The position numbers were made by a program, and so were the translations under genes. 64,000 nucleotides of DNA, from assembly GCA_016184365.1 (NCBI GenBank), contig JACPCW010000079.1, positions 5,661 through 69,660 of the forward strand. The letters run 5' to 3'. The first letter of the stretch is position 1; each line of letters starts with the position of its first letter. The stretch is from Candidatus Rokuibacteriota bacterium (GTDB lineage: Bacteria > Methylomirabilota > Methylomirabilia > Rokubacteriales > CSP1-6). Under the pieces are notes generated by a model that searched no databases, was not told where the DNA came from, and saw only the letters and a list, made by a program, of their open reading frames with translations. Shown piece by piece: positions 1 to 64,000 of this stretch.

Positions 1-415
1 CGCCGCGGTCGCGGAACGGGACGCCGACGGCGTCGTGCTCGTCCTCCGACCAGCCGATCCCGAGTCCGACGTGCAGGCGGCCCTTCGACACGACGTCGAG
101 CGTCGCGAGCTGCTTCGCGAGGAGGGCCGGCGTGTAGAACGGCGTGATCAGCACGCTCGTGCCGAGGCGGATCCGCTCGGTGCGTGCCGCGACGTAGGCG
201 AGCGCGACGATCGGATCGAGCACGTGCTCGAACGGCTTCGGCCACGTACGACCCGGCGCGCCGTAATACTCGTTCTTCGGCTCGAGCGCATAGAGCAGGC
301 GCTGGAACACCCAGACGGACGAATACCGGAGCACTTCGGCGCGTTGCGCGACCGTCACGAGATTGTCCGGGGTCGCCCAGGCGCCCGCCATCGGCAGCGA
401 AAATCCCAGTCGCAT
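1..415 (-). CDS. LLM-class (luciferase-like) probable F420-dependent oxidoreductase, runs off window start
   Basis: Manual translation: MRLGFSLPMAGAWATPDNL...DPIVALAYVAARTERIRLGTSVLI...LAKQLATLDVVSKGRLHVGLGIGW. Not in the ORF track because it is truncated. Confidence 0.85.
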   Translation of the reverse strand, partial: MRLGFSLPMAGAWATPDNLVTVAQRAEVLRYSSVWVFQRLLYALEPKNEYYGAPGRTWPKPFEHVLDPIVALAYVAARTERIRLGTSVLITPFYTPALLAKQLATLDVVSKGRLHVGLGIGWSEDEHDAVGVPFRDRG

Positions 416-423
416 GGACGAGA

Positions 424-1242
424 TCATAGCCGGCCCGGCGGCACGCCGGCGAAGCGTCCGCGCCAGCCATCGGCGGCGAGGCCGAGACGGTGCACGCTCC
501 GATAGAACGTCTCGAGCCCGCGGATCTCGGATGGACCGAGCCGGAAGTGCAGGTTGTCCCGCAGATAGGCGAGACACGCGTCACGCGTGAGGTCGACGGC
601 GGACGCTTCGCGCGCGGCGATCGTCGCGAGATTCGCCACGCCGAGGTCGCGGCTGGCCGACAGCGCCCCGGCAACGGCCGGCGCCACGCCGCCGTCGCGC
701 GCCGCCCACACGGCGAACACGAACGGCAGGCCGGTGCACCGCCGCCACTCCTCGCCGAGATCCCAGTTCTCGACGAAGCCGCCGCGGGGAGGATGGATCG
801 CGCGGTCGCCGATGACGAGCACGGCGTCCGCCGTCGTGTCTTCGATCCGCGCTCCGATGGGGAACGGATGCAGCGCCGGTTCGAGCCCGAAGCGCTCGTT
901 CAGCAGCAGACGGGCGAGCGCGACGCTCGTGCGCGAGCCCTCGTCGAGCGCGAGGCTGCGCGCCTCGCGCAGCGGCACGCGCCCGAGCAGCCGCACGCTC
1001 AGGACGCGCCCGTGCGCGGCGATGCACGCGTCCGACACGATCGCGTACCCGGGGTTGCGGAAGACCTCGATCGAGGGGATCAGCGCGACGTCGAGCCGGC
1101 CCTCGTGGAGACCGTCCGCGAGGCGGCTCGGCAGGTCGTACGCGAGGTCGATGCGCGGATCGTCCGGTTGGAGGCCGTAGACGAGCGGCTTCGTATTCAG
1201 ATAGGAGACGGCGCCGACTCGAACGCGGGCGGATGGGGTCAT
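424..1242 (-). CDS. mqnA: Chorismate dehydratase (futalosine menaquinone pathway)
   Basis: Motifs RVGAVSYLNTKPL, SRTSVALA, IGDRA, DLGEEW..TGLPFVFAVW. Start reset to ATG 1242. Confidence 0.88.
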   Translation of the reverse strand: MTPSARVRVGAVSYLNTKPLVYGLQPDDPRIDLAYDLPSRLADGLHEGRLDVALIPSIEVFRNPGYAIVSDACIAAHGRVLSVRLLGRVPLREARSLALDEGSRTSVALARLLLNERFGLEPALHPFPIGARIEDTTADAVLVIGDRAIHPPRGGFVENWDLGEEWRRCTGLPFVFAVWAARDGGVAPAVAGALSASRDLGVANLATIAAREASAVDLTRDACLAYLRDNLHFRLGPSEIRGLETFYRSVHRLGLAADGWRGRFAGVPPGRL

Positions 1243-1267
1243 GGATCGGCTCCGGCGGCGCGAGGGA

Positions 1268-2665
1268 TCAGTCGGTCGCGAAATCGAAGCCGGACGGCAC
1301 CGCGAGATCCGGCCGCCGCTCGAACAGTCGCTTCCACGCCGACCGCGCGACCTGTCGCGCCTCGCGGACGACGGCCGCTTCGTCGATCGTGAGAATGCGA
1401 CCGTCGCGCATGACCCACCGGCCGTCGACCATGACCGCCACGACGTCGGCGGGTTGGGCCTGATGGACGAGCGTCGACACGACACGGATCGCCGGCGACA
1501 GATGCGGGCGCTCGAGGTCGACGACGATCAGATCGGCCTTGTGGCCGGGGGCGAGCGAGCCGCCGTCCTGGACGCCGAGCGCCCGATAGCCGTTGCGCGT
1601 GGCCCAGACGAGCATGTCTTCCGGCGTCGGCTGCCGGCCATCCTCGCGGCGCACGCGCTCCATGAACATGCCGGTGCGCATGACCTCGATCATGTCCTCG
1701 GCCATGTTGTCGGTGCCCATCGTGATCAGGCAGCCGGCGCGCTCGAGCTCCGCGATGCGCGGCGAGAGCCCGCGCCGCGCCGCGATGCACGCGTTGAACG
1801 CGACGGCCGCGCGCGCGTCGCCGAGCAGGCGTTCCTCCCCGGCGGTCATGCACCGGCAGTGCGCGGCGACGACGCGCTCGGACAGGAAGCCGGTGCGCGC
1901 GACGTATTCCGCCGGCAGCATGCCGCGCTGCTCTCGCACCGCGGCGACTTCACCCCAGATCTGGTTCAGGTGGAGCGTCGCGATCGTCTCGAGCGAGTCC
2001 TGTAATCCGCGGAGTCGCGCGAACAGCTCGGGCGAGACCATGTCCGGCGCCCACGCCGCGACGCCGGCGCGGATGCGGCCATCGGCGGCATTGTTCCAGC
2101 GCGCGTGGAACGCGGCCACGCGCTCGAGCCCCTCGTCGGCCAGCGTCCGGTCGAGCTCGAACGGCCCCGGCTGTCCGATCGACGCCCGCGCGCGGTCCCA
2201 CGCGCGCTCGCAGGCGAGGTACCGCAGCCCGCTCGCGACGAGCACGTCCGCATACCGGTCGAGCCGGGTGCCGTCCTCGAGCACGAGCGTCGTGCCGCTG
2301 CGAATGGCTTCGAGCGCCGCGAGCCGCACCATCACCTCGAGCTCGCCGCGCGACAGCTCGGGAAGCGGCAGATGCGCCAGCCCGCCCTCGAACGGCGGTC
2401 GATGCGGCGGCGAGAGGTCTTCGTAGATACCGCGCGCCAGCGTCATGGGGAAGTGCGTGTGCGTGTTCGCGAAGCCCGGCAGGACGGCGCGTCCGCGCGC
2501 ACTGATGCGCTCGGCCGCCGGATACCGGGCGAGCAGATCCCGCGTTGGCCCGAGCGCGGCGATCCGGTCACCGGCGATCACGATCGCCGCATCGGTGTGA
2601 ATCGCGCCCGCCGGGTCGGCGGTGACGAGCGTCGTGTCGTGGAGCAGCAGCGTCGCACCGGCCAT
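1268..2665 (-). CDS. Metal-dependent amidohydrolase (SsnA/AtzA-like)
   Basis: PGFANTHTH, HLNQ, AHC, GTDN, GSLAPGHKADL motifs. Confidence 0.85.
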   Translation of the reverse strand: MAGATLLLHDTTLVTADPAGAIHTDAAIVIAGDRIAALGPTRDLLARYPAAERISARGRAVLPGFANTHTHFPMTLARGIYEDLSPPHRPPFEGGLAHLPLPELSRGELEVMVRLAALEAIRSGTTLVLEDGTRLDRYADVLVASGLRYLACERAWDRARASIGQPGPFELDRTLADEGLERVAAFHARWNNAADGRIRAGVAAWAPDMVSPELFARLRGLQDSLETIATLHLNQIWGEVAAVREQRGMLPAEYVARTGFLSERVVAAHCRCMTAGEERLLGDARAAVAFNACIAARRGLSPRIAELERAGCLITMGTDNMAEDMIEVMRTGMFMERVRREDGRQPTPEDMLVWATRNGYRALGVQDGGSLAPGHKADLIVVDLERPHLSPAIRVVSTLVHQAQPADVVAVMVDGRWVMRDGRILTIDEAAVVREARQVARSAWKRLFERRPDLAVPSGFDFATD

Positions 2666-2667
2666 GG

Positions 2668-3204
2668 CTACTTGCCTCCGCACCCCTCGCACTTCAACGA
2701 GGTCTCCGTCTTCGCCGTGTTGTTGTCGGTCGTCGGGTCCGCGGCGCTCGTGACCTCGGCCGTCGCATGGAGCGACCCGGTGTAATGCGCCCGGGCCCCG
2801 ACCTCGACCGTCACGGTGTCGCCCGGCGCGATGTTCCCGAGGCGGCACATGACCGCCCGTGGGGTCTGCGGCGTTGTCCGCGGCGCGCACGTGCCGGCGC
2901 TCGCTGCGAACACCTTGGGGTCGACGGGCATCGGCGCGAACCCCGGACGGCCGTCGCCGAACGTCACGGTCAGCATGGTCGCGAGCGCGACGCCGGAGCC
3001 GTGGTTGGTCACGGTGATGCCGTAGCGCGCCCAGCGGCGGTACCACTTGCCGATCTCGAACGGCGAGCCGGGCGTGGCCGTGTAGCGGACCACGAGGTCG
3101 GCGGGACCGCCGCGATCGCTCGCTGCGCCCGTCGCGCTCCGCGGTGCGCCGGGTGTGCACGCGACGCACAGGGAGAGCAGACCGAGAGCAGCGGCGCGCC
3201 TCAT
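2668..3204 (-). CDS. Putative lipoprotein with DUF11-like Ig domain
   Basis: Signal peptide ending CVAC. ADLVV..YGITVTNHG..C.LGNIAPG..DPTTDNN pattern. Confidence 0.6.
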   Translation of the reverse strand: MRRAAALGLLSLCVACTPGAPRSATGAASDRGGPADLVVRYTATPGSPFEIGKWYRRWARYGITVTNHGSGVALATMLTVTFGDGRPGFAPMPVDPKVFAASAGTCAPRTTPQTPRAVMCRLGNIAPGDTVTVEVGARAHYTGSLHATAEVTSAADPTTDNNTAKTETSLKCEGCGGK

Positions 3205-3269
3205 CGCATTCCGCATTCTACGCGTTCCGGTGTATCTTCACGCGTCCGCGACCGGGGAAGGAGCGCCGA

Positions 3270-4721
3270 ATGCGAACATGGCTCGAGGGCGGCGACGTCG
3301 TGGCGTACACCGCGGGGAGTCACCGTCTCCTGCACGGTGGCGATCTCGTCTTCGACGACGACCGGGTCGTCTTCATCGGGCGCGCGTACCACGGCGCCAG
3401 CGACCGGCACATCGACGTCGGCGGCAAGCTCGTCATTCCCGGCCTCGTCAATCTGCACTGCCATGCCGACACCGAAGCGGGCGGCCGCCTCATCGCGGAT
3501 GTCGGCCGGCGCGACTTCTTCCAGGCCGGCTTCCTGAACTATTTCGCGGCGCCCCGGGGCCAGACCGCGCTCGGCGCCCGTGGCGACCGGACGCGCGGCG
3601 CCCGCTTCGCGCTCGTCGAGCTGCTCAAGAGCGGCTGCACGACGGTGCTCCCGATCGGCGGCGTCGACGCCTCGATGGTCGAGACCATCGGCGCGCTCGG
3701 CATCCGTGCGTACCTGAGCCCGGCGTTCAAGTCGGGCTCGTACGTGCTCGAGGACGACGGCGCGCTCGTCTACGACTGGGACGAGGACGCCGGACGGCAG
3801 GGCCTGGAGCGCGCGAAGGAGTTCATCCGGACGTACGGCGGCGCGCATGGCGATCGGCTGCGCGGCATGCTGTATCCCTATCAGGTCGATACGTGCAGCG
3901 CCGAGCTCCTGCGCGCGACACGACAGGCCGCCGACGAGCTCGGCGTGGGCATCGAGATCCACGCCGGGCAGAACCTGCTCGAGTTCCACGAGATCCTCCG
4001 GCGGCATCGGAAGACGCCGGTCGAGTTCCTCGAGGACGTCGGCCTGCTCGGGCCCGACGCGATCCTCGGTCACTGCATGATCTCGACGGCCCATCACCTC
4101 GCGGCGCTGCCGGCCGGACGGGACCTCGAGATCCTCGCGCGTACGCACACGACGGTCGCGCACTGTCCGCTCGTCTTCGCGCGGCGTGGCAACGCGCTCG
4201 AGTCGTTCCATCGGTTCCGCGCGGCCGGCGTGAACGTGGGGCTCGGCACCGACACGTACCCGCGCGACCTCGTCAGCGAGATGCGCTGGGCGTCGCTCCT
4301 CTGCAAGGTCGTCGATCACGACTTCACCGTCGCGACGGCCGGTGACGTGCTCAACGCCGCGACGCTGGCGGGGGCGCGGGCGCTGCGCCGCGACGACCTC
4401 GGCCGCCTCTGTCCGGGCTCGAAGGCCGATCTCGTCGTCGTGAACTTGAAGAAGATCCGGATCGGCCCGTATCGCGATCCCATCAAGGCGCTGGTGAACT
4501 GCGCCACGACCGACGACGTGGAGCAGGTGTTCGTCGACGGCCGCGCGGTGGTGGAGCACGGCCGCGTCGTCGGCGTCGACGAAGCGCAGCTCCTCGCCGA
4601 GGCCCAGGAAGAGTCGGAGCGTCTCTGGCGCACGGTTCCGGAGTGGCACTGGGAGAAGCTCGGCGCCGACGCGCTGTCGCCGCCGACGCTCGCGCCGCTC
4701 ACGGAGGACCTCGGCGCGTAG
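3270..4721 (+). CDS. Metal-dependent amidohydrolase (SsnA/AtzA-like)
   Basis: AAGGAG RBS. PGLVNLHCH, HAGQ, GHC, GTDT, GRLCPGSKADL. Confidence 0.88.
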   Translation: MRTWLEGGDVVAYTAGSHRLLHGGDLVFDDDRVVFIGRAYHGASDRHIDVGGKLVIPGLVNLHCHADTEAGGRLIADVGRRDFFQAGFLNYFAAPRGQTALGARGDRTRGARFALVELLKSGCTTVLPIGGVDASMVETIGALGIRAYLSPAFKSGSYVLEDDGALVYDWDEDAGRQGLERAKEFIRTYGGAHGDRLRGMLYPYQVDTCSAELLRATRQAADELGVGIEIHAGQNLLEFHEILRRHRKTPVEFLEDVGLLGPDAILGHCMISTAHHLAALPAGRDLEILARTHTTVAHCPLVFARRGNALESFHRFRAAGVNVGLGTDTYPRDLVSEMRWASLLCKVVDHDFTVATAGDVLNAATLAGARALRRDDLGRLCPGSKADLVVVNLKKIRIGPYRDPIKALVNCATTDDVEQVFVDGRAVVEHGRVVGVDEAQLLAEAQEESERLWRTVPEWHWEKLGADALSPPTLAPLTEDLGA

Positions 4722-4742
4722 CGGCGCACGGGACCGGGGGTG

Positions 4743-4814
4743 TCGAGGAGCGCCACGGGTTCCCCGGGCGCTCCGAGCGTTTGGGGGTCTGGGGGCCATT
4801 TCGGGGCCCCCAGC
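4743..4814 (+). repeat. Two-hairpin dispersed repeat, family A copy 1 (intergenic)
   Basis: TCGAGGAGCGCCACGGGTTCCCCGGGCGCTCCGAGCG..CTGGGGGCCATTTCGGGGCCCCCAG, near-identical to 8242-8313 on the minus strand. Confidence 0.92.
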
Positions 4815-4818
4815 CAAA

Positions 4819-5559
4819 TCAGATGAGCCGCGCGCGCAGCTTCGAGCTCACGAAGTCGACGATCATCACCATCGCGACGGTGACGAGCAGCACGGTCGCC
4901 GCGGCGGAGTAGTCGATCATCCTGAGATACGTCTGGAGATAGAAGCCGATGCCGCCGGCGCCGACGAAGCCGAGCACCGTCGCCGCGCGGATGTTCGTCT
5001 CCAGGCGGTAGAGCACGTACGAGAGGAACAGCGGCAGCACCTGCGGCAGCACGCCGAATCTCAAGACCTGCAACCGCGTCGCGCCCGTCGCCGTGATCGC
5101 GTCCACCGGACCCGGGTCGATGCCTTCGATGGCTTCGGAATAGAGCTTCGCCAGCGACGTCGTCGTGTACGCCACGACGGCGAGCACGCCCGGGAACGGC
5201 CCGAGGCCGACCGCGGCGACGAAGACGAGCGCGTAGACGAGCGTGTCGACGCTGCGGAAGAGATTCAGCACGCCGCGCGCGGGATAGAACAGGGCGGGCG
5301 CGGCCACGTTGCGCGCAGAGACGAATCCGAGCGGCAGCGCGAGCACCGCGGCGACGGTCGTCCCGAGCAGCGCGATCTCCACGGTGCGAACCGCGGCGAC
5401 CGCGGCCGACGGCAGCACCGAGAAATCCGGCGGGAACATCCGGCGGAAGAACTCGAACATCCACGGCAGGCCGCGCGCGAGCGCGACGGGATCGGCGCTC
5501 GTGTCCCACACGAGCCAGGCGAGCACGACGACGGCGACGAACAGCGGCGCGCGCGTCAT
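4819..5559 (-). CDS. phnE: Phosphonate/phosphite ABC permease
   Basis: TVEIALLGT, LAKLYSEAIEGIDPGPVDAI, YRLETNIRAATVLGFVGAGGIG. Confidence 0.88.
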   Translation of the reverse strand: MTRAPLFVAVVVLAWLVWDTSADPVALARGLPWMFEFFRRMFPPDFSVLPSAAVAAVRTVEIALLGTTVAAVLALPLGFVSARNVAAPALFYPARGVLNLFRSVDTLVYALVFVAAVGLGPFPGVLAVVAYTTTSLAKLYSEAIEGIDPGPVDAITATGATRLQVLRFGVLPQVLPLFLSYVLYRLETNIRAATVLGFVGAGGIGFYLQTYLRMIDYSAAATVLLVTVAMVMIVDFVSSKLRARLI

Positions 5560-6302
5560 GCCGCCGATCCGTCGTCGTAGATCTCGCGCACGACCGCCGG
5601 CGTCACCGCGGACGGCGGGCCGTCGAAGCAGAGGCGCCCGGCGCGAAATCCGACGATGCGGTGCGCGTAGCGCAGCGCGACCTCGAGCTGATGCTGGCTG
5701 ACGACGATCGTCAGGCCGCGGTCGGCGTTGATGTCGCGCAGGATGTCCATGATGGTCGTCGTCAGCTGCGGATCGAGGCTCGCGGTCGGCTCGTCGGCGA
5801 GGATCACCGCCGGCGTCTGCGCCAGCGCCCGCGCGATCGCCACGCGCTGCTGCTCGCCGCCGGACAGCGTGTCGGCGCGGCGCCGGGCGAGATGTCCGAG
5901 GCCGACCGCGTCGAGACAGTCGAGCGCCACGACACGGTCCGAGCCTGCGAAGCGGCCGATGAGGCTCGGCAGCTGGGCGGCGTACCCGAGACGGCCGGCC
6001 AGGACGTTGTCGAGGACGGTGGCGCGCCGGACGAGGTTGAACTGCTGGAACACCATGCCGATGCGCCGGCGCACCGAGCGCAGGCGCGCGGGCCCGGCGC
6101 CGGTGACGTCCCGGCCGTCCACGCGGATCGTGCCGGCCGTCGGCTCGACGAGCCGGTTGATGGCGCGGAGGAACGTGGTCTTGCCGGCGCCGCTGCGTCC
6201 GAGGATGACGACGAATTCGCCGACCGTGATGGTGAGATCGACGCCGTCGAGCGCGACGGTGTCGGGCGGCCGGACGACGCGCAGTCCGGTGACTTCGATC
6301 AT
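5556..6302 (-). CDS. phnC: Phosphonate/phosphite ABC ATPase
   Basis: GRSGAGKT, LSGGEQQRVAIARAL, ILADEPTASLDP. ATGA overlap with phnE. Confidence 0.88.
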   Translation of the reverse strand: MIEVTGLRVVRPPDTVALDGVDLTITVGEFVVILGRSGAGKTTFLRAINRLVEPTAGTIRVDGRDVTGAGPARLRSVRRRIGMVFQQFNLVRRATVLDNVLAGRLGYAAQLPSLIGRFAGSDRVVALDCLDAVGLGHLARRRADTLSGGEQQRVAIARALAQTPAVILADEPTASLDPQLTTTIMDILRDINADRGLTIVVSQHQLEVALRYAHRIVGFRAGRLCFDGPPSAVTPAVVREIYDDGSAA

Positions 6303-6334
6303 CGGGGCACGGCGCTCGGCCGGGACGGTGGTGT

Positions 6335-7210
6335 TCAGCGCGGCCGGAGACCGAGCATGTCGACCGCGGCGCGAACGGGATCGTAGTCGCGGTCTTCTGC
6401 CGGCTCGAAGCCGTCGATGTCGTACAGCCGCTTGAGCAGCGCGGCATATGCGGGACCCTTGATCTGCAGCAGCGCGGCGCGGATCTTCGCGAACACGGCG
6501 GGATCCATTCCGTCGCGCGCAGCGATCCCCGCCTCGGGGATCGGCGGCGTCTCGGCGATCCACACGATGCGGTCGCGCTCCGCGGCGTCTTTCAGGTACT
6601 GCTCGCGCGCCATGTCGAACGACGCGATCGCGTCGACGTGGCCGTTGAGCAGGGCCCGCATGCTCGCGTCGTGCGCGCCGGAGAAGACGACCTCGCGGAA
6701 GAACGTCTTCGGATCGCGGTTTCGCACGAGGCCGCGCTGCATGAGCATGACCATCGGGTACGTGTAGCCGGACGAGCTCGCCGGGTCGACGAACGCGAAC
6801 GTCTTGCCGCGCAGGTCTTCGAGCCGTTTCAGGCCCGAGTCACGGCGCACGTAGATGCGCGAGGTGAACGTGGCCTTCCCGTGCCAGAGATTGCGCGCGA
6901 GGATCGTCGCCTTCGCCTCGCGATGGGCGAGCACGTACCCGACGGGATGGACGAATGCGAGATCGGCGGTGCGATTCCGGAGCGCCTCGATGACGGCGGC
7001 GTAGTCCGACGCGACGGTCACGCGGAACGGCATGCCGCTCAGTTTCGCGAGCGCCTGCGCGAACTCCTCGCCGGCATCGATCAGATTGGTCGGCTTCTGT
7101 GACGGCGTGAGGACGAGGTGAATCGGCCGGCCCTGGGCGCGAGCGGCGGCCGGCATCGCGAGCGCGGCCAGCGCGATCGCGCGCAGCACGGCGCGGCGGG
7201 TCGCAGGCAT
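6335..7210 (-). CDS. phnD: Phosphonate/phosphite/phosphate ABC substrate-binding protein
   Basis: Tat-like TRRAVL signal. DYAAVIEAL, FAFVDPASSSGYTYP, GAHD motifs. Confidence 0.85.
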   Translation of the reverse strand: MPATRRAVLRAIALAALAMPAAARAQGRPIHLVLTPSQKPTNLIDAGEEFAQALAKLSGMPFRVTVASDYAAVIEALRNRTADLAFVHPVGYVLAHREAKATILARNLWHGKATFTSRIYVRRDSGLKRLEDLRGKTFAFVDPASSSGYTYPMVMLMQRGLVRNRDPKTFFREVVFSGAHDASMRALLNGHVDAIASFDMAREQYLKDAAERDRIVWIAETPPIPEAGIAARDGMDPAVFAKIRAALLQIKGPAYAALLKRLYDIDGFEPAEDRDYDPVRAAVDMLGLRPR

Positions 7211-7235
7211 GCGCACAGAATACTCGGAGCGAGCC

Positions 7236-8330
7236 TCACGCCGCGAGGACGTAATCCCGGCCCGGGCGATAGCCGCGGGCGTCGAGCGCCGCCGCGATGA
7301 TCTCTCGCGCGCCGTGGCTCCCGACGTAGGACACGACGAACCGGCGGCCGGGCTCGCCGAGGTCCGCCGGCGCGATGACCGGCGCACCCTCGATCTGCTG
7401 GCCGATCTTTGCCGGATCGATGTCGATCCAGGCGTCGATCGCGATGCCGCGCGCCGCGAGGTGCCGCGCATGGCGCCGGCTCACGCGTCCGGCGCCCCAC
7501 ACGGCGATGGTCGGGTGATGCGCGTTGTGCGTGCGAAGCCAGCGCGCAAGATACGTCGCCTTCACGCGCGCGAACGCGTCGGGATCGTAGCGCCCGTCGT
7601 GGCGCGACAGGCGCCCGGGCGTGTCGCGCCACACGAGCAGCGTGTCGGGAAGCTTCTCCATGCGCACGCCGGCCGCGAGCCACCGCAGCCAGAGCTCGTA
7701 GTCCTCGGGGAAGTCGCCCTGGGCGTATCCCCCGTGCCGGTCGACCACGTCGCGACGGAACATGACGGACGGATGGGCGAACGGGGATTCGATGAAGCTG
7801 GCGAGCCGGATGTCGTCGGCGCTCAGCAGGCCGTTCGTCCAGTCGACGTAGCGCGCGTACCCGCCGGCGGTGGCGCGATCACCGTCGAACGCCACGCGCG
7901 TCGCGACCAGACCCGTCTCGGGATGCGTCTCGAGGTGCGCGCGCTGCCGCGCGAGCCGCTCGGGCCGCGCGAGGTCATCGGCGTCCATTCGAGCGATGAG
8001 CGCGCCATGCGCCAGCCCGAGTCCCGTCCGGAGCGCGGGGACGAGGCCGCGCCGCGCCGTCGATCGCACGCGGATGCGCGCGTCGGCGGCGGCGAGCGCG
8101 GCGAGTCGTGCGGCCGAATCGTCCTCGGAACCGTCGTCGACGGCGATCAGCTCCCAGTCGCGCTCGGTCTGTTCCCGGATGCTCGCGACGGCGGCGTCGA
8201 GCGTCTGCGCGGCATCGCGCACGGGCATCACGATCGATATAGCTGGGGGCCCCGAAATGGCCCCCAGACCCCCCGCGCTCGGAGCGCCCCGGGGAACCCG
8301 TGGCGCTCCTCGAATTCCCGTTGTCTTCAG
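7236..8330 (-). CDS. GT2 glycosyltransferase. Start uncertain (CTG 8330 overlapping the upstream stop, or a later codon).
   Basis: ISIVMPVRD, VDDGSED, ARMDADD, EDYELWLR. The N-terminal extension is repeat A copy 2. Confidence 0.85.
   Translation of the reverse strand: MKTTGIRGAPRVPRGAPSAGGLGAISGPPAISIVMPVRDAAQTLDAAVASIREQTERDWELIAVDDGSEDDSAARLAALAAADARIRVRSTARRGLVPALRTGLGLAHGALIARMDADDLARPERLARQRAHLETHPETGLVATRVAFDGDRATAGGYARYVDWTNGLLSADDIRLASFIESPFAHPSVMFRRDVVDRHGGYAQGDFPEDYELWLRWLAAGVRMEKLPDTLLVWRDTPGRLSRHDGRYDPDAFARVKATYLARWLRTHNAHHPTIAVWGAGRVSRRHARHLAARGIAIDAWIDIDPAKIGQQIEGAPVIAPADLGEPGRRFVVSYVGSHGAREIIAAALDARGYRPGRDYVLAA
8242..8313 (-). repeat. Family A copy 2, in frame at the GT2 N-terminus
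   Basis: Reverse complement matches copy 1 and reads IRGAPRVPRGAPSAGGLGAISGPP. Confidence 0.92.
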
Positions 8331-8656
8331 CCCTTCGCCTCGAAGACCTGCTGCGCCACGCGACCGGCCGTCATCGCCGCCGGCCATCCGGCATAGAACG
8401 CGAGATGCGTGATCACCTCGCCGATCTCGTCGCGCTTCAGACCGTTCGCGAGCCCGCGCTCGAGATGTCCCTTGAGCTGCTCGGACCGGCCGAGCGCGAT
8501 CAGCGTGGCGACGGTGACGAGGCTGCGATCGCGCTTCGACAGCCCGGGCCGCTCCCAGACGTCGGCGTAGAGGATCTTTTCCGACAGCTCGATCAGCTTC
8601 GGCGCGACCTGGCGAACGACGTCGCGCGCGGTGGTGGCGGCGGGCGGTGTGCTCAT
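8327..8656 (-). CDS. Carboxymuconolactone decarboxylase (CMD/AhpD) family protein
   Basis: VWERPGLSKRDRSLVTV, EVITHLAFYAGWP. AAGGAGG RBS and TGcTACGCT extended -10 upstream. Confidence 0.9.
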   Translation of the reverse strand: MSTPPAATTARDVVRQVAPKLIELSEKILYADVWERPGLSKRDRSLVTVATLIALGRSEQLKGHLERGLANGLKRDEIGEVITHLAFYAGWPAAMTAGRVAQQVFEAKG

Positions 8657-8691
8657 GCGGCCTCCTTGCGTGAAGTGGCGCGCAGCGTAGC

Positions 8692-8973
8692 ATGGCGCGC
8701 CTGCGCGCGGCGCTCCACGCCGGATCGGTGATCGCCGGCGAGGTCGGCGACAGCAAGCGCGAGATCGTGTTCCACGGCGACGTCATGAACACCGCCGCGC
8801 GGCTCGAAGACGTGACGCGCGAGGTCGGCCGGCGCTTCGCCGCGTCTGCCGACGCAGTGCGGCGGCTCGATGGGCACGATCAGTTCCTGCTCGAGGACCT
8901 CGGTCCGCGGACGCTGCGCGGTCGCGCGGCCCCGATGCGCGTCTACGGGGTCGAGTCGAAGGACGCGCCGTGA
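8692..8973 (+). pseudogene. C-terminal half of a class III adenylate/guanylate cyclase domain
   Basis: RAALHAGSVIAGEVG..GDVMNTAARLE..LRGR. The N-terminal half with the metal-binding Asp residues is absent. Confidence 0.7.
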
Positions 8974-10196
8974 CGATCGGGCGGGGCGGGCGAGTCGGGC
9001 GGCGCGCTGGTCTGATTGGCGTCGGGCGCCGATTCGCGGATGTCGAGCATCGTCATGTCGCCGGGCGCGTCGGGCACGAGCTCGAGGCGCGTGATGTGCG
9101 ACATGCGCCGGATCGTCTCGGCGATCTGCTCGATCGCGCGCAGCGCCGGCGTCAGGCGGTGGAGCGACACTTTCTCTTCCGACCGCTGCACGAGCAGCTC
9201 GAGCACGCCGCGGATCACCGTGAGCGGATTGTTGATGTCGTGCGCCGCGCCGTTCGCGAGACTCGCCACCGACCGCAGCGCGTCGGCCTCGCGTCGCGCC
9301 GCTTCCGCGCGCTTGCGGTCGGTGATGTCGAGGATCTGGCCTTCGAAGACGCGTTCGCCGGCGTCGACGAGCGAGGCGACGTTCATGAGGACCGCGACGG
9401 GCCGACCGTCGCCGCGCTTGAGCGTGACTTCGACGTTCGTCACCGCGCCGGTGCGCTCGACCGCGGCCAGCATGACCTCGCGATCCGCCGGCTGCATCCA
9501 GAACTCGCTGGCGCGGCGACCGATCACGTCGTTCGGTGTCGAGAAACCGAGAATGCGCGCGAAGGCGGGGTTGCATTCGCTGACGTCGCCGTCGCGCCGC
9601 GTGCGGAACATGCCGGCGAGGCTGCGCTCGAAGAGACTCCGGTACCGTTGCTCGGTCGCTTCCGCCTCGCGCCGCCGCAGCTCGCTCTGCTCGATCACGC
9701 GCGCGGCGGCGAGCGCGATCGCCGCCCGCCGCGCCACGCTCGTCGCGAGCCGGATCTCGCGGTCCGTCACGCGGTGCGTTTCGTTCCACCAGTAGCTGAC
9801 GAGCGCGCCCTTGAGCCGCGCGTCCTCGACCACCGGCGCGTACAGGAGCGACTGCGGCCGCACGGGGAGCGATTGAATGAACGGGTTTTCGAAGAACGGC
9901 TGATCGCCCGCGGTCGCGGCCGCCTCGTGCCGACCGAGCGCATCGCCGATGAACACCGGCAGGTCACCGATGCGGATGCGCGCCAGCTCGGGACGCCGCA
10001 GCGCTTCCGGCACGCGGTAGCCCGCGACCGCCACCGCGTACTCGTAGGTGTCGTCGATCTGGAAGTACACGGATGTCTCGGCGCCGAGGAGGCGCGTCAC
10101 CTCGCGGGCGGCGCGGCGGGCGATTTCCCGGGGATTGGTGGTGCCGGCGAGCGCCTGGGCGACGGCGAGGAGAACATCGGCCGTGTCGTCCGTCAC
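8943..10196 (-). CDS. GAF-PAS-HisKA sensor protein lacking the HATPase domain
   Basis: GTG start overlaps the upstream stop. GAF region, PAS (RYRSLFE..CNPAF..DITDRKRAE), H-box AHDINNPL, then a short tail. Confidence 0.8.
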   Translation of the reverse strand: MTDDTADVLLAVAQALAGTTNPREIARRAAREVTRLLGAETSVYFQIDDTYEYAVAVAGYRVPEALRRPELARIRIGDLPVFIGDALGRHEAAATAGDQPFFENPFIQSLPVRPQSLLYAPVVEDARLKGALVSYWWNETHRVTDREIRLATSVARRAAIALAAARVIEQSELRRREAEATEQRYRSLFERSLAGMFRTRRDGDVSECNPAFARILGFSTPNDVIGRRASEFWMQPADREVMLAAVERTGAVTNVEVTLKRGDGRPVAVLMNVASLVDAGERVFEGQILDITDRKRAEAARREADALRSVASLANGAAHDINNPLTVIRGVLELLVQRSEEKVSLHRLTPALRAIEQIAETIRRMSHITRLELVPDAPGDMTMLDIRESAPDANQTSAPPDSPAPPDRHGASFDSTP

Positions 10197-11269
10197 CCCG
10201 CGACCTCGACCCAGCCGCCGCGGGTGACCGATGCGCCGACCGCGTCGAGCACGGCCTGCGCGCGCAGGCCGTCCTCCAGCGATGGCGACACGGGTGAGCC
10301 GCGTTCGATGGCGTCGAGGAGCGTCGTGACGAGCGGAGCGATCGTCACGCGGCCGATGATCTCCATCGGATCGCCGCTGACGTCGCCGGTCTCGACCGGC
10401 AGGGGTGCGAGGGCGGCGCTTCCGGACGCCGCGTGCAGTTGGCCGCCCCACCAGCGGGGCGATGCACGCTCGGAGCGGAAGGTGAGCGCGCCGGCGCTTC
10501 CATACGCTTCGACCGTGTGCTCGTTGACGCCGCGCGCGACGCGGCTCACCGTCAGGGTGACTTCGGCGCCGGACTCGAGCTCGCCGAGCACGGTCGCGTA
10601 GTCTTCCGCGTCGGCCGCGCGGCCGCCGCCCGGGATCGTGCGCGACGGGCCGATGCCGACGTGCGCGACGACGCGACGGAACTCGCCGAAGTTCCACCGG
10701 ATCATGTCGATCAGGTGCACGCCCTGGTCGCCCATCGCGCCGTGCCCGGCCTGCGTACGATCCATGCGCCACGTCGGCGCCAGTTTCTCGTCGGCCCAGC
10801 GGCCGCCGAGCCAGCGGCCGCCGACGTGGAACGCGCGGCCGACCGCGCCGTCGCGGACCATCGCGTGGAACCGCTGCATCGCGGGCGTGAACCGCCAGTT
10901 GAAGCCGGTCATCGCGACGCGGCCCGCGTCTTTCGCCGCGTCGACCATCGCCTGGCCCTCGGCGCGCGACATGGCGAGCGGCTTTTCGCACAGCACGTGC
11001 GCCCCCTGCGCGAAGGCGCGGACGGCGATCGGATGGTGCAGGTGAGGCGGCGTGGCGATCACGACGACGTCGGGACGCGTCTGCGCGAGCAGATCTTCCC
11101 AGCGCGTGAACACGCCGGGCACCTGGTAGCGCTGCGCGATCGCGCGCGCCGCCGCTTCGTCGCGCTGACAGACGCCGACGACCCGGCAGCCGCTGGCCTG
11201 GAAGCCCGGAATGTGGGCGCGGCCGTACCCGAGCCCGATGACGCCGACGGTGAAAGCGCGCTGGGACAT
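10193..11269 (-). CDS. Gfo/Idh/MocA family oxidoreductase
   Basis: VGVIGLG, IATPPHLH, HVLCEKPLA, DQGVHLID. Confidence 0.9.
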   Translation of the reverse strand: MSQRAFTVGVIGLGYGRAHIPGFQASGCRVVGVCQRDEAAARAIAQRYQVPGVFTRWEDLLAQTRPDVVVIATPPHLHHPIAVRAFAQGAHVLCEKPLAMSRAEGQAMVDAAKDAGRVAMTGFNWRFTPAMQRFHAMVRDGAVGRAFHVGGRWLGGRWADEKLAPTWRMDRTQAGHGAMGDQGVHLIDMIRWNFGEFRRVVAHVGIGPSRTIPGGGRAADAEDYATVLGELESGAEVTLTVSRVARGVNEHTVEAYGSAGALTFRSERASPRWWGGQLHAASGSAALAPLPVETGDVSGDPMEIIGRVTIAPLVTTLLDAIERGSPVSPSLEDGLRAQAVLDAVGASVTRGGWVEVAG

Positions 11270-11329
11270 TTGAGCCGCCGCATCCTCTCACGGAAGCCGG
11301 GACCCGACAATTCTGATATACCTCGCAGC

Positions 11330-11459
11330 ATGGTTGGGCGAAGCCGCAGCACGGCGCGGAGCCGCAGGCGGAGCGGGTGCGAGGCGAGTCTGTGATGGTT
11401 GGGCGAAGCCGCAGCACGGCGCGGAGCCGCAGGCGGAGCGGGTGCGAGGCGAGTCTGTG
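11330..11459 (+). repeat. Perfect 2 x 65-bp tandem repeat. Each unit is a 21-codon mini-ORF.
   Basis: Units 11330-11394 and 11395-11459 are identical, followed by ATGG at 11460. Confidence 0.92.
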
Positions 11460-12233
11460 ATGGACATCGTCGTGCGCGTGGAGCCGTCCGGCATCGCGAC
11501 CGTCACCCTCGATCGTCCGGCCAAGCGGAACGCGGTGACGCTCGGGATGTGGCGCGAGCTCGCTCGCGTGTTCGAGGGATTCGCGGCGGCGGACGACGTC
11601 CGCGTGGTCATTCTCACCGGCGGCGGCGGGCATTTCTGCGCCGGCGCGGACATCGGGGAGTTCGGCGAGGTGCGCACCGGCGTCGAGGACGGCGCCGCGT
11701 ACGAGCACGCCGTCGACCGGTGCACCGAGGCGATCATGGGCATCGCGAAGCCGACGATCGCCGCGATCGCCGGCTTCTGTGTCGGCGGCGGGTGCGGGCT
11801 CGCGATGGCGTGCGACTTCCGCGTGGCCGACCGCTCCGCGATCTTCGCGATTCCCGCCGCGCGGCTCGGCATCGTCTATGGCACGCCCGACTGTCGCAAT
11901 CTCCTCGGCCTGGTCGGCCTCTCGCGCGCGAAGGAGATTCTCTACACGGCGCGACGGTTCGACGCGACCGACGCGTACCGCATCGGGTTCATCGACCGGC
12001 TCGCCGGCGACCTGGCGCAGGACGTCGGTGATCTCGCGCAGACGCTCGCCGACAACGCGCCGATCTCGATCGCCGGCGCGAAGCTCGTGCTGCAGGCGCT
12101 CGCCGCCGGCGAGGCGGAGCGGCGCGCGCCGGACATCGACGGCATGCTCGACCGCGCGATGGCGAGCGCGGATTATCAGGAGGGCGTGCGCGCGTTCCGC
12201 GAGCGCCGCCGTCCGAAGTTCACCGGCCGCTGA
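11460..12233 (+). CDS. Enoyl-CoA hydratase/isomerase family protein
   Basis: TLDRPAKRNA, FCAGADI, GFCVGGG, DYQEGVRAF. Confidence 0.9.
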   Translation: MDIVVRVEPSGIATVTLDRPAKRNAVTLGMWRELARVFEGFAAADDVRVVILTGGGGHFCAGADIGEFGEVRTGVEDGAAYEHAVDRCTEAIMGIAKPTIAAIAGFCVGGGCGLAMACDFRVADRSAIFAIPAARLGIVYGTPDCRNLLGLVGLSRAKEILYTARRFDATDAYRIGFIDRLAGDLAQDVGDLAQTLADNAPISIAGAKLVLQALAAGEAERRAPDIDGMLDRAMASADYQEGVRAFRERRRPKFTGR

Positions 12234-12238
12234 CGGCC

Positions 12239-12763
12239 GTGGTCCGGATCGCCCTCGCCGTCGTGCTGGTCGTCGCCAGCATCTCTCCGGCCCGGGCCGA
12301 GCGCGGCAACGTCCTCATCACCGGCGAGAGCCTGGGCCGCATCCGGATCGGGGCGACGCGCGACGACGTCTTCCGTGTCTATCGCGATCACCAGATCGTC
12401 GAGGTCGATCTGCGTCGCGGCCGACAGCCATCGCCCGCGCTGCGCATCGTCCGTGAAGGTCGTGCGCTCGTCACGGCGGAGCTCGCCGGCGACGGACGGG
12501 TCCAGCGACTGTCGACGACGAACGCCGTGTTCCACACGCGTGACCGCATCAAGGTCGGCTCGCCGATGCGCCGCGTCCAGTCCGTGTACGGAACGCCCGA
12601 CATCGTGATCCTCGACGGCCGGGTGCTCGCCGTCTATCGCGCCGGCGCCGGGACGATCGGCTTCGAGTTCGACGTGCCGGCGTCGCCGGCGCTGGACCGC
12701 ATTCCGCCGGAGCGCGACGTCACGCGCATCGTCGTGCTCGGGCGGGCGCATCCTGCGTCGTGA
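12239..12763 (+). CDS. Hypothetical secreted protein
   Basis: Signal peptide ending ARA. Operonic position with GTGA overlap downstream. Confidence 0.6.
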   Translation: MVRIALAVVLVVASISPARAERGNVLITGESLGRIRIGATRDDVFRVYRDHQIVEVDLRRGRQPSPALRIVREGRALVTAELAGDGRVQRLSTTNAVFHTRDRIKVGSPMRRVQSVYGTPDIVILDGRVLAVYRAGAGTIGFEFDVPASPALDRIPPERDVTRIVVLGRAHPAS

Positions 12764-14400
12764 GCCGGCCGAGCCACGCGGAGGCGTGCCGTGCGTTTCG
12801 CTGGGCGGACGGCTTCGCCGCGCTCGGATGGACGGCGGACGGCGCCGTGGACCTCGGCGCGACGCTCGTCGATCGTCACATCGGTGCGCCGTCCATCGCG
12901 CTCCGCTGGCGCGGCCGGCAGGGCGAGACGCGCGCGTCGACGTTCGAGGAGCTCGCCGAGGCGAGCAGCCGGTTCGCGCAGCTGCTGGCCGCGCTCGGCG
13001 TGCGCAAGGGCGACCGCGTCGCCGGCCTCCTGCCGCGTGTGCCGGAAACGATCGTCGCGATGATCGGCGCGTGGAAGGCGGGCGCGATCTGGGTGCCGAT
13101 CTTCACGGGCTTCGGACCGGACGCGATCCGCTTCCGCATCGCGCACAGCGGCGCGAGCGTGCTCTGCACGCACCGCGAGTACCGGGCGCAGGTGCCGGCG
13201 GATGTGCCGGCCGACCTCGCCATCGTGACGATCGGCGCCGAGGCGGCCTCCGATATCGACTTCGCGCGCGCGATCGCGTCGCAGCCGTCGGCGACGATCC
13301 GGACGCCGTGCCGCCGCGAGGATCCCGCCGTCCTCCTCTACACGTCCGGCTCCACCGGCCCGCCGAAGGGCGTGCAGATCGCCGCGAATTTCCTGCTCGC
13401 GGTGCATCCATATACGGCGTTCGGTCTCGACCTCCGCCCGGACGACGTCTTCTGGCCGACCGGCGATCCCGGCTGGGGCTACGGGCTGGTCTGTTACATG
13501 ACGGCGCTCGCTCGCGGCGTCGCGGTCGTGTCGCACGAGGCGGCGCCATCGCCCGAATATCTGTTGTCGCAGCTCGTCGAGCAGGGCGTGACGAACCTCG
13601 CCACGACGCCCACGCTGCTCCGCGCCGTCATGGCGCTGGGCGCCGAGACGGCGCGCCGGTACCGCGTGACGCTGCGCTGCGTGTCGTGCTGCGGGGAGCC
13701 GCTCAACGCCGAAGTCGTGAACTTCTTCCGCGCGGAGTGGGGCGTGACGGTGACCGATCACTACGGCTCGAGCGAGTTCGGATTGCCGATCGGCAACGCC
13801 AACGCGCTCGACATGCGGGTGAAGCCGGGCTCGATGGGGCTGCCGTTCCCGGGACTCCGCATGGCCGTCGTCGACGACGAGGGGCGCGAGCTCCCGCCCG
13901 ATGCCGTCGGCCAGATCGGGATGGCGGCGAGCGGGGACGGGTACTACTCGCTCGGCTACTGGCGCGACGCCGGGCGCACGCGCGAGCTGATGCGCGGCGA
14001 CTGGATGACGATCGGCGATCTCGCGCGTCGCGACGCCGACGGCTACTTCTGGTTCGAGGGCCGCGCGGACGACGTGATCACGAGCGCCGGATATCGCATC
14101 GGGCCCTTCGAGGTCGAGAGCGCGATGCTCGAGCATCCGGCCGTGGCGGAGGCCGCCGTCGTCGGCAAGCCGGATCCGATCCGCGGCGAGATCGTGAAGG
14201 CGTTCGTCGTGCTTCGCAGCGGCGTCGCGCCGTCGCCGGCGCTCGAAACCGAAATCGCCGACACGGTGCGCCGGCGCGCCGGCCGCCACCAGGTGCCGCG
14301 CGAGATGGCGATCGTCGACCGGCTGCCGAAGACGGAGACGGGCAAGATCCAGCGTTTCCTGCTGCGGCAGGGGGAGCGCGCGACGGCGGGGCGCCCATGA
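12760..14400 (+). CDS. Acyl-CoA synthetase (AMP-binding)
   Basis: YTSGSTGPPKG, YGSSE, GRADDVI, LPKTETGKIQR. Confidence 0.9.
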   Translation: MSRPSHAEACRAFRWADGFAALGWTADGAVDLGATLVDRHIGAPSIALRWRGRQGETRASTFEELAEASSRFAQLLAALGVRKGDRVAGLLPRVPETIVAMIGAWKAGAIWVPIFTGFGPDAIRFRIAHSGASVLCTHREYRAQVPADVPADLAIVTIGAEAASDIDFARAIASQPSATIRTPCRREDPAVLLYTSGSTGPPKGVQIAANFLLAVHPYTAFGLDLRPDDVFWPTGDPGWGYGLVCYMTALARGVAVVSHEAAPSPEYLLSQLVEQGVTNLATTPTLLRAVMALGAETARRYRVTLRCVSCCGEPLNAEVVNFFRAEWGVTVTDHYGSSEFGLPIGNANALDMRVKPGSMGLPFPGLRMAVVDDEGRELPPDAVGQIGMAASGDGYYSLGYWRDAGRTRELMRGDWMTIGDLARRDADGYFWFEGRADDVITSAGYRIGPFEVESAMLEHPAVAEAAVVGKPDPIRGEIVKAFVVLRSGVAPSPALETEIADTVRRRAGRHQVPREMAIVDRLPKTETGKIQRFLLRQGERATAGRP

Positions 14401-15143
14401 AGCTGCTGCTCGTGAATCCGAACATCTCCACTGACGTCACCGAGGTGATGGCCGCCGAAGCCCGGCGCTCCGCATCGGCGGGGACGGAGATCGTGGCCGC
14501 GACCGCCCGGTTCGGCGCGCTCTACATCGAGAACCGCGTGGAGGCGGCGATTGCTTCGCACGCGGTGCTCGATGCCCTGGCCGAACACGGCGCCGGGGTC
14601 GACGGCGCCATCGTCTCGGCGTTCGGTGATCCCGGGCTCGCCGCCGCGCGCGAGCTCTTCGACATCCCGATCGTCGGGCTGGAGGAGTCCGCGCTGCTGA
14701 TCGCGTGGACGCTCGGGCGGCGGTGCTCGATCGTCGCGATGACCGAGCGGCTCGGGACGTGGTTCCGCGAGGCCGCGCGCGAGCACGGGCTCGACGGCCG
14801 GCTCGTGAGCGTGCGGGCGCTCGCCGCCGGGCCGTCCGACATCGCGCGCGCAAAGGACGAGCTGCGCGACCGCCTGATCGCCGAGGCGTTGAAGGCGGTG
14901 GACGAGGACGGCGCGGAGGTCGTGATCCTCGGCGGCGGACCGATCGCGGGCCTGGCGCGCGAGGCCGCGGACCAGATCCCCGTGCCGACGCTGGACGGCG
15001 TGAGCTGCGCCGTGCGGCTCGCCGAAGCGCTGGTCGGGCTCACGCCGCGACCGCCGGAGCGCGGCAGCTTCGCGCGGCCGCCGGCGAAGCCGGCGCGCGG
15101 CCTGTCATCGCCGCTCGGGAAGCTGATCGATCGCGCGCCGTAG
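14397..15143 (+). CDS. Asp/Glu/hydantoin racemase family protein
   Basis: LLVNPN, AFGDPGL, GAEVVILGG, VPTLDGV. ATGA overlap. Confidence 0.85.
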   Translation: MKLLLVNPNISTDVTEVMAAEARRSASAGTEIVAATARFGALYIENRVEAAIASHAVLDALAEHGAGVDGAIVSAFGDPGLAAARELFDIPIVGLEESALLIAWTLGRRCSIVAMTERLGTWFREAAREHGLDGRLVSVRALAAGPSDIARAKDELRDRLIAEALKAVDEDGAEVVILGGGPIAGLAREAADQIPVPTLDGVSCAVRLAEALVGLTPRPPERGSFARPPAKPARGLSSPLGKLIDRAP

Positions 15144-15368
15144 TCCTGAGCGTTACGACGCGCCGGCTGGTTTCGCGAAGTCGGGAAAGCGCGTTCGGAT
15201 GTACTCGACGTATCTCGTCGTACGGCTTAGGCGTTTGGCGCCGGCGCCGCATTTCCTCAAGCGCCTTGCGGCCAGCGCGATCGTCGATGCGGTCCTCACG
15301 CGCCCGAACGGACGGCTGCTTCGTGGTGAGCCGGGGATTGCGCTTCGCAGCAGGGCGACGGGCGCGAC

Positions 15369-15434
15369 TCATCCGCCCGTGACCTCCCGCACGAGGCCGA
15401 GGATGTCCGCCTCGATCGCCCGGATATCGGCCTC
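15369..15434 (-). pseudogene. Possible 3' remnant of a type I R-M methyltransferase (HsdM-like tail)
   Basis: Reads EADIRAIEADILGLVREVTGG*. The similarity is recalled, not searched. Confidence 0.4.
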
Positions 15435-15562
15435 ACGACGTTCGGCTCTTCGCGGCCGCCTAAGGTAGCACGCGCGGCGGACACGCCATCAGCGCGAACC
15501 CGGAAGATCTCGCCGGCGCATGTCGAGGGACGGATGCTTGCCGACCTGTCGAAGGGTTCCGA

Positions 15563-15613
15563 TAGGACGCTCCCAGCTTCGCGGAGTTCGCGTAGGAAGG
15601 CGGCGCGTTTCAC
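15563..15613 (-). pseudogene. HicA-like toxin N-terminal remnant
   Basis: GTG overlaps the hicB stop. MKRAAFLRELREAGSVL, then similarity is lost and there is no G-x-H motif. Confidence 0.45.
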
Positions 15614-15858
15614 GCACGCCGCTTTGCGCGGCGAGCCGGACCAACGAACAGACGGTATGCGTCCTGGATGTTGCGTCGTAGCTCGGCCCTGGTCCGCCCC
15701 TGACTGATGACGGCGGGCACTTCCCGGAGCTGGCCGACCCACCACCTTCCGTCGTGATGCAGCTCGAGGGTGAACCGCGCGGTGACGTCGACGCGCTGAA
15801 CAACGCGGCGACGCCTCGATGCAGTCGGAGACTTGCCGGGTCGAACGATCGATGCCAT
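15610..15858 (-). CDS. HicB-family antitoxin (short form)
   Basis: FTLELHHDGRWWVGQLREVPAVISQGRTRAELRRNIQDAY. TGcTACGCT lies 7 nt before the ATG. Confidence 0.75.
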   Translation of the reverse strand: MASIVRPGKSPTASRRRRVVQRVDVTARFTLELHHDGRWWVGQLREVPAVISQGRTRAELRRNIQDAYRLFVGPARRAKRRA

Positions 15859-15881
15859 CGCGCGTAGCGTAGCATGCGGCA

Positions 15882-17276
15882 TTACCGCGTCAGCGGCTCG
15901 CCGACCAGGCCCCAGTACGGCAGCGCGATGACCAGCACGACCAGGAACGCGAGCGCCGTCATCCATACCCCGAAGCGAAAGATCTCAGCGGCGGTGAGAT
16001 GTCCGCGCTGGTACACGACCAGCGACGACGCGCTCTGCGCGGGGTAGTAGAGCACCGCGTCGCCCGCCACGGTGACGACGAGCCCGAGCACGAGCGGGTT
16101 CACGCCCGCGCTCTCGCCGAGCGACATCGCGACCGGAATCGTCACGCCGAGGAACCCGGTGATGTTCGGCACGAGAAACCGGATCGCCGCCGACGCGACG
16201 AGCAGCGCGAGCACGATGCCGACCGGACTCGCGCCGTCGCCGGACGGCAACAGCACCCCGGCGAGCCACGCGGCCGCGCCGCTCTGCACGAGCGCGCGCG
16301 CGAGCGACAGCGACGCCCCGATCACGAAGAGGTTCGTCCACCCGACGCCTTCCTCGAAGTCGCGCCAGTCGAGGACGCCGATGCCCGGCGCGAGCAGGAA
16401 CGCCCACGCGATCAGCGCCGGCAGCGCCGGATGCCAGTGGTGGATCGCGTCCGTCAGCCACAGCAGCGAGGCGCCGGCGGTGATCATCGCCGTTCGCAGC
16501 TCGACGGCGCTCATCGGCGTGCGCGGCCCCGTCGGCGCGGCGGCGAGCTCGACGCCGAAGCCGCGGCGGTGCAGCAGATAGATGAGCACGGCGCCAAGCG
16601 TCAGGAGCGCCAGGTACGGCACGCTCATGAGGACGAACCACCGCGTCCACGAGACATTGCCGATGAGCGCCGACGCGACGACGGGCGTGATGCCGCCCGT
16701 CAGCAGGACCGTCGACGCGAGACGATTGATGGAGTTGAGCGCGAGCATGATCGCGCGCGCGAGCGGCGCGCCGCGCGGGACCTCGCCCATCTCGAGCGCG
16801 CGCTCGTAGACGTGCACGAGGATGCCGGTGCGCGTCGTCGCCGACGGCAGCACGAGCGTGAGGAGCGGAAAGCCGAGCAGCAGCTGCCAGTAGAGCGCGC
16901 GCGGCCGGCCGCCGCTGCGCCGGAGGAACACGCCGGCCAGACGCTCGGCGAGCCCGCTGCGCGAGACGGCGAGCCCGATCGTCAGCACGGCGAGCAGGAA
17001 GTACGCGACGGGCTCGGCGAAACCGGTGAGCGCGTCGCGCACGCCCGGGACGGCGCCGGACACCACGAGCGCGACGATGACCACCATGGCGGTCACGCCG
17101 GGCGCGAGCGCTTCGGTCGACCACAGGCCGATCGCGAGCACCACGACGGCGAGCACGCGGTGTCCCGCCGGCGAGAGGCCGGCGGGCGTTGGCGCCATCA
17201 TCACGATGATGCCGACGACGATGAGGCCGATGGTCAGCGCGAGGCGGCGAGCCGGACGGTCGCGGGCGGGCGGCAC
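15882..17276 (-). CDS. SLC13/DASS-family anion transporter
   Basis: Multi-TM protein. LWSTEAL, LVLPSATTR, YYPAQSASSLVVY..G. Confidence 0.82.
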   Translation of the reverse strand: MPPARDRPARRLALTIGLIVVGIIVMMAPTPAGLSPAGHRVLAVVVLAIGLWSTEALAPGVTAMVVIVALVVSGAVPGVRDALTGFAEPVAYFLLAVLTIGLAVSRSGLAERLAGVFLRRSGGRPRALYWQLLLGFPLLTLVLPSATTRTGILVHVYERALEMGEVPRGAPLARAIMLALNSINRLASTVLLTGGITPVVASALIGNVSWTRWFVLMSVPYLALLTLGAVLIYLLHRRGFGVELAAAPTGPRTPMSAVELRTAMITAGASLLWLTDAIHHWHPALPALIAWAFLLAPGIGVLDWRDFEEGVGWTNLFVIGASLSLARALVQSGAAAWLAGVLLPSGDGASPVGIVLALLVASAAIRFLVPNITGFLGVTIPVAMSLGESAGVNPLVLGLVVTVAGDAVLYYPAQSASSLVVYQRGHLTAAEIFRFGVWMTALAFLVVLVIALPYWGLVGEPLTR

Positions 17277-17345
17277 GGCGGGAGCGTACTGCGAGCGCGC
17301 GCGTTCGCGCTATCCTCGCGGCAATTTCCCGAGCTGGAGGGTCCC

Positions 17346-18218
17346 ATGTATGGAGCGCCGCGCGAGCTTCGCACCCGAGTCTTCGCCCGCGTGCCCGGAG
17401 CCAAGCTGCTCGAAGGTCCATCGTTCGACCGGGCCGGCAATCTGTGGGTGACCGACATCCCGAACGGCCGGATCGCGCGGATCTCGCCGTCCGGCGACGT
17501 CACGATCGTCGCCGAGTACGACGGCGAGCCGAACGGTCTCAAGATCCATCGTGACGGGCGCATCTTCATCGCCGATCACAAGCAGGGACTGATGACGCTC
17601 GACGCGAGCAGCGGCAAGGTCTCGGTGGTGCTCGACCGGCCGTACCGCGAGCGGTTCAAGGGGCTGAACGACCTGATCTTCGCGCGGAACGGCGATCTCT
17701 ACTTCACGGACCAGGGCGAGGCGGATCTGCGTGACCAGACCGGACGGCTCTATCGGCTCACGGCGAGCGGACAGCTCGACTGTCTGCTCGATTGCGTCGC
17801 GAGCCCGAACGGCCTCGTGCTGACGCCCGACGAGAAGGTTCTCTTCCTCGCGGTGACGCGGATGAACGCGGTGTGGCGCGTGCCGATCGCCCCGGTCGGC
17901 GTCCACGGCGTCGGCCGGCTCGGGCTGGGCCGCGTCGGCGTGCACGTGTATCTGTCGGGCGGTCTCGGCCCCGACGGGATGGCGATGGACGTCGAGGGCC
18001 GCATCGCCGTCGCGCATCCCGGCTCCGGCAACGTCTGGGTCTTCGACCGGCGCGGCGAGCCGGTATGGCGCATCCGATGCTGCGAGGGCGAGTTCGCGAC
18101 GAACGCCGCCTACGGCGGCGCGGACATGAAGTCGCTCTACATCACGGAGGTCAACAGCGGGACGGTGCAGGTCGTCGAGCTCGACGTGCCCGGGTACCCG
18201 ATGTTCTCACACGCGTGA
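17346..18218 (+). CDS. SMP-30/gluconolactonase/LRE family protein
   Basis: LEGPSFD, PNGL, GLNDL, GPDGMAMD, TNAAYGG. GGAGG RBS. Confidence 0.9.
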   Translation: MYGAPRELRTRVFARVPGAKLLEGPSFDRAGNLWVTDIPNGRIARISPSGDVTIVAEYDGEPNGLKIHRDGRIFIADHKQGLMTLDASSGKVSVVLDRPYRERFKGLNDLIFARNGDLYFTDQGEADLRDQTGRLYRLTASGQLDCLLDCVASPNGLVLTPDEKVLFLAVTRMNAVWRVPIAPVGVHGVGRLGLGRVGVHVYLSGGLGPDGMAMDVEGRIAVAHPGSGNVWVFDRRGEPVWRIRCCEGEFATNAAYGGADMKSLYITEVNSGTVQVVELDVPGYPMFSHA

Positions 18219-18227
18219 CGTCGTGAT

Positions 18228-18587
18228 CTAACGGAACGCCGCCATCGACGGCGCGACGCCGAGAAAGTCCTCGCGCGGCGGCCCGAAGACTTCGATCGTC
18301 TCGGAGTCCTCGAGGAACCGGTTCGCGTACACGACGCCGCCCGGGACGACGCCCATGTCGCCCGGGCCGCAGATCCGCGTCTCGCCGTTCAGCGTGAACT
18401 CGAGCCGTCCCTCGAGGACCCAGAAGATCTGCTCGTGCGGATGGCTGTGCGGCGGCGCGTACGCGCCCGCCTTCACGGACCACCACGTGATCATCGCCTT
18501 GTCGCCGCTCAGCACGCGGCGCGTGATCTTGTCGCTGACCTGTTCTTCCGGCAAGTCGATCAGTCGGTGGAATCCCGGCATCGTCAT
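18228..18587 (-). CDS. Cupin domain protein
   Basis: PPHSHPHEQ..VLEGRL..GD..VPGG. GGAGG RBS. Confidence 0.85.
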   Translation of the reverse strand: MTMPGFHRLIDLPEEQVSDKITRRVLSGDKAMITWWSVKAGAYAPPHSHPHEQIFWVLEGRLEFTLNGETRICGPGDMGVVPGGVVYANRFLEDSETIEVFGPPREDFLGVAPSMAAFR

Positions 18588-18702
18588 GGCGCCTCCGGAG
18601 AAGCCCTGGCTCACGGCTGAGAATACCCCTGCGTCGGCCGACGTCGAACGCTCACGCGGCGCTGCCGGCACGGCCGCGATACCATGCAAGAGGGAGGGAC
18701 GC

Positions 18703-19101
18703 ATGTTGAAGGCGCTGATGGCGGGCGTGGTCGTGACGGTCGCGTTCGTGGTCGCGGGATGCGGCGCGCTGAACATTCAGCCGTCGGCCGAGGTCACCAC
18801 GATGAGCCCGGCATGGCCGAACTGGTTCCGCTTCGATTACGCCGTCGAGGAGGACAAGGGCGGCAAACGGCGGATCTCCGGCTATCTCCACAACAACTAC
18901 GGGGAGGCCGCCGACGACGTCCGGATCCTGATCCAGGCGCTCGACAAGTCGGGCGCGGTCGTCGGGCAGCAGCTGAACTGGGCCGCCTCGGTTCCGCCGA
19001 TGTCGCGGTCCTACTTCGAAGCCCGGAACCTCCCGGCGGCCGACCAGTACCGCCTGAGCGTCTGGGCGTTCACGTTCGACCAGCGGACGAGCTGGGAGTA
19101 A
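18703..19101 (+). CDS. Putative lipoprotein (FxLYD-like beta-sandwich)
   Basis: Lipobox VAGC. ISGYLHN..ALDKSG.VVG..VPP..YFE. GGAGG RBS. Confidence 0.65.
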   Translation: MLKALMAGVVVTVAFVVAGCGALNIQPSAEVTTMSPAWPNWFRFDYAVEEDKGGKRRISGYLHNNYGEAADDVRILIQALDKSGAVVGQQLNWAASVPPMSRSYFEARNLPAADQYRLSVWAFTFDQRTSWE

Positions 19102-19996
19102 CCGCGTCGAGCGCGAGCGCCATCGCGCCGAGCATGCCGGCGCGGTCACCGAGCGCGGGCGGCACGACGTAGTCGGCGCCCGCTTCCCACACGGCCTGCG
19201 CACGGACGTAGCCGCCGAGATGCTGCGCGAGCATCGTCCGGACGCGGCCGAGCAGTCCTGACGCGCGCGCGACGCCACCACCGACGACGATGCGTTCCGG
19301 CGACAGGATCGTGACGATCGCCGCGAGTCCCAGCCCGAGGTAGTGCGCTTCGAGCTCCCAGGCCGGGTGGTCCGGCGGGAGCGTCTCGGCCGGCACGCCC
19401 CATCGTTCGCGCATGGCCACGCCCGAGGCCAGGCCTTCCAGGCAATCGCCGTGGAACGGGCACACGCCGGGGAAGGGATCGCGGATGCGGTCGTGCGGGA
19501 CGAGTACGTGACCCATCTCCGGATGCACGAGGCCGCGCAGGACCTGGCCGTTCACGACACCGCCGCCGCCGATGCCCGTGCCGACCGTGACGTACACACC
19601 GGTTCTGACACCGCGGAGCGCGCCCCAGCGATGTTCACCGAGCGCGGCGGCGTTGACGTCGGTGTCGATCGCGAGCGGCAGGCCGAGCGGCGCGAGCGCG
19701 CCGGTCACCGCCGTGTCGGCCCATCCGGGCTTCGGCGTGTTCGCGATGGAACCGAAGGCCGGCGAGCGCGGATCGAGGTCGAGCGGCCCGAACGATCCGA
19801 TGCCGATCGCCGCGAGCGGCCCGTGCGCGAGGAAGAAGTCCATGACGCGACGGAGCGTCTCGGGCGGCGCCGTCGTCGGAATCACCGTCTCCGCACGCAG
19901 ATCCTCGGGGCCGGTACCGACGGCGCACACGAACTTCGTGCCGCCGGCTTCGACCGCGCCGACGGGGCGCGGGGCGGTGGGGCTCGGGTCGGGCAT
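19070..19996 (-). CDS. ROK-family fructokinase
   Basis: EAGGTKF, DTDVNAAALGE, GTGIGGG, HPEMGH, CPFHGDCLEGLASG. Confidence 0.88.
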   Translation of the reverse strand: MPDPSPTAPRPVGAVEAGGTKFVCAVGTGPEDLRAETVIPTTAPPETLRRVMDFFLAHGPLAAIGIGSFGPLDLDPRSPAFGSIANTPKPGWADTAVTGALAPLGLPLAIDTDVNAAALGEHRWGALRGVRTGVYVTVGTGIGGGGVVNGQVLRGLVHPEMGHVLVPHDRIRDPFPGVCPFHGDCLEGLASGVAMRERWGVPAETLPPDHPAWELEAHYLGLGLAAIVTILSPERIVVGGGVARASGLLGRVRTMLAQHLGGYVRAQAVWEAGADYVVPPALGDRAGMLGAMALALDAVTPSSSAGRT

Positions 19997-20085
19997 CCGA
20001 CTTTATCTCTCAGTTCGCGGACGAAAAGAAACCGCACCGGGCGTCTCGACACCGGGATTAGGATTTAGCCCCCAAGGAGGCGCCC

Positions 20086-21957
20086 ATGGCCGGTGTGACT
20101 GCCAAGCTGCTCCACGTCGATCTGACGACTCGCCAAACTCGGACCGAAGAGCTGCCCGAGCCCGTCGTCCGCAAGTATTTCGGCGGCGGCGCGCTCGCGG
20201 CGTACATCCTGCTGCGCGACATGCCGGCGGGTGTCGATCCGCTCGGGCCGGACAACGTGCTCGTGTTCATGACGAGCCCGATCAACGGCCTGTCGCTCTC
20301 CGGGACGAACCGCTACACGGCCGCGGCGAAGTCGCCGCTCACGGGCGGCTATGGCGAATCCGAGGCCGGCGGCTGGTGGGGACCCGAGCTGCGCGCGGCC
20401 GGGTGGGACGGCGTGGTCGTTCGCGGCAGCTCGGCGACGCCCGTCTATCTCTGGATCAAGGACGACCAGGTTGAGGTCCGCAACGCCAGCGCGTACTGGG
20501 GCCAGCTCTCCGGCGAAGTGCAGGAAGGGCTCGAGCGGGAGCTCGGCGACAAGCGCATCCGCGTGCTCCAGACCGGTGTGTCCGGCGAGAAGCTCGTGCG
20601 CTACGCCGCGATCGTGAACCAGCTCAAGCACTTCCATGGGCGCTGCGGCCTCGGCGCGGTGATGGGCGCCAAGCGCCTCAAGGCCATCGCGGTGCGCGGC
20701 TCGAAGCCGCCGGTTGCGGAGGACAAGGACGGCGCGAAGAAGCAGCTCGTGTGGTTCAAGGACCATTACGACCGCAAGACCGACCGCTTCCACCAGCTCG
20801 GCTCGTCCAGCGGCGTGCTCGCGCTCGAGGCGAGCGGCATCCTGCCGACGCGCAACTTCCGCGACGGCTCGTTCGAAGGCGCCAAGGCGATCAGCGGGCA
20901 GATGATGCGCGACACGATCCTCGTCAACCGCGGGACGTGCTACGCGTGCGCCGTGGCGTGCAAGCGCGAGGTCGAGGTGCCGGAGCTCGGCGTGACGCCG
21001 AGGTACGGCGGGCCCGAGTACGAGAGCCTCGCCGCGTCCGGATCGCTCTGCGGCGTGTCCGACCTGAACAAGCTCGCGCTCATCAACCAGCTCTACGCGC
21101 AGTACGTGCTCGACTCGATCTCGGCCGGCGCCGTCATCGCGTTCGCGATGGAGTGCTACGAGCACGGCATCATCACGAAGGAGATGACGGGCGGCCTCGA
21201 TCTCACGTGGGGCAACGCCGACGCCGTCGTCGAGATGGTGCATCGCATCGGCAAGCGCGAGGGCATCGGCGACCTCCTCGCGGAAGGCGTGAAGCGCGCG
21301 GCCGGGAAGCTCGGCCGTGGCTCCGAGCGCTTCGCGCTCCACGTGAAGGGCCAGGAGCTGCCGATGCACGATCCGCGCGGCAAGAAGGGCCTGTCGCTCG
21401 CGTACGCGATCTCGCCGACCGGCGCGGATCACATGGAAGCGCCGCACGACCCGCTGTACGCCGGCTTCCATCCGCAGGGACATCCGCTCGGATCGCTCGG
21501 CCTCATCGAGCCGCTCGACCCGCTCGTGCTCGACGCGAAGAAGGTCCGCGCCTTTTTCACGACGCAGTCGGTGTGGAGCTCGTACAACGCGATCGGCATG
21601 TGCGACTTCGTCGGCGCGCCGCTGAACGCGATGCAGCTGCAGCCGACGATCGACTACATCAACGCGGTGACGGGCTGGAACCTGGGACTCTACGAGCTCA
21701 TGAAGATCGGCGAGCGCAGCAACACGCTCGCGCGGCTCTTCAACGTGCGCGAAGGCTTCACGCCAGGCGACGACGTCCTGCCGGACCGGCTCCACGAGGG
21801 CATCGGCAACGGCGCGCTCAAGGGCAGCTTCGTCGACCGCGACGAGTTCCTCGCCGCGCGGCGCACGTACTACCAGATGGCCGGCTGGGACGAGACCGGA
21901 CGTCCGACCGAGGCGAAGCTCGCCGAGCTCGGGATCGAGGACGTCGCGCGCGCGTGA
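20086..21957 (+). CDS. Aldehyde:ferredoxin oxidoreductase (tungsten AOR family)
   Basis: KSPLTG, GRCGLGAVMGAKRLKAI, CYACAVAC, GPEYE, HVKG.E.P.HDPR. AAGGAGG RBS. Confidence 0.92.
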   Translation: MAGVTAKLLHVDLTTRQTRTEELPEPVVRKYFGGGALAAYILLRDMPAGVDPLGPDNVLVFMTSPINGLSLSGTNRYTAAAKSPLTGGYGESEAGGWWGPELRAAGWDGVVVRGSSATPVYLWIKDDQVEVRNASAYWGQLSGEVQEGLERELGDKRIRVLQTGVSGEKLVRYAAIVNQLKHFHGRCGLGAVMGAKRLKAIAVRGSKPPVAEDKDGAKKQLVWFKDHYDRKTDRFHQLGSSSGVLALEASGILPTRNFRDGSFEGAKAISGQMMRDTILVNRGTCYACAVACKREVEVPELGVTPRYGGPEYESLAASGSLCGVSDLNKLALINQLYAQYVLDSISAGAVIAFAMECYEHGIITKEMTGGLDLTWGNADAVVEMVHRIGKREGIGDLLAEGVKRAAGKLGRGSERFALHVKGQELPMHDPRGKKGLSLAYAISPTGADHMEAPHDPLYAGFHPQGHPLGSLGLIEPLDPLVLDAKKVRAFFTTQSVWSSYNAIGMCDFVGAPLNAMQLQPTIDYINAVTGWNLGLYELMKIGERSNTLARLFNVREGFTPGDDVLPDRLHEGIGNGALKGSFVDRDEFLAARRTYYQMAGWDETGRPTEAKLAELGIEDVARA

Positions 21958-21983
21958 GGGTCTGAGCTCGATCCGCTGAAAAA

Positions 21984-22001
21984 CCGTGGCGCTCCTCGAA
22001 T
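21984..22001 (-). repeat. Family A partial copy (5' arm only)
   Basis: CCGTGGCGCTCCTCGAAT is identical to 8298-8315. Confidence 0.6.
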
Positions 22002-22019
22002 CCGGACGTGCCGCGGCCG

Positions 22020-22285
22020 CTATTCCACCAGGAGCCGCGCGCAGCGCTCCGCCCGGCCCGCGCCGGCCGGGTCGGCAACGATCGCCCCGCCGCGCGGAAC
22101 GCACGGGCTCGCCGGCGGCGCGCTGCCGGCTTCGATCCACTCGGTCAGCGGGTCGAACGCGCGCTGCGCGTGCGGCTGGACGCGCGTGCGGCTGGATGAA
22201 CTCGAGCTCCCGGAAGTTGCAACAGGACTGGCGGTACTTCTCGATGTGGTGCCCTTGCGAAGGCAGTGATGACGGCGCGTCGCAT
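22020..22285 (-). pseudogene. Internally deleted relic of a probable secreted hydrolase
   Basis: MRRAVITAFA start, then GHHIEKYRQSCCNFRELEFIQPHA, a 16-nt duplication (22166-22196), then QRAFDPLTEWIEAG..PCVPRGG..ERCARLLVE*. Confidence 0.5.
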
Positions 22286-22432
22286 GACCGGCACCGACTA
22301 TAGGCCGCGGTAGAAAAGTCGTCCATTGTTTGGGATGTCGTGCATTGCGATGGGAGGATTGTCACCGTCTCTGCGGCACCGCCTGACCCGCAAGGTTCCC
22401 TCACGGCACGCGTTTTTGCCTCCTGGCCCGAC

Positions 22433-22447
22433 TGGCACGAATGCTGC
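22433..22447 (+). promoter_or_regulatory. Putative sigma-54 -24/-12 promoter
   Basis: TGGCAC-GAATG-CTGC (GG-N10-GC), about 40 nt before the ATG. Confidence 0.6.
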
Positions 22448-22489
22448 CTGCTTCTTCGGGAAGCACGCAAGGCCACGGGAGGCTCAGTG

Positions 22490-22840
22490 ATGAAGACCGT
22501 GAAGGATGAGCTCGAAACGAAGCGCCGGTCGCTCGAACTCGCGATCTCCAACGGGCTCGGCCAGTCGCGGAACCAGACCGAGCGCAACGAGATGACGAAG
22601 GACCCGTACGGGTCCGCGTCGATGACCCACGACGACGAGATGATCGTGGACGTCGTCGGGCGCCGGATGCGCGAGCTGCAGAACGTCAATCGCGCGCTGG
22701 CCGACCTCGAAGCCGGCCGGTACGGCACGTGCGAGGACTGCGGCGAGGAGATCTCCGCGAAGCGGCTGAAGGCGCTGCCGTTCGCGATGCGCTGCATCGC
22801 GTGCCAGTCGTCGATGGAAGGCGTGCGGCGCGCGGCGTGA
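22490..22840 (+). CDS. DksA/TraR C4 zinc-finger protein
   Basis: YGTCEDCGEEI..RL.ALP...RCIACQ. GGAGG RBS. Confidence 0.88.
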   Translation: MKTVKDELETKRRSLELAISNGLGQSRNQTERNEMTKDPYGSASMTHDDEMIVDVVGRRMRELQNVNRALADLEAGRYGTCEDCGEEISAKRLKALPFAMRCIACQSSMEGVRRAA

Positions 22841-22907
22841 CGAGCGGCGTCGCGGGTTGCCTCATCGCTGAGCCGATGCGATACGGCCCGGGCTCCTCGT
22901 TGGCCCG

Positions 22908-23738
22908 ATGCAGGATCGCGTCGTCCGCTTCGTCCTCTCGTCCGCTCTTGCGCTCGGCCTGACGCTCGGCGCGGGTACGTCCGCCGCCGCGGCACCAGAC
23001 CCGACGGCGTGCGGTCAGAGTCCCGGCCAGCGCTTCTTCTGGGTCGAGCGCGCCTTCCGCGACATCCCGCTGCTCGGTCCTGCGCGCGCGCAGGGCGTCG
23101 TGATCTGGAATCACGGCATCCACGGCACGAACGAATCCTGGCGCGATCCGGCGCCCCCGGTGCTGCGGCTCCTCGCCGCGCGCGGCTGGGACGTCGTCAT
23201 CCTCAAGCGCCACAACCTCGCGGAGACGGACGCGGCGCACTCGCTCTACCGCGCCGTCACGCGCACGCGCGACGAGATCCGCGCCCAGCGGGCGCTCGGG
23301 TACACGAAGATCGTCCTCGCGGGGCAATCGTTCGGCGGGCAGGTCGCGCTCGACGCGGCCGAGCACCAGCCCGACGTCTTCGCGGTCGTGGCGTTCGCGC
23401 CCGGCATGCGCGCGAAATCGGCGGACGGGATCCTCGACGCCGCGGTGACGGAGCGGCAGCTGTCGCGGATCCACGGCGCCGCCCGCCTCGCGCTCGTCCT
23501 GCCCGGTGACGACGGCCTCTTCGGCGGTGTGGCCCGCGGCCCCGGCGCCGACGCGGCGCTCCGCGCGCGCGGCGGCCCGTACGTGCTGCTCGACGAATCG
23601 AGCGACGCCCGCGGCCATACCGGCGCCACGAGCGGCCGGTTCGCGCTCCGCATCGGCGAGTCGGACGGCGGCGTCTCGCTCACGTGGACGTCGTCCGACG
23701 GTCGGACGCGCACCGTCCCGCTGCTGCGCGGCGAATGA
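22908..23738 (+). CDS. Secreted alpha/beta-hydrolase-fold protein, possibly internally deleted near the C-terminus
   Basis: Signal peptide, VIWNHG, GQSFGG nucleophile elbow, GH near the end. Confidence 0.65.
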   Translation: MQDRVVRFVLSSALALGLTLGAGTSAAAAPDPTACGQSPGQRFFWVERAFRDIPLLGPARAQGVVIWNHGIHGTNESWRDPAPPVLRLLAARGWDVVILKRHNLAETDAAHSLYRAVTRTRDEIRAQRALGYTKIVLAGQSFGGQVALDAAEHQPDVFAVVAFAPGMRAKSADGILDAAVTERQLSRIHGAARLALVLPGDDGLFGGVARGPGADAALRARGGPYVLLDESSDARGHTGATSGRFALRIGESDGGVSLTWTSSDGRTRTVPLLRGE

Positions 23739-23742
23739 CGCC

Positions 23743-23847
23743 CTAGCAGCCCGTGGTGAAAGTCTTTGAGCGCCCAGAAAGCACTCGAAAATGGCTGATT
23801 TCTGATAGGCGAAACACGGTTTCAGGACTTCCACCACGGACTGCTAG
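23743..23847. mobile_element. 105-bp MITE-like element with CTAG-bounded terminal inverted repeats
   Basis: CTAGCAGCCCGTGGTGAAAGTC ... GACTTCCACCACGGACTGCTAG (20/22 match) around an AT-richer interior. Confidence 0.7.
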
Positions 23848-23945
23848 GGGCCGCGCTCGACTGACCTCCCGGGCTGGGCTAGAGTGGCGCGCGACAACCC
23901 GACGCGCCACCGTTCAGCGGTGTTTCCCCCTCAGAGGAGGACTCG

Positions 23946-24989
23946 ATGAGACGCCACATCGTTGCTGCCTGCGCGCTGCTCACCGCCGTCGTCGTCATCG
24001 CCGGTCCGTCGCCGGTGCCCGCCCAGAAGGAGCCGCTGGTCGTCAGCGTGTGGGGCGGGAACTGGAAGGACACCGTCGAGAAGATCGTCGGCAAGGCCTA
24101 CACCGCGAAGACCGGCACGCCCGTCGAGTTCGAGGTCGGCGGCACGATCGACCGGCTCGCGAAGGCGCGCGTCGCCAAGGGCGCGCCGCTCGTCGACATC
24201 AACTTCACCACGACGCACGTCGGGCGGCTCTACATCTCCGACGGCCTCTACCAGAAGCTCGACATGGCGAAGCTGCCGAACGCGAAGGACCTCGCGAAGG
24301 AAGCGCTGCGCAGCGACTTCCACCTCGGCACGTGGGCGTACGTGTACACGATCGCCTACCGGCCCGATCAGGTGCCGTTCGAGATCACGAAGTGGTCGGA
24401 TCTGTGGGATCCGCGCCTGAAGGGCAAGGTCGGCCTGCCGGACTTCGATCCGTCGCACATCATCACGATCGCCGCGCTGCTCGACGGCGGCGACGAGATC
24501 AGCTGGCAGAAGGGCTCGGAGCGTCTGAAGAAGCTCAAGCCGAACGTCGCGGCGTTCTTCTCCACCGACGCGCGCAGCCAGGATCTGATGAAGACGGGTG
24601 AGGCGCCGGTCCAGGTGATGCTCTCGATCAACGCGTTCCACCTGATGGACCAGGGTCTGAACGTCAAGGTGATCACGCCGCGCGACAAGCCCGGCATCGT
24701 CGGCATCGACACCGTCGCGATCATGGCGGGCACCAAGAAGGCGGACGCGGCGCACCAGTTCGTCGATCTCGTGCTGTCGAAGGAGATCCAGGACCAGCTC
24801 GTCGCGACGTTCAAGGCGGGACCGACGAACATGAAGACGGCGGTGCCCGCGAAGCTGCGCGGACAGCCCGGCGTGTTCACGACGCCGGCGGAATGGAAGG
24901 AGCGCGGCTACATCATGAACGACGAGGCGCGCGCGAAGACGCTGGCGGCCTGGAAGGACTGGTTCAACGCGAACCTCGTTGCCAAGTAG
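23946..24989 (+). CDS. ABC substrate-binding protein (PotD/PotF-like)
   Basis: Signal peptide. LVVSVWGG, WSDLWDP.LKGKV. GAGGAG RBS. Confidence 0.85.
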   Translation: MRRHIVAACALLTAVVVIAGPSPVPAQKEPLVVSVWGGNWKDTVEKIVGKAYTAKTGTPVEFEVGGTIDRLAKARVAKGAPLVDINFTTTHVGRLYISDGLYQKLDMAKLPNAKDLAKEALRSDFHLGTWAYVYTIAYRPDQVPFEITKWSDLWDPRLKGKVGLPDFDPSHIITIAALLDGGDEISWQKGSERLKKLKPNVAAFFSTDARSQDLMKTGEAPVQVMLSINAFHLMDQGLNVKVITPRDKPGIVGIDTVAIMAGTKKADAAHQFVDLVLSKEIQDQLVATFKAGPTNMKTAVPAKLRGQPGVFTTPAEWKERGYIMNDEARAKTLAAWKDWFNANLVAK

Positions 24990-26988
24990 GTCGGTCCGCA
25001 TCGGCGTCGACGTCGGCGGGACGTTCACCGACGTCGTCGCGCGCGACGCCAGGGGGCGCCTGCGCGAGCTGAAAGTGCCGACGACGCCGGCGAATCCGTC
25101 GGCCGGTGTCCTCGCCGGCATCGCGGCGCTCCGCTTACCGTCCGGCCCCGAAGGTGCGCTCGCCGCCGTGGCGCACGGCACCACCGCCGTCACCAACGCG
25201 ATCGTCGAGGGGCGCATCGCGCGCGTCGGGCTGGTCACCACGCGCGGTTTCCGCGACGTGCTCGAGATCGCGCGCCAGAACCGCGCGCACCTCTACGATC
25301 TGGCCGCGCTGCCGCGCCCGGAGCCGCTCGTGCCGCGTCGGCTGCGTCTCGAAGTCGCCGAGCGGGTCACCGTCGACGGCACCGTGCTGACGCCGCTCGA
25401 CGCCACCGCTGTCGGCTCGCTCGTCGAGCGCCTGCGGGGCGAGGGCATCGACAGCGTCGCCGTATGCCTTCTGCACGCGTATGCGAACCCCGCGCACGAG
25501 CGCGAGCTGCGCGCGGCGCTGGCGCCGCACTTCGCGCACGTGTCGATCTCGAGCGACATCAACGCGGAGTTCCGCGAGTACGAGCGGACGGCGACGACCG
25601 TGCTGAACGCCGCGGTCATGCCGCTCGCGACGCGCTACGTCGACGATCTCGTCGATCGCCTCGGCCGCAATCTCCCGCTGCACCTGCTCCACTCCGCGGG
25701 CGGCATGATGTCCGCCGACGCGGCGAAAGAGCGCCCGCTCTCGATGGCGATGTCGGGCCCCGCCGCCGGCGTCGCGGCCGCCGCGTGGGTGGCGAAGCGC
25801 CTCGGGCTCGATCGCGCGGTGGCCTTCGACATGGGCGGCACGACGACGGACGTCTGTCTCATCACCGGCGGCCGCGCGGAAACGACGTCGCAGCGCCGCC
25901 TCGGCGGGTATCCGGTGCGGTTGCCGATGGTGGCCGTCGAATCGATCGGTGCCGGCGGCGGATCGATCGCGTACGCCGACGCGACCGGCGCGCTGAAGGT
26001 CGGTCCGCGCAGCGCCGGCGCGCAGCCGGGTCCGGCGTGCTACGGCGCGGGTGGCGAGGATCCGACGGTCACCGACGCGAACCTCGTGCTCGGGTATCTG
26101 AACGCCGAGCGCGTGTACGGCGGCTCGATCCGTCTCGACGTGCAGCGCGCGCAGGCCGCCGTGCAGCAGATCGCACGCCGCTTCGACCTCGGTCTCGTCG
26201 AGGCCGCGCACGGCATCGTGGAGGTCGCGAACTCGAACATGCTGCGCGCGCTGCGGCTCGTGTCCGTGCAGCGCGGGTACGACCTGCGCCGCTTCGCGCT
26301 CGTCGCGTACGGCGGCGCCGGTCCGGTGCATGCGAGCGCGCTGGCCCGCATGGCCGGCGTCACGCGCGTCGTCGTGCCCGCGCAGTCCGGCGCCTTCTCC
26401 GCGCTCGGCTGTCTCGTCTCGCCGCTGCGCTACGACGCCGTGCAGACGTATCGCGCGCAGCTCGACGGCTTCGACCCGAAGCCGCTGGAGGACCGCTTCG
26501 GCGACCTCGAAGCGCACGGCATGCGGCCGCTGGCGGCGGAGGGCATCGCCGCCCGTCGCGTGACCGTCTCCCGCAGCGTGGATCTCCGCTACGCGGGGCA
26601 GAACTACGAGCTCGAGATTCCCTACGACCGCGATCCGGCCCGGCTGCGCGCGGCGTTCGAAGCGCGGCACCGACAGCTCTACGGGTACGCCACGGGCGAG
26701 GGGGTCGAGTGCGTGAACGCGCGGGTCGTGGCGATGGTCGTCTCGCGCGAGCGTGTCACGGCGACGATGCGCACGGCGCGCACGCCTGAAGTGACGGGCA
26801 GCCAGCGCGCGTATTTCCGGAAAGGCGGGGCAGTGGCGATGAAGCGGTACGCGCGCGAGAGCGTCGGCGCGCGGGGGATCGTCGGCCCCGCGCTCATCGA
26901 GGACGAATGGTCGACGACGATCCTGCTGCCTGGCGATCGCTGCACCGCGACGCCGGCCGGCGATCTCGTCATCGAGGTCGGGCGGTGA
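24979..26988 (+). CDS. Hydantoinase A / 5-oxoprolinase ATP-binding subunit
   Basis: GVDVGGTFTD, HGTT..TN, SGPAAG, DMGGTTTD, GAGGGS, DLRYAGQ. Confidence 0.9.
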   Translation: MPSRSVRIGVDVGGTFTDVVARDARGRLRELKVPTTPANPSAGVLAGIAALRLPSGPEGALAAVAHGTTAVTNAIVEGRIARVGLVTTRGFRDVLEIARQNRAHLYDLAALPRPEPLVPRRLRLEVAERVTVDGTVLTPLDATAVGSLVERLRGEGIDSVAVCLLHAYANPAHERELRAALAPHFAHVSISSDINAEFREYERTATTVLNAAVMPLATRYVDDLVDRLGRNLPLHLLHSAGGMMSADAAKERPLSMAMSGPAAGVAAAAWVAKRLGLDRAVAFDMGGTTTDVCLITGGRAETTSQRRLGGYPVRLPMVAVESIGAGGGSIAYADATGALKVGPRSAGAQPGPACYGAGGEDPTVTDANLVLGYLNAERVYGGSIRLDVQRAQAAVQQIARRFDLGLVEAAHGIVEVANSNMLRALRLVSVQRGYDLRRFALVAYGGAGPVHASALARMAGVTRVVVPAQSGAFSALGCLVSPLRYDAVQTYRAQLDGFDPKPLEDRFGDLEAHGMRPLAAEGIAARRVTVSRSVDLRYAGQNYELEIPYDRDPARLRAAFEARHRQLYGYATGEGVECVNARVVAMVVSRERVTATMRTARTPEVTGSQRAYFRKGGAVAMKRYARESVGARGIVGPALIEDEWSTTILLPGDRCTATPAGDLVIEVGR

Positions 26989-28721
26989 AGCGCGCGACGA
27001 AACGCGCGGTGAGATCGAGGCGCGCCACGGCGGCGCCGGGGCGCGTCCGAGCGCGGGGGGGTATGGGGGGCCATGTCGGGGCCCCCCATGTAATGATCGG
27101 GGCCCCCCATGTGATCACGGTCGAAGTCGTGCGCAACGCGCTCTATGCGATCGCCGAGGAGATGAGCGTCATCGTGATGCGCTCGGCGCGGTCGCCGCTC
27201 CTGAAGGAAGCGGGCGATCTGTCGTCGGCGCTGACCGACGCGGAAGGCCGGCTGATCGCTCAGGGCCGCGACATCCCGATCCACATGGGCGTGATGGGCT
27301 TCACGGTGAAGGAGTTCTTGAAGCGCGTCCCCGCGTCGACGCTTCGCGAGGGCGACGTGTGGTTTCTGAACGTGCCGGAGATCGGCGGCAACCATTTGCC
27401 CGACGTGAAGGCGCTGCGCCCGGTCTTCGCCGGCGGCAAGCTGCGCGCGTTCGCCGTGAACCTCGCGCACTGGGCCGACGTCGGCGGCGCGGTGCCGGGC
27501 AGCTACGTGCCGTACGCGACGGAGTGCTACCAGGAAGGGCTGCGGATCGCGCCGATCCGGCTCTTCTCCGCGGCCGGTCCCGATCGCGAGAAGCTCGAGT
27601 TCGTGCTGTCGAACGTCCGCGGCCGCGAGGAGCGTGAAGGCGACATCTTCGCGCAGTACGCGGCCAACGACGTCGCGGCGCGCCGCTTCGCCGAGCTCTT
27701 TGCCGAACACGGCCCCGACGTCGTCGGCCGCTGCTTCGAGCGGCTGCACCAGGAAAGCGAAGCCGGGATGCGCGCCGCGATCCGCGCGCTGCCCGACGGC
27801 ACGTGGGAAGGCGAGGACTGGCTCGACGACGACGGCGTCGACGACCGGCGCATCCGCATCAAGGCGCGCGTCACCGTGGCCGGCGACGAGGCGACGTTCG
27901 ACTTCACCGGCACGGATCCGCAGGCCCGCGGTCCCGTGAACACGACGTATTTCATCGCGTGCTCCGCCGTGTACTACGCGATGAAGGCGCTCGTCGCGCC
28001 GGACGTGCCGCCGAACGACGGATGCTATCGGCCGCTGCGGGTGATCGTTCCGCCCCGCACGGTGCTCAGCGCCGATCCCGACCGGCCGGTCGTCGGCGGG
28101 AACCATGAAACGTCGCAGCGCGTCGTCGACGCGATCTTCAAGGCCTTCGCGCCCGTGCTGGCGGAGCGCGTCGTCGCCGGCGGGCCGACGACCTCGGGCG
28201 TGATGATCTTCGGCGCCCGTGGCGGCGACGGTCGCTGGCGGATCCTCTACGAGACGCACGGCGGCGGCGAAGGCGCCGGCGCCGGTCGCGATGGCGCGTC
28301 CGCGACGCGTGTCCACATGTCGAACGTGATGAACACGCCGGTCGAGGTGATCGAAGGCGAATATCCGATTGCCGTCGAGGAGCAGACGCTGCGCGCCGGC
28401 TCCGGCGGCGAGGGCCGCCATCGCGGCGGCCTCGGCGTGCGGCGCGCGTACCGGATTCTCGGCGACAGCGTCACGCTGACGACGATGCTGGAGCGCCGGC
28501 TCGTCCCGCCGTGGGGCGTGCACGGTGGCAAGGACGCGCTGCCGTTTCGTCTGACCCTCAATCCGGGTCCGGGCGAGCGCGTGATCCGCGGGAAGGAAAC
28601 GCTCACGCTGAAGGCGGGCGACCTGGTCCTCGTCGAGACGTGCGGCGGCGGCGGCTACGGCGTCCCGGCGGAGCGATCGCGGGAAGCCATCGAGCACGAC
28701 CGGCGGGAAGGCTACGTATGA
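26985..28721 (+). CDS. Hydantoinase B / 5-oxoprolinase subunit with repeat-derived N-terminus (alternative ATGs at 27063 and 27093)
   Basis: EVVRNAL..IAEEM, GGNHLPD, HWADVGG..PGS, NTPVE, GGGGYG. GTGA overlap. Confidence 0.9.
   Translation: MKRATKRAVRSRRATAAPGRVRARGGMGGHVGAPHVMIGAPHVITVEVVRNALYAIAEEMSVIVMRSARSPLLKEAGDLSSALTDAEGRLIAQGRDIPIHMGVMGFTVKEFLKRVPASTLREGDVWFLNVPEIGGNHLPDVKALRPVFAGGKLRAFAVNLAHWADVGGAVPGSYVPYATECYQEGLRIAPIRLFSAAGPDREKLEFVLSNVRGREEREGDIFAQYAANDVAARRFAELFAEHGPDVVGRCFERLHQESEAGMRAAIRALPDGTWEGEDWLDDDGVDDRRIRIKARVTVAGDEATFDFTGTDPQARGPVNTTYFIACSAVYYAMKALVAPDVPPNDGCYRPLRVIVPPRTVLSADPDRPVVGGNHETSQRVVDAIFKAFAPVLAERVVAGGPTTSGVMIFGARGGDGRWRILYETHGGGEGAGAGRDGASATRVHMSNVMNTPVEVIEGEYPIAVEEQTLRAGSGGEGRHRGGLGVRRAYRILGDSVTLTTMLERRLVPPWGVHGGKDALPFRLTLNPGPGERVIRGKETLTLKAGDLVLVETCGGGGYGVPAERSREAIEHDRREGYV
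27015..27112 (+). repeat. Family A copy 3 plus a 16-nt duplication of its 3' arm
   Basis: TCGGGGCCCCCCATGT occurs at 27076-27091 and 27097-27112. Encodes GGMGGHVGAPHVMIGAPHV. Confidence 0.88.
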
Positions 28722-29500
28722 AGCTGGAGGACCGCGTCGCCGTCGTCACCGGCGCCGCGAAGGGCATGGGCCGCGAGATCTGCCTGAAGCTCGCGAACGA
28801 AGGCGCGCACGTGGCGCTCGCCGCCCGCGACGAAGCGCCGCTCGCCGAGCTCGCGAAGGAGGTCGAGGCGCTCGGCCGCCGCGCGCTCGTCCAGCCGACG
28901 AACGTCGTGGACGAAGCGTCGGTCGAGGCGCTCGTCGCGCGGACGCTCGCGACGTTCGGCGGGCGCATCGACATCCTCGTGAACGCCGCCGGCATCACGG
29001 GGCCCATCGAGACGCCGGTGTGGGAGATCAAGGCCGACGACTTCGACGAGGTGCTGCGCGTCAACATCCGCGGCACGTTCCTGCCGACGAAGCACGTGCT
29101 GCCGACGATGATCGGCCAGACGTACGGCAAGATCGTGAACATCAGCGGGACGAGCGGCCTGCGCGGGTACAAGTACCGCGCGGCGTATTCCTCGTCGAAG
29201 TGGGCGCTGCGCGGCTTCACGCGCACGGTCGCGCTCGAAGTCGGTCCACACAACATCAACGTCAACGCGCTGCATCCCGGCATCGTGTGGGGCCCGCGCA
29301 TGGACAAGCTCTGCCGCGAGAAGGCGAAGAAGCGCGGGTGGACGTACGAGCAGGTCTACGAGGAGTACGTCAACGAGATGGCGCTGCGGCGCGTGACGGT
29401 CGGGGACGACATCGCGAACGCCGTCGCGTTCCTCTGCTCGGACGACTCGAAGAACATGACCGGCCAGTCCGTCACCGTCGACGGCGGCTGGGACGTGTAG
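28718..29500 (+). CDS. Short-chain dehydrogenase/reductase
   Basis: TGAAKGMG, NAAG, YSSSK, VTVDGG. Confidence 0.92.
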   Translation: MKLEDRVAVVTGAAKGMGREICLKLANEGAHVALAARDEAPLAELAKEVEALGRRALVQPTNVVDEASVEALVARTLATFGGRIDILVNAAGITGPIETPVWEIKADDFDEVLRVNIRGTFLPTKHVLPTMIGQTYGKIVNISGTSGLRGYKYRAAYSSSKWALRGFTRTVALEVGPHNINVNALHPGIVWGPRMDKLCREKAKKRGWTYEQVYEEYVNEMALRRVTVGDDIANAVAFLCSDDSKNMTGQSVTVDGGWDV

Positions 29501-29513
29501 GACAGCCTCGTAG

Positions 29514-29885
29514 TCAGCGCTCGGCCAGGGCGCCGGTCGCCAGCGCCCGGTCGAGCGCGACGTTGACGGCCTCGTTGTGCGCCGTGGTGACGCGGAAGAG
29601 CCCGTCGGTGCCCCCGGCGTTCAGGACGTCGGCGAGGACCTGATCGAGCTCCGACGACGCGTGCAGCGGTAGCCCCAGGGCGATCAGGTTCCGCGCGATC
29701 GACTCCGCGCCCGGGTCCAGGTACCGATTGGATTTCGCGAGCCGATCGCCGTCCGGGTCGGGGACCCGGATCGCCACGAACGGCGTCGCGGCAATCTCGG
29801 TGTTCGGATGATGGAACACCTTCCCGGACATGATGCCGATCAGGGCCGTGGCCGGTGGACTCGGAAACCGCAGGACGAGGAGCAC
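29514..29885 (-). pseudogene. Unassigned ORF or gene fragment
   Basis: Protein-like composition but no clear start or family. Confidence 0.3.
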
Positions 29886-29904
29886 GCGGCTGTCGGCGTG
29901 GGCA

Positions 29905-30366
29905 GTGACAGCAAAGCTCTTGATCTACGAAACCGTCGTCCCGGTCTCGCGCGCCCGGCACGGCACCTGGTCCGTCGAAGTCGGCGCCGATTACGCGTTC
30001 AGCCGCCACGTGAATTCCGTGCCGCTGATGGCGGTGGAGTTTCCGCAGGCGGCCGCGGAGTACCCGATCGTGTTCTCCGGCACCGACGAGGTCATGCCCG
30101 CGGTGATTCTCGGCGTGCGAGGCACCGAGAACCTCTACCTCGGCGGCAACGGCGCCTGGCAGGCGCGGTACGTGCCGGCCTTCGTGCGCCGCTATCCGTT
30201 CGTGTTCTCGAGCGGCGACGACGGCAAGACCTTCACGCTCTGCATCGACGAGGCGTTCGGCGGCTCTCCCGCCACCCCGGAAGAGGAGGCGCCGCCGCCC
30301 GTCTCCGAGCTCGACATCATGCTCGCCACGGTCAACGATGCGAAGGTCTGGTTCCTGAATCTCTGA
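29905..30366 (+). pseudogene. SapC-family protein, N-terminal half fused to an unrelated tail
   Basis: VPL..VEF..AA.EYPIVF, NLYL...G.W...YVPAFVRRYPF, LCIDE, then an abrupt change of sequence. Confidence 0.7.
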
Positions 30367-30502
30367 CTGATCCGGGAGCCCTGCCGGTGCCCGGGCTCCT
30401 CGTCTTGCGAGCGCCGCGGCCGCGCGTTACAGTCGCTCTCGCTTCGCGCCCGCTCACCGCGCGCACGGTTCATCACGGTCCGGGGAGGTCGAGAGCCACC
30501 GC

Positions 30503-31369
30503 ATGCAGCCGTTCGAGTACGCCGCGCCGGCGTCGGTCGACGAGGCGCTCGCCCTGCTCGCGCGCCACGGTGCCGACGCGAAGGTCCTGGCCGGCGGACA
30601 GAGCCTCGTCCCGCTCCTGAACTACCGGCTCGCGCGCCCGCGCTTCGTCGTCGACGTCAACGATCTGCCGCTCGACGAGATCCGTGTCGACGCCGGCCGC
30701 GTGCGCCTCGGCGCGCTCGTCCGGCACTCGACGCTCGCCGCATCGGCCGTCGTCGCGCGCGAGTGTCCGCTCCTGACCGAGGCCGCCGCCCTCATCGGCA
30801 ACGTGCGGGTGCGGTCGCTCGGCACGGTCGGCGGCAGCCTCGCGCACGCGGATCCGGCCGCCGAGCTGCCGCTCGCGATGGTCGCGCTCGACGCGCGATT
30901 CGAACTTCGCAGCGCGCGCGGCTCGCGCACCGTCGAGGTGCGCGACTTCTTCTCCGGGTACCTCACGACGGTGCTCCGGCCCGACGAGCTGCTGACGTCG
31001 GTCGACGCGCCGCCGACGCGGGGCGCGGGCACGGCGGTCGAAGAGTTTTCACGCCGGCCGGGGGACTTCGCGCTCGTCGCCGTCGCCGCGATCGTCACGA
31101 TCGATCGCCAGGGCCGTGTCGAGAACGCCCGCGTCGCGATCGGTGGCATCGACGGCGTGCCGCGCCGGATTCCGGCCGTCGAGAACGCGCTGCGAGGCGA
31201 GCCGCCGGCCACCGATCGGATCGCGCGCGCGGCGGAGCTCGCGCGCGCGGAGGTCACACCGCAGTCCGATGCCTTGGCGAGCGGCGAGTACCGCACGCTG
31301 CTCGCCGGCGTGCTGACGAAGCGCGCGCTCGCGCGCGCGGTGTCGCGCGCGATGGCGGTCCCCGCATGA
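30503..31369 (+). CDS. Molybdenum hydroxylase FAD subunit (CoxM/XdhB-like)
   Basis: LAGGQSL.P.LNYRLARP, GTVGGSLAHADPAAELP, GDFAL. Confidence 0.9.
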   Translation: MQPFEYAAPASVDEALALLARHGADAKVLAGGQSLVPLLNYRLARPRFVVDVNDLPLDEIRVDAGRVRLGALVRHSTLAASAVVARECPLLTEAAALIGNVRVRSLGTVGGSLAHADPAAELPLAMVALDARFELRSARGSRTVEVRDFFSGYLTTVLRPDELLTSVDAPPTRGAGTAVEEFSRRPGDFALVAVAAIVTIDRQGRVENARVAIGGIDGVPRRIPAVENALRGEPPATDRIARAAELARAEVTPQSDALASGEYRTLLAGVLTKRALARAVSRAMAVPA

Positions 31370-31830
31370 CCACCCGCCTTCTCATCAACGGCCGGGCGCG
31401 CGACGTCGACGTCGAGCCGCATCGCACGCTCCTCGAAGTCCTGCGCGACACGCTCGGCATCTTCGACGCCAAGGAAGGCTGCAACGAGGGCGTGTGCGGC
31501 GCCTGCACGGTGCTGCTCGACGGCCGGCCGGTCTCGAGCTGTCTCGTGCTCGCGGTCGCGACGCGCGGGAAGCCGATCACGACGGTGCGCGGTCTCGAGC
31601 GCGACGGCGATCTCCATCCGCTGCAGGACGCCTTCCTGCGCCACGGCGCCGTGCAGTGCGGCTTCTGCACGCCGGGCATGCTGCTGACGGCGTACGCGTT
31701 CGTCGAGGCGCATCCGCATCCCGACCGCGCGGCGATCCGCGAGGCGCTCGAGGGCAACCTGTGCCGCTGCACCGGCTACACGAAGATCGTCGACGCGGTG
31801 GAAGACTACGCGAGGAACCGATGCGGATGA
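31366..31830 (+). CDS. Molybdenum hydroxylase 2Fe-2S subunit (CoxS-like)
   Basis: GCNEGVCGACTV, QCGFCTPG, GNLCRCTGY. Confidence 0.92.
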   Translation: MTTRLLINGRARDVDVEPHRTLLEVLRDTLGIFDAKEGCNEGVCGACTVLLDGRPVSSCLVLAVATRGKPITTVRGLERDGDLHPLQDAFLRHGAVQCGFCTPGMLLTAYAFVEAHPHPDRAAIREALEGNLCRCTGYTKIVDAVEDYARNRCG

Positions 31831-34172
31831 TCGAGGGGGGCCACGGCTTCGCCGGGGACCCCCGAGCGGTGGGGGGTGTGGGGGGCCATATCGGGGCCCC
31901 TCACTCGGTGGTCGGCCAGCGCGTCGTGCGCCACGACGCGCGCGACAAGGTTCAGGCGGCCACCGCGTACGCCGGCGACTGGGCGATGCCCGGCATGCTG
32001 CACGGCGTGGTCGTGCGCTCGCCGTATCCCTCCGCCCGGATCCGCGGCATCGACACGACGAAAGCGGCCGCGATGCGGGGCGTCGCGTGCGTGCTCACCG
32101 CCCGCGACGTGCCGCGCAACACGCTGATGACCGACGTGCCCGGACAGACGACGACCGTCGGTCCGCTGCGCGCGAAGCTGCACGTGCTCGCCGAGGATCG
32201 CGTGCGGCATCAGGGCGAGCCGGTGGCGCTCGTCGCGGCCGAGACGCTCGAGCAGGCGCGCGACGCCGCGGACGCGGTCGAGGTCGACTACGAGCCGCGG
32301 CCCGGCGTGTTCGACGCCGAGCAAGCGCTCGCCCCCGATGCGCCGAAGGTGCACGACGAGGGCAACCTGCTCGCGCACTGGCGCATCGCGCGCGGCGACG
32401 TCGACGCCGCGTTCGCCGGCGCCGCGGTCGTCGTCGAGGGCGAATACCGGACGCAGTTCGTCGATTCCGCCTATCTCGAGCCCGAGACCGGTGTGGCGTG
32501 GATCGATTCCGACGGCGTCATCACGATCCGGCTCTCGACGCAGGTCATCGAGCACTTCCGCGATGTCGCGGACGTGCTCGACGTGCCGCAGAACCGCGTC
32601 CGCGTGATCGGCGCGTATCTCGGCGGCGGCTTCGGGGGCAAGGAAGACGTGACCGTCGAGGTGTATCTCGGACTGCTCGCGGTGAAGACCGGGCGCCCCG
32701 TGAAGATGGTGTGGACACGGCAGGAGTCGCTGCTCGCGCGCGCGAAGCGGCATCCGTATCGCCTGCGCTATCGCACCGCGGCCGCGAAGACCGGCGAGAT
32801 CCTCGCGCAGGACGTCGAGCTGCTGGGCGACTCGGGCGCGTACGCCTACCTGTCGGCGCTCGTGCTGCTGTATTCCACGGTCACCGCGTGCGGTCCGTAT
32901 CGCGTGCCCGCCGCGCGCGTGCAGGCGCGCGTGGCGTACACGAACAACCCGCCGACGTCGGCGATGCGCGGGTTCGGCGCGATGCAGACCGTCTTCGGCT
33001 ACGAGTCGCAGATGGACCGCGTCGCGCGCGCGCTCGGCCTGCCGCCGGCCGACGTCCGCAAGGCGAACGCGCTCCGCCGCGGCGACACGCTGCCGGTCGG
33101 ACAGGTGATCGAGACGCACTGCGCGCTGCCCGAGCTGATCGATCGCGCGTGGGCAGGGCTCGGCGCGCCGACGCCGCCGCGCGCGCCGCACGCGAAGGTC
33201 GGGCGTGGTCTCGCGTGCAATCTCCAGCCGTACGGACGGATCGTCTGGCTCCACGACTGGGCGAGCGCGTGGGTCGGATTCGAGATGGACGGCAGCCTCG
33301 TGGTGCGCTGCGGATGTCCCGACGTCGGCGGCGGTCAGGCGAGCTCGCTCTGTCAGATCGCGGCCGAGGTGCTCGGCGTGCCGATCGATCGCATCAGCGT
33401 GCACATCGCCGACAGCGCGCTGACGCCGCTGGCCGGCACGACGACGGCGAGCCGCCAGCTCTACATGTCGGGCAACGCGACGCTCAAGGCGTCGGGCGAG
33501 CTGCGCGAGCAGATTCTCGGCGTCGCTGCGAAGCTGCTCGAGACGTCGGTTGCCGACGTCGATCTCGCCGGCGGCGAGGTCCGCGCCGCCGACGGCCGGA
33601 CGATGCCGCTCCGGCAAGTCCTGGCCGCGTGCGCGCGCATGGGCGTGCCGCGTAGCCATCTCGCCGTATACCACGCCCCGGCTGGGGAACCCGTGGATCT
33701 GACGAAAGGCTCGGGCAAGATCTTTCCGGACTACACGTTCGGCTGCCACGCGGTGGAGCTCGAGGTCGACACCGAGACGGGACGCGTGCGGCTGCTCAAA
33801 CACGTCGCCGCGCACGACGTCGGACGCGCGATCAATCCGATGTCGGTCGAAGGCCAGATCGAAGGCGGCGCGGTGCAGGGCCTCGGCTACGCGATGATGG
33901 AAGAGGTCGTGCTCGAGGACGGCATCAACCTGACGACGTCGTTTGCGTCGTACCTGATCCCGACGACGGTCGACGTGCCCGACGTCGAGGCGATCGTGCT
34001 CGAATCCGGCGAAGGGCTGGGGCCGTTCGGCGCGCGCGGCATCGGCGAGCCGCCGATCGGCCCGCCGGCGGCGGCCGTCGCCAACGCGATCGAGGACGCG
34101 ACGGGCGCGCGCGTGACGCGCCTGCCAATGACGCCCGAACGCGTCGCGCGCGCCTTGCGATTGTTGACGTGA
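31827..34172 (+). CDS. Molybdenum hydroxylase Mo-binding subunit (xanthine dehydrogenase family) with repeat-derived N-terminus
   Basis: GGGFGGK, AMRGFG, GQIEGG..QGLG, GIGEPP. ATGA overlap. Confidence 0.9.
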   Translation: MIEGGHGFAGDPRAVGGVGGHIGAPHSVVGQRVVRHDARDKVQAATAYAGDWAMPGMLHGVVVRSPYPSARIRGIDTTKAAAMRGVACVLTARDVPRNTLMTDVPGQTTTVGPLRAKLHVLAEDRVRHQGEPVALVAAETLEQARDAADAVEVDYEPRPGVFDAEQALAPDAPKVHDEGNLLAHWRIARGDVDAAFAGAAVVVEGEYRTQFVDSAYLEPETGVAWIDSDGVITIRLSTQVIEHFRDVADVLDVPQNRVRVIGAYLGGGFGGKEDVTVEVYLGLLAVKTGRPVKMVWTRQESLLARAKRHPYRLRYRTAAAKTGEILAQDVELLGDSGAYAYLSALVLLYSTVTACGPYRVPAARVQARVAYTNNPPTSAMRGFGAMQTVFGYESQMDRVARALGLPPADVRKANALRRGDTLPVGQVIETHCALPELIDRAWAGLGAPTPPRAPHAKVGRGLACNLQPYGRIVWLHDWASAWVGFEMDGSLVVRCGCPDVGGGQASSLCQIAAEVLGVPIDRISVHIADSALTPLAGTTTASRQLYMSGNATLKASGELREQILGVAAKLLETSVADVDLAGGEVRAADGRTMPLRQVLAACARMGVPRSHLAVYHAPAGEPVDLTKGSGKIFPDYTFGCHAVELEVDTETGRVRLLKHVAAHDVGRAINPMSVEGQIEGGAVQGLGYAMMEEVVLEDGINLTTSFASYLIPTTVDVPDVEAIVLESGEGLGPFGARGIGEPPIGPPAAAVANAIEDATGARVTRLPMTPERVARALRLLT
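31831..31904 (+). repeat. Family A copy 4, in frame at the Mo-subunit N-terminus
   Basis: Encodes MIEGGHGFAGDPRAVGGVGGHIGAPH. Compensatory stem changes. Confidence 0.88.
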
Positions 34173-34990
34173 GGGGCACCGCTCGACCGTCCGGCCTTCC
34201 CGCGTTCCTGCTGCTCGCGCCGTCGCTCCTGGTGCTCGCGATCTTCGCCGTGGCGCTCGGCGCGCTGTTCCAGTTCGCGTTCCTCGAGTTCATTCCCGGG
34301 TCGCTCAAGACGGGCGGCCTCACCGACAAGAACTTCCGGGCGGTGCTCGCGCCGCAGTACCTGCGCTACATCTGGGACACGGTGGTGCTGTCCGCCGCGA
34401 CGACGGTCCTGGCGCTCGTCGCGTCCTATCCGATCGCGTACGCGCTGGCCCGCGCGGAGTCGCGCCGGCTTCGCTCGCTGCTGCTCGTGCTGACGCTGGC
34501 GCCGTTCTTCACCGGCGCGATCGTGCGGACGTACGCGTGGATGCTGGTGCTCGGCAGTTCCTTCATCACGTGGCCGGTGAAGCTGCTCTTCGAGCCGTCC
34601 GGCGTCCTCGTCGGGCTCGTGCACTTCTCGATGCCGACGATGATCCTGATCCTCGCCGCCGCCATCAGCCACGTCGACACGACGTACGAGCGCGCGGCGG
34701 CCAGCCTCGGCGCGTCGCCGCGGCGCATCTTCTGGCGCGTGACGCTGCCGCTCACGATGCCGGGCGTGGCGTCCGGCTCGCTCGTCGTGTTCGCGTGGAC
34801 GTTCAGCGCGTTCCCGACGCCCGAGCTGCTCGGCGGCGGCAAGGTGAAGATGATCGCCAACGTCGTGAAGGACCTGGCGCTCGACTCGTTCAACTGGCCG
34901 GGCAGCGCGGCGTTCGCGGCGGTCGCGCTGGTGTTGACGCTCGGGCTGCTCGCGCTGCTGGGCCGCGCGATCGGCACGCGCGGCGTGTGA
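34169..34990 (+). CDS. ABC permease (PotB-like)
   Basis: YPIAY.LAR, VRTYAW, ERAAASLGA, TP.LLGG. Confidence 0.88.
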   Translation: MRGTARPSGLPAFLLLAPSLLVLAIFAVALGALFQFAFLEFIPGSLKTGGLTDKNFRAVLAPQYLRYIWDTVVLSAATTVLALVASYPIAYALARAESRRLRSLLLVLTLAPFFTGAIVRTYAWMLVLGSSFITWPVKLLFEPSGVLVGLVHFSMPTMILILAAAISHVDTTYERAAASLGASPRRIFWRVTLPLTMPGVASGSLVVFAWTFSAFPTPELLGGGKVKMIANVVKDLALDSFNWPGSAAFAAVALVLTLGLLALLGRAIGTRGV

Positions 34991-35775
34991 TGGCCGGTCG
35001 CCTCGTCGTCGCGGCGCTGCTCCTGTTCATGACGCTCCCGACCGTGGTGGTGATCGTCGCGTCGTTCAACGCGACGGCGATCCTGTCGTTCCCGCCGCAG
35101 GGCGTGTCGCTGCGCTGGTACGAGAACGCGCTGACGTATCCGCAGTTCCGCAAGGCGGCGGTGAACTCCGTGATCGTGACGGCCGCGAGCGCGCTGCTGG
35201 CGCTGCCGGTCGGCACGGCGGCGGCGCTGGCGCTCGTACGCCACCGTCCGCGCGCGGCGACGGCATTGAACGCGATGCTGCTGTCGCCGCTGGTGATCCC
35301 GGGGGTTGCGGCGGGGCTGGGCTTCCTGATCGTCGCGGCCGGCCTCGGGTTGCTGCAGTCGCGCTGGATCCTGATCGTCGCGCACGTCGTGCTGGTGCTG
35401 CCGTTCGTCGTCCGATCGGTCGCGGTGAGCGTCGCGAACCTCGACCCGATGCTGGAGCGGGCGGCGGCGAGCCTCGGCGCGAGCCCGTGGCGCGCGTTCC
35501 GGCGGGTCACGCTGCCGCTGCTGCGGCCGGGTCTCTTCGCGGCGCTCCTGTTCGCGGTGATCGTGTCGATGAACGAGTTCGTCGTCTCGCTGTTCATCTC
35601 GACGCGGGTCAACGAGATCCTGCCGGTCGCGATGTTCACGTACGTGGTGAACTACACCGACCCCACGATGGCCGCGTTGTCGACGTTGTTCATCGCGGCC
35701 ACGTTCGTCGTCGTCTTCGTCGCCGACCGACTGCTCGACCTGTCGCGCATCTTTCAGATCGGCGGGCGGCACTGA
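34990..35775 (+). CDS. ABC permease (PotC-like)
   Basis: SFPPQGVSLRWY, LERAAASLGA, S.NEFVVSLF. Confidence 0.88.
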   Translation: MAGRLVVAALLLFMTLPTVVVIVASFNATAILSFPPQGVSLRWYENALTYPQFRKAAVNSVIVTAASALLALPVGTAAALALVRHRPRAATALNAMLLSPLVIPGVAAGLGFLIVAAGLGLLQSRWILIVAHVVLVLPFVVRSVAVSVANLDPMLERAAASLGASPWRAFRRVTLPLLRPGLFAALLFAVIVSMNEFVVSLFISTRVNEILPVAMFTYVVNYTDPTMAALSTLFIAATFVVVFVADRLLDLSRIFQIGGRH

Positions 35776-35833
35776 TGCGCCGCGTCTCGCGCGGCGTCGG
35801 CGTTGCGCCTCGCACGTGCTCATCGCGCAGCAC

Positions 35834-35980
35834 GCGGGGGCGGGTGCCCGGAGGGGGTCCGGCGCCCACGAGATTTGAGCACCCATCACCCTTTGAGCCG
35901 TTCCCACTCGGCACCGCCGGTTCGACATATCCGTGTACGGGCACGGGTCGTCCGGACCCCCTCCGGACACCCGCCCCCGC
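35834..35980 (-). repeat. Structured element family B copy 1
   Basis: 29-nt inverted arms (35834-35862 / 35952-35980, 1 mismatch) enclosing the core ACGAGATTT.AGCACCCATCACC..TTGAGCCGTTCCCACTC. Confidence 0.9.
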
Positions 35981-36058
35981 TCCCCGTCGCGTCGGCCTCC
36001 GGCGGGTGGCGCGCGATGGACGTTCGGCCGCCGGCGGGCGTGGTCCGGCGGCCTTCCG

Positions 36059-37135
36059 ATGATGGCGCGCACCGTCGTGCAGCTCGAGCGCGTCACCAAG
36101 TCGTACGGCGCGGTCCGCGCGCTCGATGCGATCGAGCTCGCGGTCTACGAAGGCGAGCTGCTGTCGCTGCTCGGTCCGTCGGGCTGCGGCAAGACGACGA
36201 CGCTGAACGTGATCGCGGGGTTCGTGGAGCCGGACGCGGGCCGCGTGTCGATCGACGGGAGCGACGTGACGGCGGTGCCCGCGTACCGCCGCGGGCTCGG
36301 CGTCGTCTTCCAGTCGTACGCGCTCTTCCCGCACATGACCGTCGGCGACAACGTGGCGTTCGGATTGCGCGAGCGCGGCATGAGCCGGCGCGACGCGGCG
36401 ACGCGCGTCGGCGAAGCGCTCGCGCTGGTGCGGCTGCCCGGCATGGCGGACGCTCGCCCGCAGCAGCTGTCCGGCGGCATGCAGCAGCGCGTCGCGCTGG
36501 CCCGCGCGCTCGTCATCCGGCCGCGCGTGCTGCTGCTCGACGAGCCGCTCGCGGCGCTCGACAAGAAGCTGCGCGAGGACATGCGCGCCGAGCTCCGCGA
36601 CATCCAGAAGACGGTCGGCATCACGACGATCTTCGTGACACACGACCAGCACGAGGCGCTCGGCCTGTCCGATCGCATCGCGGTCATGAACGCCGGGCGC
36701 ATCGAGCAGCTCGGCGTGCCGCGTGAAATCTACGAGCGGCCCGCGACGCGGTTCGTCGCCGATTTCATCGGGGCGTCGAGCGTGCTGACGGCGCGCGTGC
36801 TCGACGGCCAGACAGTGGAGCTGCCGGGCGGTCTGCGTCTCGCCGTCGACCTCGGACGCCCGCTCGAACCGGGACGGACCGTCGAGCTCATCGTGCGGCC
36901 CGAGCGTGTCCAGCTCGGCGGCGCCGGCGGCAATGCCATGGCGGCGACGGTCGCCAGCGTGATGTATCTCGGCGATCATACGGAGGTGCGGGTCACGCTG
37001 GCGGGTGGTCTGCGGATTCTGGCCGCCGTGCGCGGCGCCGTGGCGCTGAATGCGGGCGATGCGATCACGGTGGCGATCGCGCCGGACGCGTTCCTCGTGC
37101 CGGGCGAGCGGCCGGCTGGCGAGGGGCGCGGCTGA
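36059..37135 (+). CDS. ABC ATPase (PotA-like) with TOBE domain
   Basis: GPSGCGKTT, FQSYALFPHM, LSGGMQQRVALARAL, VTHDQ. Confidence 0.9.
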   Translation: MMARTVVQLERVTKSYGAVRALDAIELAVYEGELLSLLGPSGCGKTTTLNVIAGFVEPDAGRVSIDGSDVTAVPAYRRGLGVVFQSYALFPHMTVGDNVAFGLRERGMSRRDAATRVGEALALVRLPGMADARPQQLSGGMQQRVALARALVIRPRVLLLDEPLAALDKKLREDMRAELRDIQKTVGITTIFVTHDQHEALGLSDRIAVMNAGRIEQLGVPREIYERPATRFVADFIGASSVLTARVLDGQTVELPGGLRLAVDLGRPLEPGRTVELIVRPERVQLGGAGGNAMAATVASVMYLGDHTEVRVTLAGGLRILAAVRGAVALNAGDAITVAIAPDAFLVPGERPAGEGRG

Positions 37136-37653
37136 TGGCCGGTCCGGACGTCACGACGCGCGCCGGCGCGCGGCGCATCGTCGAGGCGCTCGAAGACGCC
37201 GGCGTCACGATCATCACGACGCTGCCGGATACGTGGATCGGTTGGCTGGCCGAAGAGATGCGACGGTCGGCGAGGCTCCGCGTGGTCGACGTCGCGAGCG
37301 AGGAAGAAGCGATCGCGATCGCGTGCGGCGTGAACCTCACCGGCGCCCGCGCCGCCGTCGCCATCCAGAACGCCGGCCTGCTCAACTGCGGCGCGATCGT
37401 CGCGTCGCTCGTCCAGCTGTACCGGATTCCGTGCGTCCTGATCGTCTCGTACCGCGGCAACGAGCGCGATCCCGTGTACTACCACGTGCCGAAGGGTCGG
37501 ATGACGGAGCCGACGCTGCAGGCGTGGGGCGTCCGGCACGCGCGTGCGCGCGCGGGTGAGGCCGTCACCGCGCAGATCGCCGAGGCGTACGTGTGGGCGG
37601 ACGAGGAGCGCGCGCCGTTCGCGTTATTGTTCAGCGCGGAGGACTTGGCGTGA
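37135..37653 (+). CDS. Sulfopyruvate/phosphonopyruvate decarboxylase alpha-like subunit (ComD-like)
   Basis: LPDTW, EEEAIAIACG, QNAGL.N, IVSYRG. Confidence 0.78.
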   Translation: MAGPDVTTRAGARRIVEALEDAGVTIITTLPDTWIGWLAEEMRRSARLRVVDVASEEEAIAIACGVNLTGARAAVAIQNAGLLNCGAIVASLVQLYRIPCVLIVSYRGNERDPVYYHVPKGRMTEPTLQAWGVRHARARAGEAVTAQIAEAYVWADEERAPFALLFSAEDLA

Positions 37654-38231
37654 GCACGACGCGGCGCAAGGCGTATCTCGACGCGCTCGTCGCGGCGCTC
37701 GTGCCCGGACGCGACCTTCTCGTCGCCGGGCTCGGCGCGAATGCGCGCTACCTGCCGCACATGGACGTGCCGGTGCCGTGCTTCGCGCTCTGCGACGCGA
37801 TGGGCTCGGCGATCCCGCTCGCGCTCGGCATGGCGCTCGCGCGCGGCGACCGCCGCGTCGTCGCGCTCGAAGGCGACGGATCGCTGCTGATGAACCTCGG
37901 TACGCTCGCGACCGTCGGCGCCGCGCAGCCCGCGAACCTCGTGGTGATCGTCTTCCGGAACCGGCATTACGAGTCGTCGGGCGGGCAGGACCTGCCGCCG
38001 GTCGAGGTCGACTTCTCGGTCGTCGCGCGTGCGTGCCGGTTTGCGCGCGCCGAGGATGTGCCGGACGCGGAGCATTTCCGCACGGCGTTCGAGCGCGCGT
38101 GCGTCGCCGGCGGTCCGGCGCTGCTCGTCCTCGAAACCGCCTTCGATCCTGCCGAGCCGATCCCGCCGTACTCCGAGCGCCCGGACGAGATTCGCCTCAG
38201 CTTCGCTCAGGCGCTCGCGGCCGGCCGATAA
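37650..38231 (+). CDS. TPP-binding decarboxylase beta-like subunit (ComE-like)
   Basis: AMGSAIPLALG, EGDGSLLMNLG.L.T, N..YESSGGQ. Confidence 0.8.
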   Translation: MSTTRRKAYLDALVAALVPGRDLLVAGLGANARYLPHMDVPVPCFALCDAMGSAIPLALGMALARGDRRVVALEGDGSLLMNLGTLATVGAAQPANLVVIVFRNRHYESSGGQDLPPVEVDFSVVARACRFARAEDVPDAEHFRTAFERACVAGGPALLVLETAFDPAEPIPPYSERPDEIRLSFAQALAAGR

Positions 38232-38253
38232 CCAGTCCCGAGAGGAGGTCGTG

Positions 38254-38742
38254 ATGCTCGCGAAGCACATCTGGATCGCAGTCCTCCTGCTGACCTCACT
38301 GTTCGCTGGAGTGGCTACCGCTCGGGCTGCCGCGAAGGAGTGTGATCGGTGGCTCAAACTCGTCGATGGAGAGGTGCGGGAGCGGAAGGAAGCGCTGGAG
38401 AAGGCCTCGGGAGCCAAGAGGCAGCGTCTCCAGGAAACAGTGGCCCGGACGGCGGGCCCGATCGCCGAGGCCAAGAAGGGCTGCGCCTCGGGGAATGACA
38501 AGGCGGCCACGCTGCGCGCGCTGGAACTGTGGGACACGTTGGTGGAGGAGGAGCGACAGGATGGAAGCCTTTCCCTGAACAGCCGGCTGACGATCATCGC
38601 GCTGCGGGCCGAGCGCTTGAAGGCCTTCCAACAGCGGGGTTGGAAGCCGAAGATCTCGGCCGAGGCACAGCAGTCCCTCCTCGCCGATCTCGACAGGCTC
38701 GATCGTGTGCTCGCGGATGCCTTGAAGCAAGGGCTGCGCTGA
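38254..38742 (+). CDS. Hypothetical secreted helical protein
   Basis: GAGGAGG RBS, signal peptide, two Cys. Codon usage differs from neighbours (CTG/AAG-rich). Confidence 0.65.
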   Translation: MLAKHIWIAVLLLTSLFAGVATARAAAKECDRWLKLVDGEVRERKEALEKASGAKRQRLQETVARTAGPIAEAKKGCASGNDKAATLRALELWDTLVEEERQDGSLSLNSRLTIIALRAERLKAFQQRGWKPKISAEAQQSLLADLDRLDRVLADALKQGLR

Positions 38743-38797
38743 GGCGCGGGACTCCGCAACCTCCCCGTCGGCCGGATCGTGTTCACGCCTCGCCCGG

Positions 38798-38817
38798 AGG
38801 CTCGTGTGTACGAGCCT
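38798..38817. terminator. Hairpin between convergent genes
   Basis: AGGCTCGT-GTGT-ACGAGCCT perfect 8-bp stem, no U-tract. Confidence 0.35.
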
Positions 38818-38852
38818 GGTGGCGAGCGGCGTCGACTGATCCGGCGGAGACG

Positions 38853-40514
<1,662 letters not shown>

Positions 40515-40549
40515 CGGCCCCGTCATCATACGGTACGCTGCGGGTGACG

Positions 40550-40969
40550 ATGGAACGCCAGCGCGTGCTCTTCCTCTGCACGCACAACTCGGCGCGGAGC
40601 CAGATGGCCGAGGGCTTTCTCCGCGCGCTCGCCGGCGACCGCTTCGACGTCGCCAGCGCGGGCACGGAGCGGACGCGCGTCAACCCGCTCGCGACCCGCG
40701 CGATGAGCGAGGTCGGCGTGGATCTGAGCGGGCACTCGTCGAAGACGGTCGACGGTCTGCTCGGCGAGCGGTGGGACTACGTCGTCACGGTGTGCGACGA
40801 CGCGAACGAGCGGTGCCCGATCTTTCCCGGCCGCACGACGCGGCTGCACTGGAGCGTTCCCGATCCGTCGAAGGCCACCGGGACGGACGGCGAGCGCCTC
40901 GCGGTGTTCCGTCAGGTGCGCGACGCGATCCGCGCCCGCCTGGTCGACTGGCTCGGGACCGTTCCCTGA
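40550..40969 (+). CDS. arsC: Arsenate reductase (thioredoxin/LMW-PTP type)
   Basis: [29 protein letters not shown]. Confidence 0.88.
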
Positions 40970-42015
40970 GGGAACCAGTCGCGGGTGCGGTTGCACAGGG
41001 CGCAGACCGACAGCATGACCGGCACCTCGACGAGCACGCCGACGACCGTGGCCAGCGTGGCGCCGGACGTGAGGCCGAAGAGCGAGATGGCCGTCGCGAC
41101 GGCGAGCTCGAAGAAGTTGCTCGCCCCGATGAGCGCGCCGGGCGCGGCCACCGAATGCGGCACGCGGAACCATCGGGCCAGGCCGTAGACCAGGCTCGCG
41201 TTGAAGTAGACCTGGATCAGCAGCGGCACCGCGATCAGGACGATGTGCGCCAGGTTTCCCATGATCACGTCGCCCTGGAACGCGAAGATCAGCACGAGCG
41301 TCGCCAGGAGGGCCGCGACCGACACCGGCTTGAGCCGCGGCAGGAAGACGGATTCGACCCACGCCGCCCCGCGCCATGCGAGCAGCAGCCGTCGCGTGAC
41401 GGCTCCGGCCGCGAGCGGGATCACGATGTAGAGCACGACGGAGTAGATCAGCACGTCGTAGGGCACGGTGATGTTCGACACGCCGAGCAGGAGGATGACG
41501 ATCGGCGCGAACGCGAACAGCATGACGAGGTCGTTCACCGCCACCTGGACGAGCGTGTAGGCCGGATCGCCGTCCGTCAGGTAGCTCCACACGAACACCA
41601 TCGCCGTGCACGGCGCGGCCGCCAGGATGATCACGCCGGCGAGGTACTGGTCGGACAGGTCGGGCCCGATCCAGGCGGCGAACAGATGCTTGAAGAAGAG
41701 CCAGCCGAGCACGGCCATGCTGAAGGGCTTCACCAGCCAGTTCACGAAGAGCACGATCATCAGCCCGCTCGGACGCTGACCGACCCCGCGCAGCGCGCCG
41801 AAGTCGATCCGCACCATCATCGGGTAGATCATGAGCCACACGAGGACGGCGATCGGGACGTTGACGTGCCGGACCTCGAGCTGGCTCAGTCCGCGCACGA
41901 GGGCCGGGGCGGCGCTGCCGAGCGCCACGCCGCCGACGATACAGAGCGCGACCCAGACCGAGAGGTAGCGCTCGAAGACGTCGAGGCGACGGCGGCCCGG
42001 GATCGCGTCCGTCAC
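40912..42015 (-). CDS. acr3: Acr3 arsenite efflux pump
   Basis: FERYLSVWV, WLMIYPMM, APCTAMVFVW, GASNFFELA, GVLVEVPVML. GTG overlaps the phoU stop. Confidence 0.92.
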   Translation of the reverse strand: MTDAIPGRRRLDVFERYLSVWVALCIVGGVALGSAAPALVRGLSQLEVRHVNVPIAVLVWLMIYPMMVRIDFGALRGVGQRPSGLMIVLFVNWLVKPFSMAVLGWLFFKHLFAAWIGPDLSDQYLAGVIILAAAPCTAMVFVWSYLTDGDPAYTLVQVAVNDLVMLFAFAPIVILLLGVSNITVPYDVLIYSVVLYIVIPLAAGAVTRRLLLAWRGAAWVESVFLPRLKPVSVAALLATLVLIFAFQGDVIMGNLAHIVLIAVPLLIQVYFNASLVYGLARWFRVPHSVAAPGALIGASNFFELAVATAISLFGLTSGATLATVVGVLVEVPVMLSVCALCNRTRDWFPQGTVPSQSTRRARIASRT

Positions 42016-42665
42016 GCGAGCGTGTGCCGCACCATCTTCGAGTCGACCATGTAGATCACCATCTCGGCGATGTTCGTCGCGTGGTCCGCGACGCGCTCGA
42101 GGAACCGCGAGATGAAGATCAACCGGATCGCCCGCGGGATGGTCTTCGGGTCTTCCATCATGAACGTCAGCAGCTCGCGGAAGATCTGCTCCTTCAGCGC
42201 ATCCACCGGGTCGTCGTCCGCGCACACCCGGCGCGCCAGGGCCGTGTCGCGCGCGACGAAGGCGTCGAGGCTGTCCTTCACCATGCGCTGCGCGCTCTCG
42301 GCCATGCGCGGCAGATCCATGTACGGCTTGAGCTGCGGCTCGCGGTTCAGCTCGATCGCGCGCTGGGCGATGTTCACGGCCTGGTCGCCGATGCGCTCGA
42401 GGTCGGTGACGATCTTCATCGCCGTGGTGATGAAGCGGAGGTCGCCGGCGGTCGGCTGATAGAGGGCCAGGATCTCGACGCACTTCTCGTCGATCTCGAC
42501 GTCGTAGGCGTTGACCTCGCGGTCCCGGTCGATCACCTCCCGCGCGAGCGCGTCGTCCCGATCGACCAGCGCCTTCATGACGCGCCGGATCTGGTCTTCG
42601 ACGAGCGCGCCCATCAGGAGCAGTGTCTGCTTCAGGTGGTCGAGCTCTTCGTGCATGTGCCGCAT
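42012..42665 (-). CDS. phoU: Phosphate signalling protein PhoU
   Basis: QPTAGDLR, DLERIGD, LERVADHATNIAE. Confidence 0.93.
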   Translation of the reverse strand: MRHMHEELDHLKQTLLLMGALVEDQIRRVMKALVDRDDALAREVIDRDREVNAYDVEIDEKCVEILALYQPTAGDLRFITTAMKIVTDLERIGDQAVNIAQRAIELNREPQLKPYMDLPRMAESAQRMVKDSLDAFVARDTALARRVCADDDPVDALKEQIFRELLTFMMEDPKTIPRAIRLIFISRFLERVADHATNIAEMVIYMVDSKMVRHTLA

Positions 42666-42676
42666 GGGCGCCTCCG

Positions 42677-43474
42677 CTAGCCGAACCGGCCCGTGATGTA
42701 GTCCTCGGTCCGCTTGTCTCCGGGGTTGGTGAAGATGCCCCGCGTGGCGCCGAACTCCACGAGGTCGCCGAGCAGCAGGAAGCCGGTGTCGTCGGACACG
42801 CGCGCCGCCTGCTGCATGTTGTGCGTCACGATGACGATGGTATAGCTCGACCGGAGCTCGAGCATCAGTTCTTCGATCTTGGCGGTCGCGATCGGGTCGA
42901 GGGCCGAGCACGGCTCGTCCATGAGCAGGACGTCCGGTTCCACGGCGATGGCGCGCGCGATGCAAAGGCGCTGCTGCTGGCCGCCCGACAGCCCGAGCGC
43001 GGTGTCGTGCAGCCGGTCGGACACTTCCTCCCACAGCGCCGCGGCGCGCAGGCTGCGCTCCACGATGCCGTCGAGATCGGCGCGGCTCCGCACGCCGAGG
43101 ATGCGCGGACCGTACGCGACGTTCTCGAAGATCGACTTCGGGAAGGGGTTCGACTTCTGGAACACCATCCCGACGCGCTTGCGCAGCTCCGTGACGTCGA
43201 GGCCGGCGTCGTGGATGTCGGTGCCGCCGATGCGGATCACGCCTTCGATCCGCACGCCGTCGACCAGGTCGTTCATGCGGTTCAGACACCGGAGCAGCGT
43301 CGACTTGCCGCAGCCCGACGGTCCGATGAACGCGGTGATGCGCTGCTTCGGGATCGTCATCGAGATGTCGTTCAGGGCGCGCTTGTCCGCGTACCAGAGC
43401 GACAGCCGTTCGATTTCGATCATCGCCGGCTCCAGCATGGGGCTCCTCCGTGCGTCGTCGGGGGCGTCGGTCAT
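42677..43474 (-). CDS. pstB: Phosphate ABC ATPase
   Basis: [37 protein letters not shown]. Confidence 0.95.
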
Positions 43475-45078
43475 AGCGCGGTCGTCCGGTACCGGCGGCG
43501 CAGGCGGCTGCGCAGCTGGATGGCAAAGAGGTTCAGCAGCACGACGATCACGAGCAGCAGCAGCGTCGTCGCGAACACCATCGGCCGCGCGGCGTCGACG
43601 TTCGGCGACTGGAAGCCGACGTCATAGATGTGGAAGCCGAGGTGCATGAACTTGCGCTCGAGATGCAGGAACGGGGGGAGGCCGTCCAGGGGCAGCGAGG
43701 GGGCGAGCTTCACCACGCCCGTCAGCATGAGCGGCGCGACCTCGCCGGCCGCGCGCGCCATGGCGAGGATGAGGCCGGTCAGCACCGACGGCATCACGGC
43801 CGGGAGCACCACGCGCAGCGTCGTCTCGAACTTCGTCGCGCCGAGCGCCAGCGACCCCTCGCGCGTGCTGCGGGGGATGGCGGCCAGCCCTTCCTCGGTC
43901 GCGACGATCACGACCGGAATCGTCAGCAGCGCCAGCGTCAGCGAGGCCCACAGGATGCCGCCGGTGCCGAACGTGGGCGCGGGGAGCGACTCCGCATAGA
44001 ACCAGCGATCGATCGTGCCGCCGACGGCGTAGATGAAGAAGCCGACGCCGAACACGCCGAAGACGATCGACGGCACACCGGCCAGGTTGTTGACCGCGAT
44101 CCGGACGGCGCTCACCATCGCGCCCTGCTTCGCGTACTCGCGGAGGTAGAAGGCCGCGACCACGCCGAGGGGCGCCACGATCACCGACATGATCATCACC
44201 ATCATCACGGTCCCGAAGATCGCCGGGAACACGCCGCCCTCGGTGTTCGATTCGCGCGGGTCGTCGGACACGAACTCCCACACGCGCGTGGCGTAGTGCC
44301 ATACCTTGGCGGGCGTGCTCATCGCGTTCGGCCGGTACACGCCGACGACCTGCGCGAGCGGCACTTCCTTGTCCTTGCCGGCGGCGGTGGCGACGACGAC
44401 CGCGGCGGTGCCGCGTGACCGCAGCTCGATGAGCCGGCTTTCCGCCGCCTTGTACTCCTCGTCGAGCTTCGCGAGCTCGCGCTGCGCCGCTTCGACGTCC
44501 GCGCGCGCGGACGCGCCACGCTTCTCGAGCCCTTTGAGCGCCAGGCGCAGCTGTTCCTGCTTGCGGTTGACGTCACCGATCGCGCCCGTTTCGACGGCGC
44601 GGACGTCGCGCCGGAGCCGTGCCGCGGCGGGCAGGCGCGCGTCGAGCGCGGCGGCGGCGGCCGCGCCGGTCGCGACGGGCGCTCCCCGCTCGCGGACCTC
44701 CTTCACGACGCCGATGAGCGGGCCCCACTCGGTGCGCTCGACGACGACGATCTCCGGCGGGTAGGCGCGCGCCGTGATCGCGGAGTCATCGATCCACACG
44801 AAATCGGCGGACGTGAGATCGCGGTTGGCGACCTTCAGCTTGACTCGCACGATGGGCCCGCCGGCGGCGCCTTCCCGGTCGACGACCTGACCGGCCACCA
44901 CGGTGCCGTCGCGCAGCGTGGCCTGCATGACGGCGCGCGGCCAGAAGAAGCCGAGCGCGTTCACGAGGATCACCGCGACGAGGATGACGACCATCGACAG
45001 CGCCAGCGCGAGCGCGCCGCCCGCCAGCCAGACGTACGGCTCGCCGCTGCGGAACAGGCGCCGGAGCGACGTCTTCAC
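43471..45078 (-). CDS. pstA: Phosphate ABC permease PstA (long form)
   Basis: [37 protein letters not shown]. Confidence 0.92.
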
Positions 45079-47309
45079 AGTCCCTGGTACCGCCGCCGCA
45101 GACGCAGGCGCACGAGCTCGGCCACGGTGTTCACGGTGAAGGTGAAGCAGAACAGCAGGAACGCCGCGAGGAACAGCACGCGGAAGAGCGTGCCCTGCTC
45201 GGGCGCCTCCGGCAGCTCGACGGCGATGTTGGCCGACAGCGCGCGGAATCCCGAGAAGATGTTCCAGTCCATCACCGGCGTGTTGCCCGTGGCCATCAGC
45301 ACGATCATCGTTTCGCCGACGGCGCGCCCGAAGCCGATCATGATCGCGGAGAAGATGCCGGGGCTCGCGGTCGGCAGCACGATCCGCACCGCCGTCTGCC
45401 AGCGTGTCGCGCCGAGCGCGAGCGATCCCGCGCGCAGGTGCTGCGGCACGTTGGTGAGCGAATCTTCCGCGATCGTGAAGATGATCGGGATGACCGCGAA
45501 GCCCATCGCGATGCCGACGACCACCGAGTTGCGCTGGTCGAAGCCGAGGCCGAGCGCGCTGCCGAGCCAGCCGCGGTAGTCGCCGCCGAGCAGCCACGCT
45601 TCGAGGATCCCGCCGAGCGTGAAGGCGAACCAGCCCGCGATCGCGGCGACGGGCACGAGCGCCAGCGCCTCGACGCCGGGCCGAAGACGCCGCGCGGCCG
45701 GCACGCGGCGCCACAGGAACAGCGTGACGAGGATCCCGAGCGCGAAGACGGGCCCGAACAGCACGAGGCCCGGAAGCACGGCCTCGATCACCGGCGCGAG
45801 CCACAGGCCGGCGAGGAAGCCGAGCACGACGCTCGGGAGCGCGGCCATGATCTCGACGGCCGGTTTCACCGTCGCGCGCAGCGACGGATGCATGAACTCG
45901 CTCACGTAGAGGGCGGCGAGCAGCGCGATCGGCACCGCGAACAGCAGCGCGTAGAGCGTGCCCTTCAGCGTGCCGAAGACGAGCGGGGTCAGCGACAGCT
46001 TCGCCTCGAAGTCGTCCGTGCCGCCCGTGGACTGCCAGACGTAGGTCGGCTCGCCATAGCCCTCGTACCAGACCTTCGCGAAGAGCGCCTTCATCGTGAC
46101 TTCCGGATGCGGATTGTCCACGTCCCAGTGCGTGGCGCGCCCGGTCGCGTCCACGGCGACGACGCCGTCGGCCTTGGGCGCGAACGTCACGGCGCGCACG
46201 GATCCCGCGTGGCCCGGCAGCGTGAGCAGCGTCTGCCCCGTCGTGCCGTAATGCAGCCGCACGACACCGGCGGTATCCGACGTCACGAAGCCCTTGTCGC
46301 GTCGCGACGGGCTCATCGCGGTGATGGCCGCCGCATGTGGCTCGAAGTCGTTCAGCCGCGTCAGCCGCGGCGCGCCGCCGCCGGGGCCGGGCAGCAGCTG
46401 CCAGGTCGAGACACCACCCGCGGCATCGCCGACGACGAGCGTCCGGTCGCCGTTCAGGAATCCGAGCACGGTCACCGCGGAGCCGGCCGTGGTCGCATCG
46501 ACGGCCTCGACGCGGACGGGGTTCGCGCGATCGCGGAGGTCGTAGCGCACGATGCGGCCGCGCGTCGTGCCGACGAAGAGATCGTCGCCGCGGCCGTCGA
46601 GCGCGAGCGCGTTGATCGCGCCGTCGTCCGACAGCGGCAGGTCCTGGCGCGTTTCTTCCTTCGTGCCCGGACCGATGAGCGCCTTGCGCTGCACGACCGC
46701 GACGAGCACGAGACGCGGCGGCGAGACTTCGGCCACGATCACCGGCCCGCCGTCCGGAAAGGCTCCGGCGACGCGCGTGACGGCGCGCCGTCCGTCCGGA
46801 TCGACGGCGACGGGCTCGGCGAACTGCGGGCTCGGCACGATGCGGCGACGGCCGTCTTCGAACGTGACGTCGAACTTCATCTCGAGCGAGATCACGCGGC
46901 CGTCGCTCGTGCCGAGCAGGTGGCGGCCGCCGCCGGCGACGGCCGCGGTCGTCACGCCGGCGCCGTTCAGACCCGCGACGTCGTGCGTCACGGCGCCGTG
47001 GCCGCTCAGCCCGCGAATCTCGATGCGGCCGGCGGGAGTGACCGCGTACATCGCGTCGCGGTATTCGTCGACGGCCGCGAGGAGGACGGGCGAGCCGACG
47101 GCGATCGGCTCGCCGACGCGCCCGGCGCGCGCGGGCCGGAACAGCGGAACGATCTCGAGCGCGATGACGCCGACGATCGCCAGGATGGACGCGATGATGA
47201 CGAGACCACCGCCGGTCACCACGCGCGCCGCCCAGCGGTCCACGAGGAGCCGCCGGGCGGTGCGGGTGCGGTCGAGCGGGATCCGCCGGACCTGGAATGC
47301 GATCGCCAC
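45075..47309 (-). CDS. pstC: Phosphate ABC permease PstC (long form with beta-propeller-like region)
   Basis: VWYEGY..P.YVWQS, KLSLTPL.FGTLK, GRAVGETM, ANIAVELPEA. Confidence 0.9.
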   Translation of the reverse strand: MAIAFQVRRIPLDRTRTARRLLVDRWAARVVTGGGLVIIASILAIVGVIALEIVPLFRPARAGRVGEPIAVGSPVLLAAVDEYRDAMYAVTPAGRIEIRGLSGHGAVTHDVAGLNGAGVTTAAVAGGGRHLLGTSDGRVISLEMKFDVTFEDGRRRIVPSPQFAEPVAVDPDGRRAVTRVAGAFPDGGPVIVAEVSPPRLVLVAVVQRKALIGPGTKEETRQDLPLSDDGAINALALDGRGDDLFVGTTRGRIVRYDLRDRANPVRVEAVDATTAGSAVTVLGFLNGDRTLVVGDAAGGVSTWQLLPGPGGGAPRLTRLNDFEPHAAAITAMSPSRRDKGFVTSDTAGVVRLHYGTTGQTLLTLPGHAGSVRAVTFAPKADGVVAVDATGRATHWDVDNPHPEVTMKALFAKVWYEGYGEPTYVWQSTGGTDDFEAKLSLTPLVFGTLKGTLYALLFAVPIALLAALYVSEFMHPSLRATVKPAVEIMAALPSVVLGFLAGLWLAPVIEAVLPGLVLFGPVFALGILVTLFLWRRVPAARRLRPGVEALALVPVAAIAGWFAFTLGGILEAWLLGGDYRGWLGSALGLGFDQRNSVVVGIAMGFAVIPIIFTIAEDSLTNVPQHLRAGSLALGATRWQTAVRIVLPTASPGIFSAIMIGFGRAVGETMIVLMATGNTPVMDWNIFSGFRALSANIAVELPEAPEQGTLFRVLFLAAFLLFCFTFTVNTVAELVRLRLRRRYQGL

Positions 47310-47310
47310 G

Positions 47311-48279
47311 TTACTGGATCTTGCCCAGCTCTTCCTTCGCGACCTGTGCCGGGATCGGGAAGTACCCGTCCTTCACGACATCACGCTGGCCTTCCTTCGA
47401 CACGGCCAGCTTCACGAACTCGCGCGTGACGGGATCGAGCGGCTTGCCGGGCGCGCGGTTGACGTAGACGTAGAGGAATCGCGCGAGCGGATAGGTGCCC
47501 GCGTAGCTGTTGTCGGCCGTCGCTTCCACGCACTTGCCGCCCGCTTTCTCGGAGAGCGGAACCGCGCGGACGCCGGCCGTCGTGTAGCCGATGCCGCTGT
47601 AGCCCATCGCGAACCTGTCGACCGTTACGCCCTGCACGACGGACGCGGACCCCGGCTGCTCCTTCACCGTGTCCTTGAAGTCGCCGTTCTTCAGCGTCTG
47701 CTCCTTGAAGAACCCGTAGGTGCCCGACGCCGAGTTCCGCCCGTAGAGGCTGATCGGCCGCTTCGCCGCGTCCCCGGTGAGCCCGACCCGGCCCCAGGTC
47801 GTCACGTCTTCCTTGTACCCCTGGCGGCGCGACTTCGAGAAGATCGCGTCGACCTGCGGGATCGACAGGCACTTGATCGGGTTGTCCTTGTGCACGAACA
47901 CCGCGAGCGCGTCGACCGCGACGCGGATCTGCGTCGGCTTGTAGCCGTACTTCTTCTCGAACTGGTCGATCTCGCTGCCCTTCATCGCGCGGGACATCGG
48001 ACCGAGCTGCGCCGTGCCGGAGATCAGCGCGGGCGGCGCGGTGGACGAGCCCTTGCCTTCGACCTGCACCTTGGTCGACGGGTAGAACTTCGCGTACGTC
48101 TCGGCCCAGTAGGTCATGAGATTGTTGAAGGTGTCCGAGCCGACGCTCGAGATACTGCCGCTCACGCCGCTCACGGCCTTGTAGGACGGCAGGTTCGGAT
48201 CGACTTCGACCTGGGCCATGACGGGCGCCGCGAGCATCAGGACTGCGGCCAGCACGACGAGCACGTTCCGCCTGTTCAT
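47311..48279 (-). CDS. pstS: Phosphate-binding protein
   Basis: [36 protein letters not shown]. Confidence 0.93.
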
Positions 48280-48330
48280 TCGTCCTCCTCTCATGGTGGC
48301 TTCATCGTGAGGAGCACGTATGTCCGCACG

Positions 48331-48360
48331 GTCACGGCGGTGTAAACAGGTTCGTTACAG
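48331..48360 (-). promoter_or_regulatory. Pho-box-like repeats upstream of pstS
   Basis: Minus strand CTGTAAC-gaac-CTGTTTA-caccg-CCGTGAC, with ~11-nt spacing resembling CTGTCAT repeats. Confidence 0.5.
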
Positions 48361-48412
48361 CCGATCGAGCGGGCTCCCCACGCGCGTCCGGCGCGCGGGG
48401 CCACCCGGTGGG

Positions 48413-49546
48413 CTACTTCGAGGCCGCGAAACGCGCCAGGTGGTGGTCCGCGTCGCCGAACATCTGCGCGATCATGGTCAGCCGCCGGAAGGTGTGGCTG
48501 ATCTTGAGCTCTTCCGTCATGCCCATGCCCCCGTGCAGCTGCACCGCCTCCTGGCTGACGTGGCGCGCGGCGTCCGCGATCTTGATCTTCGCCGCGGACA
48601 CGATGCGGCGGCGCTCGACGTCGTCGCCGCTGTCGATCTTCACGCACGCGAGCGTGGCGATCGATCGCGCCTGCTCGTAGCTGATCAGGATGTCGACCAT
48701 GCGATGCTGCAGCGCCTGGAAGGTGCCGATCGGCACGCCGAACTGCCGGCGTGTCTTGAGGTAGTCGAGCGTCGCGTCGTGCGCGTACTTGATGGCGCCG
48801 ACGGCCTCCGCACACACGAGCACCGTCGCGTAATCCACGACTCCTTCGATGACGGGAAGGCCCTGGCCTTCGGCGCCGATCACGGCGTCGCGCCCGACCG
48901 TCACGCCGGAGAGACGCACCTCGGCGACCCGGTGAGCGTCGACGCCGCGCGCCTGGGTGACCGTCAGGCCGCGTGCGTTGCGCGGGACGAGGAAGAGCGT
49001 GATGCCGCGCGCGTCCGTGTCGCCACCGTCGGTGCGCGCGGAGACGACGAGGAGGTCGGCGGCGCCGCCGTGGAGGACGACGCATTTCTCGCCGTCGAGC
49101 GTGAAGCCATCGCCGGCCGCGCGCGCGCGCGTCGTGACGTGCGCGAGGTCGTAGCGTGCGCCACGCTCGGTGTGCGCGAACGCCATCTTCGTCTTGCCCT
49201 GGATGAGGCCGGGCAGGATCGCGTCCTGTTGCGCCTTCGTGCCGGCGCGGGCGATGAATTGCCCGCCGAGGCCGACGGTGGCCAGGTACGGCTCGACGAC
49301 CAGCGCCTCGCCGAGCGCTTCCATCACGACCATCATGTCGATCGTCGTGCCGCCGAAGCCGCCGTGCTCGCTCCCGAACGGCACACTGAGCACGCCCATT
49401 TCCGCGAGCGCGGCCCACACGTCGTCGCTGTGGCCCGCGGGTGACGCCACGATCTTGGCGCGCGCGTCGAAGTTGTAGCCCGTCGCCAGAAAGCGCCGGA
49501 TCGTTTCCGAGAGGAGCCGCTGCTCTTCGCTGTATTCGAAGTCCAT
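48413..49546 (-). CDS. Acyl-CoA dehydrogenase (PimD-like partner)
   Basis: R.QFGVPIGTFQALQHR, QLHGGMG. Confidence 0.9.
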   Translation of the reverse strand: MDFEYSEEQRLLSETIRRFLATGYNFDARAKIVASPAGHSDDVWAALAEMGVLSVPFGSEHGGFGGTTIDMMVVMEALGEALVVEPYLATVGLGGQFIARAGTKAQQDAILPGLIQGKTKMAFAHTERGARYDLAHVTTRARAAGDGFTLDGEKCVVLHGGAADLLVVSARTDGGDTDARGITLFLVPRNARGLTVTQARGVDAHRVAEVRLSGVTVGRDAVIGAEGQGLPVIEGVVDYATVLVCAEAVGAIKYAHDATLDYLKTRRQFGVPIGTFQALQHRMVDILISYEQARSIATLACVKIDSGDDVERRRIVSAAKIKIADAARHVSQEAVQLHGGMGMTEELKISHTFRRLTMIAQMFGDADHHLARFAASK

Positions 49547-49559
49547 GGCCGGCTCCTCC

Positions 49560-50744
49560 TCAGAGTCCCAGGGTCGCTTTGGCGATGATGTTCCGCTGGA
49601 TCTCGTTCGAGCCGGCGTAGATCGTCGCCTTTCTCAGATTCATGTAGCGGCCGGTGAGCGACGCGGTGAACGTGTCGAACGCCGCCGTCGCGTCGACGGC
49701 GCGGTACGGGTGCGCGAACGGCCCCGCCGTCTGCATCATCATCTCCGTGATCGCCTGCTGGATCTCCGTCCCGCGGATCTTGAGCATCGAGACCTCGGCG
49801 CCGGGCGGACGATCGCCGCGCCGGAGCTGGTCGAGGAACCGGAGATTGGTGATCTCGAGCGCCATCAGCTCGACTTCGACGCGGGTGATGCGGTCGCGGA
49901 ACCGCGGGTCGTCGAGCAGCGTGCCGCCGTTCACGCGCGTGCGTGCCGCGAGCGTCTTCACGCGCACCAGCTCGCGCTTCGACAGCGCAATCCGCCCGGT
50001 GCCCATGCGCTCGTACCCGAGCAGGTACTTCGCGACCGTCCAGCCCTTCCCTTCCTCGTGCACGAGGTTCGCGGCCGGGACGCGCACGTCGTCGAAGAAG
50101 ACCTCGTTGACCTCGTGGCCCTGGTCCATCAGCACGATCGGCCGCACGGTGATGCCGGGCGACTTCATGTCGATGAGCAGGAACGAGATGCCCTCCTGGC
50201 GCTTCTCGCGCGTGGCATCCGTGCGCACGAGGCAGAAGATCCAGTCGCCGTAGTGCCCGAGCGTCGTCCAGATCTTCTGGCCGGTCACGACGTAGTGATC
50301 GCCGTCGCGCACCGCGCGGGTCTTGAGCGACGCGAGGTCCGAGCCGGCGCCGGGCTCGGAGTAGCCCTGTACCCAGAAATCGTCGCCGTCGTAGATGCGC
50401 GGGAGGAACCGCTGCTTCTGCTCCGGCGTCCCGAACCGCAGCAGCACCGGTGCGCACATCCGGACGCCGAACGCGACGATTGGAGGACACCCGGCGGTCT
50501 CGCATTCCTCCTCGAAGATGTAGCGCTGCACGACCGTCCAGTTCGTGCCGCCCCACTCGACGGGCCAGAACGGCGCGACCCAGCCTTTCGTCGCGAGCCG
50601 GCGGTGCCACCCGAGGAGGTCCTCCTTGGTGAGCTCCCGGTAGTTCAGGACCTTGTCCCGGATGTCCTCCGGCAGGCTCTCGCGGATCCAGGTGCGCACC
50701 TCGTCACGGAACGCCACTTCCCCGGGGGAATAGTTGAGGTCCAT
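49560..50744 (-). CDS. Acyl-CoA dehydrogenase (PimC-like)
   Basis: QGYSEPGAGSDLASL, GQKIWT, IYAGSNEIQRNII. Confidence 0.9.
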   Translation of the reverse strand: MDLNYSPGEVAFRDEVRTWIRESLPEDIRDKVLNYRELTKEDLLGWHRRLATKGWVAPFWPVEWGGTNWTVVQRYIFEEECETAGCPPIVAFGVRMCAPVLLRFGTPEQKQRFLPRIYDGDDFWVQGYSEPGAGSDLASLKTRAVRDGDHYVVTGQKIWTTLGHYGDWIFCLVRTDATREKRQEGISFLLIDMKSPGITVRPIVLMDQGHEVNEVFFDDVRVPAANLVHEEGKGWTVAKYLLGYERMGTGRIALSKRELVRVKTLAARTRVNGGTLLDDPRFRDRITRVEVELMALEITNLRFLDQLRRGDRPPGAEVSMLKIRGTEIQQAITEMMMQTAGPFAHPYRAVDATAAFDTFTASLTGRYMNLRKATIYAGSNEIQRNIIAKATLGL

Positions 50745-50864
50745 TCGGGCCTGCTCCTCTCGCGCCGGCTCGGCCGGCGACCGCTTCCTTCCTATACCCC
50801 AATCGCGGGTCGGTTCGCATGATGCCGTTGGGCGGGCGGGAATTTTCCCGCGGGCGTCCGCGCG

Positions 50865-52676
50865 TCAGGCCGGCGCGACGGGCAGCCGCACGCGCGCCGT
50901 CGTCCCGCGGCCGTGTTCGCTCTCGATCGTGAGCTCGCCGCCGTGCGCCTGCACGAGGTGCTTCACGATCGCCAGCCCGAGCCCCGTGCCGCCGAGCTCC
51001 CGCGAGCGCGCCTTGTCGACGCGATAGAACCGCTCGGTGATGCGCGGCAGATCGGCGGCCGGAATGCCGACGCCGGTGTCCGTGACGTCGATCTCGACGC
51101 CGCCGTCGCTCGCGCGCGCCGAGAGCTTCACGCGCCCGCCCGCCGGCGTGTACTTCACGGCGTTGTCGACCAGGTTGATCAGGATCTGATGGATGCGGTC
51201 ATGATCCGCCTGCACCGCCGGCAGATCCGGCGGCAGATCGAGATCGATGGCGACGCGGCTCCCGTCCGCGCGCGGCCGGAGAATCGCGACGACCGACTCG
51301 GCGACGTCCGGGACCGCCACGGGCCCGAGGTCGAGCGTGATCTTGCCGAGCTCGATGTTCGACAGGTCGGTGAGGTCGTTCAGCAGCCGGCCCAGCCGCT
51401 CGGTGTGGCGGTGCACCACCTCGAGGAAACGCCGGCTGTCCGCGGGCTCGTCGATCGCGCCACCGAGGAGCGTTTCCACGTAGCCCTGGATCGCCGTCAG
51501 CGGCGTACGCAGCTCGTGCGACACGTTCGCGACGAACTCGGTCCGCACGCGCTCGAGGCGGCGCAGCTCGGTCACGTCGTGGAGCACCATGACGACGCCG
51601 AGCGGTCCGGCGCCGAGGCGGAGCGGCATCGCGTGCACGTCGAGCGTGCGGCGCGAGGCGCCGGTGTCGATGACCACCTCACGCCGCATCGCCGCGCTTT
51701 CGGCCACGCCGCGCGCGCGGCGCGCGACGCCGTGCAGGTCGGCGTTGCGGACGACTTCCAGCAGTGGCTTGCGCTCGCCGAGGCCCGGCGGGACGTCGAA
51801 CATGGCGCGCGCCGGCTCGTTGATCAGGAGGATCGCGTCGTGGCCGTCGACGGCGACGACGCCTTCGACCATGGCGTCGAGGATCGTCGTGACCTTCGCG
51901 TGCTCCTGCTCGAGATCCTCGATCTTGTCGCGCAGGCTCGTCGACATGGCATTGAGCGCGCGCGCGAGGCTGCCGATCTCGTCGATCGAGCGGACGGGTG
52001 CGCGCGTCCGGAAATCGCCCTCGCTCATCCGCGCGGCGATCCGCTGCATCTCGACGACGGGTCGCGTGATGCGCCGGGAGACGAAGAGGCTGATGCCCGC
52101 CGCGATGGCGAGCGCGACGATGCCGCCGATCAGCAGCGCGCGGCCGAGCGCGCGATGTGAGGCGGTGACGACGGACAGCGGCAGCGCCAGCCGCAGCACG
52201 CCGACGACGCGACCGGCGTCGGTCACGGGCTGTCCGACGTGGAGGAGTGACTCCTGCACGGTCCCCGTCGTTCGGAGATCCCGGCCGAGACGCCCGGCGA
52301 GCGCGGCCTTCACCTCGGGTCGGGCGGACTCGTTGTCGACGCGCGGCAGCTCTTCGAAGGCCACGCCGGAATCGGCGAGGACGCGCCCGTCGGCCGCGAT
52401 CAACGTGACACGCGCCCCGGTCGGACGCGCCGCACGCATGACGAGCGCCTGCAGCGCGGTCGCGGGCGCGTCGCCGGCCACGAGCATCCGCGCTTCGTCG
52501 TGCAGGAGCCGCGCCGCCGTGTGGAGCTGGCCTTCGACCGCGCGTTCCGCGAACGACTGCAGCGCCAGGCTCAGGTAGACGCCGGCGACGAAGAGCACGA
52601 GCGCGACGAAGCCGACGAGCGTGAGGGTGAGCTTGACGGAAATCCGGCTGCGCAGCCCGCGGAGGAGCGCTTCCAT
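50865..52676 (-). CDS. phoR: Phosphate regulon sensor histidine kinase
   Basis: HAMP, PAS, EFVANVSHELRTPL, ERFYRVDKARSR..GGTGLGL. Confidence 0.85.
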   Translation of the reverse strand: MEALLRGLRSRISVKLTLTLVGFVALVLFVAGVYLSLALQSFAERAVEGQLHTAARLLHDEARMLVAGDAPATALQALVMRAARPTGARVTLIAADGRVLADSGVAFEELPRVDNESARPEVKAALAGRLGRDLRTTGTVQESLLHVGQPVTDAGRVVGVLRLALPLSVVTASHRALGRALLIGGIVALAIAAGISLFVSRRITRPVVEMQRIAARMSEGDFRTRAPVRSIDEIGSLARALNAMSTSLRDKIEDLEQEHAKVTTILDAMVEGVVAVDGHDAILLINEPARAMFDVPPGLGERKPLLEVVRNADLHGVARRARGVAESAAMRREVVIDTGASRRTLDVHAMPLRLGAGPLGVVMVLHDVTELRRLERVRTEFVANVSHELRTPLTAIQGYVETLLGGAIDEPADSRRFLEVVHRHTERLGRLLNDLTDLSNIELGKITLDLGPVAVPDVAESVVAILRPRADGSRVAIDLDLPPDLPAVQADHDRIHQILINLVDNAVKYTPAGGRVKLSARASDGGVEIDVTDTGVGIPAADLPRITERFYRVDKARSRELGGTGLGLAIVKHLVQAHGGELTIESEHGRGTTARVRLPVAPA

Positions 52677-52678
52677 CG

Positions 52679-53362
52679 TCAGGCGACCTCGAGCTGGTAG
52701 CCGACGCCCTTCACGGTGACGATGCGGCGCCCCGCGTCGCCGAGCTTGGCACGGAGGCGGCGCACGTGGACGTCGACCGTGCGTGACTCGATCTCGTCGG
52801 CGCGGGCGTAGCCCCACGCGCGCTCGAGGAGCTGCTCGCGCGACAGCACGCGCCCCGGCGATTCGAGCAGCGTCTGCAGCAGCGCGAACTCGCGGGGCGC
52901 CAGCCCGATCGGCTGTCCGTCGACGTCGACCCGATGGCGCGAGACATCGAGCGTGATCCCCGACGCCGACAGCGGCGCGTCGTGCGTCGTGCGCGGCCGA
53001 TTGCGACGCAGGACCGCGCGGACGCGTGCGACGAGCTCTTTCGGCGAGAACGGCTTGACGACGTAATCATCGGCGCCGAGCTCGAGCCCGACGATGCGGT
53101 CGATCTCCTCGACCTTCGCGGTGAGCATGATGATCGGCATCGCGGCGGTCGCCGCATCGGTGCGAAGCCGGCGGCAGACTTCGAGACCGTCGATGCCGGG
53201 GAGCATGAGGTCGAGAATCACGAGATCGGGCCGGCGATTGCGCACCTCCTGCATCGCATCGGGTCCGGTCGTGGCGGTCCGCGTCTGAAACCCTTCGCGC
53301 GACAGGTGGTGGACCACCAGCGCGCGAATGTCGGATTCGTCATCGACGACCAGCACTTCCAT
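52679..53362 (-). CDS. phoB: OmpR/PhoB-family response regulator
   Basis: ILDLMLPG, GLELGADDY..KPFS, RTVDVHVRRLR.KL. Adjacent to phoR and near pst. Confidence 0.8.
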   Translation of the reverse strand: MEVLVVDDESDIRALVVHHLSREGFQTRTATTGPDAMQEVRNRRPDLVILDLMLPGIDGLEVCRRLRTDAATAAMPIIMLTAKVEEIDRIVGLELGADDYVVKPFSPKELVARVRAVLRRNRPRTTHDAPLSASGITLDVSRHRVDVDGQPIGLAPREFALLQTLLESPGRVLSREQLLERAWGYARADEIESRTVDVHVRRLRAKLGDAGRRIVTVKGVGYQLEVA

Positions 53363-53465
53363 GCCGTGCCGATTCTACGCCGCGCCTCGCATCGACGCGT
53401 CGCGTTGGACGCGGTCGCCGTCGTGCGACGACGGCGGCGGGCCGGACGCGATCGACCGGTGGTGC

Positions 53466-53618
53466 GGCCGGCGGCGGCGGGCCGGGGAGGGGCTCGCAGC
53501 CCACGAGATTTCAGCACCCATCACCGTTTGAGCCGTTCCCACTCCCCACGCCGTGGTCGACTTCACCCGCGGCAGGCACGGGTCTGTCGAGCCCCTCCCC
53601 GACCCACCGCCGCCGGCC
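53466..53618 (-). repeat. Structured element family B copy 2
   Basis: 31-nt inverted arms (53466-53496 / 53588-53618, 2 mismatches) around the same core. Confidence 0.9.
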
Positions 53619-53743
53619 ACAACGCGCGCGCCGCGGGCATCGCGCAGAAGCGCGCAGAGCGCACGCGCCGCGGCGCGCGTCGTCGCACGACGCCGCGAAG
53701 CGGCGGGTTCGGAACGTCGTGGAGCGACGGGCAACGGGTGAGG

Positions 53744-53891
53744 CGCGGGCGGTCGAGGTGGGAGGGGTCCGACAGACGCGTGCCTGCCGCGGGTGATGTC
53801 GAAGCAGCGGTGGCCGAGTGGGAACGGCTCAAGCGGTGATGGGTGCTGAAATCTCGTCGGCTGCGGACCCCTCCCACCTCGGCCGCCCGCG
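53744..53891 (+). repeat. Structured element family B copy 3, inverted relative to copy 2
   Basis: 28-nt arms (53744-53771 / 53864-53891, one G-T pair). Core GAGTGGGAACGGCTCAAGCGGTGATGGGTGCTGAAATCTCGT. Confidence 0.9.
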
Positions 53892-53979
53892 GCCGCAACG
53901 CGTCGTCCGGCCCGTACACGACGCCCGTCGTCCGGCCCGTGGACGCGGCGTGGGGCGATGACGAGCGACGACGCGCGCG

Positions 53980-55287
53980 TCAGGCGCGCGGCGGATCGAG
54001 GACCGCGAGCGGGACGAAGCTCGGCTGACCGAACAGACGGTCCGCGAGGATCGTGAGGATCGGGCTGATGGCGAAGAGGTTGCCGAACTGCGAGTGCAGC
54101 ACGAAGCGCTGCTCGACGAGGCGGACCGCTTCCTTGAGATCCGCGATCCCAGCGATCCGCCGCCCAGACCGGTACGCGCGAACCTTGGCGACCCAGCGCG
54201 TGAACGCATGCAGCGCGAGCAGCGTGTGGTAGCCGCGAAACACGCCGTGCATCGGCGTGAGCGTCTTGCGCCAGACGACGTGGCTCCAGTATTCGCGCAG
54301 GAACGCGTCGCTCTCGGGATCGTCGGCGAGGCGCACGTGCGCGATCGACGCGAGGTCGAGCGCTTCGCCGCCGGTGACGAGATCGGGCACGCGCCCGCGG
54401 TTCTTGCGGAACCGGAAATAGTCGGCGTAGAGCGACGCGACGAGCACCACGCGAGACACCTGCAAGCGCGACAGGCGCAGCCACGCGAAGAGCGGCGCCA
54501 GATGCGCGTGTGACGGGCGCCGCGGATAGCGCACGCTCGCCGCGATGTCGAAGAGCCGCGCGTACCGTTCGTCGCGCAGCTGGCCGATCGCGGACGCGAT
54601 CGTCTCGCGGGCGGCCGCCGCGGTGTCGGGCTTCTGCTTCGCGACCTGCGCGAGGCTGACCGCGAGGTTGACGAGGACGCTCCCGGCGATGAGCGCGTGC
54701 GCCAGTGACCGGTCCGGAGTACCGAGGATGTCGAGCAGCGCGGCCTCGATCACACGGTAATCCTCCCAGCCGATGTCGATCCCGGAATAGAGGACGATCG
54801 ACCCGGGCACGGCGCCGACGCGAGAGCTGCCGGCCAGCACGTCGCGGATCTCGTCCTGCTGCACGCCGAGCGACCGGCCGTGATGGGCGCGCACCGCGGT
54901 GCACGCGAACGACACGCCGACCGCGACGCCGTCGGGCGTGTCGACGAAGTAGTAGGGGAACTCGCGGCAGACCTGCGGCTTCGCCGCATGACCGAGCGTG
55001 CTGTGGATGCCGCACTTTTCACCGGGGCCGAGGAAGACACACGCGCCGTCCCGCTTGCGCGCGAACGTGAGCGTCTCGCCGCCGGCCAGCGGCAGCGGCA
55101 GCTTCACGAATTTCTCGCCGGGCGGCAGCGACGGATCGAGCGCGGTCCAGTCGACGCTCGCGAGCCGCTCGGCCGACGGATCGTCCACGCCGATCAGCCA
55201 GTCGTTGCGGCAGCACGCGCCGGAGTTCTGGCAGGTGAAGACGACGTCGCCGGGGATCAGAAGCTTGCGGTCCCGGTGTTCCTGCAT
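53980..55287 (-). CDS. YkgJ/CxxCxxCC-family Zn/Fe-S cluster protein with a long C-terminal domain
   Basis: FTCQNSGACC, CVFL...KCGIH, KPQVCREFP. Confidence 0.75.
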   Translation of the reverse strand: MQEHRDRKLLIPGDVVFTCQNSGACCRNDWLIGVDDPSAERLASVDWTALDPSLPPGEKFVKLPLPLAGGETLTFARKRDGACVFLGPGEKCGIHSTLGHAAKPQVCREFPYYFVDTPDGVAVGVSFACTAVRAHHGRSLGVQQDEIRDVLAGSSRVGAVPGSIVLYSGIDIGWEDYRVIEAALLDILGTPDRSLAHALIAGSVLVNLAVSLAQVAKQKPDTAAAARETIASAIGQLRDERYARLFDIAASVRYPRRPSHAHLAPLFAWLRLSRLQVSRVVLVASLYADYFRFRKNRGRVPDLVTGGEALDLASIAHVRLADDPESDAFLREYWSHVVWRKTLTPMHGVFRGYHTLLALHAFTRWVAKVRAYRSGRRIAGIADLKEAVRLVEQRFVLHSQFGNLFAISPILTILADRLFGQPSFVPLAVLDPPRA

Positions 55288-55343
55288 CGACCCAGCATAG
55301 ATGATCGGCCCGCGCGGTGTGCAGCACGGTGCAGCGTTGTCGC

Positions 55344-55359
55344 TGGCCCGCGCGATGCA
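55344..55359 (+). promoter_or_regulatory. Putative sigma-54 promoter
   Basis: TGGCCC-GCGCG-ATGCA (GG-N10-GC), about 40 nt before the ATG. Confidence 0.5.
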
Positions 55360-55400
55360 TTCCTGCCGGTCCGGGTCATGTCGGCCCGAGGAGGCGCGCC

Positions 55401-55991
55401 ATGGAAAGGCCGTTCAATCACTGGAAGGCGACGGCGATCGGGATGGGACTGGTGCTCGTCACGGCAATCCTGACCGGCCTCGTCGTGGCGGGCTGGTACG
55501 GGCCGGAGCGTCCGGGGCCGCAGTCGGAGATCGCGCCGGCCGCGAGTCCGGCCGTGGAGCTGCCGGCGCGTGATGCCGCGAAGCCCCTCGCGAGCGAGCC
55601 GGCGGTGAAGCCGACCGCGCAGCCGACGCAGACCGCCCAGGCGACCTCGGCGCCGCGCGCAGCGTCGTCGGTGCCGTCGAAGTCGGTGACCGACGCGTGC
55701 AACCAGTACGCGGCGCGCCAGGCCGGCAGCGGACCGGCGACGACGAAGGACAAGACGATCGAGGTCGTGAAGGATGCCGCCGTCGGCGCAGTCGGCGGCG
55801 CCGCGATCGGCGCCCTGGGTGGGGCGATCGCCGACGGCGGCAAGGGGGCGGGGAAGGGCGCCGCGATCGGCGGAATCGCGGGTGGCGGCGCCGGCACGCT
55901 CTACGGCATCTACGCGAACAGGAAGAACGACGAGGCGTACCGGACGGCCTACGCGAGCTGCATGAAAAACCGCGGGTTCACCAGCGGCTAG
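55401..55991 (+). CDS. Glycine-zipper (YMGG-like) membrane protein
   Basis: N-terminal TM, Pro/Ala linker, GAVGGAAIGALGGAI..GKGAAIGG, Cys pair. GAGGAGG RBS. Confidence 0.75.
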   Translation: MERPFNHWKATAIGMGLVLVTAILTGLVVAGWYGPERPGPQSEIAPAASPAVELPARDAAKPLASEPAVKPTAQPTQTAQATSAPRAASSVPSKSVTDACNQYAARQAGSGPATTKDKTIEVVKDAAVGAVGGAAIGALGGAIADGGKGAGKGAAIGGIAGGGAGTLYGIYANRKNDEAYRTAYASCMKNRGFTSG

Positions 55992-56169
55992 CGCGCTTTA
56001 TTCCTGAACGATCGCGCGTGAGCCGCCGAAACCGAGCGCCGGGCTGGGGATCGCTCCGGCATTCCGCGAGTGGATCGCCCGCTCGCCGAGAGTCGCGGAT
56101 GCCGTTCGGCTCGTGCGCGCCGCGCTCATGAATAGTCCGGGCTAGACAACCTCTGCTACGCTGCCGCCC

Positions 56170-58191
56170 ATGTTCGTCGTCGGGATCGACGTGGGCGGCA
56201 CGTTCACCGACGTGACCGCGGTCGACGAGGCCACCGGCCGGGTCACGGTCACGAAGGTGCCGTCGCGCCCGCGTGACGAAGCGGGCGCGGTGCTCGCCGG
56301 CCTCGCGGCGCTGGCGATTCCCGACGGCGGTGTCCGCCGGCTCGTCCACGGCACCACCGTCGGGACCAACGCCGTGCTCGAGCGCCGCGGCGCGCGCGTC
56401 GCGCTGCTGACGACCGAGGGCTTTCGCGATCTGCTCGAGATCGGCCGCACGAAGCGCAACATTCCCGCGCTGTTCATCCCGACCTTCGTGCGCCCGAAGC
56501 CGGTGGTGCCGCGTGCGCTGCGGTTCGAGGTGGCCGAGCGCCTGCTGCACGACGGCTCGGTGCTCCGGCCGCTCGACGCCGGCGACGTCGCGCGCGCCAT
56601 CGGCGAGCTCGAGGCGACCGGCGCGGAAGCGGTCGCCGTGTGTCTGCTCCACGCATGGGCGAACCCGGCGCACGAGCGCATGCTCGGCGAGGCGCTCAAG
56701 GCGCGCCTGCCCCACGTGCCGGTCTCGCTCTCGTCGGACGTCGTGCCCGAGTACCGGGAGTTCGAGCGGTTCTCCACGACGGTCCTGAACGCCTACCTCC
56801 AGCCGCTGCTGGACCGGTACCTCGCGGCGCTCGAGGAACGGCTGCACGCCGCGGGGGTCCTTCCCGGGGTGTTGACGATCGGCTCCGCGGGCGGCGTGCT
56901 CTCGTCCGAGACGGCGCGGCGCCTGCCGATCCGCACGATCCTGTCCGGCCCGGCCGGCGGCGTGAGCCAGGCGTGTTTCATCGCCGAGCGCGCCGGCCTC
57001 CGCGACTTCATCACCTACGACATGGGCGGGACGTCGACGGACGTCTGCCTGATCCGCGACCTCGATCCCGTGACGACGACCGACAATCTCATCGGCGGCT
57101 TTCCCGTGAAGACGCCGCAGATCGATCTCCGCACGGTCGGCGCCGGCGGCGGCAGCGTCGCCTGGCTCGACGTCGACGGCAGTCTGCAGGTCGGCCCGCG
57201 CAGCGCCGGCGCGCGGCCCGGCCCGGCGGCGTACGGTCTGGGCGGCACCGAGCCGACGGTCACGGACGCGAACGTCGTGCTCGGCCGGATCGGCGTGACG
57301 CGCACGCTCGGCGGCGCCATCACGATCGATCCCGGGGCGGCGACGCGCGCCGTCGAGGGCCTCGCGCAGCGTGTCGCGCTCGACGTCCACGCGACCGCCG
57401 ACGGCATCATCCGCATCGCCGTCGCGCGCATGGTGTCGTCGATCCGCGAGATCTCGATCCAGCGCGGTCACGACCCGCGCGATTTCACGCTCATCGCGTA
57501 CGGCGGCGCCGGTCCGATGCACGCGGTCGCGATCGCCGCGGAGCTCGGGCTGCCGCGCGTGCTCGTGCCGCGGCATCCCGGGAACTTCTCGGCGCTCGGA
57601 CTGCTCGTGTCCGATCTCAAGCACGACGACGTCCGCACGCACCTCGGCCCGCTCCGCGACCGGATCGGCGGCGTCGGCGCGCTCTTCGCGGAGATGGAGC
57701 GCGTCGCCGCCGGCCGCCTCGAGGCCGATGGCTTCGGCGCGACGGCCAGACGCATCGAGCGCTCGCTCGATCTTCGCTACGCCGGGCAGGCGTTCGAGCT
57801 CGCCGTGCCCGTCGACACGCGGCTCGAGCTCGCGGTCATCGAGCGCGAGTTCCATCGGCGCCACGAGGCGGCCTACGGCCACGCGAACCTCGCCGGCCAG
57901 ATCGAGCTGGTGAACGCGCGCATCGCGGCCTACGGCGTCGTCACGAAGCCGGAGCCTCCGCGGTATCGCAGCGACGGCGTGCGTCTGGACGACGCGCGCG
58001 TCGAGACGCGTCGCCTCTGGTTCGACGGTGAGCCCGTCGACTGTCCGGTCTGGGACCGTGACCGGCTGCCGGAAGGCGGCCGCTTCGCGGGGCCGGCGCT
58101 GATCGAAGAGTTCGGCTCGACGACCGTGGTACCGCCCGGCTGGCGCGGGGCGATCGACGAGCCCGGCAATCTGCTGCTGGAGCGCGCGTGA
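56170..58191 (+). CDS. Hydantoinase A / 5-oxoprolinase ATP-binding subunit (second copy)
   Basis: GIDVGGTFTD, HGTTVGTN, SGPAGG, DMGGTSTD. Leaderless-type promoter. Confidence 0.92.
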   Translation: MFVVGIDVGGTFTDVTAVDEATGRVTVTKVPSRPRDEAGAVLAGLAALAIPDGGVRRLVHGTTVGTNAVLERRGARVALLTTEGFRDLLEIGRTKRNIPALFIPTFVRPKPVVPRALRFEVAERLLHDGSVLRPLDAGDVARAIGELEATGAEAVAVCLLHAWANPAHERMLGEALKARLPHVPVSLSSDVVPEYREFERFSTTVLNAYLQPLLDRYLAALEERLHAAGVLPGVLTIGSAGGVLSSETARRLPIRTILSGPAGGVSQACFIAERAGLRDFITYDMGGTSTDVCLIRDLDPVTTTDNLIGGFPVKTPQIDLRTVGAGGGSVAWLDVDGSLQVGPRSAGARPGPAAYGLGGTEPTVTDANVVLGRIGVTRTLGGAITIDPGAATRAVEGLAQRVALDVHATADGIIRIAVARMVSSIREISIQRGHDPRDFTLIAYGGAGPMHAVAIAAELGLPRVLVPRHPGNFSALGLLVSDLKHDDVRTHLGPLRDRIGGVGALFAEMERVAAGRLEADGFGATARRIERSLDLRYAGQAFELAVPVDTRLELAVIEREFHRRHEAAYGHANLAGQIELVNARIAAYGVVTKPEPPRYRSDGVRLDDARVETRRLWFDGEPVDCPVWDRDRLPEGGRFAGPALIEEFGSTTVVPPGWRGAIDEPGNLLLERA

Positions 58192-60203
58192 CCATGGGAG
58201 GGCGAGTCGATCCCATCACGCTCGAAGTCCTGCGCGAGGCCTTTTCGTCGATCGTGCGCGAGATGCGGGTGACGCTGCTCCGCACCGCGTATTCGTCGAT
58301 CCTCTACGAGGGCGAGGACTTCTCGTGCGTGCTCATGGACGGTACGGCGCAGATCGTCGCCATGTCCAAGGGGCAGGACCATCCGCTCCACATCGTGCCG
58401 ATCAGCTGGTCCATGGGCGCGGTGCGCGAGCGCTTCGGCGACGACATCCATCCGGGCGACATCTTCCTGCACAACGACCCCTACACGGGCGGCACGCACC
58501 TGAACGACGTCGCGATGATCTACCCGCTCTTCGTCGACGGCGCGCTCTTCATGTTCCCCGTCGTGCGCGCGCACTGGGGCGACGTCGGCGGCATGAGCCC
58601 GGGCAGCCTGTCGGGACGCGCGACGGAGATCTACCAGGAAGGCGTCCGCATCCCGCCGATCCGGATCGTCGACCGCGGACGACCGAACCAGGCGGCGCTC
58701 GACATCATCTTCGGCAACGTGCGCGGGCCGGAAGACCGCGAGGGCGACTTCCGCGCCATGATCGGGACGTGCCGCAAGGCGGCGGACCGCGTGGAGGAGC
58801 TCGTCGCGCGCTACGGCGCCGGGACGCTGCGGGCGGCGATGCACGAGCTCTTCGACCGCGCCGAGGCGCGGATGCGCCGGCGCATCCGCGAGCTCCCGCC
58901 CGGCGAGTACCGGTACGAGGCCTACCTGGAGGGCGGGCGCGACCGGTTCGAGCCCCTGACGATCCGCGCGCGCGTCGTCATCGAGGGCGACGCGATCACC
59001 GTCGACCTGACGGGCACCTCGCCCCAGACCGCCGGGCCGACGAACGTCGGCCCGGCGATGGCGCCGACCGGCGCGTTCACGATCGTGAAGTCGTTCCTCG
59101 ATCCCGGGGGCGACATCAACTCCGGGGCGTTCCGGCCTCTGACGGTCATCGCGCCGGAGGGCACGATCGTGAACGCGCGGCGGCCGGCGCCGTGCGGCGG
59201 CATGGTCGAGGTGAAGTCCGGCGTCGAGTCCGCGGTGATGGGCGCGCTGGCGCAGGCGATGGCGGGCCAGGTGACGGGCGATTTGAAGGGTGGCGGCAAC
59301 CATTGTTACATCGGCAGCGCCTCCTTCATCTTCTACGAGTACCCGGCGGGGGGGACGGGCGGCTTCGACGGCGGCGACGGCTCGAACACGGTGCGCGCCT
59401 TCACCGAGAGCGACATGACGACGCTCCAGCCCGTCGAAGCCGTCGAGCAGAAGTACCCGCTGCGCGTGGAGCGGACGGCGCTGCGCGTCGATTCGGGCGG
59501 GCCGGGACGCTGGCGCGGCGGCGTCGGCCTCACGCGCGAGGTCCGGCTGCTCGTCGATCGCGCGCAGCTCTCCGTCCTCGCCGAGCGCAGTCTGCTGCCG
59601 CCGTATGGCGTGTGCGGGGCCGCGGCCGGCGCGCCCAACCGCTTCTGGGTGCGGCGCGACGGCGCGGCCGTCGAACCGTCGCCGGTGCCCGGCAAGGTGA
59701 GCGGGTTTCCGCTGCTGGCCGGTGACGTCGTCGTGATGGAGTCGTCCGGCGGCGGCGGCTACGGCGACCCGCTCGAGCGCGATGTCGCGCTCGTCGCCGC
59801 CGATCTCGCGGAAGGCGTCGTCACCGCGCGCGGCGCCGCGGACGTCTACGGCGTCGTGTCGACCGGCGGCGTCATCGATCCCGCCGCGACCGTGCAGCAC
59901 CGACGCGAGCTTCGCGCCGCGCGGGTGGCCGTGACGATCGCCGCCGGCGACGGGTTCGACGAGACGCGCGTGCGCGAGGTGCGGATCGATCAGGCGACGG
60001 CGCGTCGTCTCGTCGTGTCGGTCGGCGACGTCGTCGAGCTGGTCAATCCGACGGGCGCGCCGCTCCGACTGTGGGTCGTGGCCATCGACGATGGACCGCC
60101 CGCGCGCGCCGTCGTATCGCACGAGGCCGCGGCCATCCTTCGCGCCGGCGACGGAACGCGCGCGGAGATCCGCCGCGTCTATGCGGCGAGCGCTGTCGGC
60201 TAG
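58188..60203 (+). CDS. Hydantoinase B / 5-oxoprolinase subunit (second copy) with C-terminal extension
   Basis: DPITLEV, NDPY.GGTHLND, HWGDVGG..PGS, GGGGYGDPLER. Confidence 0.9.
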   Translation: MTMGGRVDPITLEVLREAFSSIVREMRVTLLRTAYSSILYEGEDFSCVLMDGTAQIVAMSKGQDHPLHIVPISWSMGAVRERFGDDIHPGDIFLHNDPYTGGTHLNDVAMIYPLFVDGALFMFPVVRAHWGDVGGMSPGSLSGRATEIYQEGVRIPPIRIVDRGRPNQAALDIIFGNVRGPEDREGDFRAMIGTCRKAADRVEELVARYGAGTLRAAMHELFDRAEARMRRRIRELPPGEYRYEAYLEGGRDRFEPLTIRARVVIEGDAITVDLTGTSPQTAGPTNVGPAMAPTGAFTIVKSFLDPGGDINSGAFRPLTVIAPEGTIVNARRPAPCGGMVEVKSGVESAVMGALAQAMAGQVTGDLKGGGNHCYIGSASFIFYEYPAGGTGGFDGGDGSNTVRAFTESDMTTLQPVEAVEQKYPLRVERTALRVDSGGPGRWRGGVGLTREVRLLVDRAQLSVLAERSLLPPYGVCGAAAGAPNRFWVRRDGAAVEPSPVPGKVSGFPLLAGDVVVMESSGGGGYGDPLERDVALVAADLAEGVVTARGAADVYGVVSTGGVIDPAATVQHRRELRAARVAVTIAAGDGFDETRVREVRIDQATARRLVVSVGDVVELVNPTGAPLRLWVVAIDDGPPARAVVSHEAAAILRAGDGTRAEIRRVYAASAVG

Positions 60204-60212
60204 GCTCCCGGA

Positions 60213-61382
60213 TTACTCGATACCGGCCACTGCGAGCACGCGGCGCATCCGCTCCGTCGCCATGTCCGGATCGCGCAGCACGCCCGCCTGATCCGCCAGC
60301 CGGAAGAGCTCGGCCAGATGCACGGCCGAGCGCACGCTCTCCAGGCCGCCCACCATGCGGAAGTGCGACTGGTGGCCGTTCAGATACGCGAGGAAGACGA
60401 CACCGGTCTTGTAGAACCGGGTCGGCGCGCCGAAGACGTGCCGTGACAGCGGCAGCGTCGGCTGGAGCATGCGATCGAACTCGGCGATATCGCCGGCATC
60501 GAGCGCATGCAGGGCCGCGGACGCGGCCGGTGCGATCGCGTCGAAGATGCCGAGCAGCGCGTCGCTGAAGCGGCCTTCGGCATCCGTGCGGATCGTGGTC
60601 GGGTAATCGAAGTCGTCGCCGGTGTACATGTGCACCGTCTTCGGGAAGTGCCGGCGCATGGCGATCTCGCGGGCCTGGTCGAGGAGCGAGATCTTCACGC
60701 CGTCAATCTTCGCCGCGTGCTCGGACACGATCGCGAGCAGCGTCGCCGTCGCGCGATCCATGTCCGCCGAGCCCCAGTAGCCGCGCAGCGCGGGGTCGAA
60801 CATGTCGCCGAGCCAGTGGATGATCACCGGCTCGCGCGTCTGCGTCAGGATCCGCGCGTACACCTTCTCGTAGTCTTCCGGGCCGCGCGCGCATGCCGCG
60901 AGCGCGCGGCTCGCCATCAGGATGATGCGGCCGCCCACGCTCTCGATGTAGCCGATCTGCTCTTCGTACGCCGCTTCGACGTCCGCGATCGTGACGCGCG
61001 GTCCGGGCTCGAGCTGATCGGTGCCGGCGCCGGAGAAGACGACCGCGCCGGGCACCTTCTTCGCCTCGGCGACGGAGCGTCGGATGAGCTCCTTCGCGGG
61101 TGCCCACGCGAATCCCATGCCGCGTTGCGAGGTATCCATGGCCTCGGCGACCGCGAGCCCGAGCCCCCAGACGTAGCGCCGATACGCGAGCGTCGCCTCC
61201 CAGTCGAGATCGACGTCGAGCGACGGATTGTTGTTCGCGCGCGGATTGGCGACGACGTGCACCGCGGCGAACGGCACGCGGCTCGTGATCGGGCCGGCGG
61301 TCTGCGGATACGGCGACCGCTCGGACACGGCGTAGCGCGCGAGCGTTCCGTCGGGGCGCGGCAGGATCAGCGAGCGAGCCAT
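60213..61382 (-). CDS. DUF993 / dihydrodipicolinate-synthase-like TIM-barrel protein
   Basis: AEAMDTSQRGMG, GAGTD, HWLGDMFDPAL.GYWG, YTGDDF, YKTGVVFLAYLNG. Confidence 0.82.
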   Translation of the reverse strand: MARSLILPRPDGTLARYAVSERSPYPQTAGPITSRVPFAAVHVVANPRANNNPSLDVDLDWEATLAYRRYVWGLGLAVAEAMDTSQRGMGFAWAPAKELIRRSVAEAKKVPGAVVFSGAGTDQLEPGPRVTIADVEAAYEEQIGYIESVGGRIILMASRALAACARGPEDYEKVYARILTQTREPVIIHWLGDMFDPALRGYWGSADMDRATATLLAIVSEHAAKIDGVKISLLDQAREIAMRRHFPKTVHMYTGDDFDYPTTIRTDAEGRFSDALLGIFDAIAPAASAALHALDAGDIAEFDRMLQPTLPLSRHVFGAPTRFYKTGVVFLAYLNGHQSHFRMVGGLESVRSAVHLAELFRLADQAGVLRDPDMATERMRRVLAVAGIE

Positions 61383-61464
61383 GGAGACCTCCTTGGGTGG
61401 CCCCATCGTACCGCCGCTCGGACCCCTGTGAGAAGATTCAGCGCGCGATCAGGAGGGTGCCTGC

Positions 61465-62331
61465 ATGGAACGACGGCGACTCGGACGGACGGGACATCGA
61501 TCCACGGTCGTGACGTTCGGCGCCGTCGCGGTCGGACGGCTGGAGCAGGATGCCGCGGATCGCGCGATCCAGCTCGTGCTCGACCGCGGCGTGAATCACT
61601 TCGACGTCGCGCCGCGGTACGCGGACGCCGAGCTGCGGCTCCAGCCGTGGATGCCGCGGATCCGCGACCGGGTGTTTCTCGGCGGCAAGACGGCCGAGCG
61701 CACGCGCGAGGCGGCGTGGGAACAGCTGAACCGCTCGCTCGAGCGGCTCGGCACGGACCATCTCGATCTCTACCAGCTCCACTCGGTCGGCAAGATCGCG
61801 GACCTCGACGCGTGCACCGCGCGGGGCGGCGCCCTCGAGGCGCTCGTGCAGGCGCGCGAGCAGGGCCTCGTGCGGTGGCTCGGGGTGACCGGGCACACGC
61901 ACGCCGCGCCGGGCACGCACTTCGAGGCGCTCCGCCGCTTCGATTTCGACACGGTCATGTTCCCGCTGAACTTCGTGCTGTGGGCCGATCCGGCGTACCG
62001 GCGCGACGCGACGGCGCTGCTCGACGAATGCGCGCGGCGCGACGTCGGCGTGCACATCATCAAGACGGTTGCGAAGGATTCATGGGGCGAGCGCGCGAAG
62101 ACGCATGCGACCTGGTACGAGCCGTTCACCGACCAGGGCGTCATCGACCGCGCCGTCGCCTTCGTGCTGTCGAAGCCGGTCACGACGCTCACGACCGTCG
62201 GCGACGTCGGCGTGCTGCCGAAGGTGCTCGATGCCGCCGAGCGGTTCCGGCCGCTGACCCCCGAGGCGGAAGCTGCGCTCGTCCGCGAGGCCGGGCAGTA
62301 TCACTCGCCATTCGTCGGCTCGTGGGCCTAG
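61465..62331 (+). CDS. Aldo/keto reductase
   Basis: RRLGRTG, FDVAPRY, SLERL.TDHLDLYQLH. Confidence 0.9.
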   Translation: MERRRLGRTGHRSTVVTFGAVAVGRLEQDAADRAIQLVLDRGVNHFDVAPRYADAELRLQPWMPRIRDRVFLGGKTAERTREAAWEQLNRSLERLGTDHLDLYQLHSVGKIADLDACTARGGALEALVQAREQGLVRWLGVTGHTHAAPGTHFEALRRFDFDTVMFPLNFVLWADPAYRRDATALLDECARRDVGVHIIKTVAKDSWGERAKTHATWYEPFTDQGVIDRAVAFVLSKPVTTLTTVGDVGVLPKVLDAAERFRPLTPEAEAALVREAGQYHSPFVGSWA

Positions 62332-62333
62332 CG

Positions 62334-62747
62334 ATGGATCTCGCGGACGCAACGGTCCAGCGCTATCTCGCCACGAAGGACGTGGCGCTGCTCGCGACCG
62401 TCAACCCCGACGGATCGCCGCTCGCGATGCCGATGTGGTTCCTGCACAATCCCGCGACCCTGACGATGATCAGCGTCGCCGGCCTCGCCAAGGTGCGGAA
62501 CCTGACACGCGATCCGCGCGTCTGCGTCGTCGCCGAGAGCGGCGGACGCGGTGACATCCGCGGGGTCGCGGTGCAGGGCCGCGCCGAGTTTCTCGATGAC
62601 TCGCCCGAGCGCCGCGCGCTCGTCGAGCGCTTCCTCGACAAGTACGACCCGCACCTCGCGAAGCTCTGGAACGGCCGCGTGATGCCGCCGACCCGGGTGA
62701 TGTTCCGCATCGTCCCGTCGCACGTCCGGTCCTGGGGCCTCGGGTGA
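62334..62747 (+). CDS. Pyridoxamine-5'-phosphate oxidase-like (PPOX, possibly F420-binding) protein
   Basis: LATVNPDGSP...PMWF, KVRNL.RDPRV, GRAE. Confidence 0.82.
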   Translation: MDLADATVQRYLATKDVALLATVNPDGSPLAMPMWFLHNPATLTMISVAGLAKVRNLTRDPRVCVVAESGGRGDIRGVAVQGRAEFLDDSPERRALVERFLDKYDPHLAKLWNGRVMPPTRVMFRIVPSHVRSWGLG

Positions 62748-63289
62748 TCGAGGAGCGTCACGGGTTCCCCGGGACGCTCCGAGCGTTGGGGGGTGTGGGG
62801 GGCCATGTCGGGGCCCCCCACGTGATTATCGGAGCCGGGATCCTCGGCGCCGCGACGGCGTATCACCTCGCGCGTGCCGGCCGCCGCGTCGTCGTGCTCG
62901 AAGCCGCCGTGCCCGCGAGCGGAGCGAGCGCGAACTCGTTCGCGTGGGTCAACGCGGTTCACAAGGAGCCCGAGCCGTACCACCGGCTGAACGCCGCCGG
63001 TGTCGCCGAGTACGCGACGGTGATGAAGGAGCTCGGCGAGGACTCACGCTCGCCATTCCCGCCGGCGCGGAGATCGCGCTGTTCGAGCCCGACGGCTGGG
63101 TCGACGCGCCGCGCCTGATCGCGACGTTCCTCGCGCGCGCGCAGGCGCTCGGCGCCGAGGTGCGCACCGAGACGGCGGTGCGCGGGTTGAGGCGCGACGG
63201 CGCTGCTCGGCCGGCTGATCGCCGCCGAGATGACCGGCGCGCCCGCGGACGAGCTGCTCGCGCCGTTCCGCCCGTCCCGCTTCCGCTGA
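62744..63289 (+). pseudogene. FAD-dependent oxidoreductase (DAO family) with two internal deletions/frameshifts
   Basis: IIGAGILGAATAYHL..GASANSFAWVN, then DGWVDAPRL in a second frame, then LLAPFRPSRFR* after a further shift. Only ~550 nt in total. Confidence 0.8.
62748..62821 (+). repeat. Family A copy 5, in frame at the DAO-family N-terminus
   Basis: Encodes MIEERHGFPGTLRALGGVGGHVGAPH. GTGA start/stop overlap directly before it. Confidence 0.92.
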
Positions 63290-63510
63290 CCAGCTGATTT
63301 TTCCATTGACAGGGTTCTTGAGACTGCAACGGCGCATGTCGAGAGCGCATCGTCAGATGGCCATTGGAAGGGCCGTGGAGGTGCGTTCATCAGGGCGATG
63401 TTCCGCGAGGCGAAAAAAAGAAGGTTCACGGCGAGAACGTGTCTCCACGAGGCTCCCAGGCGGCTCCGAAAACGGTGGTTAGAGTTGCCACAGCGCAAGG
63501 GGGGCTCGCC

Positions 63511-64000
63511 ATGGAGATTCACGGGGTCACGGTCCTTCCCCACCCGGAACCGATCGCCGAGCTGAGGCGGCTGGGTGACGAGATCGCCGAGCTGGCGGCG
63601 CACCTCGATGCCGCCACCGCGCGCCTGCTGGAGCTGATCCGCGAGTTCGACGCCCGCGGGGGCTGGAGCAGCTTCCCGTCGTGTGCCGCGTGGCTGACCT
63701 ATCGCGTGGGCCTCGGGCGCGGCGCCGCGCGCGAGAAGGTCCGCGTGGCCCGCGCGCTCGGGACATTGCCGCAGATCGCCGGCGCGCTCGCGCGCGGCGA
63801 GGTCTCGTATGCCAAGGTGCGGGCGCTCACCCGCGTGGCGACGCCGGACACCGAAGAGCGGCTGCTCGCGTACGCGCGGGCCGATACGGCCGCCCACGTC
63901 GAGCGACTCGTGCAGGGCTGGCGCACGGTGGATCGGAATGCCGAGGCCCGGGAAAGTGAGCGGCAGCACCGGAGCCGCGGGGTGCACGTCTATCAGGACG
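63511..64000 (+). CDS. DUF222-domain protein (usually with a C-terminal HNH endonuclease), runs off window end
   Basis: Manual translation: LGDEIAELAAHLDAATARLLELIREFDARGGW..SCAAWL..AAREKVRVARAL..GEVSYAKVRALTRVATP. Confidence 0.82.
   Translation, partial: MEIHGVTVLPHPEPIAELRRLGDEIAELAAHLDAATARLLELIREFDARGGWSSFPSCAAWLTYRVGLGRGAAREKVRVARALGTLPQIAGALARGEVSYAKVRALTRVATPDTEERLLAYARADTAAHVERLVQGWRTVDRNAEARESERQHRSRGVHVYQD

Follow-up and report, generated by a model that had tools for sequence, protein, structure and literature searches.

A REP- and RPE-like family of two-hairpin repeats, probably mobile, in one lineage of Candidatus Rokubacteria

A structured GC-rich repeat found throughout a Rokubacteria genome is best explained as a group of small mobile DNA elements that are non-autonomous and specific to a single lineage, at family level, within Candidatus Rokubacteria of the phylum Methylomirabilota. 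We give this explanation a probability of roughly 0.6. The repeat is best described as a new variety of REP- or RPE-like selfish mobile element, and no known mover was found for it. Searches with nhmmer recover 493 copies at E<1e-4 in this 5.6-Mb genome, and the 518 matches at E<0.01 are divided about equally between the two strands (257 plus, 261 minus). These numbers are far above chance, and metagenome contig depth, which climbs about 100-fold in the two bins containing copies, points the same way. The copy numbers also agree with the density of about one copy per 11 kb estimated in an initial annotation of the 64-kb stretch analysed here, which we call the window.

The five full copies and one partial copy reported there are all present at those loci, and a further partial duplicate accompanies copy 3. 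Gene boundaries given below come from our own codon-usage caller and not from a standard annotation.

4743..4811, plus strand: copy 1, core from TCGAGG to the C-run, 66.2 bits
8245..8313, minus strand: copy 2, sense, 69.2 bits
21984..21999, minus strand: truncated 5' fragment of 16 nt, TCGAGG and the 5' arm of hairpin 1 only
27015..27087, plus strand: copy 3, sense, in the gap between hydantoinase A (24979-26988) and hydantoinase B, 63.6 bits
27097..27112, plus strand: partial duplicate, 3' arm of hairpin 2 and tail, read directly from the sequence
31831..31902, plus strand: copy 4, sense, 57.3 bits
62748..62819, plus strand: copy 5, sense, 74.4 bits

The distances from the preceding same-strand stop to the T of TCGAGG in copies 1 to 5 are 21, 13, 26, 0 and 0 nt. 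Copy 1 occupies a convergent gap between gene 3270-4721(+), which supplies the upstream stop, and gene 4819-5559(-), which ends 7 nt downstream. Copy 2 is flanked by the minus-strand genes 8327-8656, on its upstream side, and 7236-8231. The partial duplicate that follows copy 3 lies immediately 5' of the likely GTG start of hydantoinase B. Copies 4 and 5 begin with the first base behind the TGA of overlapping stops. For copy 4 this is the ATGA of the small dehydrogenase subunit gene 31366-31830, and the copy stands 5' of the conserved region where the large molybdopterin subunit starts (called as 31821-34172). For copy 5 it is the GTGA of gene 62322-62747, and the copy is followed after 2 nt by a GTG and a flavoprotein N-terminus with GxGxxG. 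The 16-nt fragment is not detected by nhmmer at E<0.01, and our caller gives no minus-strand gene ending at the TAG that had been assigned to it.

Each core is about 70-75 nt long and opens with an invariant TCGA(GG) left end. This is followed by hairpin 1, a stem of 12-13 bp whose sequence is free and whose pairing is kept. After it come the linker CCGAGCG, which is invariant, then a G-run and finally another GC hairpin, hairpin 2. Inside a genus hairpin 2 hardly varies, and between genera it co-evolves. The stability of both hairpins is very high, and the RNA fold of the consensus has a predicted energy of -48.8 kcal/mol. All stem variants previously quoted for the window were found, including the G.A mismatch and G.T wobble of copy 4. 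The arms of hairpin 2 do vary in length together, and genome-wide columns 53 and 75 hold G-C in 188 copies and a gap/A in 178.

Covariation in these stems is very strong. Predicted base pairs head the mutual-information ranking; at pair 20-24, for example, 249 copies have CG and 170 have GC. The 5' arm occurs as 199 distinct haplotypes, with double-sided changes in 65 combinations, and 11.31 of 12 pairs form; exchanging arms between copies at random lowers this to 9.29 +/- 0.05. In the comparison across genomes, pairing holds in 95.8% of cells. Shuffles give 80.9%, and 0 of 500 shuffles reach the observed value. Partners that are slid out of register pair in just 40-53%, and double-sided changes occur at 15 of 22 pairs.

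The family is present in 68 of 86 sampled genomes of one GTDB family of Rokubacteria and in 1 of 9 genomes of its sister family. None of the 45 sampled genomes from nine other families of the phylum carries it. Covariation and this family-restricted occurrence together back the earlier proposal of a lineage-specific structured repeat whose folding is under selection. A comparison with Rfam matched no known family, and the window yields 0 matches at the gathering threshold. The Rfam family BjrC68 matches one copy at 18.6 bits (threshold 39) and is absent from six loci with other copies. A literature search found no paper on repeats in Rokubacteria.

Most copies are extragenic, with 432 of the 475 placed copies outside ORF calls. 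Of the 493 copies, co-directional gaps account for 198 in sense and 127 in antisense, convergent gaps for 93 and divergent gaps for 14; a further 43 fall within ORF calls and 18 at the edges of contigs. Corrected for the DNA available, divergent (promoter) gaps hold about ten-fold fewer copies per kb (14 in 135 kb, versus 93 in 87 kb of convergent and 325 in 327 kb of co-directional gaps). The distance from stop to element peaks at 12-24 nt, and ATGA/GTGA stops host 91 of 149 sense copies versus 35% of all stops. The copies had been described as always following a stop codon in sense orientation, and this rule fails genome-wide on the antisense, divergent and ORF-internal copies. The strict orientation in the window is a small-sample effect. 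Finding five of five is unremarkable (about 0.13), because the genome-wide rate of sense or convergent placement is about 67%.

Orientation also tracks local GC skew, in 59% of copies (n=439) and in 79% where |skew|>0.02 (n=34). The genome shows only weak skew (mean |skew| 0.01), and in a related MAG copies on the two strands intermingle along a 3.3-Mb contig, where a clean replichore flip is absent. The skew association explains the sense excess in co-directional gaps only in part (2x2 table).

Some features of this distribution would suit an RNA element that serves the host, in which selection on each mRNA would keep the hairpins because they stabilise its 3' end, act as terminators or modulate translation. 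Copies gather at the 3' ends of genes, avoid divergent promoter gaps, are 61% sense in co-directional gaps (198:127), and place very stable hairpins at a characteristic distance from the stop. We nevertheless consider this explanation unlikely, because the strand on which folding is constrained can be read from the mismatches. G.T wobbles outnumber A.C mismatches by 133 to 31 (p=3e-16), and the ratio is 46:11 in sense copies and 45:11 in antisense copies (Fisher p=1). A G.T wobble in an antisense copy becomes an A.C mismatch in the mRNA. Since the ratios are equal, the folding constraint acts on the element's own strand and not on the mRNA. Only the top strand of the element is constrained to fold, whatever the direction in which the surrounding genes are transcribed.

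Other observations also weigh against selection at the mRNA level. In addition to the 127 antisense copies, at least 18 copies are in-frame coding sequence, and the relatives examined do not share the positions of the copies. Intrinsic termination is not indicated either, since the T-run is absent 3' of hairpin 2, where the C-run is followed by A, mixed bases and an ATCA-like motif. A role in mRNA stability or translation, implied in the initial annotation, is therefore not upheld as the reason for keeping the hairpins. Single copies may have been co-opted by the host. Outside the stems there is no C>T excess. Cells common to nearest copies account for 59 of 136 G.T wobbles and 7 of 33 A.C mismatches (p=0.03). 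Private mismatches still number 77 G.T and 26 A.C, and part of the pairing may be kept in place.

Sites occupied by the repeat are empty in the relatives examined, including genomes of the same genus. Copies 3 and 4 are lacking at aligned junctions of three relatives (G001, G015 and G023). The copy 3 junction is repeat-free in G023, with a spacer of 55 nt, and in G015, where the genes meet in an ATGA overlap. At the copy 4 site, both genes overlap (GTGGCTGA) and the repeat is absent in G001, which is of the same genus, and in G015. These relatives bear copies elsewhere within the same loci. In metagenome contigs neither an empty-site allele nor an excision junction was seen. Recent transposition is unsupported, because identical dispersed copies are lacking (the 330 cores include 329 distinct ones) and the nearest non-local neighbour is a median of 5 edits away.

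No target site duplication (TSD) is present at any offset for k=2-5. The longest string common to both flanks is 3.93 nt versus 3.77 nt in shuffled sequence, and arrays cause this slight excess. Terminal inverted repeats (TIRs) are likewise missing, as the 5' TCGAGG and the 3' C-run with its weak tail are not complementary in consensus or logos. Neighbours less than 60 nt apart are always head-to-tail (58 direct, 0 inverted). A tandem pair in the CopA gene duplicates 16 nt of upstream flank, and arrays grow by duplication of the element together with its flank.

The absence of an identifiable mobilising enzyme, first noted for the window, extends to the whole genome and to its relatives. Both Y1_Tnp (PF01797) and TnpB give 0 matches in this genome, which is 90% complete. 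A RAYT/Y1 transposase flanked by copies was sought and was not found. An ordinary REP/REPIN family moved by such an enzyme would be short, palindromic, mainly extragenic and present in hundreds of copies, as is the case here. It would also fit the top-strand-only folding, the lack of TSDs and the tandem clusters with flanking sequence, which resemble the REPIN clusters described in PMC3116915. This origin is nonetheless very unlikely. Y1 genes are present in only 14 of 61 genomes of the family and are unrelated to copy load. They are missing from the many-copy genomes G023 (100% complete), G024 (99%), G015 (97%) and G010 (98%), and present in the copy-poor genomes G014 (0 copies), G006 (1) and G018 (3). 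Inverted doublets are also lacking among the 58 close pairs.

IS91-type Y2 genes occur in 31 of 61 family genomes, show no relation to repeat load and have no flanking copies; the best match at the IS91-like genes is 14 bits. These genes bear on the idea that the repeat is a MITE, the remnant of a DDE-type or other insertion sequence that moves it in trans. Size, copy number and the partial copies (22 with the 5' part only, 26 with the 3' part only) are compatible with such a derivation, and an IS110-like fragment has one degenerate copy about 170 nt away on its upstream side. However, other IS91-like and IS110-like loci lack flanking copies, the ends of the element are not inverted repeats of each other, TSDs are absent, and no pair of 5' and 3' parts brackets an ORF. 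All 13 genes bracketed by inverted copies are housekeeping genes. A MITE origin therefore has very little probability.

Spread through the element's own RNA, by a retro-type or transcript-templated route, would make the top-strand constraint a constraint on that RNA. The tolerance of G.U-type pairs is indeed strand-specific and independent of context, neither TSDs nor TIRs occur, and no DNA transposase was found. Against this route, 5'-truncated copies are not in excess (26 3'-only versus 22 5'-only) and there is no A-rich or other priming tail. We regard it as quite improbable.

Some copies have entered proteins. At least 18 of the 43 ORF-internal copies are in-frame insertions with coding signal on both sides, a status assessed from this signal, from the Pfam architectures of 10 ORFs and from comparison of CopA with its PDB homologue 3j09. 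The proteins affected include CopA, PutA and CoxL. CopA is interrupted by copies exactly where 3j09 runs contiguous; 4 of 4 CopA orthologues lack its three copies, and 2 of 2 PutA orthologues lack the one in PutA. These insertions are multiples of 3 nt and sit in permissive loops and linkers, and the element-coded peptide also appears in six proteins of other Rokubacteria MAGs. Sites that tolerate the element are thus found just past stops, at or just inside ATGA/GTGA operon junctions, and in protein loops and linkers.

Mobile DNA, our preferred explanation, suggests a mechanism. The element would spread via a single-stranded top-strand intermediate, most likely DNA. Its mover would be an enzyme specific for both structure and sequence that recognises the hairpins together with TCGA and CCGAGCG, as in IS200/IS605-REP movement, and that belongs neither to the Y1 (RAYT) nor to the IS91-type Y2 transposases. 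Uncoupling of genes, new N-termini and insertions of about 26-aa peptides would be by-products and not the element's raison d'etre. A more specific version, which we hold tentatively and at somewhat under even odds, is that this is a second, independent RPE-like system. In it, a non-RAYT, non-IS91 enzyme (or the element's own RNA) recognises the folded top strand and leaves no duplication, and across the family ~26-residue segments are inserted into essential enzymes and overlapped operon junctions are re-wired. If true, the targets include a P-type ATPase, PutA, molybdopterin dehydrogenases and complex I subunits, and a variable but paired hairpin 1 beside a fixed hairpin 2 would be a recognition mode undescribed for bacterial repeats.

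Several known systems share parts of this behaviour. The MIRU of mycobacteria are repeats wedged at overlapping stop and start codons between operon genes, much as are the sense copies at ATGA/GTGA stops. Unlike in MIRU, the overlapped start is in the frame of the downstream gene only as often as chance (32 of 94), and element lengths are not multiples of three. IS200/IS605 elements, with IS608 as the example, share top-strand-only hairpins, the lack of TIRs and TSDs, an invariant left-boundary tetranucleotide and an orientation bias towards the G-rich (lagging-strand template) strand. They differ in that no Y1 TnpA or TnpB is present in the Rokubacteria genome, the two hairpins of the repeat are dissimilar and the sequence of hairpin 1 is unconserved. 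Part of this comparison follows the discussion in PMC3116915.

REP/REPIN sequences and their RAYTs in Proteobacteria are described in PMC3337134 and PMC3116915 as short GC-rich palindromic repeats in hundreds of copies. As these sources portray them, they resemble the present family in being mostly behind genes, lineage-wide and persistent, in forming tandem clusters that include flanks and in having a presumed single-strand hairpin substrate. The Rokubacteria repeat differs in its lack of inverted doublets and RAYT association, its two dissimilar hairpins per unit and its many copies within coding sequence. Rickettsia palindromic elements (RPE) lie in-frame in unrelated metabolic genes and add a peptide segment, according to the account in PMC10969869, which cites Ogata et al. 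2000. The likeness drawn here to these palindromic in-frame insertions is one of behaviour. RPE are about 150 bp long and reside in an obligate intracellular alphaproteobacterium, whereas the Rokubacteria repeat is about 75 bp, mostly intergenic and carried by free-living groundwater and soil hosts.

The repeat makes up about 7% of Rokubacteria intergenic DNA and breaks short-read assemblies. Rokubacteria are abundant in soil and groundwater and are, to our knowledge, known from metagenomes alone. There are consequences for binning, annotation and gene calling, with starts and fusions near copies easily mis-called. With about 440 diversified copies whose stems are compensated and whose wobbles are strand-specific, the family is a clean natural case in which selection on the structure of DNA or of propagation can be told apart from selection on mRNA structure. 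'Selfish DNA in proteins', inserted in-frame and until now familiar mainly from Rickettsia, is extended to a free-living phylum. The family also raises the question of which enzyme mobilises a REP-like element where RAYT is missing.

The dispersed repeat is an element of about 75 bases that runs from TCGAGG through a first hairpin, a CCGAGCG linker and a second hairpin ending in a run of C residues. Direct reading of the six window sites named in the initial annotation found the content described there, and the stem variants quoted for them are exact in the sequence.

Copies of the element in the window
4743-4811, plus strand: copy 1
8245-8313, minus strand: copy 2
27015-27087, plus strand: copy 3
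31831-31902, plus strand: copy 4
62748-62819, plus strand: copy 5
21984-21999, minus strand: partial copy, a 16-nt 5' fragment

A repeat search of the window groups the four plus-strand copies as family D2. The five full copies share 85% mean column identity in a MAFFT alignment, and RNAalifold draws two hairpins for them. The source assembly comprises 5.58 Mb in 146 contigs (70.1% G+C, 90% completeness), with the window on contig C28. An HMM of the five copies has 497 matches in this genome. After one iteration there are 518 matches at E<0.01, divided between 257 plus and 261 minus, and 493 at E<1e-4. Conservation sets in sharply at TCGAGG and ends at the hairpin-2 C-run.

Two departures from this plan were observed. 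A subfamily of about nine sense copies in the source genome, the 17-nt distance class, has about 21 nt of additional conserved sequence at the 5' end, opening with an ATGA stop/start overlap, and its core begins CCGAGG rather than TCGAGG. The hairpin-1 half is also found by itself, repeated head to tail every 46 nt or so (source genome G000:C84:38326-38463, C37:58254-58348 and C110:17570-17665), which indicates that the element is modular.

In hairpin 1, base pairing is conserved where sequence is not. In an alignment of 439 full copies made from sequence only, without fitting to a model, the column pairs that rank highest in mutual information coincide with the predicted base pairs, and most paired-column changes are swaps between G-C and C-G. 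Within the genome, the 5' arm of hairpin 1 occurs in 199 different versions, and double-sided changes occur in 65 combinations. Even so, 11.31 of its 12 pairs form; exchanging arms between copies lowers this to 9.29 +/- 0.05. Pairwise identity between copies is 74% in the hairpin-1 stem columns versus 87% in the remaining element. Hairpin 2 is nearly invariant in the source genome except for joint changes in arm length. Across genomes, 95.8% of cells pair versus 80.9% in shuffles, in an alignment (35 copies, 26 loci, 26 genomes) whose fitting to the model favours structure; none of 500 shuffles reaches this value, and pairing with slid partners is only 40-53%. Double-sided changes occur there in 15 of 22 pairs, some of them in hairpin 2. 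By our own column counts and by structure-pair counts, the covariation that the initial annotation expected is present, with pairing above shuffles both within the genome and across genomes.

Wobble pairs reveal the strand on which folding is selected, because the complement of a G.T pair is an A.C mismatch. Read on the top strand, which starts with TCGAGG, the stems contain 133 G.T wobbles versus 31 A.C (p=3e-16). Outside the stems there is no excess of C>T, and G>A is commoner, so the G.T excess reflects selection rather than mutation bias. Sense copies have a G.T:A.C ratio of 46:11 and antisense copies one of 45:11. Folding is thus selected on the top strand of the element, regardless of which way the host gene is transcribed. 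This independence speaks against hairpins kept in place for a function in mRNA, the role implied by the initial annotation. The evidence favours a filter that belongs to the element itself, either an intermediate in single-stranded form or a protein that binds one strand specifically. Among mismatch cells, those common to the five nearest copies make up 59 of 136 for G.T and 7 of 33 for A.C (p=0.03). Private mismatches still lean toward G.T by 77 to 26, and part of the constraint may for this reason act in place.

The initial annotation also held that the element always lies in sense orientation behind a stop codon. In the window, by our own gene calls, the distances from the same-strand stop codon to the element are 21, 13, 26, 0 and 0 nt for the full copies; these calls include no gene that ends ahead of the partial copy. 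Genome-wide placement was scored against genes predicted by our own caller, which uses codon-usage log-odds learned from long high-GC3 ORFs (5,268 genes, 89.7% coding).

Placement of 493 copies in the source genome
Co-directional gap, sense: 198
Co-directional gap, antisense: 127
Convergent gap: 93
Divergent gap: 14
Inside ORF calls: 43
Contig edge: 18

Because of these counts the rule fails beyond the window. The pattern that does hold is a close association of copies with gene ends and operon junctions. Copy density per kb of gap is about one tenth as high in divergent gaps as in co-directional or convergent ones. Sense copies show stop-to-element distances that peak at 18, 15, 12 and 0 nt, and for 91 of 149 the stop lies within ATGA or GTGA, compared with 35% of all stops. 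In the opposite orientation, the facing gene's stop is 2-8 nt from the C-run.

Translation through the element, in the manner of MIRU, was considered as a general rule and rejected. The overlapping start is in the frame of the downstream gene in only 32 of 94 cases. Starts overlapping the upstream stop are in the element's ATC-GAG frame in 51 of 94, and, counted by phase against the downstream gene, the hairpin-2 loops divide 70:42:51.

Some copies lie within genes. About 20 of the 43 ORF-internal copies have a strong same-frame coding signal on both sides; a stricter count, over the 40 copies whose 5' anchor could be located, finds a two-sided signal in 18. Pfam architectures around ORF-internal copies are single and well known.

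Proteins with internal copies (Pfam)
CopA-type P-type ATPase: three copies
PutA: copy in interdomain linker
FbiC: copy in interdomain linker
Hydantoinase A: copy inside
TPP enzyme: copy inside
CoxL-type subunit: copy inside
Two AsmA/DUF748 proteins: copies inside

CopA gives the clearest view of the inserted segment. Its alignment to PDB 3j09 falls into three blocks that are contiguous in the solved protein and are separated in the query by about 27 and 56 residues. All three copies are absent from four orthologues. At the double site, a sequence from the same genus is uninterrupted, and the insert spans (A)TCGAGG to the C-run plus AGA. In-frame insertions show that only about three further bases beyond the C-run belong to the element. 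Within the window, the hydantoinase A paralogues are free of the insert that a third paralogue carries. Six public proteins from other Rokubacteria MAGs contain an element-coded stretch: a biotin ligase, an NTP transferase, two DUF512 proteins, an acyltransferase and a solute-binding protein.

The reading frames of coding copies are not random. GGP(D/E)(M/L)AP is read in 10 of 11 antisense coding copies and GA(M/I)SGP in six of seven sense ones. The TCGA of the element takes the codon phase xTC|GAx in 12 of 18 copies, matching the 84% of all coding TCGA that take this phase. The same preference may also underlie the 3-nt periodicity seen downstream of ATGA/GTGA starts. The frame bias at hairpin 2 may reflect either a target preference or selection acting on the encoded peptide.

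Two further ORFs with copies fuse usually separate genes, as judged by Pfam. At G000:C89:37680-40571 (locus L153), NuoG-like and NuoH-like parts form one uninterrupted ORF of 963 aa via two tandem copies; a true fusion would explain this, as would loss of a stop codon or an assembly error within a G-run. At G000:C66:15837-17537 (locus L158), a sense copy links a hexapeptide acetyltransferase to a DegT-type aminotransferase in an ORF of 566 aa.

Relatives provide junctions that lack the copies of the window. The hydantoinase A/B junction that holds copy 3 is a 55-nt spacer in relative G023 and an ATGA overlap in relative G015. The junction of copy 4, between two dehydrogenase subunits, is a GTGGCTGA overlap in G001, of the same genus, and in G015. 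Model scans found no copy at these junction loci of relatives, nor at the G015 counterpart of the gene that lies upstream of copy 5. Elsewhere in these neighbourhoods, relatives do carry copies. For copies 1 and 2, synteny is lost in the five relatives compared. The window itself contains two paralogous hydantoinase/oxoprolinase A+B operons (24979-28721 and 56170-60203), about 70-75% identical in places, and the repeat lies between A and B only in the first.

Judging from sequence divergence, the copy population is old and diverse. Cores are distinct in 329 of 330 cases, and the median edit distance is 5 to the nearest non-local neighbour versus 14 for random pairs.

The element has no terminal inverted repeats. 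No target-site duplication was found by the longest common flank string or by fixed-offset k-mers (k=2-5). Close neighbours are direct in 58 cases and inverted in none, and form 48 arrays. These grow by tandem duplication, as shown by the CopA pair, in which 16 nt of the upstream flank is repeated. By local GC skew, the element tends to be oriented with the G-rich strand (59% overall, 79% at strong skew). The contig G041:C2 (3.3 Mb, from a related MAG) has mixed strands and no clean flip. By analogy, the traits of the element resemble single-strand, HUH-type transposition.

A RAYT/Y1 gene flanked by copies, which the initial annotation suggested looking for, is not present: Y1 (PF01797) is absent from the source genome. 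It occurs in 14 of 61 family genomes, with no relation to copy load. The IS91-type Y2 (PF04986) is found in 31 of 61, likewise unrelated to copy load, and a model scan of its loci in the source genome found none flanked by the element. One Y2 gene lies at G000:C57:30822-31319, and Y2 occurs in none of 14 control genomes. TnpB (PF07282) is absent from the source genome, which has one IS110-like fragment (PF01548) with one degenerate copy nearby. This N-terminal fragment, positions 1-82 of 155, is in locus L177 (G000:C82:13637-16885) with the degenerate copy about 170 nt upstream; possibly the transposase landed in or next to a copy. Thirteen genes bracketed by inverted copies were checked as mobilizer candidates and are housekeeping genes.

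Distribution was scored with covariance model R1 in genomes that are all MAGs, including the unpublished G011, G024 and G137; matches per genome range from 0 upward, and G009, G014, G057, G060 and G062 are among the family's genomes with none. In the sample of relatives, the element is in 22 of 24 genomes of the same GTDB family and four of 13 of the sister family. In the phylum sample, it is in 68 of 86 same-family genomes, one of nine sister-family genomes and none of 45 from nine other families. At least 102 stretches of public contigs carry the core, under record titles naming Candidatus Rokubacteria, Rokuibacteriota or Methylomirabilota MAGs.

DNA contigs of four groundwater metagenome runs, each from a different study, break at the repeats, and among the joints listed for these contigs none skips a copy, which counts neither for nor against excision. 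In both copy-holding bins (window 27006-27339 and 31682-32015) the summed depth of these contigs is raised about 100-fold, and contigs end at the same bins. The element family is very abundant in those groundwater communities, and it fragments assemblies.

A gathering-threshold search of the window returned no Rfam family, a comparison that the initial annotation suggested. A full-length sub-threshold match to BjrC68 (RF02353), a Bradyrhizobiaceae sRNA, at 62745-62831 on the minus strand was rejected as an identity. It scores 18.6 bits against a threshold of 39 for one copy only and is taken as chance; RF02353 is not matched on six loci with other copies. A limited literature search, on which 'not described' rests, found nothing relevant on repeats in Rokubacteria.

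Compared with REPIN/RAYT (PMC3337134, PMC3116915), the element has a similar way of life, including tandem clusters that take in flank (PMC3116915), but it differs in having neither an inverted doublet nor a RAYT. It shares in-frame insertion with RPE, whereas size, host and the share of intergenic copies differ (PMC10969869). We file it as an element of the REP/RPE kind that is a member of neither family.

Follow-up and report, generated by a model that had tools for sequence, protein, structure and literature searches.

Rickettsia palindromic elements (RPEs) are described as palindromic, interspersed repeats of about 150 bp, many copies of which lie in frame in unrelated conserved genes, and the recurring peptide they encode falls mostly in linkers or loops (PMC10969869, citing Ogata et al. 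2000, 2002). MIRU repeats are located between co-oriented genes and carry an internal ORF coupled by a -4 nt (ATGA) overlap, which, as presented in PMC12548453, is considered to render the insertion harmless. Further short repeats of this kind, as outlined in the respective sources, are REP/BIME sequences with RAYT and MITEs with intragenic ORFs, e.g., ERIC/RU (Delihas 2007, PMC2759123) and the Coxiella QMITE (PMC5896051).

Here, a GC-rich repeat of about 80 nt with two hairpins, termed Family A, was analyzed. It is a mobile repeat of Candidatus Rokubacteria (Methylomirabilota), with a core of about 70 nt, defined as the sequence from CGAGG through the end of the C-run, and a length of about 100 nt including a variable leader and tail. 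In the 5.6-Mb Rokubacteria genome with a GC content of 70%, 520 nhmmer matches (E<1e-3) and 380 regex matches were found, five copies being located in the window, i.e., the stretch of 64,000 nt analyzed here (Table 1). Family A is present in most of the relatives searched, and its core motif was found in 81 loci, nearly all of them from Rokubacteria/Methylomirabilota MAGs. The sites are mostly single-copy with few tandem pairs (e.g., in CopA, where two copies adjoin, and on C2 and C17). At the termini only a short palindromic TGATC motif is present. A fixed-length target-site duplication was not found by comparing the flanks with shuffled pairings, as the mean longest shared word was 3.40 versus 3.26 and short repeats were not in excess. 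At some copies, long stretches of the junction are duplicated.

Table 1. Coordinates of the Family A copies, candidate start regions and associated features in the window.
Feature	Position	Strand	Remarks
Family A copy 1	4744-4811	+	between convergent genes; no downstream gene needing a start
GT2 candidate start region	8226-8240	-	ATA TCG ATC GTG ATG (I S I V M)
Family A copy 2	8245-8312	-	junction CMD-family gene / GT2, sense to both
GT2 CTG	8328-8330	-	overlaps upstream TGA; non-canonical; start proposed by the initial annotation
Hydantoinase B left start region	26974-26996	+	SD-like GAGG 26974-26977; GTG 26985; AAG CGC GCG
Family A copy 3	27016-27087	+	junction hydantoinase A / hydantoinase B; fold computed
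Hydantoinase B alternative starts	27093-27113	+	in-frame ATG 27093, GTG 27111
Partial duplicate of Family A 3′ arm	27098-27109	+	after the core at the hydantoinase junction
Mo left start region	31812-31831	+	SD-like GAGGA 31812-31816; in-frame ATG 31821, ATG 31827
nhmmer match of Mo-junction copy	31816-31913	+	most diverged of the five copies; hairpin 1 degenerate
Family A copy 4	31832-31902	+	junction CoxS-like 2Fe-2S subunit / Mo (CoxL-like) subunit
Mo alternative start	31908-31910	+	GTG (V of VVGQRVVRHDARDKV), 6 nt past the C-run
Family A copy 5	62749-62819	+	junction PNPOx-family gene / DAO remnant
DAO-family pseudogene remnant	62822-63283	+	GTG 62822 (VIIGAG...) opens a 98-codon frame

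The nucleic-acid structure of Family A is under selection. Compensatory changes were found in both hairpins, with 94.1% of the cells paired compared to 86.9% after shuffling (0 of 500 shuffles were as good) and at most 57% when the partners were slid. Clear examples are the pairs 22-47 (AU37/CG24/GC12), 32-36 (CG54/GC23) and 68-92 (CG32/GC15/AU13/UA6). Folding likewise supports the two hairpins. This strong covariation in both hairpins and the almost invariant loop CCATNTCGG would fit a repeat whose main action is on RNA or DNA in a REP/BIME-like manner, as an mRNA stabilizer, a transcription attenuator, or a protein-binding or recombination site, and whose link to reading frames is a by-product of where an insertion does no harm. 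We consider such a main role unlikely. Past the C-run the tail is a mix of A and T (A at +1 in 320, T at +4 in 211 and A at +7 in 220 of 373 copies) and lacks a T-run, so that the hairpin is not a canonical intrinsic (Rho-independent) terminator, and Rfam 15 at the gathering threshold gave 0 matches in the whole window. Likewise, the Y1/RAYT transposase (PF01797) had 0 matches in this genome (G000, 90% complete) and was found in 10 of 41 relatives, whereas Family A itself occurs in most of them.

The gene context was determined for 418 anchored copies, using gene calls from our own codon-usage caller, which is not a validated pipeline. Between co-oriented genes 219 copies are located, namely 143 in tandem-sense and 76 in tandem-antisense orientation, while 52 lie between convergent and two between divergent genes. 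Family A thus occupies transcribed DNA, i.e., junctions within operons (in either orientation), the 3′ ends of genes and gene interiors, and is nearly missing from divergent promoter regions. The excess of sense over antisense copies and the near absence from divergent sites resemble REP sequences in transcribed 3′ regions, and between convergent genes coupling is not needed, both of which a role at the RNA or DNA level would also explain. This distribution agrees with the initial annotation, which had described an independent interspersed repeat tolerated at coupled junctions. For 100 of the 143 tandem-sense copies, a canonical start is available in frame no more than 17 nt from the C-run, and 56% of the tandem-sense copies compared to 19% of the convergent ones have an ATG among the initial 16 nt of the tail. 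Family A therefore abuts real starts.

The core is free of stops in the gene frame in 139 of 143 copies and in 278 of 286 cases in the other two frames (about 97% overall), and an open frame alone therefore carries no weight. The frame relation needed for an N-terminal fusion was found in 45 of 143 tandem-sense copies, which equals the expectation of one third (p=0.66), and the fusion-type class at well-defined sense junctions (30/103) is consistent with this value as well. By contrast, the frame class that a relay from an NTGA at the upstream stop to an ATGA at the downstream start requires comprises 56 of these 103 sense junctions, while the two remaining classes hold 30 and 17 (chi-square p=9e-6 to 1e-5; since the copies are related by descent, this and the other p-values overstate independence). 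An ORF that opens at the upstream stop and terminates precisely at the TGA shared with the downstream start is present at 43 of 103 sense and 11 of 41 antisense junctions, and the downstream start is followed by an A in 60 of 103 cases, compared to a background of 38% (p=3e-5). This class is the most common one at each core length of 68, 69, 70 and 71, and the pattern recurs in other genomes (13 of 17 junctions; 80 loci from other MAGs). In 21 of the 103 sense junctions no canonical start lies within -4 to +6 nt of the upstream stop. The frame encoding WGPCRGP is used in 0 of 25 fusion-type but 20 of 51 relay-type junction copies (Fisher p=8e-5). The favored arrangement at junctions is hence a MIRU-like relay mini-ORF and not a fusion. 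Such a relay, at about 40-47% of the co-oriented junctions, would open at the NTGA of the upstream stop, cross both hairpins and close on the ATGA; translational coupling would be kept and the hairpin abutting the downstream start would be melted. At about 22-30% of the junctions the same ORF would by chance share the frame of the downstream gene and become an N-terminal extension. A function at the RNA or DNA level leaves the frame-class bias, the ATGA enrichment and the biased frames of internal and fusion copies unexplained; it is compatible with a translated repeat and not exclusive of it.

The four window copies at operon junctions lie outside the relay pattern, being either of the fusion type or without a start at the upstream stop. 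The initial annotation had reported open frames through the repeat at each of them, which are present and translate as written, and had proposed that the repeat supplies the N-termini of four enzymes from starts overlapping the upstream stop. Three of these starts are canonical (ATGA 31827, GTGA 26985 and GTGA 62744), whereas the GT2 would require a non-canonical CTG. A competing possibility is that the four copies are purely intergenic and untranslated, with the real starts at GTG 31908, ATG 27093 or GTG 27111, GTG 8231, and GTG 62822, where a canonical start follows each copy. The long ORFs would then be over-extensions through a stop-free, GC-rich insert and the left NTGA a relic of a stop-start overlap. 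We regard this as possible but doubtful. It is in line with a core that is open in all frames, with the fusion geometry occurring only at chance frequency and with the frequent starts within 17 nt after the element, and in 4 of 4 window cases the canonical start coincides with the Pfam domain start or lies within two positions of it. Moreover, at about 70% of the junction copies the downstream gene must start directly after the hairpin because the upstream frame differs, and therefore the organism can clearly initiate there. A phmmer search with the N-terminal peptide retrieved mainly short ORFs (109 of 128 matches of at most 150 aa, none reaching 500 aa). However, the right-hand starts lie 3-6 nt past a very stable hairpin, which leaves no room for an SD sequence, and the avoidance of the WGPCRGP frame would not be expected of a frame that ribosomes never read. 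An untranslated repeat is also at odds with the Mo and hydantoinase B genes, in which the ortholog-defined start and an SD-like motif are intact and in frame, with no stop before the enzyme body.

The Mo subunit reads MIEGGHGFAGDPRAVGGVGGHIGAPH from ATG 31827, which overlaps the TGA at 31829-31831 of the CoxS-like gene. The SD-like GAGGA is located 4-10 nt 5′ of the left starts, and the left start region corresponds to the start-stop overlap of the orthologs (ATGGCTGA/GTGGCTGA). In 10 of the 13 further loci shown, an A/GTGGCT(G/A) start overlaps or directly adjoins the CoxS stop, and (V/L/I)(V/I)G follows after another 11-13 residues; a start at GTG 31908 would lose this tail of 11-13 residues.

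Hydantoinase B reads ...GGMGGHVGAPHVMIGAPHV... from GTG 26985, overlapping the TGA at 26986-26988. Its left start, with the SD-like GAGG 7 nt upstream, reads M K R A and thereby matches the opening M S R A of orthologs. Of the 13 relatives compared, one of which (L125) comes from the unpublished genome G024, several (e.g., L122, L123, and L124) have GCATGAGC and begin with MS(R/P)AVHPVTLEV, and the rest are variants thereof. As already noted in the initial annotation, the paralog at 58188 reads VTMGGRVDPITLEV. The alternative GTG 27111 corresponds to V43, and position 3 of the Hydantoinase_B profile aligns to I44.

Since in both genes the ancestral start and the SD-like motif lie to the left of an in-frame insert, the parsimonious view is of translation running through the repeat. 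The ortholog alignment proposed as a check thus places the ancestral start on the side predicted by an extension. The element would have entered the ancestral ORF shortly after its 5′ end, while the SD-like motif and the start stayed to the left of the insert. Judged from these comparisons, an N-terminal extension of the Mo subunit and hydantoinase B by Family A is somewhat favored, so that the first 27 residues of the former and about the first 42 of the latter would most likely be encoded by the repeat. An example of the predicted peptide across the junction, if the extension is translated, is AVGGVGGHIGAPHSVVGQR. That ribosomes translate Family A, and which start serves, is what we infer from these data.

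The GT2 gene, which is located on the minus strand, reads IRGAPRVPRGAPSAGGLGAISGPP downstream of the CTG at 8330; the stop of the CMD-family gene lies at 8329-8327. Its canonical starts are GTG 8231-8229 and ATG 8228-8226, and position 1 of the Glycos_transf_2 profile aligns to the S at 8237-8235. In an ortholog from the same genus, GT2 opens with GTG ATC TCC ATC (M I S I); this GTG occupies the codon preceding the isoleucine at 8240, where the GCT of the repeat tail is found here. The repeat thus replaced the ancestral start of GT2.

The DAO-family gene reads VIEERHGFPGTLRALGGVGGHVGAPH from GTG 62744, which overlaps the TGA (62745-62747) of the upstream PNPOx-family gene. This GTG is not an ancestral start; it is made up of the final G of a Gly codon that is conserved and the TG of the stop, a finding which fits an untranslated, intergenic copy. 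Compared to a 373-aa ortholog from the same genus, only the residues 7-84, 142-183, and 343-370 survive, in different frames, and Pfam covers only the profile positions 3-81 of 353. The junction shares the fusion geometry, and the gene itself is dead. Accordingly, four enzymes with repeat-derived N-termini are too many: one is a decayed remnant, the GT2 has only a CTG upstream, and two remain probable. New N-terminal peptides are thus likely for Mo and hydantoinase B, although fusions are not favored in general.

The DAO remnant, frameshifted and deleted, and the start codon position of the GT2 ortholog, lost here to the repeat tail, might suggest that the insertions inactivated the downstream genes and that the four enzymes are pseudogenes or poorly expressed. 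This is highly improbable, as the Mo subunit (781 aa) and hydantoinase B (578 aa) have their full length, complete Pfam domains and high coding scores and are not interrupted by stops, and no frameshifts were seen in either of them compared to the orthologs. In addition, an intact CoxL paralog shares 77% identity with the Mo protein over the whole length of the latter.

Family A was also found inside genes. In total, 25 in-frame copies are located in 22 predicted genes in both orientations, among them genes encoding CopA, the CoxL paralog, PutA, PyrF, and Fpg. In 15 of 20 genes scanned, Pfam matches span the insert or lie on both sides of it. The alignment of the CoxL paralog with the Mo protein of the window has a single gap of 23 aa, which is the repeat peptide, and the CopA orthologs of three relatives lack an insert of about 62 aa. 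The frame use of the internal copies is biased, with GAMSGPP in 6 of 7 sense and GP(D/E)MAP in 12 of 14 antisense copies (p=2e-4). The repeat peptide hence seems to be tolerated within proteins, which speaks against copies that are never translated and bears out the parallel to RPEs drawn in the initial annotation. Its proposal of selection on the nucleic acid rather than the peptide holds for the covarying hairpins but not for the strongly non-random frames where the repeat is translated. Overall, that interpretation is partly supported.

The anatomy, distribution, covariation, frame statistics and ortholog comparisons are observations; the explanation which fits them best, and which we hold with modest confidence, is a translatable mobile repeat with three outcomes, i.e., a relay, a fusion, or an internal insertion, the latter being an RPE-style in-frame insertion into at least 22 genes.

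Like the RPEs, as far as described in PMC10969869, Family A is interspersed and palindromic, lies in frame in otherwise conserved genes and encodes a recurring peptide mostly in linkers or loops. It differs in its host, a free-living, uncultured soil and groundwater phylum with 70% GC instead of an AT-rich, obligate intracellular alpha-proteobacterium, in its shorter length, and in that most copies lie at operon junctions and not within genes. Family A thus appears to work like an RPE; membership is not claimed, and homology is not expected given the Rokubacteria host. Compared to REP/BIME and MITEs as portrayed in the sources cited above, Family A is likewise a short, GC-rich, palindromic repeat in transcribed intergenic DNA with occasional ORFs or peptides, but its genome has no detected Y1/RAYT, and no fixed-length target-site duplication was seen in the flank comparison. 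With the MIRU repeats of PMC12548453 it shares the location between co-oriented genes and the ATGA coupling. In contrast to the MIRU described there, Family A consists of two strongly covarying hairpins, functions in both orientations, also enters coding sequences in frame, is mostly present in one copy per site rather than as a VNTR array, although some tandem pairs occur, and belongs to a different host phylum. By this resemblance in behavior to RPE and MIRU, Family A can be regarded as a new RPE/MIRU-like family.

In the source genome of the window (G000, a MAG of 90% completeness with 5.58 Mb in 146 contigs and 70% GC), 380 copies of Family A, the interspersed two-hairpin repeat of ~80 nt, were identified by a regular expression for the core (CGAGG to the end of the C-run) and 520 matches by a profile at E<1e-3. 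Five copies are located in the window. The consensus is T-CGAGG-AGCGCCaCGG-nTTn-CCGgGGCGCT-CCGAGCG-nn-G5-6-NNN-G5-6CC-ATGTCGG-GGC5-6-A-NN, followed by an A/T-rich tail of ~11 nt. Cores of 68-72 nt are all frequent, without 3-periodicity in length.

An exact-pattern scan with one genome per species returned at least 81 loci with the core. Among the matches listed, nearly all originate from MAGs of Candidatus Rokubacteria, Rokuibacteriota or Methylomirabilota, and two are labelled 'uncultured bacterium'. Also among these matches, an exact core was found on a 3.3-kb contig labelled Gemmatimonadales (L057, DASWEL010000313.1), a placement which is probably a binning error, transfer being the less likely alternative. 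Family A is scattered across most of the 40 relatives searched. The relatives used for this search, for the Y1/RAYT search and for other comparisons include the unpublished genomes G011 and G024, on which alone no conclusion hangs.

The initial annotation had suggested selection on the nucleic acid rather than on the peptide, and this is borne out for the structure. In an alignment of 81 copies, of which 76 stem from other genomes, the two hairpins pair in 94.1% of cells vs. 86.9% after shuffling; none of 500 shuffles equalled the observed value, and slid partners pair in at most 57% of cells. Compensatory series are clear at three pairs (AU37/CG24/GC12, CG54/GC23 and CG32/GC15/AU13/UA6), with the centre of hairpin 2 fixed by the search pattern and the covarying columns as well as the whole of hairpin 1 outside the fixed letters. 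On the sense strand, each copy (e.g., window 62790-62819) also has several runs of 4-6 G in close succession, with C-runs opposite, and a G-quadruplex or i-motif in place of hairpin 2 is conceivable.

Rfam at the gathering threshold gave no match across the window. An intrinsic terminator was rejected on the composition of the tail and the absence of a U-run after the element. Membership in the REP/RAYT group was likewise rejected, as a cognate Y1/RAYT transposase was not found in G000; one was detected in only 10 of 41 relatives. With regard to a MITE, the copies gave no signal of a fixed short target-site duplication. At some junction copies (on contigs C71, C76, C5, C38, and C124), 10-25 nt of the stop/start junction are directly duplicated on either side of the element, far longer than usual target-site duplications; of the two duplicates, the left one retains the upstream stop and the right one the downstream start. 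A second repeat family, unrelated to Family A, occupies window 53463-53897 in the gap between the genes at ~53368 and 53980. It consists of nested inverted repeats with 82-nt arms (87% complementary) and 55-nt arms (84% complementary), and one arm-like copy lies at 35854-35912.

Genes and starts were called with a purpose-built codon-usage caller trained on G000 (5,428 genes covering 90% of the sequence). Based on these calls, 418 clearly anchored copies were assigned to their context: 143 lie between co-oriented genes in sense and 76 in antisense orientation, 52 between convergent and two between divergent genes, 25 inside a single predicted gene, and 120 have one side uncalled. For the analysis of junction geometry, 103 sense junctions were used, with the stop 0-45 nt ahead of the core and the start at most 30 nt after it.

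It had been proposed that the repeat is read in frame into the downstream gene from a start overlapping the upstream stop. Such an in-frame NTGA start is present at 45 of the 143 tandem-sense copies (p=0.66 vs. 1/3), and the same frame relation holds at 30/103 junctions (p=0.40), where these and all further p-values for Family A are optimistic because the copies are related by ancestry. Fusions therefore occur at chance frequency and are not favoured. The core is free of stops in the frame of the downstream gene in 139/143 tandem-sense copies and in 278/286 cases for the two other frames; frames running unbroken through the repeat are thus the chance expectation. In seven of the 143 copies (negative stop distance, e.g., C112+, C84-, C97-), the frame of the upstream gene enters or crosses the element before its stop, so that the repeat also provides C-terminal residues.

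Across the 103 junctions, the three frame classes comprise 56, 30, and 17 copies (p=1e-5). In the favoured class, an ORF that opens at the upstream stop, on a start codon overlapping it, ends at a TGA which in turn overlaps the start of the downstream gene (relay type), as opposed to the in-frame N-terminal extension (fusion type). An overlapping NTG at the upstream stop was found in 67/103 junctions, closure exactly on the TGA overlapping the downstream start in 43/103, and an A directly after the downstream start in 60/103 vs. 38% genome-wide (p=3e-5). The favoured class leads at core lengths of 68, 69, 70, and 71, which implies compensation by the lengths of leader and tail. The relay arrangement was also found at 13 of 17 junctions among 80 loci from other MAGs, a sample which the search pattern limited to one core variant.

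In the ORF from the upstream stop, hairpin 2 is read in the WGPCRGP frame in 20/51 relay-type and 0/25 fusion-type copies (Fisher p=8e-5). Such avoidance by the fusion copies would be expected from a filter acting on the protein product. In most copies the downstream start follows 3-11 nt after a very stable hairpin, which leaves no room for a Shine-Dalgarno sequence. These start positions fit coupling by a ribosome translating from upstream; RNA-unfolding and scanning models of such coupling are covered in the review sections of PMC12548453. Taken as a whole, the frame statistics suggest that ribosomes read Family A.

The four junctions of the window which had been read as repeat-derived N-termini, at the genes of a Mo (CoxL-like) subunit, a hydantoinase B (HyuB), a GT2 and a DAO-family protein, are present in the sequence as described, the CTG of GT2 being non-canonical (see the table). 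The Mo gene comprises Ald_Xan_dh_C, MoCoBD_1, and MoCoBD_2 according to Pfam and is preceded by a Fer2/Fer2_2 subunit. At 13 other loci, an A/GTGGCT(G/A) start overlaps or abuts the CoxS stop in ten, and 11-13 poorly conserved residues precede (V/L/I)(V/I)G(Q/R) in every full-length locus, one locus being cut at a contig end. G000 retains an SD-like GAGGA (31812-31816) and the ATG 31821/31827 overlapping the TGA. The element stands in frame in place of the variable tail, GTG 31908 being the V of VVGQ, and extension would yield the junction peptide ...AVGGVGGHIGAPHSVVGQR. Of the five window copies, this one has diverged most, and hairpin 1 is degenerate in it.

At the HyuB junction, Hydantoinase_A is followed by Hydantoinase_B (Pfam). 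Several of 13 relatives have GCATGAGC and a protein beginning with MS(R/P)AVHPVTLEV, the remainder being variants; one of these loci (L125) is from the unpublished G024. To the left of the element, G000 retains GAGG, 7 nt and GTG AAG CGC GCG (M K R A), and its gene is 36 codons longer, in frame, with the junction peptide ...GGMGGHVGAPHVMIGAPHVITVEVVR under extension. Initiation at ATG 27093 or GTG 27111 would place the beginning of the protein at positions 2-3 of the Hydantoinase_B profile. For Mo and HyuB, the simplest expectation from these sequence comparisons, which we somewhat favour, is that translation begins at the ancestral start and continues through the repeat. A search for RNA runs over window 26400-34400 returned none. 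The HyuB paralog at 58188 begins VTMGGRVDPITLEV. The two paralogous hyuA-hyuB pairs (window 24979-28721 and 56170-60203) correspond to the direct repeats D1, D7, and D9 with 70-75% identity, and the element lies at the hyuA-hyuB junction of the first pair only.

The GT2 gene (Glycos_transf_2) follows a CMD-family gene. Its same-genus ortholog, which lies 2 nt downstream of a different gene, starts with GTG ATC TCC ATC (MISI...), and the position of this start codon is a GCT of the repeat tail in G000. The first canonical starts, GTG 8231 and ATG 8228, would remove two to four positions from the domain's first strand. Upstream of GTG 8231 there are just the near-cognate CTG 8330, ATT, ATA, ATC, or an ATG ~60 nt inside the upstream gene.

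The DAO fragment follows a PNPOx-family gene. Its same-genus ortholog is free of the repeat; it starts at an ATG located 2 nt past a TAG, with the sequence MANPDVAPDVAIIGAG. In G000, the 'GTGA' takes its G from the final base of a Gly codon. A Gly codon is kept at this position in the four relatives inspected, with G as third base in three. Compared with the ortholog of 373 aa, the gene (window 62813-63283) is a frameshifted and deleted remnant with three fragments in different frames. Contrary to the earlier claim, the repeat does not supply an enzyme N-terminus here. The remnant is followed by an uncharacterised ORF starting MEIHGVTVLPHPEP (window 63499-64000).

Furthermore, 25 copies were found in frame within 22 predicted genes, flanked by coding signal on either side. 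Twenty of these genes were scanned with Pfam, and domains flank or span the insert in 15.

Window junctions and genes of G000 with Family A in frame
Feature	Coordinates	Arrangement
Mo subunit junction	window, ATG 31827	start overlaps TGA 31829-31831
HyuB junction	window, GTG 26985	start overlaps TGA 26986-26988
GT2 junction	window, minus strand, CTG 8330	non-canonical start; upstream stop 8329-8327
DAO junction	window, GTG 62744	start overlaps TGA 62745-62747
CopA-type ATPase (L131)	G000:C97:25309-27822	three copies
CoxL paralog		insert within MoCoBD_2
PutA		insert in linker
HyuA genes (two)		one insert between domains, the other inside Hydant_A_C
DUF748/AsmA proteins (two)		insert between matched stretches
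CofG/H-type radical SAM fusion		insert in linker
MutS2		insert in linker
E2 acyltransferase		two copies, in linkers
TPP enzyme		insert in linker
Fpg		insert within N-terminal domain
PyrF		insert between the two OMPdecase stretches
LbH (hexapeptide) acetyltransferase + DegT aminotransferase (L138)	G000:C66:15837-17543	one ORF joined via the element
NuoG + NuoH (L141)	G000:C89:37680-40574	one ORF joined via the element; masked/unknown bases upstream at this locus

The CoxL paralog and the Mo protein of the window share 77% identity, and the only gap between them, 23 residues long, corresponds to the repeat peptide. A shared insertion was not found in five relatives, where matches start past the insert. 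CopA orthologs of three relatives read ...RLQAEERLVAMVGDG... without the ~62-residue insert; in G000, two of the three copies are in tandem directly before MVGDGINDAPALA. The site of insertion, ..LQAEERLV.. in the orthologs, is similar to the element's 5' end (IEER = ATCGAGGAGCG), and the sequence hints at a homology-guided insertion at CopA. PutA linkers of same-genus genomes are of similar length and a recognisable repeat is absent from them. In the two ORFs joining LbH acetyltransferase with DegT and NuoG with NuoH, Family A has apparently fused neighbouring genes, the NuoG-NuoH case being provisional.

The internal copies are strongly biased in frame, hairpin 2 giving GAMSGPP in 6/7 sense and GP(D/E)MAP in 12/14 antisense insertions (p=2e-4). 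With the 30-residue N-terminal peptide of DAO as query, phmmer returned 128 matches at E<=1e-3 among 1.84 billion representatives, mainly short ORFs (109/128 with <=150 aa) and none reaching 500 aa; since clustering at 50% identity hides small inserts, this search says nothing on large enzymes.

As a tentative model, to which we give slightly less than even weight, Family A may be a 'ribosome-transparent' mobile element, shaped to land harmlessly in translated DNA by relay and by in-frame settling. Ribosomes exiting the upstream gene would restart on the element, unwind both hairpins and be passed to the next gene by the NTGA...ATGA relay. The stop-free, frame-filtered design would also let the element settle in frame within genes, which would create N-terminal, internal, and C-terminal peptides and even fusions of neighbouring genes. 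If true, Family A would represent a second case of protein-coding palindromes, independent, larger and outside Rickettsia, as well as a natural translational-coupling cassette spread through an uncultured phylum. In gene calls of Rokubacteria, Family A accounts for hundreds of ambiguous starts as well as for unusual Gly/Pro-rich stretches, and it offers a tractable system for asking how mobile DNA stays neutral in operons and seeds new peptide segments and gene fusions.

In open-access papers and preprints, no repeat of this kind was found described for Rokubacteria or Methylomirabilota. Rickettsia palindromic elements (RPEs) are described in parts of PMC10969869 as in-frame insertions in unrelated genes, and Family A also inserts in frame in unrelated genes. 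The same parts regard frequent in-frame gene colonisation by palindromic repeats as a peculiarity of Rickettsia and allow that other prokaryotes might undergo something similar. Mycobacterial interspersed repetitive units (MIRUs) insert at start codons and contain an ORF coupled at -4 nt, as outlined in sections of PMC12548453; the Family A junctions share this coupled relay-ORF architecture. In behaviour, Family A works like RPEs and MIRUs, and it cannot be called a member of either family. Likened to them by behaviour and not by sequence comparison, it differs in having other hosts, in combining both behaviours and in occurring in both orientations. A single family in a free-living, GC-rich uncultured phylum joins RPE-like inserts in core enzymes (CopA, CoxL, PutA, PyrF, Fpg, E2) with MIRU-like relay ORFs.

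What the first reader, a model, noticed from the sequence alone, without database searches (positions are those of the whole stretch)
35834..53891. Family B: ~150-bp element with a long covarying stem and strand-specific wobble pairs
Seen: three copies (35834-35980, 53466-53618, 53744-53891). The 28-31 nt arms differ considerably between copies, for example GGGGTCC/GGACCCC versus GGGGCTC/GAGCCCC, yet each copy is nearly perfectly self-complementary. All four arm mismatches are G-T on the strand reading GAGTGGGAACGGCTCAA..GGTGATGGGTGCT.AAATCTCGT and C-A on the other strand. The ~42-nt core is almost invariant. Orientation is not tied to local transcription: copy 1 is antisense inside the ABC operon. 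Inference: a single-stranded structured entity, either an unannotated ncRNA or a non-autonomous element moved through an ssDNA/RNA intermediate. I do not recognise it as a known riboswitch or ribozyme.
Basis: partly seen in the sequence, partly recalled or inferred. Interest (0 to 1): 0.8.

Follow-up and report, generated by a model that had tools for sequence, protein, structure and literature searches.

The report
Hairpin-bearing miniature transposon family in Methylomirabilota
The three repeats are copies of a small non-coding jumping element whose centre is a long hairpin that keeps its pairing while its sequence drifts, and one strand seems to be the one that has to fold.

Summary
The window holds three copies (one single, two as an inverted pair). 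Its genome holds 27. Each has a 24-46 bp near-perfect stem around a conserved ~85-nt core. All 31 outer-stem pairs show changes on both sides. No Rfam family matches.

It is not a host ncRNA gene family. [quoted passage not shown]
- Copy 1 is a ~295-nt insertion between an ABC permease gene and an ATPase gene. Four relatives have that site empty.
- In relative G023 the hairpin lies between 19-nt terminal inverted repeats flanked by CTAG/TTAG repeats. There are 318 repeat hits and 0 control hits.
- Matches occur only in one bacterial family of the phylum and are patchy by genus.
- Copies sit downstream of genes and never between divergent genes.

No transposase partner was found and no RNA data exist. 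Why a MITE keeps a strand-specific folded core is unexplained, and that is the interesting part.

The parts
35823..35990 (-). Copy 1: hairpin plus core. Stem runs 35834-35980, core about 35866-35947. The strand reading GAGTGGGAAC is the minus strand.
   Evidence: Model R1 scores 150.2 bits. Arms have 23 of 24 Watson-Crick pairs plus 1 T·G.
35757..36052 (-). The whole ~295-nt insertion that carries copy 1, between the ABC permease stop and the ATPase start. It is the hairpin plus ~70-nt decayed linkers on each side. Boundaries are approximate.
   Evidence: Orthologous sites in G001, G005, G021 and G023 have only 6-51 nt between the two genes. The left linker aligns in part with the G023 element's linker, sharing GAGGCCG..GAC.
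53458..53625 (-). Copy 2: hairpin plus core. Stem runs 53463-53621, core about 53501-53582. It is the left half of an inverted pair.
   Evidence: Model R1 scores 152.1 bits. Arms have 27 of 30 Watson-Crick pairs plus 3 T·G.
53626..53733 (.). 108-nt spacer between the two units of the inverted (-,+) pair.
   Evidence: Coordinates. The same (-,+) layout recurs in G023 with a 66-nt spacer and in G002 with a 55-nt spacer.
53734..53903 (+). Copy 3: hairpin plus core. Stem runs 53744-53891, core about 53777-53859. It is the right half of the inverted pair.
   Evidence: Model R1 scores 148.8 bits. Arms have 23 of 24 Watson-Crick pairs plus 1 T·G.
34987..35775 (+). Flanking gene: ABC transporter permease. 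Its 3' end abuts the copy 1 insertion.
   Evidence: Pfam BPD_transp_1, E 3.7e-13. Gene call.
36059..37135 (+). Flanking gene: ABC transporter ATPase, downstream of copy 1.
   Evidence: Pfam ABC_tran, E 2e-37, and TOBE_2.
52679..53362 (-). Flanking gene: response regulator (OmpR type), left of the inverted pair.
   Evidence: Pfam Response_reg and Trans_reg_C.
53980..55287 (-). Flanking gene with a CxxCxxCC domain, right of the inverted pair.
   Evidence: Pfam CxxCxxCC, E 1.1e-4, just at the cut-off.

Best explanation
[quoted passage not shown] These are short non-coding DNA transposons that cannot move by themselves.

A complete unit, as seen in relative G023, is 217-325 bp long. It reads: 19-nt terminal inverted repeat, ~22-nt linker, G-rich arm, ~85-nt conserved core, C-rich arm, ~25-nt linker, terminal inverted repeat. 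It is flanked by a duplicated CTAG-like target. Two units joined head to head form a ~470-bp composite that has itself been copied.

The copies in this genome are older. Their hairpin and core are intact but their terminal repeats have decayed.

Shown: it is a dispersed, mobile, non-coding element of one family of Methylomirabilota genomes, and it persists downstream of genes.

Inferred:
- A DDE transposase supplied in trans moves it by its terminal repeats. The CTAG target points to an IS630-like or IS5-like enzyme.
- The inner hairpin is kept because the strand reading GAGTGGGAAC must fold as a single strand. Only the pairing, the bulged T beside the closing pair and the core motifs are constrained, not the arm sequence.

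My best guess is that this fold matters for the element's own propagation, as single-stranded DNA or as its own transcript. I think a service to neighbouring genes is less likely, because copies face either way relative to host transcription.
For: Mobility:
- Copy 1 is a ~295-nt insertion. The same permease|ATPase junction has a 6-51 nt gap in G001, G005, G021 and G023.

Transposon anatomy in G023:
- In the 10 aligned composites the 19-nt ends CCCGGATTATTCATGAACG / CGTTCATGAATAATCCGGG are mostly flanked by CTAG. One composite has TTAG on both sides. A few ends differ.
- The 18-nt end motif occurs 318 times at up to 3 mismatches. The reversed control occurs 0 times.

Distribution:
- 12 of 41 relatives have a match, counting G000: 11 of 24 in family f1 and 0 of 16 in other families of the order.
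- Phylum-wide, 28 of 151 genomes have a match, counting G000: 27 of 93 in f1 and 0 of 57 in ten other families.
- It is patchy by genus: g35 8 of 8, g39 0 of 7.

Placement:
- By my gene caller 26 of the 27 copies lie between genes; the 27th (C110:34802) overlaps a called ORF.
- The copies occupy 23 sites: 12 between convergent genes (16% of intergenic length expected, p=7e-5) and 0 between divergent genes (25% expected, p=0.003).
- At co-directional sites both orientations occur.

Structural constraint:
- 31 of 31 outer-stem pairs change on both sides, with 96.9% of cells paired.
- The closing pair GACCCX / Y-G(T)GGTC covaries as G:C, C:G and A:T.
- In 41 young G023 units the arms and core are almost invariant, while the linkers vary at about 5-6%.

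Strand bias (G·T-type against A·C-type mismatches on the GAGTGGGAAC strand):
- 23 against 6 distinct interior events, binomial p=0.002, in 46 of 53 copies with a mismatch-blind alignment.
- 37 against 4 events in the inner 23 pairs of the model alignment.
- 10 against 2 sites in G023 hairpins. The adjacent linker, used as a control, gives 3 against 6.
Against: - No autonomous element or transposase with matching ends was found. PF01609 genes in G023, G002 and G005 have no such end within their loci. PF13586 has 0 matches in 5 genomes. The only PF13358 match is a remnant that belongs to another repeat family.
- The 27 copies in this genome show no clear terminal repeats or target duplications. 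The best flank match to the G023 end is 9 bases. The MITE anatomy is therefore carried over from a relative of a different genus.
- Only one filled/empty comparison succeeded. The other sites tried lost synteny or were occupied by other hairpin elements.
- Terminal repeats plus target duplication imply double-stranded cut-and-paste. That gives no obvious reason for a strand-specific fold.
- Wobble events are partly shared by descent. The genomes are draft metagenome bins.
- No expression data exist.
- The inner core helix proposed by RNAalifold (CCGT.CC with GG.AACGG) has no compensatory support: 11 of 53 cells are unpaired at one of its pairs.
Confidence: 0.75

Rival explanations
1. It is a family of host-encoded structured non-coding RNA genes. 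The stem and core are an RNA fold used by the cell.
For: Very strong stem covariation, G·U-type wobble bias on one strand, and a core conserved across genera.
Against: - Copy 1's site is empty in four relatives.
- G023 copies carry terminal repeats and target duplications.
- Both orientations occur relative to neighbouring genes.
- I saw no T-run after the hairpins and no flank motif shared by the copies; I ran no promoter or terminator scan.
- There is no covariation inside the core.
- There is no Rfam match.
Confidence: 0.08
2. The complementarity is a neutral by-product. Arms of a long quasi-palindrome are repeatedly corrected against each other by template switching during replication, so they drift together without any selection on a fold.
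For: Arms evolve much faster than the core yet stay near-perfect. Quasi-palindrome correction by template switching is an established mutational process (recalled; no paper read here).
Against: - It predicts equal G·T-type and A·C-type mismatches, but 23 against 6 are seen.
- It does not explain the conserved asymmetric internal loop, the bulged T and the covarying closing pair.
- Other hairpin families in the same genome are biased towards different strands: X2 gives 1 G·T against 8 A·C.
Confidence: 0.12
3. It is an element moved as single-stranded DNA, of the REP/RAYT or IS200/IS605 (PATE) kind. A Y1 transposase would recognise the folded hairpin on one strand.
For: The constraint is on hairpin structure rather than sequence, it is strand-specific, and copies are dispersed between genes.
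Against: - PF01797 (Y1_Tnp) has 0 matches in G000 and in G005. Its occurrence among 25 genomes (7 positive) does not follow the element.
- Complete units have terminal inverted repeats and target duplications, which IS200/IS605 elements lack (recalled).
- At 160-170 nt, the unit is far larger than a REP.
Confidence: 0.04
4. It is a transcription terminator or mRNA-end hairpin that the host has spread downstream of genes.
For: 12 of 23 sites lie between convergent genes and none between divergent genes. The stems are very stable, with whole-region fold energies of -112 to -142 kcal/mol.
Against: - No T-run follows the stem.
- Copy 1 sits inside an operon, between a permease gene and its ATPase gene.
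- A terminator needs no conserved 85-nt core.
- The placement is equally well explained by selection against insertions in promoters.
Confidence: 0.05

Closest known systems
Bacterial MITEs with a hairpin-forming body, such as the Correia repeat enclosed elements of Neisseria
   Same: Both are short, non-coding and multi-copy. Both have terminal inverted repeats around a conserved core and a short target duplication. Both lie next to genes in either orientation. MITE transcripts are described as forming stable stem-loops (passages of PMC10969869). Correia elements are described as binding RNase III (abstract of PMC2649163).
   Different: Here the long stem is a separate inner hairpin of 24-46 bp, set apart from the terminal repeats by unpaired linkers. 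Its sequence differs from copy to copy while pairing is kept. Its mismatches favour one strand. The element is GC-rich (70-78% GC), whereas MITEs are described as typically AT-rich. Binding of IHF or RNase III was not tested.
Integron attC recombination sites
   Same: In both, structure is conserved rather than sequence. Both are imperfect hairpins in which one strand is the active one and extrahelical bases mark it (recalled, not tested here). Family B likewise has a conserved bulged T and an asymmetric internal loop.
   Different: In attC the conserved boxes lie at the base of the stem and the apex varies. Here the apex (core) is conserved and the base varies. Family B copies are scattered between ordinary genes rather than behind cassettes in an array. 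I did not search for an integron integrase.
IS630-family (Tc1/mariner-like) and IS5-family insertion sequences and their MITEs
   Same: G023 units are flanked by CTAG, or TTAG in one composite. As I recall, IS630 inserts at CTAG and duplicates TA, and IS5 duplicates a 4-bp YTAR target. Another hairpin repeat of this genome (X3) does share its end with an IS630-family transposase remnant.
   Different: No transposase gene with family B ends was found. The target rule is read from 10 aligned composites only.
REP elements with RAYT, and ERIC sequences of enterobacteria
   Same: All are intergenic palindromic repeats found downstream of genes, occurring in inverted pairs and tandem arrays.
   Different: REPs are 20-40 nt and depend on a Y1 transposase, which is not detectable here. 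ERIC has no terminal-repeat or target-duplication anatomy comparable to that of G023 (recalled).

Membership tests
MITE (miniature inverted-repeat transposable element) | Short (about 50-500 bp), non-coding, many copies | tested here: met
   Hairpin unit is 160-170 nt. Whole units are 217-325 bp and composites about 470 bp. There are 27 copies in G000. A one-base indel inside the core rules out coding.
MITE (miniature inverted-repeat transposable element) | Terminal inverted repeats | tested here: inconclusive
   Met in G023: 19-nt ends, 318 hits against 0 control hits. Not met in the window's own genome: only remnants in 2 of 27 copies, C76a and the C59 array.
MITE (miniature inverted-repeat transposable element) | Target-site duplication | tested here: inconclusive
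   Most of the 10 aligned G023 composites have CTAG at their ends, and one has TTAG on both sides. Because CTAG is a palindrome, a 4-bp and a 2-bp (TA) duplication cannot be told apart. None is recognisable in G000.
MITE (miniature inverted-repeat transposable element) | Presence/absence differences at orthologous sites | tested here: met
   Copy 1's site is filled in G000 and empty in G001, G005, G021 and G023. Only this one site could be compared.
MITE (miniature inverted-repeat transposable element) | A related autonomous insertion sequence with the same ends | tested here: not met
   None was found near PF01609, PF13586 or PF13358 matches. No long-range arm pairs with family B junctions exist in G000. 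Draft bins often lack insertion sequences, so this is weak evidence.
Rfam RNA families (riboswitches, ribozymes, sRNAs) | A score at or above a family's gathering threshold | tested here: not met
   0 matches in the window at gathering thresholds. In 10 copies at E up to 10 there were 36 matches, all far below threshold. All but one (VA RNA) were microRNA precursor hairpins, several on both strands. The best was 47 bits against a threshold of 168.
REP/RAYT and IS200/IS605-derived elements | A Y1 (HUH) transposase in the genome; no terminal repeats and no target duplication | tested here: not met
   PF01797 has 0 matches in G000. Terminal repeats and duplications are present in G023.
Integron attC site | R''/L''-L'/R' boxes at the stem base; a position behind gene cassettes next to intI | not tested
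   I did not search for the boxes or for an integrase. The context (between an ABC permease and its ATPase, or between convergent housekeeping-type genes) does not look like a cassette array.
Intrinsic terminator | A GC-rich hairpin followed by a T-run | tested here: not met
   No T-run follows any of the 27 stems, by inspection of the sequences. The scan tool was not run.

The most novel reading that the evidence does not exclude
The hairpin and core form a strand-specific single-stranded recognition structure that the element needs in order to spread. It could be a folded DNA strand, in the manner of attC sites or IS608 ends, or the element's own structured RNA. That would define a class of MITE whose propagation depends on a folded single strand as well as, or instead of, its terminal repeats. 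Several sister families in these genomes (B2, X1, X2) are built on the same plan, each with its own preferred strand.
Probability: 0.25. Interest if true: 0.75.

Novelty: new variant of a known kind. Interest (0 to 1): 0.5.

Why it matters
MITEs are usually seen as passive deletion products of insertion sequences, with only the terminal repeats mattering. In this family the best-conserved part is an inner hairpin. Its pairing, bulge and core are held over genus-level divergence while the arm sequence turns over. Its mismatches point to one strand as the folded one. That pattern is otherwise known from structured RNAs and from recombination sites read as folded single strands.

If the fold is needed for mobility, it would link cut-and-paste-type elements to single-strand recognition. 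It would also offer a natural series of compensated stems for testing structure-specific recognition.

In practice these repeats break assemblies of Methylomirabilota/Rokubacteria-type genomes, since many copies lie at contig ends. They can also mimic ncRNA candidates in covariation screens.

Tried and rejected
- **Rfam.** No family at gathering thresholds. At E up to 10, nearly all hits were microRNA-precursor hairpins, plus one to VA RNA, all far below threshold and several on both strands.
- **Autonomous copy in G000.** I looked for family B junctions with complementary arms up to 8 kb apart. There were 33 short elements and 6 unrelated long-range pairs, and none looked like an insertion sequence.
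- **'Empty' hairpins** that a core might have inserted into. No family of G-rich/C-rich hairpins without a core was found. I dropped the idea that the arms are pre-existing host palindromes, also because the G-rich arm is always 5' of the core.
- **Flank homology among G000 copies.** Only array-internal similarity was found. There was no enriched terminal motif beyond weak CGATGA/TGACGC.
- **Transposase searches.** PF01797, PF01609, PF13586 and PF13358 gave no partner.
- **Further filled/empty comparisons.**
  - The site of copies 2 and 3 has lost synteny in relatives.
  - At the C68 site only one flank matched.
  - At the C76b site only one flank matched.
  - At the C113 site, G002 carries a family B element in the same orientation. 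G005 and G023 carry other hairpin elements, and G001 has no hairpin there. So the site is a hot spot or holds an old insertion, and it is not a clean empty site.
- **Expression.** No RNA holder was listed.
- **Laying four DNA metagenome runs on 35000-54500.** This gave many partial contigs from related organisms, and no listed joint skips an element. One contig of run X7 stops matching at 35780, near the left edge of the copy 1 insertion. I could not interpret that.
- **Plasmid and phage collections.** No match.
- **Core structure.** The helix proposed by RNAalifold has no compensatory support. A search over all column pairs found no covariation in the core beyond the closing pair.
- **Literature.** Five searches found no description of this element or of repeats in Rokubacteria/Methylomirabilota. 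They cover open-access papers and bioRxiv only.

Full report
**1. The observation**

Read in one orientation they align with 81% mean column identity. The centre is nearly invariant and the arms are divergent but self-complementary.

The window is contig C28:5661-69660 of a draft genome of 5.58 Mb in 146 contigs with 70% GC.

Three rounds of nhmmer seeded with the three copies give 26, 27 and 27 hits at E <= 1e-3. A covariance model built on the 27 (R1) finds 36 matches in the genome at E <= 0.01:
- the same 27 copies
- one copy interrupted by Ns (C102)
- two reverse-strand echoes
- six members of a sister family, here called B2. It has the same stem style and the same junctions (GACCCGT... 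and ...CGTGGTC) but a different core.

**2. Anatomy**

Read on the strand GAGTGGGAACGG, each copy consists of:
- a G-rich 5' arm and a C-rich 3' arm of 24-46 near-perfect pairs. Across 53 copies the left arm has 958 G against 378 C.
- an irregular inner stem with a bulge or an asymmetric internal loop
- a closing helix GACCCX / Y-G(T)GGTC with a bulged T, whose X:Y pair covaries as G:C, C:G and A:T
- an ~85-nt core with invariant blocks T-KCC, GTGGGAAC and CGT.G

RNAalifold predicts 45 pairs, of which 34 show changes on both sides.

I then counted pairs on 53 copies from G000 and several relatives. Three of those rows come from the unpublished genomes G024 and G011. Results:
- 94.6% of cells pair. 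Shuffled partners give 66.9% (0 of 500 shuffles reach the observed value). Slid partners give 42-50%.
- All 31 outer-stem pairs change on both sides.
- The helix that RNAalifold proposed inside the core has no compensatory change.

That alignment was fitted to the model's structure, so it leans towards it. A search over all column pairs found nothing further in the core. The core therefore looks constrained in sequence and the stem constrained in structure.

**3. It is not in Rfam**

The window has no match at gathering thresholds. In ten copies at E up to 10 there were 36 matches, all far below threshold. All but one (VA RNA) were microRNA-precursor hairpins, several on both strands. The plasmid and phage collections have no match.

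**4. It is mobile DNA**

*Filled and empty sites.* The copy 1 region was searched in five relatives. In G021, G023, G005 and the congeneric G001, the permease and ATPase genes are 6-51 nt apart. In G000 about 295 nt lie between them. G021, G023 and G005 carry the family elsewhere.

*Distribution.*
- 12 of 41 genomes have a match, counting G000: 11 of 24 in family f1 and 0 of 16 in the order's other families.
- Across the phylum, 28 of 151 genomes have a match, counting G000: 27 of 93 in f1 and 0 of 57 in ten other families.
- By genus the result ranges from 8 of 8 to 0 of 7.
- Two of the positive genomes (G024, G011) are unpublished.
- Many matches lie at contig ends.

By my arm test 50 of the 113 have complementary flanks. 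The other 63 do not, or are cut off by a contig end. The multi-copy holders are MAGs titled Candidatus Methylomirabilia, Methylomirabilota or Rokuibacteriota. Hits in Streptomyces, Pseudomonas and other taxa are single.

*Placement.* My own codon-usage gene caller gives 5,237 genes and 89% coding.
- By it, 26 of the 27 copies lie between genes. One (C110:34802) overlaps a called ORF, which I did not resolve.
- The 23 sites comprise 12 between convergent genes, 11 between co-directional genes and 0 between divergent genes.
- By intergenic length the expected numbers are 3.7, 13.5 and 5.8 (chi-square p=4e-6).
- At co-directional sites both orientations occur.

**5. Transposon anatomy in a relative**

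In G023 the copies are young and alike. I fetched 20 loci. Five were chosen because one search had already shown a pair there, and fifteen were chosen as top single hits. Ten of the 20 hold a (-,+) pair with a fixed 66-nt spacer.

Aligned, the composites have sharp ends:
- CCCGGATTATTCATGAACG on the left
- its complement on the right
- mostly flanked by CTAG. One composite has TTAG on both sides, one has CTAA on one side and CTAG on the other, and a few ends differ.

The spacer consists of two further end-like motifs, so a composite is two units joined head to head. Its two orientations account for both arrangements seen.

The 18-nt end motif occurs 318 times in G023 at up to 3 mismatches. The reversed control occurs 0 times. 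Paired ends lie 217-325 bp apart for single units and about 470 bp apart for composites.

Copies 2 and 3 of the window are such a (-,+) pair, with a 108-nt spacer. G002 has one with a 55-nt spacer.

In G000 the ends have decayed. No flank matches the G023 end over more than 9 bases. Two kinds of remnant remain:
- C76a keeps GTTCATCA...TGATGAAC together with the linker GGACAGCG.
- Copy 1's linker aligns in part with the G023 linker.

Tandem arrays (three copies on C59, two on C2) repeat the spacer as well, so they arose by local duplication.

**6. No partner enzyme found**

- Y1 transposase (PF01797): 0 matches in G000, and 7 of 25 genomes positive without relation to the element.
- DDE_Tnp_1 (PF01609): 7 matches in 3 of 5 genomes, none with the end motif within its locus.
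- DDE_Tnp_1_2 (PF13586): 0 of 5 genomes.
- DDE_3 (PF13358): one remnant at the start of contig C33 in G000. Its downstream end matches a different repeat family, X3.

The CTAG target fits what I recall of IS630 (inserts at CTAG, duplicates TA) and of IS5 (YTAR, 4 bp). That is a lead, not a test.

**7. The strand bias holds**

All counts are on the GAGTGGGAAC strand, G·T-type against A·C-type.
- In the arms of the 27 G000 copies: 33 against 15 cells.
- In the model alignment of 53 copies, inner 23 pairs: 42 against 4 cells, or 37 against 4 distinct contexts.
- With a mismatch-blind arm alignment, counting only mismatches flanked by three matches on each side: 23 against 6 distinct events, p=0.002. 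This used 46 of the 53 copies. Seven were dropped because my anchor pattern failed on them.
- In 41 young G023 units, hairpin variants are G·T-type at 10 sites and A·C-type at 2. The adjacent linker, which only pairs by chance, gives 3 against 6.
- In those units the arms and core are almost invariant, while the linkers vary at about 5-6%.
- Other hairpin families of G000 are also biased, and not always towards the G-rich-arm strand: X1 7 against 2, B2 6 against 2, X2 1 against 8. These numbers are small and the events are not independent.

Strand-symmetric mutation followed by arm-to-arm correction would give equal classes. The simplest reading is therefore a constraint on pairing in one single strand.

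**8. Reading**

Family B is the inner module of a MITE family confined to one family of Methylomirabilota-type bacteria. The ordinary part is dispersal, decay and survival downstream of genes. The unexplained part is why the best-kept portion of a terminal-repeat-bounded element is a strand-specific hairpin with a sequence-conserved core.

Because copies face either way relative to host genes, a cis role in host mRNAs fits poorly. A role in the element's own propagation, as folded DNA or as its own RNA, fits better but is not shown.

No RNA run holds the region. Laid metagenome contigs were uninformative.

**9. Literature**

A 2024 review describes prokaryotic MITEs as having direct repeats, terminal inverted repeats and a core. 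It says they are typically AT-rich and that their transcripts form stable stem-loops (passages of PMC10969869).

The abstract of PMC2649163 describes Correia elements as an inverted repeat with a conserved core that binds IHF and RNase III.

Searches for repeats or inverted repeats in Rokubacteria or Methylomirabilota, and for compensatory stem-loops in bacterial MITEs, found nothing on this element. These searches cover open-access papers and bioRxiv only.

Noticed in passing
G000 contigs C63:5926-6096, C118:25442-25610, C74:25095-25264, C51:31173-31340, C105:35210-35379, C63:15594-15763 (outside the window): Sister family B2. It has the same long G-rich/C-rich stem and the same junctions (GACCCGT..., ...CGTGGTC) as family B, but a different ~90-nt core containing GGCTGGAACCCAGCC and CGCAACGGGTCG. 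The 5' junction GACCCGT can also pair with the internal ACGGGTC.
   Followed up: partly
G000, for example C39:11054-11216, C9:10845-10999, C80:16214-16379, C1:22993-23144 (X1); C22:58335-58485, C44:14750-14900, C2:192924-193067, C88:26593-26736 (X2): Two further hairpin repeat families built on the same plan: variable 34-48 bp stems, conserved inner stem ends (..CTCCGGAAATCCGTTTG or ..CTCCGGAATTCCG), and conserved 69-77-nt loops. X2's wobble bias points to the opposite strand from that of families B and X1.
   Followed up: partly
G000 C33:1-390, and X3 copies such as C92:12835-13074, C127:7193-7441 and C28:19-255 (upstream of the window): Repeat family X3 has conserved ends, CTAATGAKTCTCGCGGAATTGG. 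The same end (..GCGAGACTCATTAG) follows the C-terminal remnant of an IS630-family (DDE_3) transposase at the edge of contig C33. X3 therefore looks like a MITE of that insertion sequence.
   Followed up: partly
G000 C113:24860-25030 and the orthologous sites L219 (G002), L223 (G005), L222 (G023), L220 (G001): The same convergent intergenic region holds different elements in different genomes. G000 and G002 have a family B element in the same orientation but with different arms. G005 has a different hairpin MITE with its own terminal repeats next to CTAG. G023 has a plain 99-nt hairpin. G001 has no hairpin. This is either an insertion hot spot or a very old insertion.
   Followed up: partly
G000 C2:35980-36110 and 36220-36300 (outside the window): The spacers of the C2 tandem array contain short repeats of GCGCGCGATGACGCGGC. 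This resembles the CGATGAACG inner end motif of the G023 units.
   Followed up: no
G000 C76:59055-59090, C76:48786-48817, C90:9506 region: A short motif GGGGGCCCCGACATGGCCCCCC(A)CCCCC recurs in either orientation. One pair lies 233 nt apart and another 7.9 kb apart.
   Followed up: no
G000 C125:3301 and about 7 kb downstream: A perfect 20-nt inverted repeat (GCGGCGTCTTCGGTCTCAAG and its complement) 6,980 nt apart. It may mark the ends of a larger mobile element.
   Followed up: no
G000 C41:20621-20737: A lone 46-bp near-perfect G-rich/C-rich hairpin with an AT-richer 25-nt loop. It belongs to none of the families above.
   Followed up: no
G000 C110:34802-34923: This family B copy overlaps the 3' part of an ORF (34668-36584, minus strand) called by my crude gene caller. 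I did not check whether the copy lies inside a real gene or the ORF is over-extended through GC-rich sequence.
   Followed up: no
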